Origin: Gaiellales bacterium
Lineage (GTDB): Bacteria > Actinomycetota > Thermoleophilia > Gaiellales > F1-60-MAGs149
Assembly: GCA_046598415.1 (NCBI GenBank)
Contig: JBKJIG010000031.1
Location: 84,975-108,974 of the forward strand
Length of the DNA stretch: 24,000 nucleotides
Direction of reading: 5' to 3'
How positions within the stretch are numbered: the stretch's first letter is position 1; each line of letters starts with the position of its first letter. Below, piece after piece: positions 1-24,000 of the stretch. The notes beneath the pieces were generated by a model, which searched no databases, was not told the DNA's origin, and was given only the letters and a program-made list of their open reading frames with translations. The translations under genes were made by a program, and so were the position numbers.

Positions 1-1
1 C

Positions 2-910
2 TGCCTGATCGGCGCGCGAGACGAGCCGCCGGCGCTCAATGCCGGCCGCGGCGGCGACCGGATCCCGTGCTTCACCTTTCCCGAGAGCGCGGCGCGCGCG
101 CTGGGCCACGCCGCCCGGCTGGCGGCGCATCGCCGCCGGCCGCGCGGCGAGGTGGTGCGGTTCGCCGACATCGATGTGGCGGCGATCAACGCGCTCTGCG
201 AGTCGGCGCTGGCGGGCAGCGACGACGCGTGGCTCGGGCCGGCCGACGTCCGGGCCGTCCTCGCCGCCGCCGGCATCCGGCAGCCGAAGAGCACCGCGGC
301 CGCATCGGGCGCGGCAGCCGGCGCTGCATTCCGCGGGCTGCAGGTCCCGAGCTCGGTCGTCAAGGTCGTCGCGGAGGGTGTCCAGCACAAGACCGAGGTC
401 GACGGCATCCGGCGCGGCGTCACGTCGGCGCGCGCCGCCGTCCTGGCGTTCCGCGACATCCGCGCCGCGGCGATCCGGCACGGGCTCGCCGACCGGTTCA
501 CCGGGGTCGTCGTCGAAGAGGAGGTCGAAGCGGGCATCGAGTGCCTGATCGGCGTCACCGTCGACTCCGTGTTCGGCCCGCTCGTCGCGTTCGGCACCGG
601 TGGCATCGAGACCGAGCTGGCGGCCGACGTCGCCTTCCGGATCACGCCCGTCACCGACACCGACGCCGACGAGCTGCTCGCGGCGCCGCGCGTGCGGCGG
701 CGGCTGGACGGGTTCCGCGGGCGGCCCGGCGGCGACCTCGTCGCCGTCCGCGACGTGCTGCTGCGGATCGCGTACGTGGCGGACGAGGTGCCGCTGCTCG
801 CGGAGCTCGACATCAACCCGCTGATCGCGCTCGAGCCGGGCACGTCCGCGGTGGCCGTCGACGCCCGCATCCGGGTGTCGCGGGCGGCGGCCGGCGGCCC
901 GACCCGCTAG
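2..910 (+). CDS. Acetate--CoA ligase family protein (ADP/NDP-forming acyl-CoA synthetase), C-terminal part with ATP-grasp domain. The 5' end lies outside the window.
   Basis: The frame of the listed 152..910 ORF stays open back to base 2 (CLIGARDEPPALNAGRGGDRIPCFTFPESAARALGHAARLAA...). The downstream sequence VVKVVAEGVQHKTEVDGI...ECLIGVTVDSVFGPLVAFGTGGIETE...INPLIA is typical of the ATP-grasp_5 beta region of ADP-forming acetyl-CoA synthetases. TAG stop at 908-910. Confidence 0.75.
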   Translation, partial: CLIGARDEPPALNAGRGGDRIPCFTFPESAARALGHAARLAAHRRRPRGEVVRFADIDVAAINALCESALAGSDDAWLGPADVRAVLAAAGIRQPKSTAAASGAAAGAAFRGLQVPSSVVKVVAEGVQHKTEVDGIRRGVTSARAAVLAFRDIRAAAIRHGLADRFTGVVVEEEVEAGIECLIGVTVDSVFGPLVAFGTGGIETELAADVAFRITPVTDTDADELLAAPRVRRRLDGFRGRPGGDLVAVRDVLLRIAYVADEVPLLAELDINPLIALEPGTSAVAVDARIRVSRAAAGGPTR

Positions 911-913
911 GCG

Positions 914-1501
914 ATGGCGCCCTACCTGCTCCTCGCCGGCGTGGTGTTCGGCGTCAACCTGCTCCCGGCCTTCGGGCCGCCGACGTGGGCGATCCTGGCG
1001 TGGTTCGAGATCGCCCGCGACCTCGATCCGGTCGCGCTGGTGGTGATCGGCGCCGTGGCGGCGACGCTGGGGCGCGTGGTGCTCGCGCTCGGGGCGGGCA
1101 CCTTCTGCGACCGGCTCTCCGCCCGGCGGCGCCAGGGCCTCGACGCGGCGCGGACGGTGCTCTCGGGCTCGCGTGGCCGGGCGGCCGCGGGGCTCGGCCT
1201 GTTCCTGCTGTCGCCGCTGCCGTCCGCGCAACTGTTCGTCGCGGCCGGGCTGATCGCCGCGCCACTGCGACCACTCGCGGCGGCCTTCTTCGCCGGGCGG
1301 CTGGTCAGCTACTCCATCTACGTCGGGCTCGGCAAGGCCGCCGACGCCCGGTTCGGCGACGTGCTCGAAGGCGCGATCCGCTCGCCGCTCGGCATTGCCC
1401 TGCAGGTCGCGATGCTGGCCGCGCTGGTCGTGCGCGTGCGGGTCGACTGGGTGAAGATCGTCACCGGGCGGTCGGTGCCCGGTCCGCCGGTGGCCGGCTG
1501 A
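914..1501 (+). CDS. Integral membrane protein, possibly DedA/VTT-like (family uncertain)
   Basis: ATG lies 3 nt after the upstream stop. The 195-aa product has several hydrophobic helices (LLLAGVVFGVNLLPAFGPPTWAIL..., GLGLFLLSPLPSAQLFVAAGLIAAP...). Codon usage is consistent with neighbouring genes. Confidence 0.65.
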   Translation: MAPYLLLAGVVFGVNLLPAFGPPTWAILAWFEIARDLDPVALVVIGAVAATLGRVVLALGAGTFCDRLSARRRQGLDAARTVLSGSRGRAAAGLGLFLLSPLPSAQLFVAAGLIAAPLRPLAAAFFAGRLVSYSIYVGLGKAADARFGDVLEGAIRSPLGIALQVAMLAALVVRVRVDWVKIVTGRSVPGPPVAG

Positions 1502-1677
1502 CGCGCCGCAGCGCCGCACGCCCGATCCCGATCAGCACCGCGGCCGGTACGACCACGAACGCCGCGAGCAGCACGGCGCCCATCGTACGGCGGGTGCGGC
1601 CGCCGCCGGATCCCGCAGATGCGCCGGCACCGCGGCTACCAGGAGCTCGCCGCCATCGGTCTCGGCCCGACCTGGCG

Positions 1678-1692
1678 TTCGGGTTGCCCGCA
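1678..1692. promoter_or_regulatory. Palindromic operator-like site TTCGGGTTGCCCGCA (13/15 match to TGCGGGTTTCCCGCA)
   Basis: Intergenic. Its centre is 65 nt upstream of the USP ATG at 1750. Confidence 0.5.
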
Positions 1693-1749
1693 CTGACGTT
1701 CCGTGCCGACCCCGACGGCGGCACCCGCCGCCGTCGTCAACATCGGGTC

Positions 1750-2271
1750 ATGGAACCAGGCACCCCCACTCCGTCCGACGTCGCCGAGCCCGCGCCGACC
1801 TGCACGATCGTCGTCGGAGTCGACGGCTCGTCCGGCGCCGAGGCAGCGCTCCGGTACGCCATCGACGAGGCTCGCCGCCACGACGCGCCCCTCCGGATCG
1901 TCGGCGCCTGGTCGATCCCGTCGGCCGCCTACATGGGCGTACCGCTGCCGACGGAGTTCATCGACGATTCCGAGCGGGCGGCGCGCACGTCGATCGACCG
2001 GTCGCTCGAGGCCGTCGGCCGTCCCGGCGACGTGCCGGTCGAGATCGTCGTCGCGCAGGGGCAGCCCGCGGCGGTGCTCGTCGCCCAGGCGCGCCCGGCG
2101 GACGTTCTGGTCGTCGGATCGCGCGGGCTCGGCGGCTTCCGCGAGCTGCTGCTCGGGTCGGTCAGCCAGGCCTGCGTCCACCACGCACCTTGCCCGGTGA
2201 TCGTCGTGCCGGATCCCACGCGACAGACGGGCAAGCACGAGACGCGCGTGCCGGCGGAGACGTCGGCATGA
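1750..2271 (+). CDS. Universal stress protein (UspA family)
   Basis: Internal ATG (MEPGTPTPSD...) of the long 67..2271 ORF. Hallmarks are IVVGVDGSSGAEAALRYA and VVGSRGLGGFRELLLGSVSQACVHHAPCPVIVVP (the G-x2-G-x9-G-S/T ATP motif). Everything upstream in that ORF is Arg/Gly/Pro-rich shadow sequence. Confidence 0.9.
   Translation: MEPGTPTPSDVAEPAPTCTIVVGVDGSSGAEAALRYAIDEARRHDAPLRIVGAWSIPSAAYMGVPLPTEFIDDSERAARTSIDRSLEAVGRPGDVPVEIVVAQGQPAAVLVAQARPADVLVVGSRGLGGFRELLLGSVSQACVHHAPCPVIVVPDPTRQTGKHETRVPAETSA
2131..2177. repeat. Left arm of a 47-bp perfect inverted repeat (partner 2568..2614)
   Basis: GGCGGCTTCCGCGAGCTGCTGCTCGGGTCGGTCAGCCAGGCCTGCGT is the exact reverse complement of 2568..2614. Both arms encode GGFRELLLGSVSQACV in the convergent USP paralogs. 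Confidence 0.9.
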
Positions 2272-2492
2272 CCGCCGGCGGCGAGGCCGAGCGCGTCACC
2301 AACTGGGCGGCCGGCGACGCGATCGTCGTCGAGGCGCGGCACGTCGGCGACGTGGCGCGCGCCGGCGAGATCCTGCAGGTCCTCGGCGATGCCGCCCGGC
2401 CGCACTTCGCCGTGCGCTGGGACGACGGTCACGAGACCATCTACTACCCGTCCAGCGACGCCTCCGTCCACCATCCACACCGGTCGACGTAA
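2268..2492 (+). CDS. DUF1918 domain protein
   Basis: MTAGGEAERV...GDAIVVEARHVGDVARAGEILQVLGDAARPHFAVRWDDGHETIYYPSSDA matches my memory of the small DUF1918 fold (VRW-DGHE motif). Its ATG overlaps the USP stop as ATGA (2268-2271), indicating translational coupling. Confidence 0.8.
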   Translation: MTAGGEAERVTNWAAGDAIVVEARHVGDVARAGEILQVLGDAARPHFAVRWDDGHETIYYPSSDASVHHPHRST

Positions 2493-2506
2493 ACGGTGAT
2501 CACCGT
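2493..2506. terminator. 14-bp perfect palindrome ACGGTGATCACCGT that fills the whole spacer between convergent stop codons
   Basis: Lies between the DUF1918 TAA (2490-2492) and the USP TAG (complement of 2507-2509). Could fold as a 5-bp stem with a GATC loop on either strand. Confidence 0.3.
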
Positions 2507-2992
2507 CTACGGGGCGATCGGCACGCGGTCGTGCGGGACGACGACGACCGGGCAGGTCGCGTGGTGCACGCAGGCCTGGCTGACCGACCCGAGCAGCAGC
2601 TCGCGGAAGCCGCCAACCCCTCGCGAGCCCACCACCAGCACGGCCGCCCCGGTCGCCTCGGCGAGCAGGACGGTGTCCGGCGACCCTCGCCGCACGACGA
2701 TCTCGTACGGCAGGTCGCGCGGATAGCCGACGGTCAGCAGCGCATTGTCCGCCACCTCGCGCGCGGCGATCTCGCAGTTCTCGGGAAAGTTGGGCGGCAG
2801 CGGCGCGCCGGCATAGACGGCGATCGGGACCAGCCACGCGACAACGATCCGCAGCGGCGCGCCGCGCCGCCGTGCCTCGTCGATCGCGTAGCGGAGGGCC
2901 GTTTGCGCTCCCGGCGAGCCATCGACGCCCACTACCACGGGACGGTCCGCGGTGTCGGGGACGGGGGATGCGGTCACGGGATGGTGTTCCAT
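2507..2992 (-). CDS. Universal stress protein (UspA family), paralog of 1750..2271
   Basis: Starts MEHHPVTASP... at 2992 inside the 2507..3463 ORF. Contains VVVGVDGSPGAQTALRYAIDEARRRGAPLRIV and VVGSRGVGGFRELLLGSVSQACVHHATCPVVVVP. Confidence 0.9.
   Translation of the reverse strand: MEHHPVTASPVPDTADRPVVVGVDGSPGAQTALRYAIDEARRRGAPLRIVVAWLVPIAVYAGAPLPPNFPENCEIAAREVADNALLTVGYPRDLPYEIVVRRGSPDTVLLAEATGAAVLVVGSRGVGGFRELLLGSVSQACVHHATCPVVVVPHDRVPIAP
2568..2614. repeat. Right arm of a 47-bp perfect inverted repeat (partner 2131..2177)
   Basis: See the left arm. Confidence 0.9.
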
Positions 2993-3048
2993 GTCCGCAT
3001 GCTGGCCGCTGCGCCCGGCCGGGCCGTCGGCGCAATCGCCTAGGCGGG

Positions 3049-3063
3049 CGGCGGAAACCCGCA
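3049..3063. promoter_or_regulatory. Degenerate operator-like site CGGCGGAAACCCGCA (right half perfect, left half weak)
   Basis: Intergenic. Its centre is 64 nt upstream of the USP start at 2992 and 22 nt past the stop of the tandem USP. Confidence 0.4.
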
Positions 3064-3084
3064 CGGCGGCGATGCCCATCGCAG

Positions 3085-3858
3085 TCAGCGGTAGACGAGC
3101 ACGGAGCACGCCGCGGTGTGCGCGATGCGCTCCGAGACGCTCCCCAGCGACCGGACGCCGTGGAGGCCACGACTGCCCACCACGAGCAGGTCGGCGTCGG
3201 CCGAGGCGGCCGCGAGTGCGTCGACGGAGCCGGCCTGGTCGATCGAGAGCGTGTCGGGGCCGCTCAGCGCGCGGACGGCGTCCACGTCGATGCGCTTGCC
3301 GCCCATCGCCGCCACGACGTGCAACCGGCCACCGTGGTGCCGGCAGATGTACCGCGCGGCGGCGAGCGCCTGTGCGGACGCGGGCGAGCCGTCGATTCCG
3401 ACGACCACGAGCCCGGTCACGGTCGGCGGCCGGCCGGTCGCGCGCCCGGCCAGCACCGAGCAAGGCGCGGCGTGGAGCAGCTCCGTGGCCAGGTCGCCGG
3501 TGAAGAAGCCCTCGGCGCGACTCGAGCGCCGCATGCCGACGCTGATCAGGTCGGCTGCCTCGCGCTGGACGACCTCCCCGAGGACGGACGGTGCGAACCC
3601 GTGCAGGATCTGCGTCTCGACCGCCCCTCCGGCAGACGCACCCGGCGGCAGCACGGCCGCCGCCGCCGCCAGCGCCGCCGCCGCGGTGGCGTCCGACAGC
3701 TTCCGCGACGACTCGGCCGACAGGTCGACGGGATGGGCCGCGTCGGCCACAGTCACGGCCAGGATCCGTGCCTGCGGGTCGGCGATGAGCGCGGCCTGGC
3801 GGGCCGCGTCGAGCGCGAGCTCCGAGCCGTCGATCGTGACGATGATCGTTCGGAACAT
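3085..3858 (-). CDS. Tandem-domain universal stress protein
   Basis: 257 aa with two USP-like halves: MFRTIIVTIDGSELALDA... and LVVVGIDGSPASAQAL...LLVVGSRGLHGVRSLGSVSERIAHTAACSVLVY. Its start lies 4 nt downstream of the upstream USP stop, so the two form an operon. Confidence 0.9.
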   Translation of the reverse strand: MFRTIIVTIDGSELALDAARQAALIADPQARILAVTVADAAHPVDLSAESSRKLSDATAAAALAAAAAVLPPGASAGGAVETQILHGFAPSVLGEVVQREAADLISVGMRRSSRAEGFFTGDLATELLHAAPCSVLAGRATGRPPTVTGLVVVGIDGSPASAQALAAARYICRHHGGRLHVVAAMGGKRIDVDAVRALSGPDTLSIDQAGSVDALAAASADADLLVVGSRGLHGVRSLGSVSERIAHTAACSVLVYR

Positions 3859-3862
3859 CTGG

Positions 3863-4309
3863 CTACCCGCCGGACGCGACGGTCGAGCCCGAGCCCTCGA
3901 CGGATGCCGCAGCGGGATCGGCCGTCGCGGTGACGACCAGGACCGGCCGCGTGCTGTGCCGGATCAACCCGTGCGCGACGCTGCCGAGCACGGCGCTCGT
4001 CAACCGGCCGCGGCCCCGCGACCCGACGACGATCAGGTCGGCGTCGCAGGCGTCGGCCGCGGCGAGGAGCTGCTCCACGGCGGGCCCGATGCGTGTCACG
4101 ACCTCCGCCGTGATGCCGCGCTCGCGCGCTCGGCCGGCGGCGGACTCCGCCGCTGCCGTCGGGGCCGGATCGATGCCGTCCTTCGAGAACGAGTCGTCGA
4201 CGCCCACGCAGACGACACCTGCGCCGGTGTCGGCGGCGAGCTCGAGCGCCGCTGCAAGCGCTGCGGACGCCGGGTCGGATCCGTCCGTCCCGATCACGAT
4301 CGTCTTCAT
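3863..4309 (-). CDS. Universal stress protein (UspA family)
   Basis: MKTIVIGTDGSDPASAALAAALELA...LIVVGSRGRGRLTSAVLGSVAHGLIRHSTRPVLVV. A GAGGAG Shine-Dalgarno lies about 7 nt upstream of the ATG. Confidence 0.9.
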   Translation of the reverse strand: MKTIVIGTDGSDPASAALAAALELAADTGAGVVCVGVDDSFSKDGIDPAPTAAAESAAGRARERGITAEVVTRIGPAVEQLLAAADACDADLIVVGSRGRGRLTSAVLGSVAHGLIRHSTRPVLVVTATADPAAASVEGSGSTVASGG

Positions 4310-4384
4310 AGCAAGCTCCTCTCGCTTTTGGAGAGCCTAGGCCGCGAACGGCAGCCCGCACATCGGCGTACCCTAACGCCCGAC

Positions 4385-4399
4385 CGCGGGAAACCCGCA
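4385..4399. promoter_or_regulatory. Palindromic operator-like site CGCGGGAAACCCGCA
   Basis: Lies in a divergent intergenic region. Its centre is 83 nt upstream of the USP start at 4309 and about 190 nt upstream of the REC gene. The 18-mer CCGCGGGAAACCCGCAGC is identical to the reverse complement of the site at 6805-6822. Confidence 0.65.
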
Positions 4400-4583
4400 G
4401 CCGACGTGCCCGAGACCCCGATTCCCGGTCGGTTCCCCGCTCGCAGACTACGTGCATGGAGCCTCGCCGACCCATCTGCGCGATCGTCGCATGAGGACCG
4501 CGCGCCGTCACCCGGCCGCCGGCGACCCGACGACAGGCGGGCTGTTCGAGCCACGCGCTGATGGCGGTTCTCCGAGTCGGATC

Positions 4584-4982
4584 ATGAACGCCGCCGCGAG
4601 AGCTCCTGACTCGGGCGCGACCCGCGTGTTGCTCGCCATCGCCCACGGCCGCACACGGGCCGCCCTGCGGACTGCACTCGAGTGCAGCGGAGAGATCGAG
4701 GTCGCGGCCCTGGTGTCGAGCTCGGTGCATCTCGCGAGGATGGCGGCCATCGAGCACGTCGACGTCGTCGTGTTCGATCTCCGCCTCGCCCCGCCCGGCA
4801 CCTCGCCATCGCTCGCCACCCTCGTCGCGAGCCTCGGCGGGACCCCCCTGGTCGCGGTCGGCCTGGATGGAGATCCGGCCTTCGCGCGGGCGGCAGTACG
4901 AGCCGGAGCGTCCGCGCACATGCTCACCGACGAGACGCCGGAGCGCTTCCTAGACGTCGTCCGCGACGTCCGCCGGCGCTGA
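4584..4982 (+). CDS. Stand-alone NarL/DosR-like receiver (REC) domain protein with a degenerate phospho-pocket and no DNA-binding output domain. Start codon uncertain (4452 and 4491 are alternatives).
   Basis: TRVLLAIAHGRTRAALRTAL...VDVVVFDLRLAPP...LVAVGLDGDP...AGASAHMLTD follows the REC fold pattern. Compared with my recollection of DosR (VFLVDDHEVV / VAVLDVRLP / LILTSY / AGASGYVVKD), the DD pair becomes IA, Thr becomes Gly and Lys becomes Thr; only the phospho-acceptor Asp is kept. The TGA stop at 4980-4982 lies inside the convergent kinase gene. Confidence 0.55.
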   Translation: MNAAARAPDSGATRVLLAIAHGRTRAALRTALECSGEIEVAALVSSSVHLARMAAIEHVDVVVFDLRLAPPGTSPSLATLVASLGGTPLVAVGLDGDPAFARAAVRAGASAHMLTDETPERFLDVVRDVRRR

Positions 4983-6731
4983 GACCGGATCCGCCGCATT
5001 CTCCTGCTCGACACCCAGCCGCCGAGTGGCCGGCAGGGTGAACACGAGCTCCGTGCCGTCGGCCGACGACTCCACCGCCAGGCTGCCGCCCGCGAACGCG
5101 ACGCGCTCGCGCATGCCGATCAGGCCGAAGCCGGCGTGCGTCTCGACCGGGTCGAAGCCCGTTCCGTCGTCCCGGATGGCGATGGTCAGCAGGTCGTCGT
5201 GCTCCGCCATGTCGATCTGGATGCGTGCCGCTTCGGCGTGCCGGACGGCGTTCGTCAGGGCCTCCTGCACCAGCCGGTAGACCGCGAGCTCGGTCGCGGG
5301 CTCGAGCCGCTCGGTCGAGCGCCCGGCCTCGAACGCCAGGTCGGCGTTGACGGAGATGTCGACGGTGGCCCGCCCCTTCGCCCGTTCTGCGAGCGCCTCC
5401 ACCGCCGGCACCACGCCGAGGGCGTCGAGGGCGGCGGGACGCAGGTCGTTGATGATCGCGCGCAGGTCGCGGATGGTGGAGTCGATCTGCGTGACGGCGT
5501 CGTCGAGCATCGCCGAGACGGCCAGCGGGTCGGTCACCCGCCGCGCGCTCGCCAGGCCGATCTTGAGCGCGGCGAGCTCCTGGAGGGTGTCGTCGTGCAG
5601 CTCCCGCGCCCAGCGCCCCCGCTCGGCCTCCGCCGCCTCGATGCTCCGCCGCAGACCCAGCTGGACGACGTTCTGCGCGGTCGCCACGGCCGTCGCGGCG
5701 CTCGCGGCGAAGGCATCCATGAGCCGTTCGTCCTCGGCCGAGAACCCCGGACCGGCGCTGAGTCGGTCGAACGCCCCGAGCACGCCCAGGGCGCGGCCGT
5801 GGAACAGCAGCGGGACGAGCAGTCCCGTCGTCGCCCCGAGACGTTCGGCGAGACCGAATCGCAGCCGCGTCTTGACGTCCGAGAGCCGTTCGGCGCTTCG
5901 CGTGCGCAGTACCGATCCCGTCGCCGACCCCTCGATCGGCACGCGCTGGCCGACCATCTCCGGGTCGACCGCGCCGGCCACCGCCGTCACGACGAGCTCG
6001 TCGCCGTCCTGCAGCAGCAGCACCATGCTCTCTGCCTCGACCAGCGCCCGGCCGCGTTTGACGATCAGCTCGAGCACCCGTTCGAGCCGCGTCTCGCCGC
6101 CGATGGCGCGGGCGATGTCGGTGGTCGTCTCGAGCGCCCGGACGGTTCGTTCGAGCGCGTCACGGCGCGTCTGCTCCGCCTGGTACAGCCGGGCGTTGTC
6201 GATCGCCCTCGCAGCCCACGCCGCGAGCACGACGATCGCCGTCTCGTCCTGCTCGTCGAACTCGCCGGTCTCCTTCTCGGTCAGGTAGAGGTTGCCCCAC
6301 GCCCGGCCCCGGACGATCACGGGGACGCCGAGGAACGTCGACATCGGCGGATGGCCGAGGGGGAAGCCGTACGACCGGGGATGCGCGCCGACGTCTGCCA
6401 GCCGCAGGGGACGCGGCTCGTCGATCAGGTAGCCGAGGATGCCGCGACCGCGGGGCAACTCGCCGATCCGCAGCTGCATCTCGGCGTCGATGCCGCTGGT
6501 CACGAACCGCTCCAGCGACCGCCGGTCGGGTGCCATCACGCCCACTGCCGCGTACCGCGCGCCGGTGAGCTCGCGCGCGGCGGCGAGCACCTTGCCGAGG
6601 ACGACCTCGAGGTCGAGCTCGGAGACGACGGACTGCCCGATGTCGAGCAGCAGCCGCAGTCGCCGCCCGTCGAGTCCCTGCAAGGACGGTGCAGGGCTCG
6701 CGCCAGCCGGGACCTGATCGTCGAAAGCCAT
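4950..6731 (-). CDS. DosS/DevS/DosT-like sensor histidine kinase (GAF-GAF-HisKA_3-HATPase_c)
   Basis: Starts MAFDDQV at 6731. GAF-A carries YGFPLGHPPMSTFLGVPVIVRGRAWGNLYLTEKETGEFDEQDE...NARLYQ, closely matching the heme-pocket region of M. tuberculosis DevS as I recall it ([32 protein letters not shown]). The H-box is WARELHDDTLQEL and the ATPase region is RDDGTGFD...GFGLIGMRERV. Confidence 0.9.
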   Translation of the reverse strand: MAFDDQVPAGASPAPSLQGLDGRRLRLLLDIGQSVVSELDLEVVLGKVLAAARELTGARYAAVGVMAPDRRSLERFVTSGIDAEMQLRIGELPRGRGILGYLIDEPRPLRLADVGAHPRSYGFPLGHPPMSTFLGVPVIVRGRAWGNLYLTEKETGEFDEQDETAIVVLAAWAARAIDNARLYQAEQTRRDALERTVRALETTTDIARAIGGETRLERVLELIVKRGRALVEAESMVLLLQDGDELVVTAVAGAVDPEMVGQRVPIEGSATGSVLRTRSAERLSDVKTRLRFGLAERLGATTGLLVPLLFHGRALGVLGAFDRLSAGPGFSAEDERLMDAFAASAATAVATAQNVVQLGLRRSIEAAEAERGRWARELHDDTLQELAALKIGLASARRVTDPLAVSAMLDDAVTQIDSTIRDLRAIINDLRPAALDALGVVPAVEALAERAKGRATVDISVNADLAFEAGRSTERLEPATELAVYRLVQEALTNAVRHAEAARIQIDMAEHDDLLTIAIRDDGTGFDPVETHAGFGLIGMRERVAFAGGSLAVESSADGTELVFTLPATRRLGVEQENAADPVSAPADVADDV

Positions 6732-6806
6732 GCTGCAGCTGCGACGATACCCCACCGGACGGCGGCGCGCACCGGCAGCCGCGATCTCTATCCGGCGGCG
6801 GCCCGC

Positions 6807-6821
6807 TGCGGGTTTCCCGCG
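6807..6821. promoter_or_regulatory. Palindromic operator-like site TGCGGGTTTCCCGCG
   Basis: Lies in a divergent intergenic region. Its centre is 83 nt upstream of the sensor-kinase start (6731) and 104 nt upstream of the DUF4389 GTG (6918). Confidence 0.65.
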
Positions 6822-6917
6822 GCCGGGCACGCGCAGCCTCCGGATGCGCCCCCGCCCCGGAACGGCCACCATGGTGCCGATGCGGCGATGCCGCGTCAAC
6901 GTTGATGGGAGTGAGAC

Positions 6918-8459
6918 GTGAGCACGGTGGAGAACACGGCCCCCAGGGAGGGCGTGCGGGTCGGCCGTGTCCTGCTGCTGGTATTCGGCGGGCTGCTGAT
7001 GCTGGTCTCGTTCGGCCTCCTCGCAGGGGGCGGCGTGCTCGGCTGGGCGTACGGCACGCAACGCGATGCCGACGGATACTTCACGACGTCCACCGAGCGT
7101 CTCCGGTCACCGGCCTTCGCGATCACGTCGCAGAAGATCGATCTCGGCTCCGCCCCGGACGACTGGGCCTTCGGCGACAGCCGGTTCGGCACGGTCCGCC
7201 TGCGCGTCGCCGGATCCGAGGGCGCCCCGGTCTTCGTCGGCATCGGCCGGGAGACCGACGTCGAGCGCTATCTGGACGGCGTTGCCCAGGACGAGATCGT
7301 CCACGCCGACTTCTCCGGGCCGGATCTGGGCGACGTCGATGTGCGGTTCCGGCGCCGGACCGGGACCCGGACGCCGGCGCCGCCGGCGGACCAGCGCTTC
7401 TGGGTCGCGTCGGCCGGGGGCGCAGGGACGCAGACGCTGGACTGGGATGTGCGGTCGGGCGCGTGGACGGCCGTGGTCATGAACGCCAATGCCGGCCGCG
7501 GCGTCGACGTCGACGCCGCTGTCGGCGCCAAGGCCGACTGGCTCCTGCCCGTGCTGATCGGCCTGCTGGTCGGCGGCGGTCTGCTGCTCGCCATCTCGCT
7601 CACGATGGTGGTCGTCGGCGCCACGGGACTGCGGCATCCGACGCCCGCTGCCGCGGCCGGAGCTGGGCCGACGGCTCGGCCGCTGCCGGCGTCCGGAGCC
7701 TGGACCGCCGACGCGCATGCCCGCGTCTACCCGCTGCGCCTCGACGGGACGCTGGACGACGACGTGAGCCGGTGGCTCTGGCTCGTGAAGTGGCTGCTCG
7801 CGATCCCGCACTTCATCGTGCTGTGGTTCCTGTGGATCGCGTTCGCCGTCGTCAGCTTCATCGCGTTCCTCGCGATCCTCTTCACCGGCCGCTATCCGCG
7901 CGGGCTGTTCGACTTCAACGCCGGGGTGCTGCGGTGGACGTGGCGGGTCGGCTTCTACGCGTACAGCGCCCTCGGCACCGACCGCTACCCGCCGTTCACA
8001 CTCGAGGACGTGCCCGACTACCCGGCGCGCCTTCAGATCGACTACCCGGAGCGGCTGTCGCGTGGCCTGGTGCTCGTCAAGTGGTGGCTGCTGGCCATCC
8101 CGCAGTACCTCATCGTCGGCCTGTTCGGCAGCGGCATCTGGTGGAGCGCCGGCTGGTGGGGTGGCGACCACCACGCCTCCGGGCTCGTCCAGGGAAACGC
8201 GGGCGGAGGGCTGATCGGGATACTGGTCCTGATCGCCGGCATCTGGCTCCTGTTCGCCGGCCACTATCCGCGCGACATCTTCCGCTTCGTGATGGGCCTG
8301 AACCGCTGGGTGTACCGCGTGATCGCCTACGCGACGCTGATGCGCGACGAGTATCCGCCGTTCCACCTCGACGCGGGCGGCCGCGATCCTGGCACTCCAC
8401 CTCTGGCACCGACCCCGGAATCTCCGGCCGAGCAGCCGCCGGAGACGGCGGACGCATAG
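6918..8459 (+). CDS. DUF4389-family integral membrane protein with an N-terminal extracytoplasmic domain
   Basis: GTG start preceded by GGGAGTGAG. The C-terminal half contains two DUF4389-like repeats: [72 protein letters not shown] and [16 protein letters not shown]...[38 protein letters not shown]. Confidence 0.85.
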
Positions 8460-8460
8460 G

Positions 8461-8489
8461 TCCGTCCTGCGGAGTTTCCGCAGGACGGA
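8461..8489. terminator. Perfect 13-bp stem / 3-nt loop hairpin TCCGTCCTGCGGA-GTT-TCCGCAGGACGGA. Its core (8468-8482, TGCGGAGTTTCCGCA) is a variant of the operator-like palindrome.
   Basis: Begins 2 nt after the DUF4389 stop. Its centre is 65 nt upstream of the DHOD-like ATG (8540). No U-tract follows. Confidence 0.5.
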
Positions 8490-8539
8490 CCCGCGCCCCC
8501 GCCGTTGCGCATCGGTCGCCGACCCCGGATGCTGCACGT

Positions 8540-9565
8540 ATGACCGCCTCGCACGCCGACTCGCCGGTCGATCTGACGACCTCGTACCTCGGCCTGGCGC
8601 TGCGCAGCCCGATCGTGGCATCGCCCTCGCCGCTGACGGGGACGCTCGATGGCATCCGCCGGCTGGCGCAGGCCGGAGCCGGCGCGATCGTCTTGCCGTC
8701 GGTGTTCGAGGAGCAGGTGTGGCGCTCCTCCGAGCGACTTCTGGCCGGAAACGACGGCGGCATCGGCCGCCTCGACCGCGTCAGCTCGTACCCGCCGGAC
8801 GCCACCGTCGCCCTCGACGATCCGTCCGCTGCGCTCGGGCTGATCCGGGCAGCCGTGAACGCGGTCGACATCCCCATCGTCGCGAGCCTCAACGGCGGCG
8901 GCAGCGGCGGCTGGCCCGTGTACGCGCACGCGCTGCAGCAGGCCGGAGCGGTGGCGATCGAGCTGAACATCTACGACATCGCCGCCGACATCGGCTCGTC
9001 GGCGGCCACGGTCGAGGATCACTACATCGAGATCCTCGCAAGCGTCAAGGCGGTGGTGACCATTCCCGTCGCGGTCAAGCTCCCGCCGTGGTTCAGCTCC
9101 GTCGGTGCGATCGCAGCCCGGCTCGCCGGCGCGGGCGCCGACGGCCTGGTCCTGTTCAACCGGTTCCTGCAGCGGGACATCGACCCCGAGCGGCTCGCGG
9201 TCACCTCCGGCATGCACCTGTCGAGCTCGCACGAGTCGACGCTCCCGATGACGTGGATCGCCCTCCTCCGGGGCCGCGTCGGCGTATCGCTGGCCGCGAC
9301 CACGGGCGTCGAGGGGCCCGCCGATGTCGCGAGGTTCCTGCTCGCCGGCGCCGACGTCGTGATGACCGCCTCCGCCGTGTTGCGACACGGCCCCGAGTAC
9401 GTCAGCGAGCTGACAGACGGCCTCGTCGCTTGGATGCGCCGCAAGCAGTTCACCACCCTCAGCGAGGTGCGCGGGCTGCTGAGCGAGGCCCTCGGCGCGG
9501 ACGCCGCGTCCCACCGGGCCGGCTACGTCGACGTGCTCCAGGCCGGACGCAAGCAGTATGGCTGA
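8540..9565 (+). CDS. Dihydroorotate dehydrogenase-like (class 1 DHOD/DHPD-like TIM-barrel) flavoprotein
   Basis: Begins [34 protein letters not shown]. Also contains [34 protein letters not shown] and [29 protein letters not shown], the DHOD-like barrel pattern. It is the only real part of the 6689..9565 ORF. Confidence 0.85.
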
Positions 9566-11981
9566 GCCCGCGCTCGCCCCGGACGAGCTCGCCGCGATCG
9601 ATGCGTGGTGGCGCGCTGCGAACTACCTCAGCGCCGGCCAGATCTACCTGATGGCGAACCCGCTGCTGCGCGAGCCGCTGCGGCCGGAGCACGTCAAGCC
9701 GCGCCTGCTCGGCCACTGGGGGACGACGCCGGGGCTGAACCTGCTCTACGCGCACCTGAACCGCATCATCGTCGCGCACGACGCCGACCTCCTGTTCATC
9801 GCCGGCCCCGGCCACGGCGGCCCGGCGATGTGCGCGAGCACGTGGCTCGAGGGGTCCTACACGGAGCACTGGCCGACCGTCACCGCGGACGGCGCCGGGA
9901 TGCAGAAGCTGTTCCGCCAGTTCTCGTTCCCGGGCGGCGTTCCGAGCCACGTCGCGCCCGAAACGCCCGGCTCGATCCACGAGGGTGGCGAGCTCGGCTA
10001 CGCGCTCGCGCACGCCTACGGCGCGGCCCTCGACAATCCCGATCTCGTGGTGGCCTGCGTGATCGGCGACGGTGAGGCCGAGACGGGGCCGCTCGCGGCC
10101 AGCTGGCACGCGAACAAGTTCCTGAACCCGGCGACCGACGGCGCGGTCCTGCCGATCCTGCACCTAAACGGCTGGAAGATCGCGAACCCGACCGTGCTCG
10201 CGCGGATCGGCGAGGCGGAGCTGACGCAGCTCCTGTCCGGCTACGGACATCGTCCGCTGATCGTCTCGGGCGACGATCCCGAGCGCGTGCACCAGGCGTT
10301 GGCGGCGGCGCTGGACGACGCCTACGCCGATATCCGCCGCATCCAGCACGAGGCCCGTGCGGGCGGCGCCGTGCGGCGTCCGCCCTGGCCGATGATCGTC
10401 CTCGAGACGCCGAAGGGATGGACCGGCCCGCAGACGGTCGACGGCCTCAAGGTCGAGGGCACCTGGCGCTCGCACCAGGTGCCGCTGTCCGCGACCCGCA
10501 CCAACCCGGAGCACCTGGCGGCCCTCGAGCGATGGCTGCGCAGCTACCGGCCGGAGGAGCTGTTCGATGCCGACGGCCGCCCGGCGGAGACGATCCGCGC
10601 CCTGGCACCGAACCGGTCGAAGCGGATGGGATCGAGCCCGCACGCCAACGGCGGCAAGCTGCTGCGCGACCTCACGCTGCCCGAGTTCCGCGCGTTCGGT
10701 GTCGACGTTCCCCGGCCCGGGGCGACGACGGCCGAGGCGACGCGCGTGCTCGGCCGGTACCTGGCCGAGGTGATGCGACTGAACGCCGGCGCCCGCAACT
10801 TCCGCATCGTCGGCCCCGACGAGACGGCGTCCAACCGCCTGGGCGACGTCTTCGAGGTGACGGGTCGCGCCTGGATGGGCGAGCGCACGGCCGACGACGA
10901 GGACCTCGCGGCCGACGGCCGGGTCATGGAGATCCTCTCGGAGCACGTCTGCCAGGGTTGGCTCGAGGGCTACCTGCTGACGGGCCGGCACGGCCTGTTC
11001 TCGTGCTACGAGGCGTTCGTCCACATCGTCGACTCGATGTTCAACCAGCACGCGAAGTGGATCAAGACCGCGCACGGCATCCCGTGGCGGCGGCCCGTCG
11101 CGTCGCTCAACTACCTGCTCACGTCGCACGTCTGGCGCCAGGACCACAACGGTTTCTCGCACCAGGACCCCGGCTTCATCGACCACGTCATGAACAAGCG
11201 GGCCGAGGTGATCCGCGTGTACCTGCCGCCCGACGCCAACACGCTGCTGTCGGTGGGCGACCACTGCCTGCGCAGCCGCGACTACGTGAACGTCATCGTC
11301 GCGGGCAAGCAGCCGGCGCCGAACTGGCTGACCGTCGAGGAGGCCGCCGACCACTGCACGCGCGGCCTCGGCATCTGGGACTGGGCGACGAACGAGGGCG
11401 AGGAGGGGCCTGACGTGGTGATGGCCTGCGCCGGCGACGTCCCGACGCTCGAGACCCTGGCGGCGGTGAGCATGCTGCGCGACCGGCTCCCGCACCTGCG
11501 CGTGCGGGTCGTGAACGTGGTCGACCTGATGCGCCTCCAGCCCGCCGCCGAGCACCCGCACGGCCTTCCCGACGTCGAGTTCGACGCCATCTTCACGCCG
11601 GACCGGCCCGTGATCTTCGCGTACCACGGCTACCCGTGGCTGATCCACCGTCTGACGTACCGGCGCACGAACCACCGCAACATCCACGTGCGCGGCTACC
11701 GCGAGGAGGGCACGACCACGACGCCGTTCGACATGGTGATGCTGAACGACCTCGACCGGTTCCACCTCGTCGCCGACGTGATCGACCGGGTGCCGTCGCT
11801 CGGCCCGCCTGCGGCCGACGTCCGGCAGGACATGGTCGACGCGCGCAACCGCGCGCGGCGCCATACCCGCGAGCACGGCGTCGACACCCCGGAGGTCACC
11901 GAGTGGACCTGGGACGTTCCGGGCGGACCGCACGATCCGCCACCAGGATCGTCTCCCGCTCGGCGTCCGACCGGAACCTGA
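9558..11981 (+). CDS. xfp: Phosphoketolase (xylulose-5-phosphate/fructose-6-phosphate phosphoketolase)
   Basis: 806 aa. Contains [57 protein letters not shown] and [15 protein letters not shown], canonical XFP signatures. Its ATG overlaps the upstream gene by 8 nt (ATGGCTGA). Confidence 0.95.
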
Positions 11982-12043
11982 CGGCCTCCGGGACGGCGCA
12001 GACCGGTTGCGTGATCGTCCGTAGGAAATGCCCCGTGCCGGAC

Positions 12044-12058
12044 TGCGGCAAAGCCGCA
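12044..12058. promoter_or_regulatory. Palindromic operator-like variant TGCGGCAAAGCCGCA
   Basis: Intergenic. Its centre is 92 nt upstream of the USP ATG at 12143. The flank CCGGACTGC is shared with the site at 16200. Confidence 0.55.
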
Positions 12059-12142
12059 CCTCACATCGCGTCGCCCGCGGATGGAGCAGCACCGGCGGCG
12101 ACGGATGATGCGTCCGTAGGCACTCACGGAAAGGAGAGGTCG

Positions 12143-12586
12143 ATGGACCTCATCGTGCACGCAACGGATGGATCTCCCGAGGCCGCCGCGGCTCTGGATC
12201 TCGCCATCGAACTGGCCAAGGACACCGGCGCCAGGCTCGCCGTGCTCGCGGTGCACGTACCGGTTCCCGGTGGCAAGGGAATCGCGCCGCCGATCTCGCA
12301 GGTCGAGCAGCCACACGGCGCCGAGCACCTCGCCGAGGCGGCCGCGGCGACGGCGAACGCCGCCGGCATCGACACCAAGCCGTACGTCGCGACCGGTGAG
12401 CCGGCGAAGGAGATCGTGCGCCTCGCCAAGGACCTGGGCGCGAACCTGATCGTGATCGGTTCCCGCGGGCTCGGCGGGGTGCGCGGGGCGCTCGTTGGAT
12501 CCGTGTCGCGCGCCGTCATGACGCACTCCACCGTCCCGGTGACGGTCGTCACGAGCCGCTCCGTCCGCGAGCCGGCCCGCGCGTAG
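12143..12586 (+). CDS. Universal stress protein (UspA family)
   Basis: An AAGGAGAG Shine-Dalgarno lies 5 nt upstream of the ATG. Sequence: MDLIVHATDGSPEAAAALDLAIELA...LIVIGSRGLGGVRGALVGSVSRAVMTHSTVPVTVV. Confidence 0.9.
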   Translation: MDLIVHATDGSPEAAAALDLAIELAKDTGARLAVLAVHVPVPGGKGIAPPISQVEQPHGAEHLAEAAAATANAAGIDTKPYVATGEPAKEIVRLAKDLGANLIVIGSRGLGGVRGALVGSVSRAVMTHSTVPVTVVTSRSVREPARA

Positions 12587-12591
12587 AGCGA

Positions 12592-12639
12592 CTGGCGGGT
12601 TCCCGGGTACGCCACCCCCCGGCATCGGGGACCCGCCAG
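12592..12639. terminator. Long-loop hairpin CTGGCGGGTTCCC...GGGGACCCGCCAG downstream of the USP gene
   Basis: 13-nt arms with one T/G wobble and a loop of about 22 nt. Starts 6 nt after the stop at 12586. The left arm GGCGGGTTCCCGGG resembles the operator motif with one T missing. Confidence 0.3.
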
Positions 12640-12669
12640 GTATGTCGCTGTGGATGACCCCGCCCGACG

Positions 12670-13000
12670 CCCTGGCGTGCCGCCGAGGCGTGGGCGCTGG
12701 GCGACACCCTCGACGCCGAGATCGTGATCGACGGGGCACGCGTCGGCCGCCTCCGCGACCTCGCGGTGCGCCTCGGCGACGTAGGTCCTCGACCGCACCG
12801 CCGCGGTCGGCGTCGAGATCGGCGCGGCCGCCGTGCTGCGCCGGATCGGCCTGCGCCGGCTGGCGCGACACGCGCGCCGCGACCTGATCCCGATCTTCGC
12901 GATCCACCTGCCGGGCGCCAGCCACGAGCCGCTCACCCTCGAGACGACGCACGCGCGCTGGCTTCGCTGCAGGCACACGAGCTCGCCGGCCTGCTCGACC
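12670..13000 (+). pseudogene. Putative frameshifted remnant of a PRC-barrel/MgtE_N-like protein
   Basis: Protein-like segments appear in alternating frames: frame 1 AAEAWALGDTLDAEIVIDGARVGRLRDLAVRLGDV, frame 2 VLDRTAAVGVEIGAAAVLRRIGLRRLARHARRDLIPIFAIHLPGASHEPLTLET, then frame 1 again LASLQAHELAGLLDRD. No single intact ORF with a convincing start exists. The family assignment is from memory only. Confidence 0.35.
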
Positions 13001-13086
13001 GAGACGCTGGAGCCAGAGCACGCCGCCCGGACGCGGCATCACCTCGCACGCCACGCCACCCGGCGGGCCCGTCGCCGGCTGACCGA

Positions 13087-13273
13087 TCTCCAAAGCGCCG
13101 TAGGGCCCGGCTCGCCGCGTTCGCAGCCGTGCTGGGACCGGGCCTCCTGGCCGGGCGATCGCGGGCTGATGGGCGCCTACGCCAGCTCCCGTCTCGTGAC
13201 GGCCCTGGGCTGGCTCACGGTGATGGCGGTCGGCGGCTGCGTGGTCGCCCTCGCGGCCGCCGCGCTCGTCTGA
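13087..13273 (+). pseudogene. Putative Nramp-family (NRMT-like) transporter remnant: N-terminal and C-terminal ends joined by a large internal deletion plus a frameshift
   Basis: Frame 1 reads RRRARLAAFAAVLGPGLLAG(RSRADG), resembling the Nramp N-terminal LGPGLxxGxSDDDPSG motif. Frame 2 reads LMGAYASSRLVTALGWLTVMAVGGCVVALAAAALV-stop, resembling the Nramp C-terminal last helix. About 400 aa of transporter core is missing. Confidence 0.35.
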
Positions 13274-13284
13274 CGAGGGGGTCG

Positions 13285-13695
13285 CTACTTGACGATCAGC
13301 ACGTCGCAGGAGGCGTGGTGCGCGACACGGTCAGAGACGGAGCCGAGCAACGCGCGCTGCATGCCGTTCTGGTTGCGGCTGCCGACGATGATCAGCGAGT
13401 AGCCGTCGCGCTCGGCGGCCTCGCAGATGGCGTCCGCGGGGTCGCCGACGGCCTCGATGGTGTGCGCCTCAACGCCACGGCCGGCGAGGAACTCGATCGC
13501 CTCGGCCAGTTCGGCGCGATGCTCGGACGGGCCGTCGCCCGCGACGAACGGTCCACCGGAGCGCGGTCCGCCGGCGACTCTCGGAACCACGCTGATGACG
13601 CCGAGCGTGTCGCCGTACAGGGTCATCGTGGCTGCTCGGTCGAGCGCCGCCTTGGCGCTCTCCGTGCCGTCATAGCCCACCAGCAGCTTCGACAT
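13285..13695 (-). CDS. Universal stress protein (UspA family)
   Basis: A GGAGGT Shine-Dalgarno lies 5 nt upstream of the ATG at 13695. Sequence: MSKLLVGYDGTESAKAALDRA...LIIVGSRNQNGMQRALLGSVSDRVAHHASCDVLIVK. Confidence 0.9.
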   Translation of the reverse strand: MSKLLVGYDGTESAKAALDRAATMTLYGDTLGVISVVPRVAGGPRSGGPFVAGDGPSEHRAELAEAIEFLAGRGVEAHTIEAVGDPADAICEAAERDGYSLIIVGSRNQNGMQRALLGSVSDRVAHHASCDVLIVK

Positions 13696-13783
13696 TTCCA
13701 ACCTCCAGAGGTTCTGATCGCTGAACCTCTCGAGCGTTGCACCGCGCCGAGACCGGCGAATCGGCGACAGCCCGGTCCGGGCC

Positions 13784-13798
13784 TGCGGGAAACCCGCG
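13784..13798. promoter_or_regulatory. Palindromic operator-like site TGCGGGAAACCCGCG
   Basis: Intergenic. Its centre is 96 nt upstream of the USP start at 13695 and 5 nt past the oxidase subunit I stop. Confidence 0.6.
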
Positions 13799-13802
13799 CC
13801 GC

Positions 13803-15620
13803 CTACAACTGGATGAGCAGGCCGGCGACGAGCAGCAGCAGCGCCAGCAGCATCGCCCAGGCTCCCTGGCGGCGCGCGCCGAGCGCCACGGCGACGTAGC
13901 CGGCGAGGATGCCGAGGGGCGCCCACAGGAACGGGCTCTGCCAGAGGGACGGGATCGCGAGCGCCACGCCGCCGGCGGCGAGCAGCCCCGCCAGCACGTC
14001 ACGCGGCTCCTCGCGCGCGATCGTGTCAGTACGGGCGTCGTCGGGTGGCTTCGGGCCGAGCGCCCCGGACAACCACGTCACGCCCAGCGTCCGCGCGAGG
14101 TTGTACGCGAAGATCGCCTGGCCGATCACGATCAGCGCCACGAACGGCAGCGCCAGTTGGCTCATCGTCAGGTACTGGTCCGGCAGGACCGCGAACCGGC
14201 GCGGCGCGCCCTCGAGCCCCTGCCACATCCACGGGATCACCGACCCGTACCCGCCCACCACCGTCAGGGCCAGATGCCAGTCGGCGAGGCGCAGGGAGTG
14301 CCACGGTCTGCCAACGATGCCAGGCAGGAAGTAGTAGATGGCCCCGAAGATCACCATCCCGATGTGGATCAGCGCCATGTTGTGGAAGTGCCCGACGATC
14401 CACAGGGTGTTGTGGGCGACGACGTCGTACTGGATCGTCGCGAGCCCGACGCCCTGCAGGCCGGCCACCAGCCACGAGACCAGCGCCACCGACAGGAACC
14501 GGGCAGCCGGGCTCGACCAGTCGAAGGCCGATCGGTAGATGGTGAAGCCGAGCGAGAACAGCGAGATCGCGGACGGGATCGTCACCGCGTAGGTGAGCGG
14601 TTGCGTGAAGCTGTTGACCGACTGCTGGAAGCTCTCCGGGAAGTCGGTGTACATGTGATGCGCGCCGATGATCACGTTCGAGACGACGGCGATCGTCCAC
14701 GCGACGGCGATGATGTGGCCGGCCACCAGATCACGGCCGGCGAGCTTCGGGATGATGTGGTAGTAGACGGCGACGGCCGGGAACAGCAGCAGGTAGACGA
14801 CCGGGTGGCCGAACCACCAGAGCATCGTCTTCGCGAGCAGCGGGTCGACGGTCACGGACGGCTGGATGGCCTGGACGACCATCAGCACGAGCAGGATGGC
14901 GAGCGGCAGCGTCGCGACGATCATGTCGAGGGCGATCACGGCGAGCGGGATCGCGGCGTACGGCAGCGGCCGGTCGGTTGCGAAGCGCTTCGGCCGCAGG
15001 TAGCCGAACCCGAGCGAGCACAGCACCCGGTGCCCGAAGCCCGCGCCGGCGCGGGCGCCGAGCCCCGGCCCCGTCAGCACCGCGAGCAGCGCGAAACAGT
15101 ACGCGAAGATCGACAGGCCGACCGAGAGCACCGACAGCGCGAACAGCGCCGTCGTCGTCTCCGTCCACTGTCCGGTCGAGGAGAACGGCAGCGGGTAGAG
15201 GAACACCCACGAGCCGGCGAAGTGCTGCGCCAGCACCGTGATGACGATGCCGGCGACGCCGACCACCATCGTCCACCACGAGATGGACGCCCACCGGTAC
15301 CCCCAGCCGCGCAGCTCGAAGCCCGATTCCTGGAGGATCCAGTACGAGAGGCCCATCAGGCAGAACGCGGCCCAACCGACGAAGGTCGCCAAGCCGTGCG
15401 CCGTCATCAGCTCGTACCACACGGCGGGCGAGACGGTGATGACCTCGGCCTGGCTCTCGCGCAGCACGCCACCGAGCGACCCGCCGACCAGGAAGAACAG
15501 GGTCGAGGTCAGCACGTGGCGCAAGACCAGCGACTTGGCCCGGTCGCGGACGGCGGCGACGCTCAACTCGGCCTCGCCGGTCCGGCCGAGGTAGCCGGCC
15601 GGGATGCCGACGGCACTCAC
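13803..15620 (-). CDS. Heme-copper oxidase subunit I (cytochrome c/quinol oxidase; probably B-family, ba3-like) with a C-terminal two-helix extension
   Basis: Metal ligands are present: LMTAHG (low-spin heme His), WWFGHPVVY (CuB His plus helix-VI Tyr), GAHHMYT (CuB His pair) and VGHFHNM (heme His pair). The GTG start at 15620 overlaps the subunit II stop as GTGA. The 38 codons upstream in the ORF are not needed. Confidence 0.9.
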   Translation of the reverse strand: MSAVGIPAGYLGRTGEAELSVAAVRDRAKSLVLRHVLTSTLFFLVGGSLGGVLRESQAEVITVSPAVWYELMTAHGLATFVGWAAFCLMGLSYWILQESGFELRGWGYRWASISWWTMVVGVAGIVITVLAQHFAGSWVFLYPLPFSSTGQWTETTTALFALSVLSVGLSIFAYCFALLAVLTGPGLGARAGAGFGHRVLCSLGFGYLRPKRFATDRPLPYAAIPLAVIALDMIVATLPLAILLVLMVVQAIQPSVTVDPLLAKTMLWWFGHPVVYLLLFPAVAVYYHIIPKLAGRDLVAGHIIAVAWTIAVVSNVIIGAHHMYTDFPESFQQSVNSFTQPLTYAVTIPSAISLFSLGFTIYRSAFDWSSPAARFLSVALVSWLVAGLQGVGLATIQYDVVAHNTLWIVGHFHNMALIHIGMVIFGAIYYFLPGIVGRPWHSLRLADWHLALTVVGGYGSVIPWMWQGLEGAPRRFAVLPDQYLTMSQLALPFVALIVIGQAIFAYNLARTLGVTWLSGALGPKPPDDARTDTIAREEPRDVLAGLLAAGGVALAIPSLWQSPFLWAPLGILAGYVAVALGARRQGAWAMLLALLLLVAGLLIQL

Positions 15621-16141
15621 GGAACGACCTTGAAGCTGGTGACCATCGTGTGGTGCCCGATGCCGCAGTACTCGAAGCAGCGCACGGCGTAGACCCCCGG
15701 ACGCTGCAGCGTCAGCCGCAGCGTCGACGGCCACTGCGGCATCATCTGCGCCTGCGCGACGAAGGTGCCGGACGGGTCGTAGATGGCGAAGGCGTGGTTG
15801 ACGTCCTTGGCGGTCAGGCGGAACTCGACCTGCCGGCCCGCCTTGACGGTGGTGGTCGAGAACGTGAAGCCGTACTGCTGGGCGACGACATCGACGACCT
15901 GCTGATCGGCCCGCGCCTCAGCGTTCCACGGCGTCTCGGAGATGGTCGCCGCTGCCGACCCGACCAGCGCGATCATGACGACGACGAACCAGACGTTCTC
16001 ACGCCGCTTCCAGCGCGCGACGTTCATCGGCTTCGCGCGGGCCTTCGCACGGGTGGACAGGAAGATCATCGCGAACACGACGAGGCCCAGGACGACCAGC
16101 CCGAGGTAGATCAGATTGAAGACCACCATCGTCCGGTTCAT
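15617..16141 (-). CDS. Heme-copper oxidase subunit II (CuA domain)
   Basis: MNRTMVVFNLIYLGLVVLGLVVFAMIFL plus a second TM helix, then a cupredoxin domain ending in the CuA motif (H)AF...CFEYCGIGHHTM. An in-frame alternative ATG at 16189 overlaps the palindrome and is judged less likely. Confidence 0.85.
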   Translation of the reverse strand: MNRTMVVFNLIYLGLVVLGLVVFAMIFLSTRAKARAKPMNVARWKRRENVWFVVVMIALVGSAAATISETPWNAEARADQQVVDVVAQQYGFTFSTTTVKAGRQVEFRLTAKDVNHAFAIYDPSGTFVAQAQMMPQWPSTLRLTLQRPGVYAVRCFEYCGIGHHTMVTSFKVVP

Positions 16142-16187
16142 CGCGAGTGACGCTAACGGCCCCCCGCAGGCCGGTCCTCGGCGGATC

Positions 16188-16226
16188 ATGCAGTCCGGCT
16201 GCGGGAAACCCGCAGCCGGACTGCAT
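16188..16226. promoter_or_regulatory. 39-bp perfect palindrome ATGCAGTCCGGCTGCGGG-AAA-CCCGCAGCCGGACTGCAT containing the consensus operator TGCGGGAAACCCGCA (16200-16214)
   Basis: The 18-nt arms are exact reverse complements. It lies 5 nt downstream of the stop of gene 16231..16662, and its centre is 66 nt upstream of the oxidase subunit II ATG (16141). Confidence 0.65.
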
Positions 16227-16230
16227 CTGC

Positions 16231-16662
16231 TCAGTTGAAGGTCTGGTCGCAGTTCTGAAAGGTGTTCTTCGCACCCGGGGCACCGATGCAGATGTCGTTG
16301 GTACCCGTGCCGCCGTCGAGCGTGTTCCTCGTCGCAGACTGGCCGCCGGCGACGATGCAGTCGTTGCCGGCGCCACCGTTGTAGCTCACGTTTCCCGTCT
16401 TGTTCACACCGATGATCAGCTCCGCCGCCGATGTCCCGGTGACGGTCGTGACGCCGGCGGCCATGACGATCTTGGCGGTCAGTGCCAGCGCCGCACACTC
16501 GCTCGGCGCCAGCTGGACCGGCGTCGCGGCCTGAGCACCGCTCTTGCCGGCACGTGTGACGGGCACCGTGTTACTGGCCGTGAAGCCGGTGACGGACGTG
16601 AGGATGGCCGCGAACACGAAGACGACGCCGGCGGTCCGCGCCAGTGTGCGCCGCGGCATCAT
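16231..16662 (-). CDS. Small secreted Cys-containing protein with an FTASNTVP post-signal motif and an RTX-like GGxGxD repeat; putative cognate substrate of the adjacent S26B signal peptidase
   Basis: MMPRRTLARTAGVVFVFAAILTSVTG-FTASNTVPVTRAG... Also contains GGAGNDCIV and GGTGTNDICI, and four Cys residues. Its ATG overlaps the peptidase stop as ATGA (16659-16662). Confidence 0.75.
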   Translation of the reverse strand: MMPRRTLARTAGVVFVFAAILTSVTGFTASNTVPVTRAGKSGAQAATPVQLAPSECAALALTAKIVMAAGVTTVTGTSAAELIIGVNKTGNVSYNGGAGNDCIVAGGQSATRNTLDGGTGTNDICIGAPGAKNTFQNCDQTFN

Positions 16663-18482
16663 CGGCCGACGTTCGCGTAGCTCGACGGTACCGCTTCCCG
16701 GTTGGTGCGCGCCCGCGCGGCGGGGCCGCGGCGCTCGATCACGTACACGTACAGGCGGCCGTCCTCGTCCACGGCATACGTCGCATCTCGGCCGCGGTGC
16801 TCCTCGAGGATCAGGTGCCCGTAGTGCTGGGCGAGCCGCGCCAGGCTGTGGAAGTCGGGCAGCTCGATCGTGATGCGGTTGTCGGGGTTGACCTCGTGCA
16901 CCGGTACGAGCAGGCTCCCGTACCGCTTCGAGATCAGGTCCGTCTGGCGGCGGGCGCGGATCGGCGGTCGGGCGATCGCGAGCACGACCATGCTGGCGAA
17001 GATGCACGCGATCAGGGCGAGACCCAGCAGGCGGAGCTTCATCACGTCGATGTGCAGCGCCGCCAGATTGACGCTGTTGGCGACCTGCTGGTCGAGGCTG
17101 CCGGCCTGCTCGGGCTGCAGGATCGCCGCGAGGGCGCTCGTCGCCGACGTCGGGTCGGCGCCGGCCGCCGAGGAGGCCGCGGGTGCGGCGAGCTTGACGA
17201 GCTGGTGGTTGAAAGTGAACGGCAGCACCGGCGCGAACGTCTGGTTGATCGGCTTGCCGTTGACGATGCCGGTGATGTTCACGACCGCCTGCAGGTCGAC
17301 CAGGTAGTCGGAGCCGACGGCGCCCGAGTCGGCGGAGAGCTGGTCGAAGAACGCTCGCGACTGCACGAGGTCAACGACGCCGGCGATGTTCGCGGTGTCA
17401 CCCTCGAACGGGACGACCTTCTGCAGCACGAAGCTGCGATGGAGCGACGTCGCTGCGGTGATGACGGTGTTGAGGGCGATCGTGCCCTTGATCTGGTGCG
17501 GCAGCCGGCTGTCGAAGCGGTAGCCGAACTTCACGTTGACATCCTTGAAGAGGTCGAGCAAAAGCGGGTCGCCGGTCTGCGCGAAGCCCGTCGGATAGGC
17601 GGGGTTCGGGGCGACCAGCTTACTCACGTACGTGAAGTCGCCGACCTGCCTGAACGCCCCGGGGGCCGGGGCGGTGCGCTGGGCGGGGACGAGGAATCCG
17701 ACGAGCGTGACGAGGAGCGCCAGCACCAACGCGCCCGCTAGCGGCGGCCACGCACGGTGCAGGTTGACGCCGTGCAGCATGAAGTCGCCCGGGGCGACCG
17801 GCCGCAGGTTGGATGGGGCCGGCCGCGCGGGCTTCGCGGCCTTCGGCGTGGCCGCGCGCGGCGGCGCCGGGTCCGGCGCGGAGCGCGCCGATGCGAGGCC
17901 ACGGAGCCCGAAGTCGGGCGCGCCAACGACGGGTTCGGCCTCGATCGGTCCCGGCTGGTCCGTGACGGGCAGCGCGGCCTGAGCCGGGGTCGACCGACGC
18001 CCGCGCCGACGGCGGCGCTGCTTCTCGGCCGTGCCGCCGAGCAGAAGGAACATGGCTGCGACCACCGCGAACAGCGAGGCGTGCAGCGGCGTGCTCAGCC
18101 AGCCGACCCAGCCGCCGACACGGGGCACGTGGAACCAGAGCCGGCCCGCGATTGCACTGGCCGGCACGGTGCCGGGGTCGACGAAGTCGTTGTTGTCGCC
18201 CTGGAGCGAGTACTGGCCGTCGTGCAGGGCGATGATCCGGTGCAGCACCGGCCGGTGCAGCACCGGGCTGTTGTACAGCACGGCGTCGCCGACCTTGTAC
18301 GGCGGCCCCGCGCGCATCACGGCGAGGTAGCCGGTGTGCAGCTTCGGAAGCATGCTGATGCCCTCGGTGGTCGCATACGAGGTCGAGCCGCCCATCTGGA
18401 TGGGCGCGAACAACAGCCACACGACCGCGAACACGCCGAGGCCGGCGACCCATCCGATGATTCCTGTCCTGTGCGAGCGCAT
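16659..18482 (-). CDS. Fusion protein: S26B (SipW/Sec11-type) signal peptidase I, then a Pro/Ala/Arg-rich linker, then a DUF5305-like two-TM module
   Basis: N-terminus: TM helix, then GISMLP (Ser), VLHRII (His) and QGDNNDFVD, the ER/archaeal-type SPase signature. After the linker comes a TM helix (WPPLAGALVLALLVTLVGFLV), about 230 aa of extracytoplasmic sequence, another TM helix (LRLLGLALIACIFASMVVLAIA), and a tail KRYGSLLVPVHEV...LPDFHSLARLAQHYGHLILEE...YAVDEDGRLYVYV that matches my recollection of DUF5305. An AGGAGAA Shine-Dalgarno lies 6 nt upstream of the ATG at 18482. Confidence 0.85.
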   Translation of the reverse strand: MRSHRTGIIGWVAGLGVFAVVWLLFAPIQMGGSTSYATTEGISMLPKLHTGYLAVMRAGPPYKVGDAVLYNSPVLHRPVLHRIIALHDGQYSLQGDNNDFVDPGTVPASAIAGRLWFHVPRVGGWVGWLSTPLHASLFAVVAAMFLLLGGTAEKQRRRRRGRRSTPAQAALPVTDQPGPIEAEPVVGAPDFGLRGLASARSAPDPAPPRAATPKAAKPARPAPSNLRPVAPGDFMLHGVNLHRAWPPLAGALVLALLVTLVGFLVPAQRTAPAPGAFRQVGDFTYVSKLVAPNPAYPTGFAQTGDPLLLDLFKDVNVKFGYRFDSRLPHQIKGTIALNTVITAATSLHRSFVLQKVVPFEGDTANIAGVVDLVQSRAFFDQLSADSGAVGSDYLVDLQAVVNITGIVNGKPINQTFAPVLPFTFNHQLVKLAAPAASSAAGADPTSATSALAAILQPEQAGSLDQQVANSVNLAALHIDVMKLRLLGLALIACIFASMVVLAIARPPIRARRQTDLISKRYGSLLVPVHEVNPDNRITIELPDFHSLARLAQHYGHLILEEHRGRDATYAVDEDGRLYVYVIERRGPAARARTNREAVPSSYANVGR

Positions 18483-18506
18483 CGTGCTTCTCCTACGTCG
18501 TTCGGT

Positions 18507-18539
18507 ACCGGGCGACACCACTGTGTAGTGCCGCCCGGT
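18507..18539 (-). other. Intercistronic stem-loop between the first secreted-protein gene and the signal-peptidase fusion gene
   Basis: ACCGGGCG-A-CAC / GTG-C-CGCCCGGT gives 8+3 bp with a 1x1 mismatch and a 9-nt loop. It lies between the stop at 18574 and the start at 18482. No U-tract follows. Confidence 0.4.
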
Positions 18540-18573
18540 GTCATTGGGGTCGACAATGCCGGCCGCCGCGGAC

Positions 18574-18993
18574 CTACTGCGCGGCGATCACCGTGAGGCT
18601 GGTCAGCTTGTCGGACGTCAGCTGTGGGCTCGCCGTCGCACAGGTGACGGTGTCACCCGTCGTGTTCGTCGTGCACGCGTAGTTCGTCGGGCCACCGGTG
18701 GTGAGTGCGGCCTGGACGACGACCTTGCCGTTGCTGGTGCTGGGAATGACCGGAGAGACGGTGAACGTCAGCGAGTCGATGTTCGCCGGCGTCGTCGAGT
18801 TGAGCGTGTAGTGGATGGCCGAGACCGTGTAACCGCTGACCGTACCCACGCCGCTGCCGGCGGTCGTGTTCGGGACGGTGTTGGAGGCGGTGAAGGCGTA
18901 GGCGCCGGTGCCGAGGATCGCCGCGATACCGATTGCGACGACCAGTCGGAGCGGCGTCCGGCTCGACTTGGAGCCGAGAGCGCGAGCAGACAT
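18574..18993 (-). CDS. Small secreted Thr/Ser/Asn-rich protein with an FTASNTVP post-signal motif; putative major substrate or structural subunit
   Basis: A GAAGGAGAA Shine-Dalgarno precedes the ATG at 18993. Sequence: MSARALGSKSSRTPLRLVVAIGIAAILGTGAYA-FTASNTVPNTTAGSGVGTVSGYTVSAIHYTLNSTTPANIDSLTFTVSP..., a beta-rich composition with two Cys. Confidence 0.8.
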   Translation of the reverse strand: MSARALGSKSSRTPLRLVVAIGIAAILGTGAYAFTASNTVPNTTAGSGVGTVSGYTVSAIHYTLNSTTPANIDSLTFTVSPVIPSTSNGKVVVQAALTTGGPTNYACTTNTTGDTVTCATASPQLTSDKLTSLTVIAAQ

Positions 18994-19162
18994 GTGTTCT
19001 CCTTCGTCGACCGTGACGGCTGCGCGAGGCGCGGTCCGGGTCACGAGGAGGTGGGAAGGCCTCCACCACTGTCATCGGAAGGCCCGCCAGAACCGCCTCC
19101 CCACCCTGGGCCGGCGTTCACCCCATACGGGGGAGGCCGAACGGCCTGGGTGGACCGAAGGT

Positions 19163-19897
19163 CTAGCGCACGCGTTCGAGGAAACGCTGCGTCTCCGGCG
19201 CCTGCGGCGCGTCGAAGATCGCCGCCGGCGCGCCGCGCTCCAGGATCACGCCCTGATGGAGGAAGCACACCTCGTTCGCGACGGCGCGGGCGAACGTCAT
19301 CTCGTGCGTCGCGAAGATCATCGTCATCCCCTCGGCCTTCAGCTCGGCGATCACGTCGAGCACCTCGCCGACCAGCTCCGGATCAAGAGCCGAGGTGACC
19401 TCGTCGAGCAGGATGAGCCGCGGGTTCGTGGTCAGCGCGCGCACGATTGCCACCCGCTGCTGCTGACCGCCCGAGAGCCGGTCCGGGAAGTCGCGCTCAC
19501 GGCCCGCGAGGCCGAACCGCGTCAGCAACTCGACGGCGCGCGTCTCGGCCTCGGGCCGCGGGATGCGGTGCACGCGCGTCGGCGCCAGCACCACGTTGTC
19601 GAGCACGGACAGGTGCGGAAAGAGGTTGAACTGCTGGAACACGAACCCGATGCGGGCGCGGACGCGATCGGGGTCGACCGACGGGTCGGTGATCACCTCG
19701 CCGTCGAGCAGCACGTCGCCGTCGTCGATGTCCTCCAGCAGGTCGATGCAGCGCAGCAGCGTCGACTTGCCGGAGCCCGACGCGCCGATCAGCACGACTG
19801 CCTCGTGCTCGTTCACCTCCAGGTCGATACCGCCCAGCACCTCGCGGTCTCCGAACGCCTTGGTGACGCCTCGCACCTGGACGACCGGCGCCGTCAC
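19163..19897 (-). CDS. Polar amino-acid ABC transporter ATP-binding protein (GlnQ/HisP-like)
   Basis: Walker A GASGSGKST, Q-loop FQQFNLFPH, signature LSGGQQQRVAI, Walker B LILLDEVTSALD, H-loop ATHEM. The GTG start at 19897 overlaps the permease stop as GTGA. The longer 19163..20572 ORF is a shadow extension. Confidence 0.9.
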   Translation of the reverse strand: MTAPVVQVRGVTKAFGDREVLGGIDLEVNEHEAVVLIGASGSGKSTLLRCIDLLEDIDDGDVLLDGEVITDPSVDPDRVRARIGFVFQQFNLFPHLSVLDNVVLAPTRVHRIPRPEAETRAVELLTRFGLAGRERDFPDRLSGGQQQRVAIVRALTTNPRLILLDEVTSALDPELVGEVLDVIAELKAEGMTMIFATHEMTFARAVANEVCFLHQGVILERGAPAAIFDAPQAPETQRFLERVR

Positions 19898-20772
19898 ACC
19901 GCACCGCCAGCGGTGCGGGCCCGGTCGCGGCGGGCCTGCAGGTGGTCGACCACGCGGGCCAGTGGGATCGTGACGGAGAGGTACAGCACCGCGGCGGCCA
20001 GCAGCGGCGTGAAGTTGAACCGCAGGGACGCGTAGACCTGCGCCTGGCGGAAGGCCTCGAGCGGGCCGAGGATCGAGATCAGCGCGACGTCCTTCTGCAG
20101 GGAGATGAAGTCGTTCAGCAGCGGCGGCACGACTCGTCGGACGGCCTGCGGCAGGATCACGAAACGCATAGTCTGGGGATTGGACAGGCCGAGGGCGCGG
20201 GCGGCGGCGCGCTGCGACGGGTGCACGGAGTTGATGCCCGCGCGGTAGACCTCGGCGACGTACGCGCCGTATGACAGCGCCAGTGCGCACGCGCCGAGGA
20301 TGACGACGTTGTCGGGGATGAACCCGTAGCCGAGGGCCGGCACGGCGAACCCGATCAGGAACACCACGAGGATCGTCGGCAGACCACGGAAGACGTCGGT
20401 GTACACGGCCGCTAGCAGCCGCAGCGGGTAGAGGTACGGCGTCTCGACGAGCCGTGCCAGCGCGACCAGAAGCCCGAACACCAGCACGACGATCTCGATG
20501 ACGACGAACAGCTTCACGTCGAGCCAGAAGCCCCGCAGCACGTCGGGGAAGGTGTCCTTGAACACCTGCCACGAGAAGAACAGCTCGTGCACGTCGTTCC
20601 AGCCGGAGGACGTCACGATCGCGACCGCCACGAGCCCGATCACGGCGACGGTGGACACGCCGGAGGTCAGTCGTCCCCGGCGTGTCCGATCGCGTCGTGC
20701 CTGCTCGCGGACCTGCCTCCGCGTCGGCGCTGTTACGTCAGCTCCGGCGCGCCCGCGCTCGTCGACATCCAC
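19894..20772 (-). CDS. Polar amino-acid ABC transporter permease (HisM/GlnP family). Start uncertain: GTG 20772 is chosen; alternatives are ATG 20835 and GTG 20658.
   Basis: Contains the EAA-like loop AAARALGLSNPQTMRFVILPQAVRRVVPPLLNDFISLQKD and multiple TM helices. Confidence 0.8.
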   Translation of the reverse strand: MDVDERGRAGADVTAPTRRQVREQARRDRTRRGRLTSGVSTVAVIGLVAVAIVTSSGWNDVHELFFSWQVFKDTFPDVLRGFWLDVKLFVVIEIVVLVFGLLVALARLVETPYLYPLRLLAAVYTDVFRGLPTILVVFLIGFAVPALGYGFIPDNVVILGACALALSYGAYVAEVYRAGINSVHPSQRAAARALGLSNPQTMRFVILPQAVRRVVPPLLNDFISLQKDVALISILGPLEAFRQAQVYASLRFNFTPLLAAAVLYLSVTIPLARVVDHLQARRDRARTAGGAV

Positions 20773-21665
20773 TCGGTGGTCAGCTGGTCGAGGGTGCCCG
20801 CCGTCTTCAGCGCCGCGAGCGCCTCGTTCAGACACGGGGTGAGGGCGGAGTCCTTCTCCGACACGAGGCCCCAGTCATCGCCGCCGGGCGCGGCGAACTG
20901 ACCGAGCACCTTGGCGCCTTCGAGCTCGGCCGCGGCCAGGAACAGCCCGGTCGGCAGGTCGACCACGAGCGCATCGATCTGCTTGTTCTTGAGCGCCGTG
21001 GTGGCGGTGGATGTGTCGTCGTACACCTGCACGTCCTGGGACGGCGCAATCAGCGTGTTCGCCGCGTCGAGGCTCGAGGTGCCGATCTGCGTGCCGAGCT
21101 TGGCGTCCTTCAGCTCGGCCAGCGTGGTCGCGCCGGCGAACTTCGAGTCGTTGAAGACGACGATCGACTGCGGCGCCGTGTAATACGGGTCGGAGAACGA
21201 GACCGTCTTCTCGCGGTCCGGGTTGATCGACACCTGCTGGACGTTGAAGTCGAACTTCTTGTCGCCGGGCGCGAACGACTGGTCGAAGGTCGTCTTCTGC
21301 CACTTCACCTCGTCCTTGGTGAAGCCGAGTTGCGCGGCGACCGCGTAGGCGAGCGCCGACTCGAAGCCCTTGCCGGACGTCGGGTCGTTGTCCTCCACGT
21401 ACGGCGGGAACGCCGGGTTGGACGTCGCGGCCGTCAACCGGCCCGCCGTCTTGACCGGCAGCGCCTCCTTGGCGCAAGCGGCCGAAAGGCCGTTCGCGGC
21501 CGGCGCGGGAGCCGTCTCGGTGGTGGGGGCGGCCTCGGTCGTGGCGGCCGGAGCGGTGGTCGCGGCGGCCGGCTCGGACGTGGTGGTGTCGCCGCCCGAA
21601 CCACCGCACGCGCCGAGCGCGAGCGAGGTTGCGAGGAGGACGAGGATGGTGGGAAGGCGCGTCAT
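20733..21665 (-). CDS. Amino-acid ABC transporter substrate-binding lipoprotein (SBP family 3)
   Basis: Lipobox LALGAC, a Thr/Ala/Pro-rich linker, then an SBP_bac_3-like body (NPAFPPYVEDND..., FDFNVQQVSINPDREKTVSFSDPYY, IDALVVDLPTG). An AAAGGAA motif lies upstream of the ATG. Confidence 0.9.
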   Translation of the reverse strand: MTRLPTILVLLATSLALGACGGSGGDTTTSEPAAATTAPAATTEAAPTTETAPAPAANGLSAACAKEALPVKTAGRLTAATSNPAFPPYVEDNDPTSGKGFESALAYAVAAQLGFTKDEVKWQKTTFDQSFAPGDKKFDFNVQQVSINPDREKTVSFSDPYYTAPQSIVVFNDSKFAGATTLAELKDAKLGTQIGTSSLDAANTLIAPSQDVQVYDDTSTATTALKNKQIDALVVDLPTGLFLAAAELEGAKVLGQFAAPGGDDWGLVSEKDSALTPCLNEALAALKTAGTLDQLTTEWMSTSAGAPELT

Positions 21666-21811
21666 CAGGTTCCTTTGGATCGCAATTCAAGCACCTGGTG
21701 TCCAGGGTCAGACGGTCATTGACAGCTCAGCGTCGCGGATGAGTCTGGCAGGGTGCGGGCCCGAACACCCGATGCGTGCCATTGTTCTTATCTTTCGTAT
21801 TAGTGACATAT

Positions 21812-22597
21812 ATGCGAACGACCGCTGCTGCACGGGCCCACGCCGATCGGGTTACACTCGCCGCCACCATATGTACCCGGTCGATCCGCTCTCTCCCCCC
21901 GAGACCCGTCAGCCCACCTGCGATAGTCCGCCGCGGACGTCCCCCGCCAAGGAGCGTTGCCACGGGCAACACGCGCATTGATCCGCGGAACCGGTTCAAC
22001 CTGATCTCGCGCACGGGCCTCTACGACCCGCTGACGGCGCTGTCGTTCGGCCGGGCCGGACGGCGGATGCACCGCGAGCTGGTGCGCGCGGCCGGTATCG
22101 AGACGGGCGCCCAGGTGCTCGACGTCGCCTGCGGGCCGGGCCGCAACCTGCCGCTGCTGCTCGAGGCCGTCGGCCCCGGTGGCCGAGTCGTGGGCGTCGA
22201 CATCTCGCCGAGCATGCTGGCGCGAGCCCGCAGCCGCGCCGTCGACGCCGAGCTGCTTGAGGCCGACATCTCCGGCGGCCTGCCGTTCGGCGACGGGATG
22301 TTCGACGCCGTCGTGTCCTCGTTCGGACTGTCGTGCGTGCCGCGCATCTCGCCGGCGCTGGACGAGATCATGCGCGTGCTGCGCGCTGACGGCGTGATCG
22401 CGGTCGCCGACGCGAAGATGGTCAACTGGCACCCGCGCCCGCTCGGCGCCCTCGTCACCGCGGCCGTGTCGCCGTTCAACTCCTGGTACCCCGAACGCGA
22501 CCTGGCGGCGATGGTCGAGGCGCGCGGGATGGTCGTCCAGCGGCTGCCCACGTCGTCCGACGCGTTCGTGCTGTTCAAGGCCCTGCACCCGGGGTGA
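21812..22597 (+). CDS. Class I SAM-dependent methyltransferase (start codon unresolved)
   Basis: Motif I VLDVACGPGRN, plus VVGVDISPSMLARA, FDAVVSSFGL and LRADGVIAV. A family-like N-terminal segment RFNLISRTGLYDPLTALSFG (about 21989-22048) lies upstream of the first good ATG (22067). The ATG at 21812 is the nearest canonical in-frame start further upstream. Confidence 0.75.
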   Translation: MRTTAAARAHADRVTLAATICTRSIRSLPPRPVSPPAIVRRGRPPPRSVATGNTRIDPRNRFNLISRTGLYDPLTALSFGRAGRRMHRELVRAAGIETGAQVLDVACGPGRNLPLLLEAVGPGGRVVGVDISPSMLARARSRAVDAELLEADISGGLPFGDGMFDAVVSSFGLSCVPRISPALDEIMRVLRADGVIAVADAKMVNWHPRPLGALVTAAVSPFNSWYPERDLAAMVEARGMVVQRLPTSSDAFVLFKALHPG

Positions 22598-22769
22598 GGC
22601 AGATGCCCATCCAGCGCGGGTCGGCCGACGTCGCGCTGGCCGCATCCGCCGCCTCACCCCTTCCACGGTACGCCGCCCGTCCGTGACCTGAGGCGCACGT
22701 ATTCCCACCACGGCCGCGCGAGCCGCACCGGTCGCGCGATCCACGCGTCTCCCGCGCGCCTTTCATGTT

Positions 22770-22810
22770 GGGGTCAGACCCCAAAAACGGCGATTCCGGG
22801 GTCTGACCCC
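22770..22810. repeat. Twin 13-bp palindromes GGGGTCAGACCCC and GGGGTCTGACCCC separated by 15 nt (AAAAACGGCGATTCC)
   Basis: Each unit is self-complementary around its central base. The two units are also reverse complements of each other, so a 13-bp stem with a 15-nt loop is possible. They lie in the convergent intergenic gap between the methyltransferase and the TMADH-family gene. Confidence 0.7.
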
Positions 22811-22874
22811 GACACGGGACACGCGCCGGGACGCGCAGAGGTGTCAACCGGCTGGCGCAGGAACCGACGCGACG

Positions 22875-24000
22875 TCAGCCGATCACGCGCGGCTCGCGCC
22901 GCACCGGCGCCGGGACCATCGGGTCGGGCTCCTCGATCTCCATCGCCAGGCGATGCCCGTCGAAGATGCAGTCGGCGAGCAGTCGCGGCGCCACGCAGTC
23001 GCCGACCGCGTACGCATCGCCGAGCGCCAGCCGCAGCTCGTCGCGGGGACGGCGGGCGGTGACGAGGACGACGGTGTCGCACGCGAGCTCACCCGGTTCG
23101 CCGAAGACGTTGCGCGTCGCGCAGGCACCGGCGGCGACCGCGGTCAGCTCGACCTCGCAGACCACCCGGCAGCCGAGCGCGTGCAGGCGGCGGCGGGCAT
23201 GGTCGCCCTCGAAGGTGCGGTCGAGGAACGGCCCGGCCACCGGCAGCGGCGTCACCAGCGTGATGTCGTGCCCGCGGCCGGCGAGCAGCTCGGCCATGCC
23301 GGCGCCCATGAAGTAGCCCTCGCAGTCGTAGACCACGACGCGCCGGCCCACCTCGGCACCGGCGACGACCTGCTCGGGCGTCAGCGTGTGCCCGTCGCCG
23401 GCGCCGGCGAGCGGCTCGTGCGTGGCGGGCGCCAGGCCGTCGGCACGCCACTCGGCACCGGTGGCGAGCACCAGGATGTCGGCGCCGTAGCCGGCGATCT
23501 CGTCCGCCGTCAGCTCGGTCGACGTGACGATCTCGACGTTCTTCGCGCGCGTCAGCTGCCCGCGCCGCCAGTCGACCGCGCGCTGCCACTCCCCCAGTCC
23601 CGGCAGCCCCGCCGCGAGCGCCGCGTAGCCGCCCAGCTGCGCGTTGCGCTCGACCAGATGCACGCGCGCCAGCCCGCGCCGGGCCAGCGTGAGGGCGCAC
23701 TGCATGCCGGCCACGCCGCCGCCGACGACCAGCGCGTCGCGGCGCCGGTCGGCCACCGGCGGCATCCGCTCGGGATGCCAGCCGCGGCGGTGCTCCTCGC
23801 CCGCGGTCGGGTTCTGCGTGCACATGATCTGGTCGCTCGTCTGGACGCGCGCGAGGCAGATGTTGCAGCCGATGCACTCGCGGATGTCGGCGTACGCGCC
23901 GGCTTCGATCTTGGCCGGCAGGTACGGGTCGGCGATCGACGGCCGGGCGCCGCCGATGATGTCCCAGACACCCGACCGGACGATCTCGGCCATCGCGTCG
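22875..24000 (-). CDS. Trimethylamine/dimethylamine/histamine dehydrogenase-family flavoprotein (OYE-like FMN + 4Fe-4S + ADP-binding domains). The N-terminal part lies outside the window.
   Basis: IGGARPSIADPYLPAKIEAG, IRECIGCNIC, CTQNPTAGEEHRRGWHPE, VVGGGVAGMQ, AGLPGLGEW and PRLLADCIFDGHRLAMEIEE closely follow my recollection of Methylophilus TMADH ([47 protein letters not shown]). Confidence 0.85.
   Translation of the reverse strand, partial: DAMAEIVRSGVWDIIGGARPSIADPYLPAKIEAGAYADIRECIGCNICLARVQTSDQIMCTQNPTAGEEHRRGWHPERMPPVADRRRDALVVGGGVAGMQCALTLARRGLARVHLVERNAQLGGYAALAAGLPGLGEWQRAVDWRRGQLTRAKNVEIVTSTELTADEIAGYGADILVLATGAEWRADGLAPATHEPLAGAGDGHTLTPEQVVAGAEVGRRVVVYDCEGYFMGAGMAELLAGRGHDITLVTPLPVAGPFLDRTFEGDHARRRLHALGCRVVCEVELTAVAAGACATRNVFGEPGELACDTVVLVTARRPRDELRLALGDAYAVGDCVAPRLLADCIFDGHRLAMEIEEPDPMVPAPVRREPRVIG

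Follow-up and report, generated by a model that had tools for sequence, protein, structure and literature searches.

A fixed-position palindrome precedes stress and respiration genes in a Gaiellales bacterium and is probably the operator of a dimeric response regulator

The window analysed here is a 24,000-nt stretch of Gaiellales DNA, the source of which is described as a soil actinobacterium. It contains eight 15-bp palindromes, located upstream of eight transcription units: five USP units, DUF4389, a DHOD-like/phosphoketolase operon, and a heme-copper oxidase operon (Table 1). The same region encodes a sensor kinase, in whose GAF-A domain both the heme His (GHPPM) and the Tyr of the NLYLTEK segment are retained, and a receiver-like protein. 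The latter has no match in Pfam and is 31% identical to a REC-only protein of the related locus L006, which itself shows a weak Response_reg match.

Table 1 Positions of the promoter module elements and of the two signalling genes in the window.
Feature	Position	Strand	Context
Operator TTCGGGTTGCCCGCA	1678–1692		Upstream of USP/DUF1918 unit (start 1750, + strand); centre 1685, 65 nt from an apparently leaderless ATG
Operator CGGCGGAAACCCGCA	3049–3063		Upstream of USP (start 2992, − strand); left arm degenerate (CGGCG)
Operator CGCGGGAAACCCGCA	4385–4399		Upstream of USP4-USP3 operon (start 4309, − strand); divergent intergenic region
Operator TGCGGGTTTCCCGCG	6807–6821		Between kinase (− strand) and DUF4389 (+ strand); promoter geometry towards DUF4389
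Operator TGCGGAGTTTCCGCA	8468–8482		Upstream of DHOD-like/phosphoketolase operon; apparently leaderless ATG at 8540
Operator TGCGGCAAAGCCGCA	12044–12058		Upstream of USP (start 12143, + strand)
Operator TGCGGGAAACCCGCG	13784–13798		Upstream of USP (start 13695, − strand)
Consensus operator TGCGGGAAACCCGCA	16200–16214		Upstream of COX2-like/COX1 oxidase operon (start 16141, − strand)
Proximal box CCGACG	1712–1717	+	+27 to +32 from operator centre
Equivalent proximal box	3024–3029	−	
Equivalent proximal box	4360–4365	−	
Equivalent proximal box	6841–6846	+	
Equivalent proximal box	8502–8507	+	
Equivalent proximal box	12078–12083	+	
Equivalent proximal box	13759–13764	−	
Equivalent proximal box	16175–16180	−	
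−10-like hexamer CAACAT	1738–1743	+	
−10-like hexamer CAGCAT	2999–3004	−	
−10-like hexamer TAGGCT	4334–4339	−	
−10-like hexamer CACCAT	6867–6872	+	
−10-like hexamer GATGCT	8528–8533	+	
−10-like hexamer GATGAT	12104–12109	+	
−10-like hexamer AACGCT	13733–13738	−	
−10-like hexamer TAGCGT	16150–16155	−	
DevS/DosT-type sensor kinase (GAF-GAF-HisKA_3-HATPase)	4950–6731	−	Heme-ligand His and distal Tyr conserved
Stand-alone degenerate receiver-like protein without HTH	4584–4982	+	3′ end overlaps 3′ end of kinase gene

The palindromes and their placement, described in an earlier note on this DNA, are real. All eight 15-mers have the reported sequences and positions, and all are intergenic (8/8), the gene calls of that note being in agreement with a frame plot and Pfam. 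Matches to TGCGGNWWWNCCGCA with at most one mismatch number six in the window against 0.08 expected, and none of 100 shuffles reached six; the palindromes are non-random. The loose pattern TGCGG-N5-CCGCA with up to two mismatches is not above chance in the window (51 matches, 43.8 expected). When the 24 kb were scanned with a PWM of the eight sites, only these eight were recovered, together with one weak match at 6881.

Each palindrome forms the distal part of a module with rigid geometry. The inverted repeat TGCGG-N5-CCGCA, with an A/T-rich centre, would be centred about −65 from the transcription start predicted from the sequence. A box, CSGATG, is located at +27 to +32 from the palindrome centre (about −38 to −33), and a −10-like hexamer, NANNNT, at +53 (−12 to −7). 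All eight sites of the window have both elements: NANNNT 52–53 nt away from the centre, and at +27 a box resembling CCGA[CT]G. For 44 sites in other loci of the Thermoleophilia, the count of NANNNT is 21 at offset 53, while the mean over offsets is 2.3 (sd 2.4). In other phyla, the surroundings of 100 exact 15-mer copies have no such peak at this offset (count 9, mean 8.4). The rigid spacing between palindrome and −10 hexamer is limited to Thermoleophilia, where about 30% of the exact 15-mer copies lack it. The proximal box is conserved in sites outside the window that were selected independently of it, with C at +27 in 22, G at +29 in 21, and A at +30 in 19 of 24.

Four target genes of the window show the arrangement hexamer-N6-ATG without a Shine-Dalgarno sequence and appear to be leaderless; the same arrangement is found in at least nine of 24 genes elsewhere. 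The distances from the palindrome centre to the start codon are 65, 64, 83, 83/104, 65, 92, 96, and 66 nt in the order of Table 1, exactly as listed earlier, where they were noted to fall into narrow classes. Since four target genes look leaderless, these classes seem to reflect differing leader lengths behind one constant position at about −65, not differing operator positions; the genes of the longer classes possess a Shine-Dalgarno sequence. The claim that a site precedes every transcription unit of the island was too strong, since the kinase and the receiver-like gene have no promoter of such geometry. At site 6807, the distances of 83 and 104 nt hold, but the kinase, proposed as a target, does not, because the promoter with the fixed geometry faces DUF4389.

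The module is found again in Solirubrobacterales and Gaiellaceae, at both orthologous and non-orthologous loci, and is absent around the 15-mers that occur by chance in other phyla. Footprinting of orthologous promoters, a check suggested in the earlier note, revealed that both the sequence and the position of the motif are kept. The DHOD-like gene has its site 65 nt from the start codon in the window and at locus L001 (site 8243), and the USP behind site 12044 shares its 92 nt with the ortholog behind L001 site 2880. For the USP behind site 13784, the distance is 96 nt, and that of its ortholog (L004 site 8899) is 94 nt. Elsewhere, the genes behind the module encode USPs, cytochrome bd, a COX2-like protein, a NirK-like copper oxidase, WS/DGAT, pyridine-nucleotide oxidoreductases, OsmC, and a REC-only and kinase operon, a set that fits a respiration and redox-stress regulon.

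The window carries no HTH gene according to Pfam and the gene map, as the earlier note had stated, and the binder can therefore be assigned only by linkage in related genomes. There, kinase, regulator, and site are linked. At L124, a site is followed by a small membrane gene, a regulator with REC and GerE HTH domains encoded at 2276–2953, and a USP, with WS/DGAT adjoining. Orthologs of this regulator have a palindrome 456–562 nt upstream at L187, L188, and L264, and a match with two mismatches lies upstream of the ortholog at L198. For seven or eight other orthologs, a related direct repeat, CCGTA-N5-CCGCA, is located 42–145 nt from the start of the regulator match, seven of the repeats being on the sense strand and within 42–91 nt; 18 matches to this repeat occur in the whole 472 kb. 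A DevS-like GAF kinase, 48–57% identical to that of the window, lies beside or near the regulator in at least 13 loci, and at L004 a 47%-identical regulator with the same recognition helix, SVRTVE[T/S]HR, adjoins the kinase. We consider that the palindrome is probably the distal site of a dimeric activator, and that the most likely binder is a NarL/FixJ response regulator acting as the partner of the DevS/DosT-type heme-sensing kinase.

A different dimer encoded elsewhere, of CRP/FNR, IclR, or Lrp/AsnC type, might bind the stress/hypoxia operator and also control the response-regulator operon. The absence of a regulator from the window is consistent with such a factor, as is the observation that most of 80 metagenome orthologs of the regulator have neither palindrome nor direct repeat nearby; the L004 regulator gene has no site upstream. 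If another factor governed all units of the regulon and the regulator gene as well, the pattern would look no different. Lrp/AsnC-type sites have the form abcde-WWW-e'd'c'b'a' with an A/T-rich centre, which the palindrome resembles. A cNMP-binding gene lies behind a site at L001, but its product lacks an HTH, and no other DNA-binding gene recurs among the loci examined. On the other hand, the half-sites match those of ComA, a characterised GerE-type regulator. In several lineages, about a dozen loci in all, sites that share the CCGCA half-site are found ahead of the regulator operon, and the regulator gene is in linkage with that of the DevS-like kinase. Binding by such a different dimer is thus unlikely.

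In another reading, an alternative sigma factor or RNA polymerase-associated factor would recognise CSGATG as −35 and NANNNT as −10 elements, with the palindrome as an upstream accessory element. CSGATG stands at the exact −35 place, 20 nt from the hexamer, its conservation equals that of the palindrome arms, and the region lacks promoters of the sigma-70 consensus; the box could be a −35 element rather than a half-site. However, sigma elements do not take the form of a perfect dyad at −65, the hexamer NANNNT belongs to the housekeeping −10 type, and the regulator promoters of other lineages carry CCGCA at the position of the proximal box, within CCGTA-N5-CCGCA and 22 nt from TANNNT. This CCGCA gives the proximal box the appearance of a half-site for the factor that binds the palindrome, and we regard the sigma reading as very unlikely.

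The palindromes might also function as RNA hairpins, which terminate transcription of the upstream gene or stabilise or process the downstream mRNA. A co-directional gene immediately precedes six of the eight sites, a terminator-like position. In addition, sites 8468 and 16200 are the tips of perfect palindromes of 33 bp (8459–8491, −32 kcal/mol) and 39 bp (16188–16226, −40 kcal/mol), respectively, which would form very stable hairpins. U-tracts are often missing from actinobacterial terminators; no U-tract terminators or Rfam matches were found here. Sites 4385 and 6807 have divergent flanks, as the earlier note had pointed out, and are the only ones in the window to do so; L001 2880 and L006 14460 are also located in divergent regions. 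The stem is only 5–6 bp at most sites and is extended at just three of 33, and the central A/T run flips between orthologs on the sense strand (AGTTT at window site 8468, AAACC at L001 8243). The inferred starts are about 65 nt downstream of the palindrome, which would therefore lie outside the target mRNA. Across the 33 sites, positions −7 to −3 and +3 to +7 are conserved as sequence, their deviations are one-sided, and compensatory pairs are absent. The pair −2/+2 departs from G:C in 19 sites and is complementary in only five of these, so that the co-variation at position 6 (G/C, A/T, C/G) described earlier was a small-sample effect. The lack of base-pair covariation argues for a protein-binding DNA site, making a primary role as an RNA hairpin highly improbable; a secondary terminator role of the two long palindromes is possible. 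A REP-like or mobile intergenic repeat without regulatory specificity can practically be dismissed. REP elements typically consist of short GC-rich palindromes, and an unrelated Pelethomonas MAG (L155) has the 15-mer within a true dispersed repeat, but neither the window nor the related loci give any indication of a high-copy repeat. Across about 111 kb, made up of the window and four island loci, all strong sites are intergenic and precede genes of stress or respiration, and none occurs in L005, a non-island locus. Flanks are unconserved except for the proximal box and −10, and the spacing to the −10 hexamer is rigid. Among the matches listed from species genomes, 120 stretches from as many records, each stretch except L155 holds one exact copy, where a high-copy element would give several per record.

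The regulon shares much with the dormancy regulons of DevR/DosR in Mycobacterium and OsdR in Streptomyces. The GAF-A domain of the window kinase is 55–56% identical to those of DosT and DevS with the heme ligand conserved, USP genes are grouped around the kinase, and the targets include many USPs, WS/DGAT (tgs-like), and alternative respiratory enzymes, with an Rv2632c-like gene at L007. The presumed output is likewise a NarL-family regulator, although in the window it is not adjacent to the kinase. The DevR recognition helix is AEKTVK, with Lys at two positions where the candidate regulator has Arg and Glu, and VraR and NarL are at least as close to the candidate as DevR is. DevR sites overlap the −35 element, unlike the main site here at about −65. 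The operator TGCGG-N5-CCGCA (GG-N5-CC) also differs from the DevR/OsdR boxes, which are GGG-N8-CCC (TTSGGGACTWWAGTCCCSAA; AGGGCCGATCGGCCCT) (PMC5069765). In line with the distinction drawn in the earlier note, the canonical DosR form GGGNC-N4-GNCCC occurs in none of the intergenic regions of the window.

In half-sites and layout, the closest known counterpart is instead the ComA box of Bacillus subtilis, which belongs to the ComP-ComA quorum response. At class I positions, ComA recognises TTGCGG-N4-CCGCAA, together with degenerate recognition elements beside a poor −35, and it also accepts a spacer of 5 nt (PMC4797271). Its half-sites, TTGCGG/CCGCAA, are nearly identical to TGCGG/CCGCA here, and in both systems the inverted repeat is placed as in class I promoters, ahead of a poor −35 with an extra degenerate element next to it. 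ComA has the same tetrahelical GerE-type HTH and, as read from HMMER alignments with the 2KRF sequence, shares Arg and Glu at two helix positions (SKRSIE) with the candidate regulator family, where NarL and VraR (TESTVK, TIKTVK) have Ser/Lys and Lys. This Arg/Glu signature also occurs in FixJ-type regulators with other specificities. The systems differ in the spacer (5 here, 4 in ComA), in the outer T of the ComA hexamer, which is not conserved here, in the input (heme kinase versus peptide-sensing ComP), in the host, here Actinomycetota of the class Thermoleophilia, and in the seemingly leaderless nature of most target promoters here. The resemblance to ComA is probably convergent or due to common HTH-family ancestry only. 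Other operators of NarL/FixJ type serve O2/NOx sensing. Examples are the NreC site (TAGGG-N4-CCCTA) and the 7-2-7 site of NarL, GC-rich dyads bound by GerE-type response-regulator dimers that control respiratory genes; as generally described, they differ from the operator here in half-site sequence and spacing.

The earlier interpretation is largely right. Conservation of sequence and position at orthologs, rigid spacing, and the lack of pairing covariation support its operator for a dimeric DNA-binding regulator, and its core reading of a DosR-like stress/hypoxia regulon with a box distinct from that of mycobacterial DosR holds. Low O2, NO, or CO may switch on the DevS/DosT-type heme kinase, and the phosphorylated regulator dimer would then occupy the palindrome and the half-site-like proximal box, which stands where a −35 element would be expected, upstream of the −10-like hexamer. 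From its class-I-like position at about −65, the regulator may recruit RNA polymerase and thus activate, rather than repress, its targets. The hypoxia regulon would be of an already familiar kind, and the form of its operator is new.

The 15-bp palindrome TGCGG-N5-CCGCA is a genuine operator, conserved in Thermoleophilia and serving a probable hypoxia/redox-stress regulon; its sites, their geometry, their conservation, and their target genes were seen directly. All eight 15-mers described in the earlier note were recovered where it had placed them (1678, 3049, 4385, 6807, 8468, 12044, 13784, and 16200), every one of them intergenic and at the reported distance from the downstream start codon. 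A very loose palindrome pattern occurs at chance level in the window; when one mismatch at most is allowed, TGCGGNWWWNCCGCA is matched 6 times against 0.08 expected, a number reached by no shuffle. A position weight matrix built from the eight sites and scanned over the 24 kb recovers those eight and one weak match at 6881. This extra match (6881‒6895, TGCGGCGATGCCGCG) has a GC-rich centre and is located at the very start of the putative DUF4389 leader. A co-directional gene ends just upstream of six sites, and only the sites at 4385 and 6807 lie between divergent genes.

A frame plot together with Pfam searches bears out the earlier gene map of the window (72% G+C). To the right of the tabulated genes come those for secretion, an ABC transporter, a methyltransferase, and a TMADH-like protein. 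Annotation assigns the closest homologs of the kinase to Solirubrobacteraceae or Conexibacter, of class Thermoleophilia.

Genes mapped in the window (USP, universal stress protein)
Feature	Position	Strand	Remark
ATP-grasp protein	2-910	+	
Membrane protein	914-1501	+	
USP	1750-2271	+	
DUF1918	to 2492	+	
USP	2507-2992	-	
Tandem USP	3085-3858	-	
USP	3863-4309	-	
Receiver-like ORF	4452/4584-4982	+	without Pfam match
GAF-GAF-HisKA_3-HATPase kinase	4950-6731	-	Pfam
DUF4389	6918-8459	+	
DHOD-like protein	8540-9565	+	
Phosphoketolase	9558-11981	+	
USP	12143-12586	+	
USP	13285-13695	-	
COX1	13803-15734	-	
COX2-like protein	15617-16141	-	

Three further features of the map were observed. The receiver-like protein (4584‒4982, +) is stand-alone, lacks an HTH, overlaps the 3' end of the kinase gene at 4950‒4982, and has AIAHGR in place of the acidic pocket. 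A REC-only gene (9562‒9975) sited between operator and kinase in the related locus L006 encodes a protein with 31% identity to it. The window gene for the receiver-like protein is convergent with the kinase gene in the window and co-directional with it in L006 and in L004, from a close relative of the window organism. An ORF at 12785‒13273 (+), perhaps a pseudogene or what is left of an Nramp gene, has coding-like GC3 and no Pfam match; the syntenic locus L001 carries two Nramp fragments (349‒717 and 794‒1573) in its place. At 16231‒19044 (-), the genes of a DUF5305 protein and two small secreted proteins form a cluster that has no operator of its own and adjoins the USP/kinase island in L004 as well (6144‒8880). 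The DUF5305 protein, whose sole Pfam match is DUF5305, is presumably SipW-like.

When each site is written in the sense of its downstream gene and aligned, a -10-like hexamer, NANNNT, begins 52‒53 nt from the palindrome centre in all eight window sites (CAACAT, CAGCAT, TAGGCT, CACCAT, GATGCT, GATGAT, AACGCT, and TAGCGT), and a proximal box, CCGA(C/T)G or CGGATG, occupies +27 to +32, likewise in 8/8. The four genes at 64‒66 nt have no Shine-Dalgarno sequence, and the gap from hexamer to ATG is exactly 6 nt in three of them and 8 nt for the COX2-like gene. Leaderless mRNAs can usually be told by such an arrangement, an ATG six nucleotides past the hexamer and no Shine-Dalgarno sequence. The window genes starting at 1750, 2992, 8540, and 16141 have this look (6‒8 nt), and leaderless-looking regulon genes are also present in the comparison loci L001, L004, L006, L105, L112, L147, and L177. 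The genes at 83‒104 nt have a Shine-Dalgarno sequence and a putative leader of 18‒39 nt. Since the hexamer and box offsets are constant and only the leader lengths differ, the three distance classes proposed in the earlier note collapse to one operator position, about -65 from the likely transcription start. At the divergent sites, this geometry indicates the USP4-USP3 operon (4385) and DUF4389 (6807), not the kinase, as the genes served.

The same geometry was found outside the window. Among 44 non-window Thermoleophilia sites, NANNNT is at offset 53 in 21, at 54 in 8, and at 52 in 4, against a background mean of 2.3 per offset (sd 2.4). The control, 100 occurrences of this 15-mer in other phyla, gave 9 at offset 53 where the mean was 8.4. 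In the Thermoleophilia sites NANNNT peaks a second time, at offset 48 (8/44), through a second promoter geometry, perhaps, or by chance. The proximal box played no part in choosing or orienting sites, and in 24 non-window sites it shows C+27 in 22, G+29 in 21, A+30 in 19, and G+32 in 19; it starts at +27 in 16/24 and within one nucleotide of +27 in 20/24. No sigma-70 consensus promoter was found in the region. CCGAT as a sigma-28-type -10 element was ruled out by its unsuitable spacing to the palindrome centre and by the leaderless ATGs, which fix the -10 elsewhere.

Conservation was examined in the surroundings of kinase homologs (L001, L004, L006, and L007) and in a non-island locus, L005, where the motif is absent. 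L001, whose kinase is 81% identical to that of the window, is syntenic, and its motif distances are the same as in the window: 65 nt for the DHOD-like gene, 65 nt for a USP, and 92 nt for the USP beside Nramp. In L004 (kinase 76% identical), the motif stands 94 nt before the ortholog of the USP starting at 13695. In L006 and L007 (kinases 58‒60%), it precedes cytochrome bd, the REC-only and kinase operon, a DAGAT-family acyltransferase gene, a USP, and others. An exact 15-mer scan of species genomes gave at least 120 stretches, which were used to gauge taxonomic enrichment and to provide a negative control rather than a census; among those listed, 13 belong to Thermoleophilia/Solirubrobacterales/Gaiellaceae and about seven more to Actinomycetota MAGs, and the remainder are spread over all phyla, as chance would give. 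Sites in the Thermoleophilia loci precede, among others, genes for a NirK-like copper oxidase, a COX2-like protein, pyridine-nucleotide oxidoreductases, OsmC, a USP, and a probable aldehyde dehydrogenase. A context test with a USP HMM found few USPs near exact 15-mer matches, too few for use alone.

As the earlier note had stated, the window encodes no HTH protein by Pfam, and the candidate binder comes from related loci. In L124, a Solirubrobacterales MAG locus, the order is WS/DGAT, site, small membrane protein, REC+GerE response regulator, and USP. Eighty metagenomic orthologs of this regulator were fetched. In the closest orthologs, L187 and L188, and in L264, the palindrome lies 456‒562 nt upstream of the regulator, ahead of the gene for the small membrane protein; the match in L198, at -547, is weaker, with two mismatches. 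The L264 palindrome is placed between a divergent DevS-like kinase and the regulator operon, mirroring window site 6807. At least 13 loci have a GAF-GAF kinase 48‒57% identical to the window kinase next to the regulator or not far from it, and in L004 a 47%-identical regulator with the same recognition helix (SVRTVETHR) adjoins the kinase; the genomic linkage of kinase, regulator, and site is seen directly in related loci. The helix, SVRTVE(T/S)HR.HIQQKL, is nearly invariant across the family. The linked REC+GerE regulator stands no nearer to DevR than to VraR or NarL. The L004 protein as a DevR ortholog is unsupported; it is a generic NarL-family protein.

A search for palindrome enrichment near the regulator orthologs was swamped by coding-sequence artefacts, and a direct repeat, CCGTA-N5-CCGCA, was spotted by eye upstream of the regulator genes. 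It is found in 7‒8 other lineages, 42‒145 nt from the start of the regulator match, with seven copies on the sense strand within 42‒91 nt; in total there are 18 matches in 472 kb, both strands. The loci, from other soil lineages, are L193, L223, L224, L225, L228, L237, and L257. In 5‒6 of them (by eye; not L257), a TANNNT hexamer lies 21‒22 nt downstream, with ATG or GTG 6‒8 nt after it, and these regulator genes, all but that of L257, appear to be leaderless. The repeat is probably the same half-site in a different topology, at a class II position. The CSGAT box sits 21 nt before the hexamer in the window promoters, and the promoter-proximal CCGCA sits 22 nt before the hexamer in the direct-repeat promoters. 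Because these positions match, the proximal box is best read, from its sequence and placement, as a degenerate half-site of the palindrome-binding factor, although it may instead be a -35 element.

The known operator closest to the window palindrome is the ComA box. ComA of Bacillus subtilis recognises TTGCGG-N4-CCGCAA placed at a class I position, and further, degenerate recognition elements adjoin a -35 of poor conservation; the spacer of the ComA box is preferably 4 nt, with 5 nt tolerated (PMC4797271). The half-site consensus here, T-7 G C G G-3 / C+3 C G C A+7, matches TTGCGG/CCGCAA, but the ComA hexamer has an outermost T/A that the Thermoleophilia sites do not conserve, and the spacer is 5 nt in all sites here instead of 4 nt. 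Judged by sequence, the layout also seems ComA-like, with a palindrome centre at about -65, a degenerate box at -38 to -33, and a poor -35. The ComP/ComX quorum-sensing context of ComA is absent, whereas the window locus has a heme GAF kinase. The ComA HTH is of the same tetrahelical GerE type as that of the regulator, and, as we read the HMMER alignments with the ComA sequence (PDB 2KRF), ComA and the regulator family have Arg and Glu in common at two helix positions. At those positions, NarL and VraR have S/K and K. We take DevR to have K and K there. According to the literature, both positions contact bases in DevR and NarL.

The DevR and OsdR boxes are GGG-N8-CCC (PMC5069765). In the window, all ten matches to this pattern are within or at the edge of coding sequence, with none near a promoter, and the sole match to GGGNC-N4-GNCCC is inside the COX1 coding sequence; no intergenic region of the window has a DevR/OsdR-type box. 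The kinase is clearly related to DevS/DosT, being a heme GAF sensor of GAF-GAF-HisKA_3-HATPase architecture that matches DosT GAF-A at E = 3e-42 and conserves GHPPM (heme-ligand His) and NLYLTEK (distal Tyr). USPs, tgs, and genes of alternative respiration abound in the target set, in which respect it resembles the DevR/DosR dormancy regulon. The earlier suggestion of a DosR-type gene set under an operator unlike the mycobacterial DosR box therefore stands. A literature search returned no paper with the motif and none tying Thermoleophilia to DosR or DevS.

The palindrome could in principle work at the RNA level, as a hairpin or terminator. Its arms, compared over 33 sites, are kept as sequence, and deviations are one-sided: C:G at -5/+5 in 30, G:C at -4/+4 in 31, and G:C at -3/+3 in 32, with no compensatory change. 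The only variable pair, -2/+2, is not G:C in 19/33 and is complementary in 5 of those 19, about chance, so that the co-variation at position 6 noted earlier in three window sites does not generalise. The predicted transcripts begin downstream of the palindrome, an Rfam search of the window gave only one irrelevant sub-threshold snoRNA match, and no U-tract terminators were found. On this evidence, together with the sites in divergent regions, which, as argued earlier, count against a terminator, a general role as hairpin or terminator is rejected. How the central AAA/TTT is oriented was discarded as a feature: it is sense-TTT in 7/8 window sites but about 60:40 overall, and it flips between orthologs.

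A second role could nevertheless exist at two sites. Among the 33, the palindrome extends beyond 15 bp only at 8468, at 16200, and at the L001 ortholog of the former, which retains 5 extra pairs. The perfect palindromes at 8459‒8491 (33 bp, -32 kcal/mol as RNA) and 16188‒16226 (39 bp, -40 kcal/mol) carry their operators at the tip, and each is directly 3' of the stop codon of a co-directional gene. They may be terminator plus operator, ending the preceding gene as a second job, and their GTCC...GGAC flanks may give extra protein contacts.

A REP-like element is rejected, since flanks are unrelated save for the promoter blocks, copy density is low in the loci examined, and the 120 or more stretches listed come from different records with a single exact copy each, except the unrelated L155. 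In L155 (Pelethomonas MAG, 47% G+C), the 15-mer occurs at 220, 2881, and 6456 within a dispersed repeat of more than 100 bp, and in two viral contigs, L010 (8001/8024) and L038 (10848/10871), within a 23-bp tandem repeat; these uses are unrelated to the operator. The 59 viral-contig matches appear to be chance or unrelated repeats.

Where transcription starts, in which direction the operator regulates, what binds it, and which signal acts are inferred. Its most probable mode is that of a ComA-type class I plus proximal-site activator. A DosS/DosT-type heme kinase would drive it via a NarL-family regulator whose DNA specificity is unlike that of DevR, and activation would proceed through a rigid two-part site, the dyad at -65 and a half-site at the -35 position, with many target mRNAs probably leaderless. 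We lean slightly toward the view that Thermoleophilia (Solirubrobacterales, Gaiellaceae, and relatives) possess a DosS/DosT-type heme two-component system with a regulator of ComA-like, not DevR-like, specificity. The mechanism itself is not of a new kind. If true, this would give Thermoleophilia a first concrete model of regulon and promoter, comprising operator, proximal box, -10, and leaderless starts, and with the motif, regulons could be predicted in hundreds of MAGs. In Actinomycetota, the response to dormancy and hypoxia would then retain its heme sensor and its targets (USPs, tgs, and alternative oxidases) and work through a different regulator-operator pair.

Follow-up and report, generated by a model that had tools for sequence, protein, structure and literature searches.

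A signal peptidase-DUF5305 fusion bracketed by two tagged secreted proteins: a candidate fibre maturation module in a Gaiellales bacterium

In a Gaiellales bacterium, one gene (geneB) encodes an S26B-type signal peptidase joined to a DUF5305 module, and is bracketed by the genes of two small secreted proteins (geneA and geneC; products A and C) in which the motif FTASNTVP directly follows the hydrophobic signal segment. By analogy with characterised systems, we lean towards the operon being a self-contained module that secretes and matures an extracellular protein fibre, with a subunit family unlike those of TasA or the archaeal Tafi; fibre formation and polymerisation are, at this stage, what we infer. 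The locus was read within a window of 24,000 nucleotides, the whole stretch of DNA analysed, and was compared with 80 related loci from Gaiellales, Acidimicrobiales, Solirubrobacterales and Chloroflexota.

Layout and signals of the operon

Reading of the ORFs places the three genes on the minus strand in the order geneA-geneB-geneC, with lengths identical to the NCBI gene calls in the protein collection (Table 1). The region upstream is preceded by the stop codon of an ABC-transporter ATPase gene, and a consensus scan of this region found no match to the sigma-70 consensus. A tightly coupled operon had been proposed in the initial annotation, and this is borne out by the overlapping stop and start codons of geneB and geneC, by the Shine-Dalgarno sites (AGGAG also precedes the geneB start), and by the hairpin between geneA and geneB; indeed, all of the sequence statements made there held when gene calls, motif, geneB domains and hairpins were rechecked.

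Table 1. Features of the operon (window coordinates)
Feature	Position	Strand	Description
Operon 5' intergenic region	18994..19162	-	presumed promoter, 5' UTR and geneA Shine-Dalgarno
geneA Shine-Dalgarno	19005-18999	-	GAAGGAG, 6-12 nt 5' of ATG
geneA	18993-18574	-	ATG at 18993, stop at 18574; 139-aa precursor; candidate major fibre subunit
Predicted mature A N-terminus	18894-18871	-	FTASNTVP
geneA-geneB spacer hairpin	18507..18539	-	15 bp, G+C-rich
geneB	18482-16659	-	ATG at 18482, stop at 16659; 607-aa membrane protein, four predicted TM segments
S26B signal peptidase I domain	18042..18425	-	geneB residues 20-147; TIGR02228 and SEC11A/C alignment
geneB linker	17745..18032	-	residues 151-246; Arg-rich (KQRRRRRGRR), then Pro/Ala-rich; predicted cytoplasmic
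DUF5305 (TafG-like) module of geneB	16662..17744	-	PF17231 match and topology
geneB stop/geneC start overlap	16662-16659	-	ATGA
geneC	16662-16231	-	ATG at 16662, stop at 16231; 143-aa precursor, residues 1-26 predicted signal peptide
Predicted mature C N-terminus	16584-16546	-	FTASNTVPVTRAG
Operon terminator hairpin	16188..16226	-	18-bp perfect, without T-tract, 5 nt past geneC stop

The 98-nt spacer between geneA and geneB, which holds the first hairpin, folds at -44 kcal/mol (z=-2.6). The hairpin is kept in the closest locus (L001), and similar structure is found across the A-B spacers of 58 related loci, with a median z of -2.8 and z<-2 in 62% of them. It may act as a partial terminator or stabilise the mRNA, which would set a high A:B ratio. 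The hairpin past geneC is far stronger: it lies in a stretch of 69 nt with a folding energy of -49.6 kcal/mol (z=-7.2), none of 200 shuffles folds as well, and it was overlooked by the consensus terminator scan because it has no T run.

The fused peptidase and its two tagged neighbours

The peptidase part of geneB is predicted, from hydropathy and the positive-inside rule, to consist of TM1 (residues 8-26), a catalytic domain (27-132) and TM2 (133-150). Its catalytic motifs hold Ser43 (GISMLP), His81 (VLHRII) and Asp96/Asp102 (GDNNDFVD), all four residues being conserved in at least 90% of 20 geneB homologues. The NCBI model TIGR02228 (sigpep_I_arch) matches with E=1.1e-11 and 44.9 bits, below its curated cut-off of 51.85, and Pfam offers only a weak Peptidase_S24 match (E=0.042). 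A profile built from B homologues finds human SEC11A/C as its best solved relatives (E ~3e-10), and in this alignment the SM(E/L)P serine, the HR histidine and the GDNN...D motifs line up. Judged by its sequence, then, the geneB peptidase is a clear but divergent homologue of the S26B (SipW, Sec11) family.

Beyond a predicted cytoplasmic loop of 95 residues, 16 of them Lys or Arg (homologues have loops of 38 to 95 aa), lies the DUF5305 module, with a predicted TM3 (247-265), a β-rich extracellular domain (266-482), TM4 (483-504) and a cytoplasmic tail (505-607); the TM pattern and the charge bias fit this layout. PF17231 matches with E=1e-7 and 32.1 bits against a cut-off of 29, aligning geneB residues 370-580 with profile positions 27-217 of 217, and precomputed matches show that many geneB homologues carry it as well. 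The initial annotation had likened the cytoplasmic tail to DUF5305; the tail is indeed matched, but the match also spans TM4 and part of the extracellular domain. The proposed fusion of an S26B-type peptidase with DUF5305 is confirmed. The suggestion that the two are usually separate genes agrees with what is reported for archaea, whereas in these bacterial lineages fusion is the norm (79 of 80 loci). In the predicted topology, the peptidase domain and the DUF5305 β-domain are outside, and the Arg-rich loop and C-terminal domain are cytoplasmic; the peptidase domain is predicted on the outer face, and its active site would therefore lie on the same face as the cleavage sites.

Residues 1-33 of A form a predicted Sec-type signal peptide with A-Y-A at positions -3 to -1, the junction reading ...GTGAYA and then FTASNTVPNTTAG, which leaves a predicted mature protein of 106 aa with two conserved cysteines (107 and 118) and a C-terminus ending ...TVIAAQ. 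The family is large (851 word-index matches; 1,289 clusters at 50% identity) and uniform in size (120-140 aa), and additional paralogues occur in tandem or as orphans. A is ~70% identical in comparisons in which the peptidase domain is ~50% and DUF5305 ~37% identical; by this measure A evolves more slowly than the peptidase. The first 22 residues of mature A are its most conserved block (0.70 vs 0.37-0.58 elsewhere). In the monomer model, of moderate confidence overall (pLDDT 72.7), this mature N-terminus is disordered (pLDDT <50) and a β core reaches 75-94.

We found no relatives of the A family in Pfam, NCBIfam or the PDB: neither A nor 99 members of its family match a Pfam family, and no PDB sequence is similar to A at E<=10. 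A match to Peptidase_M73/TasA, which had been anticipated, did not materialise; hhalign gives A and TasA a probability of 0.4%. Foldseek found no match between the A model, which is of only moderate confidence, and solved pilins (best E=0.07, to an unrelated β-barrel). By sequence, profile or Foldseek, A shows no similarity to TasA, AbpA, TafE, threads, CanA or chaperone-usher pilins. Nor did the expected SipW-cognate signal-peptide models appear: at E<=1 neither A nor C has a listed match to a family of this kind such as TIGR04088/TIGR04089, if these are in the scanned NCBIfam library, and none is among the 25 most often matched of the 48 families hit by the 99 A-family members. Two other pilin classes were rejected. 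A is not a type IV pilin, as the tag comes after the hydrophobic segment and not before it (as G|F(T/M)L(I/L)E would in a prepilin), and it is not a sortase-assembled pilin, since its C-terminus (...TVIAAQ) lacks LPXTG; nor do the neighbourhoods of the operon show a conserved prepilin peptidase, ATPase or sortase.

C begins, after ...TSVTG, with FTASNTVPVTRAG, and carries four cysteines (56, 102, 125 and 138) and degenerate RTX-like GGxGxD repeats in residues 76-130. The C of the window has no PF00353 match at E<=0.1, while six orthologues from other loci match this calcium-binding repeat family above cut-off (E 1e-11 to 3e-22), which makes the copy in the window a degenerate member of a family that bears RTX repeats. 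Rather than a second pilin-like subunit, C is a motif-bearing, Cys-rich RTX-repeat protein, often fused to the peptidase, and a candidate initiator, tip or anchor subunit. The RTX repeats of the orthologues were counted in favour of C as a non-pilin partner. C-like genes are present in 58 of the 80 loci and C is undetectable in the other 22, which means that the module can do without it. In 17 of the 58, C continues the reading frame of B, joined to it after a fifth TM segment, and the B-C fusion recurs in several metagenomic B homologues of ~680-740 aa (seven are shown in the alignment).

The shared motif on the two flanking secreted proteins, as originally claimed, is confirmed. All six frames of the window hold no FTASNTVP beyond these two; the expected number of exact 8-mers shared by A and C is 6.6e-5, and none of 3000 shuffles reached eight. 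Across the precursors of A and C, the tag generalises to (F)TA.N.VP.[ST].AG with small residues at -3/-1 before it, and in fused B-C proteins the -1 residue is small and the -3 residue small or aliphatic. An HMM of A residues 31-56 matches the N-terminus of C in 49 of 58 loci at E<0.01, and reversed controls match in none of the 58. Co-occurrence of motif and peptidase had been set beforehand as the refuting test for the proposal, which passed it: by phmmer, motif and peptidase occur together in 73 of 80 loci, with an A-like gene directly upstream of B on the same strand; three of the remainder carry a divergent A-like gene, and the others sit at contig ends without upstream sequence. The A-B pair is accordingly present in every surveyed locus that has upstream sequence, and of the other genes nearby none is shared by more than 13 loci. 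The operon probably represents an extracellular-fibre system not described before, and one that is common in soil Actinomycetota and Chloroflexota.

A putative fibre and the readings that compete with it

In the scheme that we envisage, B would cleave A after AYA and C after VTG, leaving FTASNTVP as the new N-terminus of each. Mature A, with a predicted six-stranded β core and a putative disulfide, would then polymerise, its conserved N-terminal strand, disordered in the monomer, inserting into the next subunit by donor-strand complementation. In C, this strand would sit on an RTX mini β-roll rich in Cys, and C would be made at roughly 1:1 with the peptidase, through ATGA coupling or outright fusion; by donating the first strand C may serve to nucleate the fibre, to cap it or to tether it to the peptidase, in the way proposed for TapA and TafC. 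The hairpin 3' of geneA would keep A in excess of B and C.

In favour of this scheme we counted the peptidase type and DUF5305 match with their predicted topology, the tag shared by A and C, the slow evolution of A, its conserved yet disordered mature N-terminus, the A paralogues, A-B synteny, the RTX repeats of C orthologues, the recurring A-B hairpin, and the precedents of the Taf and TapA-SipW-TasA systems. On the other side of the balance we set a strand of seven residues followed by Pro, which is short for a donor strand; an N-terminal tag that could equally be a recognition element for the peptidase or DUF5305; an A without likeness to known pilins and with a model of limited pLDDT; the loci that lack C; and a peptidase HMM score below the NCBI trusted cut-off. 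That A proteins build donor-strand fibres of a new structural class, with a fold unrelated to that of TasA or Tafi pilins, and that C is an initiator made as a C-terminal extension of its own peptidase or in strict 1:1 coupling with it, is a possibility that we advance tentatively. Were it true, such fibres would come from Gaiellales, Acidimicrobiales, Solirubrobacterales and Chloroflexota, uncultured lineages that rank among the most abundant in soil; a self-processing peptidase-substrate polyprotein would fix fibre nucleation at the peptidase-DUF5305 complex, and this complex would be an assembly platform, beyond a cleavage enzyme.

Perhaps the dedicated peptidase serves export without a fibre, with A and C as monomeric secreted or surface proteins and (F)TA.N.VP..AG as a P'-side recognition or sorting tag that the peptidase-DUF5305 enzyme reads, much as sortases and exosortases read theirs, instead of a strand for assembly. 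We regard this as rather unlikely, whilst acknowledging that the tag coincides with the predicted cleavage site and is the sole feature common to A and C, that neither pilin homology nor a fold match was found for A, and that C is missing from 22 of 80 loci. However, a tag alone accounts neither for the whole of mature A being more conserved than its enzyme, nor for the uniform size of the A family, nor for a hairpin arrangement that favours A in large excess; moreover, every characterised DUF5305-linked peptidase that we found in the literature serves donor-strand fibres. It seems improbable that the signals stay uncleaved, leaving A and C membrane-anchored as a surface coat or in a complex with B, itself a scaffold or chaperone and not a peptidase. 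The conserved catalytic motifs, aligned to SEC11, speak against this, as do -1/-3 residues that across phyla follow the signal peptidase I rule, be it in A, in C or in the fused forms, and a tag that abuts the membrane and would be unable to fold if uncleaved; these outweigh, in our view, the sub-threshold peptidase score, the C domains that are physically part of B in 17 loci, and a V-T-G site less canonical than A-X-A.

We give similarly little credence to a true, if very divergent, homology of A with the TasA/Tafi (DUF1102) pilin superfamily, which would make the locus an ordinary case and A no new type of subunit. The operon logic and accessory module are alike, AbpA-TasA homology is itself visible only to the most sensitive methods (PMC9245690), and the sole local hhalign match, which is not significant, puts the signal/mature junction of A on that of TasA. 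Yet mature A, at 106 aa, does not reach half the 234 aa of TasA, and comparisons by Pfam, PDB sequence, hhalign and Foldseek were all negative.

Relation to known fibre systems

The analogy first drawn with SipW-TasA and archaeal pili has since gained support from the literature: DUF5305 is TafG of the archaeal Tat-fimbriae (PMC11821415, PMC12337348), and it has been proposed as a signal-peptidase accessory subunit, sometimes fused, in AbpX loci (bioRxiv 10.64898/2026.01.04.697558). Peptidase-DUF5305 fusions (in two papers, in passing) and the link of DUF5305 to such fibres are already known from papers of 2025-26; we came across no account in the literature of the families of A and C, of the tag they share, or of a fusion between peptidase and substrate (B-C).

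The tapA-sipW-tasA operon of Bacillus subtilis likewise comprises a major secreted subunit, a dedicated S26B peptidase and a low-abundance partner, with an aromatic residue at the cleavage site and the partner gene translationally coupled to that of the peptidase, the tapA stop and sipW start codons overlapping (PMC10151520). TapA, which like SipW is of low abundance, donates its N-terminus to start TasA filaments (PMC10151520), as we propose for C. The present order is, however, A-B-C; SipW has no DUF5305 module; A bears no detectable sequence or fold likeness to TasA (PF12389); and TapA has an Ig-fold, whereas C is an RTX/Cys-rich mini-domain that in many genomes belongs to the peptidase chain.

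Tafi (pilins TafA/TafC/TafE, peptidase TafD, TafG) similarly set a dedicated peptidase and DUF5305 beside small secreted subunits. TafD has been shown experimentally to be needed for TafA processing and for the fibres (PMC11821415), which assemble by strand donation as seen by cryo-EM (PMC12337348). Tafi are archaeal, with peptidase and DUF5305 as separate genes, in loci of five to seven genes that include a regulator, tip protein and anchor; the present locus is bacterial, fused, and has three genes. Haloarchaeal subunits are Tat-exported, unlike those with Sec-type signals here, and Sec-type versions with DUF1102 pilins occur in Thermococcales and Archaeoglobales; these pilins belong to other families (TafA/E, DUF1102), and the present subunit family is unannotated.

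Like geneB, peptidase-DUF5305 fusions have been noted in Anaerolinea thermophila (E8MZY1), Actinoplanes lutulentus and Tepidiforma. In AbpX loci, DUF5305 is described with an extracellular β-domain, two TMs and a cytoplasmic α/β domain, an architecture that the predicted one of geneB resembles, and calcium is involved in assembly (bioRxiv 10.64898/2026.01.04.697558). AbpX peptidases are described there as 10-TM proteins, in contrast to the four predicted TMs of geneB, and AbpX subunits cluster with TasA, which A does not.

Further afield, the eukaryotic signal peptidase complex provides SEC11, the best solved relative of the catalytic domain, and a precedent for a catalytic subunit working with membrane-spanning accessory parts, but it is a general ER enzyme of several chains and not a substrate-dedicated single-chain fusion. 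In chaperone-usher pili (Fim, Pap, Caf1), a short extension at the N-terminus of one subunit fills the gap in the incomplete β-sandwich of its neighbour. The donor-strand principle and an initiator that gives the first strand would be common to both; the present system has no chaperone, usher or outer membrane, and there is no significant fold match (Caf1 E=0.2 vs the A model, by Foldseek). Taken with these analogies, the module is best read as a TapA-SipW-TasA or archaeal Tafi-like system with a new subunit family.

A signal peptidase fused to a TafG-like module

The minus-strand genes geneA, geneB and geneC belong to a conserved, self-contained module, in which a Sec11/SipW-type signal peptidase fused to a TafG-like module (B) is accompanied wherever upstream sequence exists by A, a small secreted protein of high conservation, and in many loci by C, an RTX-type protein that carries the same post-signal tag and is encoded separately or as an extension of B. 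The N-terminal third of B matches TIGR02228, the archaeal/ER-type signal peptidase model (E=1.1e-11), at 44.9 bits, below the curated 51.85. Among solved structures, the best relatives for a profile of 20 homologues are human SEC11A/C (E ~3e-10), and the alignment brings the Ser (SMxP), His (HR) and GDNN...D motifs into register; at least 90% of these homologues keep Ser43, His81, Asp96 and Asp102. Pfam DUF5305 is matched by residues 370-580, with a score that exceeds the gathering cut-off. From hydropathy and charge bias we predict four transmembrane segments, which would leave the peptidase domain and a ~215-residue β-rich domain facing outwards, and a linker and the C-terminal ~100 residues in the cytoplasm. 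The linker (residues 151-246), Arg-rich and then Pro/Ala-rich, measures 38-95 aa across homologues, where a poly-Arg stretch is its only conserved sequence.

With each GTDB species represented by a single genome, a scan returned 481 relatives of B, and the best 80 loci were compared. These derive from Gaiellales, Acidimicrobiales, Solirubrobacterales, other Thermoleophilia and Chloroflexota (Dehalococcoidia, Anaerolineae and Chloroflexia), the closest genome being a Gaiellales MAG (L001, whose B is 73% identical along the segment that aligns best). Both parts of B are present in 79 of these 80 loci, making the fusion the rule in these lineages. Metagenomes yielded 50 homologues of 500-886 aa, and those that have a name are called 'signal peptidase I'. 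DUF5305 corresponds to TafG of the haloarchaeal Tat-fimbriae (Tafi), whose adjoining peptidase, TafD, is needed for TafA processing and fibres, and the same authors remark that some bacterial peptidases also contain DUF5305 (PMC11821415). A 2026 preprint on AbpX loci sees the domain as probably an accessory subunit of the signal peptidase and notes that the two are fused in some cases, such as Anaerolinea thermophila (bioRxiv 10.64898/2026.01.04.697558).

All-against-all clustering of the ORFs up to 6 kb on either side gave no further partner gene family common to more than 13 of the 80 loci, and conserved extra assembly genes were rejected on this count: the module is A(n)-B(-C).

Operon layout and expression signals

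NCBI gene calls are on record for the same three products, which lie between an upstream amino-acid ABC transporter (ATPase, permease and binding protein) and downstream genes resembling cytochrome oxidase subunits II and I. Strong AGGAG-type ribosome-binding sites precede geneA and geneB, and geneB and geneC overlap in an ATGA. One hairpin stands between geneA and geneB, and is kept in the closest locus, L001; another, a perfect one, closes the operon. Across the 58 loci with an A-B spacer of 25-300 nt, these spacers fold better than dinucleotide shuffles (median z -2.8; z<-2 in 62%). Folding was used instead of a consensus promoter and terminator scan of the window, which gave no match, as expected of DNA of ~70% G+C without T-tracts.

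Elsewhere in the window, a long plus-strand ORF lies antisense to the gene for cytochrome oxidase subunit I; as it is the minus-strand product that matches COX1 (E=7e-68), this ORF is an artefact of the kind usual in high-G+C DNA. Two further minus-strand products match no Pfam family at E<=1e-5.

Positions of the operon, of other features in the window, and of sites in related loci (window positions unless a locus is named)
Feature	Position	Strand	Size	Folding
geneA	18993-18574	minus	139 aa	
geneB	18482-16659	minus	607 aa	
B linker	17745-18032			
geneC	16662-16231	minus	143 aa	
A-B hairpin	18539-18507		15 bp	98-nt spacer containing it: -44 kcal/mol, z=-2.6
Operon-closing hairpin	16226-16188		18 bp	69-nt stretch around it: -49.6 kcal/mol, z=-7.2
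Antisense ORF	13737-15692	plus	651 aa	
Cytochrome oxidase subunit I gene	13803-15734	minus		
ORF, no Pfam match	10164-12092	minus	642 aa	
ORF, no Pfam match	21800-22744	minus	314 aa	
Tandem A paralogues, L036	4516-5924			
Tandem A paralogues, L051	2-1237			
Tandem A paralogues, L070	4531-5934			
Tandem A paralogues, L054	4168-5882			
Tandem A paralogues, L047	887-2974			
Tandem A paralogues, L005	4905-5930			
ERZ25039476 contig_1998, L083	6001-6423			
ERZ25039476 contig_1998, L084	5441-8177			
Gene after A, L081	6425-8470		681 aa	
Next gene, L081	8627-9691		354 aa	

The shared tag and the A and C families

The tag, FTASNTVP, follows directly on the signal segments of both A (...LGTGAYA-FTASNTVPNTTAGSG) and C (...LTSVTG-FTASNTVPVTRAGKSG). 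Even a relaxed version of the motif matches nowhere else in the six frames of the window, and an exact 8-mer common to A and C, expected 6.6e-5 times, was seen in 0 of 3000 shuffles. An HMM from A residues 31-56 alone detects the N-terminus of C in 49 of 58 loci (E<0.01), against 0 of 58 for reversed controls. The core common to both tags is (F)TA.N.VP.[ST].AG; for A itself, AYA-FTA(S/A)NTVP is nearly invariant in Actinomycetota, and the Chloroflexota form is (Y/V)G-FAA(A/S)N(T/G)VP.

By phmmer, 73 of the best 80 loci have an A-like ORF immediately 5' of B and on its strand. Of the others, three seem to lack A but encode in its place a divergent small secreted protein with ...AAGGAA(F/Y)T..., and the rest are located at contig ends. 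A word-index search gave 851 relatives of A, of which the best 120 are 66-100% identical and nearly all 125-140 aa long, and when 1.84 billion cluster representatives were searched exhaustively with a profile, 1,289 clusters matched at E<=1e-3. Identity to the window in loci from Acidimicrobiales and Gaiellales is ~70% for A, ~50% for the peptidase domain and ~37% for DUF5305; the putative substrate evolves more slowly than the enzyme. Within A, conservation is highest in the block of the first 22 mature residues (mean majority fraction 0.70 versus 0.37-0.58 elsewhere), and at least 90% of members keep two Cys.

In Chloroflexota loci and a few actinobacterial ones, two or three diverged A paralogues stand in tandem 5' of the peptidase, resembling the major/minor pilin sets of archaeal Tafi. 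A 4.17-Mb genome (ERZ25039476 contig_1998) carries the full A-B-C operon, with a 4-nt B/C overlap as in the window, and an orphan A paralogue (P0074, 140 aa) ~1.6 Mb away among unrelated genes, which suggests that processing of the substrate in trans is possible. As for individual homologues, the 'archaellin' label given by JGI to P0145 is supported by no result of this analysis, and a C-terminal stretch of P0077 (...PATPRARPSPARRRRP...) looks like an assembly frameshift error.

A C-like sequence follows 3' of B in 58 of the best 80 loci, as a separate gene in 41 and as an in-frame fusion to the C-terminus of B in 17. Such fusions recur in several metagenomic B homologues of ~680-740 aa (seven visible in the alignment), and a quick motif scan places the tag near the C-terminus in 8 of the 50. 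In the fused proteins a fifth transmembrane segment precedes the tag, with small residues kept at -1 and -3, and would put the tag on the outer face. Beyond the tag, C consists of a QLAP..C segment and a Cys-rich C-terminal domain; the latter is a clear RTX calcium-binding repeat in six orthologues (PF00353, E 1e-11 to 3e-22), and is degenerate and undetected by PF00353 in the window's own C. C-like sequence was undetected in 22 of the 80 loci, mainly of Solirubrobacterales type, 18 of which carry the tag, there in A genes only.

On a 680-kb contig (L081), the product of the gene after A has a length typical of fused B-C, and the next protein, with weak Ig-like matches (IG_AIR9, SCAB-Ig), may be an adhesin or tip component particular to its lineage, but lacks conservation between loci.

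Fold of A and candidate functions of the module

With a shallow alignment the AF2 model of A was too poor (pLDDT 58); with 99 sequences, it has a modelled signal helix, mature residues 37-52 at pLDDT <50, and a six-stranded β core at residues 56-126 (block pLDDT 75-94). Against the PDB, Foldseek returned only generic β-barrels (best E=0.07, F1-ATPase N-terminal barrels; Caf1 at E=0.2) and no TasA, AbpA, TafE, thread or CanA chain, and the A profile had zero matches to PDB sequences at E<=10. Pfam and NCBIfam scans of A, C and 99 A-family members gave no significant match to TasA/M73, DUF1102 or SipW-cognate signal-peptide models, and no family in either database matches A. TasA (PF12389) homologues do occur in Actinobacteriota and Chloroflexota (PMC9245690), but A is probably not among them. 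Comparison of the A family profile with TasA (sequence verified as 8AUR/5OF1) by hhalign was not significant (probability 0.4%); its sole local alignment sets A residues 30-51 on TasA residues 22-43, that is, the end of the A signal and mature start GAYAFTASNTVP... over the TasA junction GGGTWAAFNDIK... In TasA, as in A, a Phe lies at most 2 residues from the cleavage site.

Lys-Asn isopeptide cross-linking, as in archaeal threads and C. perfringens BsaA, was rejected for A, as no Lys is conserved family-wide (Lys90 in just 20%). Type IV and sortase pilin readings were likewise set aside, since the motif is wrongly positioned and the required machinery absent.

What, then, might the module do? 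We consider it somewhat probable that A is processed by B and then polymerised. B would cleave the A and C precursors before the Phe, mature A would polymerise through its N-terminal strand, and C may provide the initiating strand, as proposed for TapA and TafC; the A-B hairpin could keep A in large excess over B and C. For Tafi, cryo-EM has revealed assembly by strand donation (PMC12337348), and in Bacillus, TasA filaments are started by donation of the TapA N-terminus, TapA being as scarce as SipW and the stop and start codons of tapA and sipW overlapping (PMC10151520). The main rival starts from the same shared tag, and takes it as a mere recognition signal of a dedicated export pathway for non-polymerising proteins; this we consider unlikely.

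If A does form fibres, several dominant, poorly cultured lineages of soil and sediment would have in this module their main candidate for a matrix or pilus system, the subunit would be new and very small (106 aa), and the dedicated peptidase plus DUF5305 fibre pathway of archaea and Bacillota would reach into Actinomycetota and Chloroflexota as well. In the literature searched, including SipW/TasA in Actinobacteria and TIGR04088/9, we found no description of the module, the A and C families or the shared tag, no precedent for a peptidase-substrate (B-C) fusion, and no surface appendage of this type for these lineages. The A and C families, which have no current Pfam or NCBIfam model, could be defined from these data. 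A signal peptidase fused in frame to the bearer of its own putative cleavage tag offers a directly testable handle on the role of DUF5305, and is relevant to the way in which donor-strand fibres that need no chaperone are nucleated at the membrane, a question in the TasA, Tafi and AbpX systems. Whilst our sequence, profile and Foldseek tests of TasA-superfamily membership were all negative for the A subunit family, the A-B-C module shares the logic of its machinery with all three of these systems.
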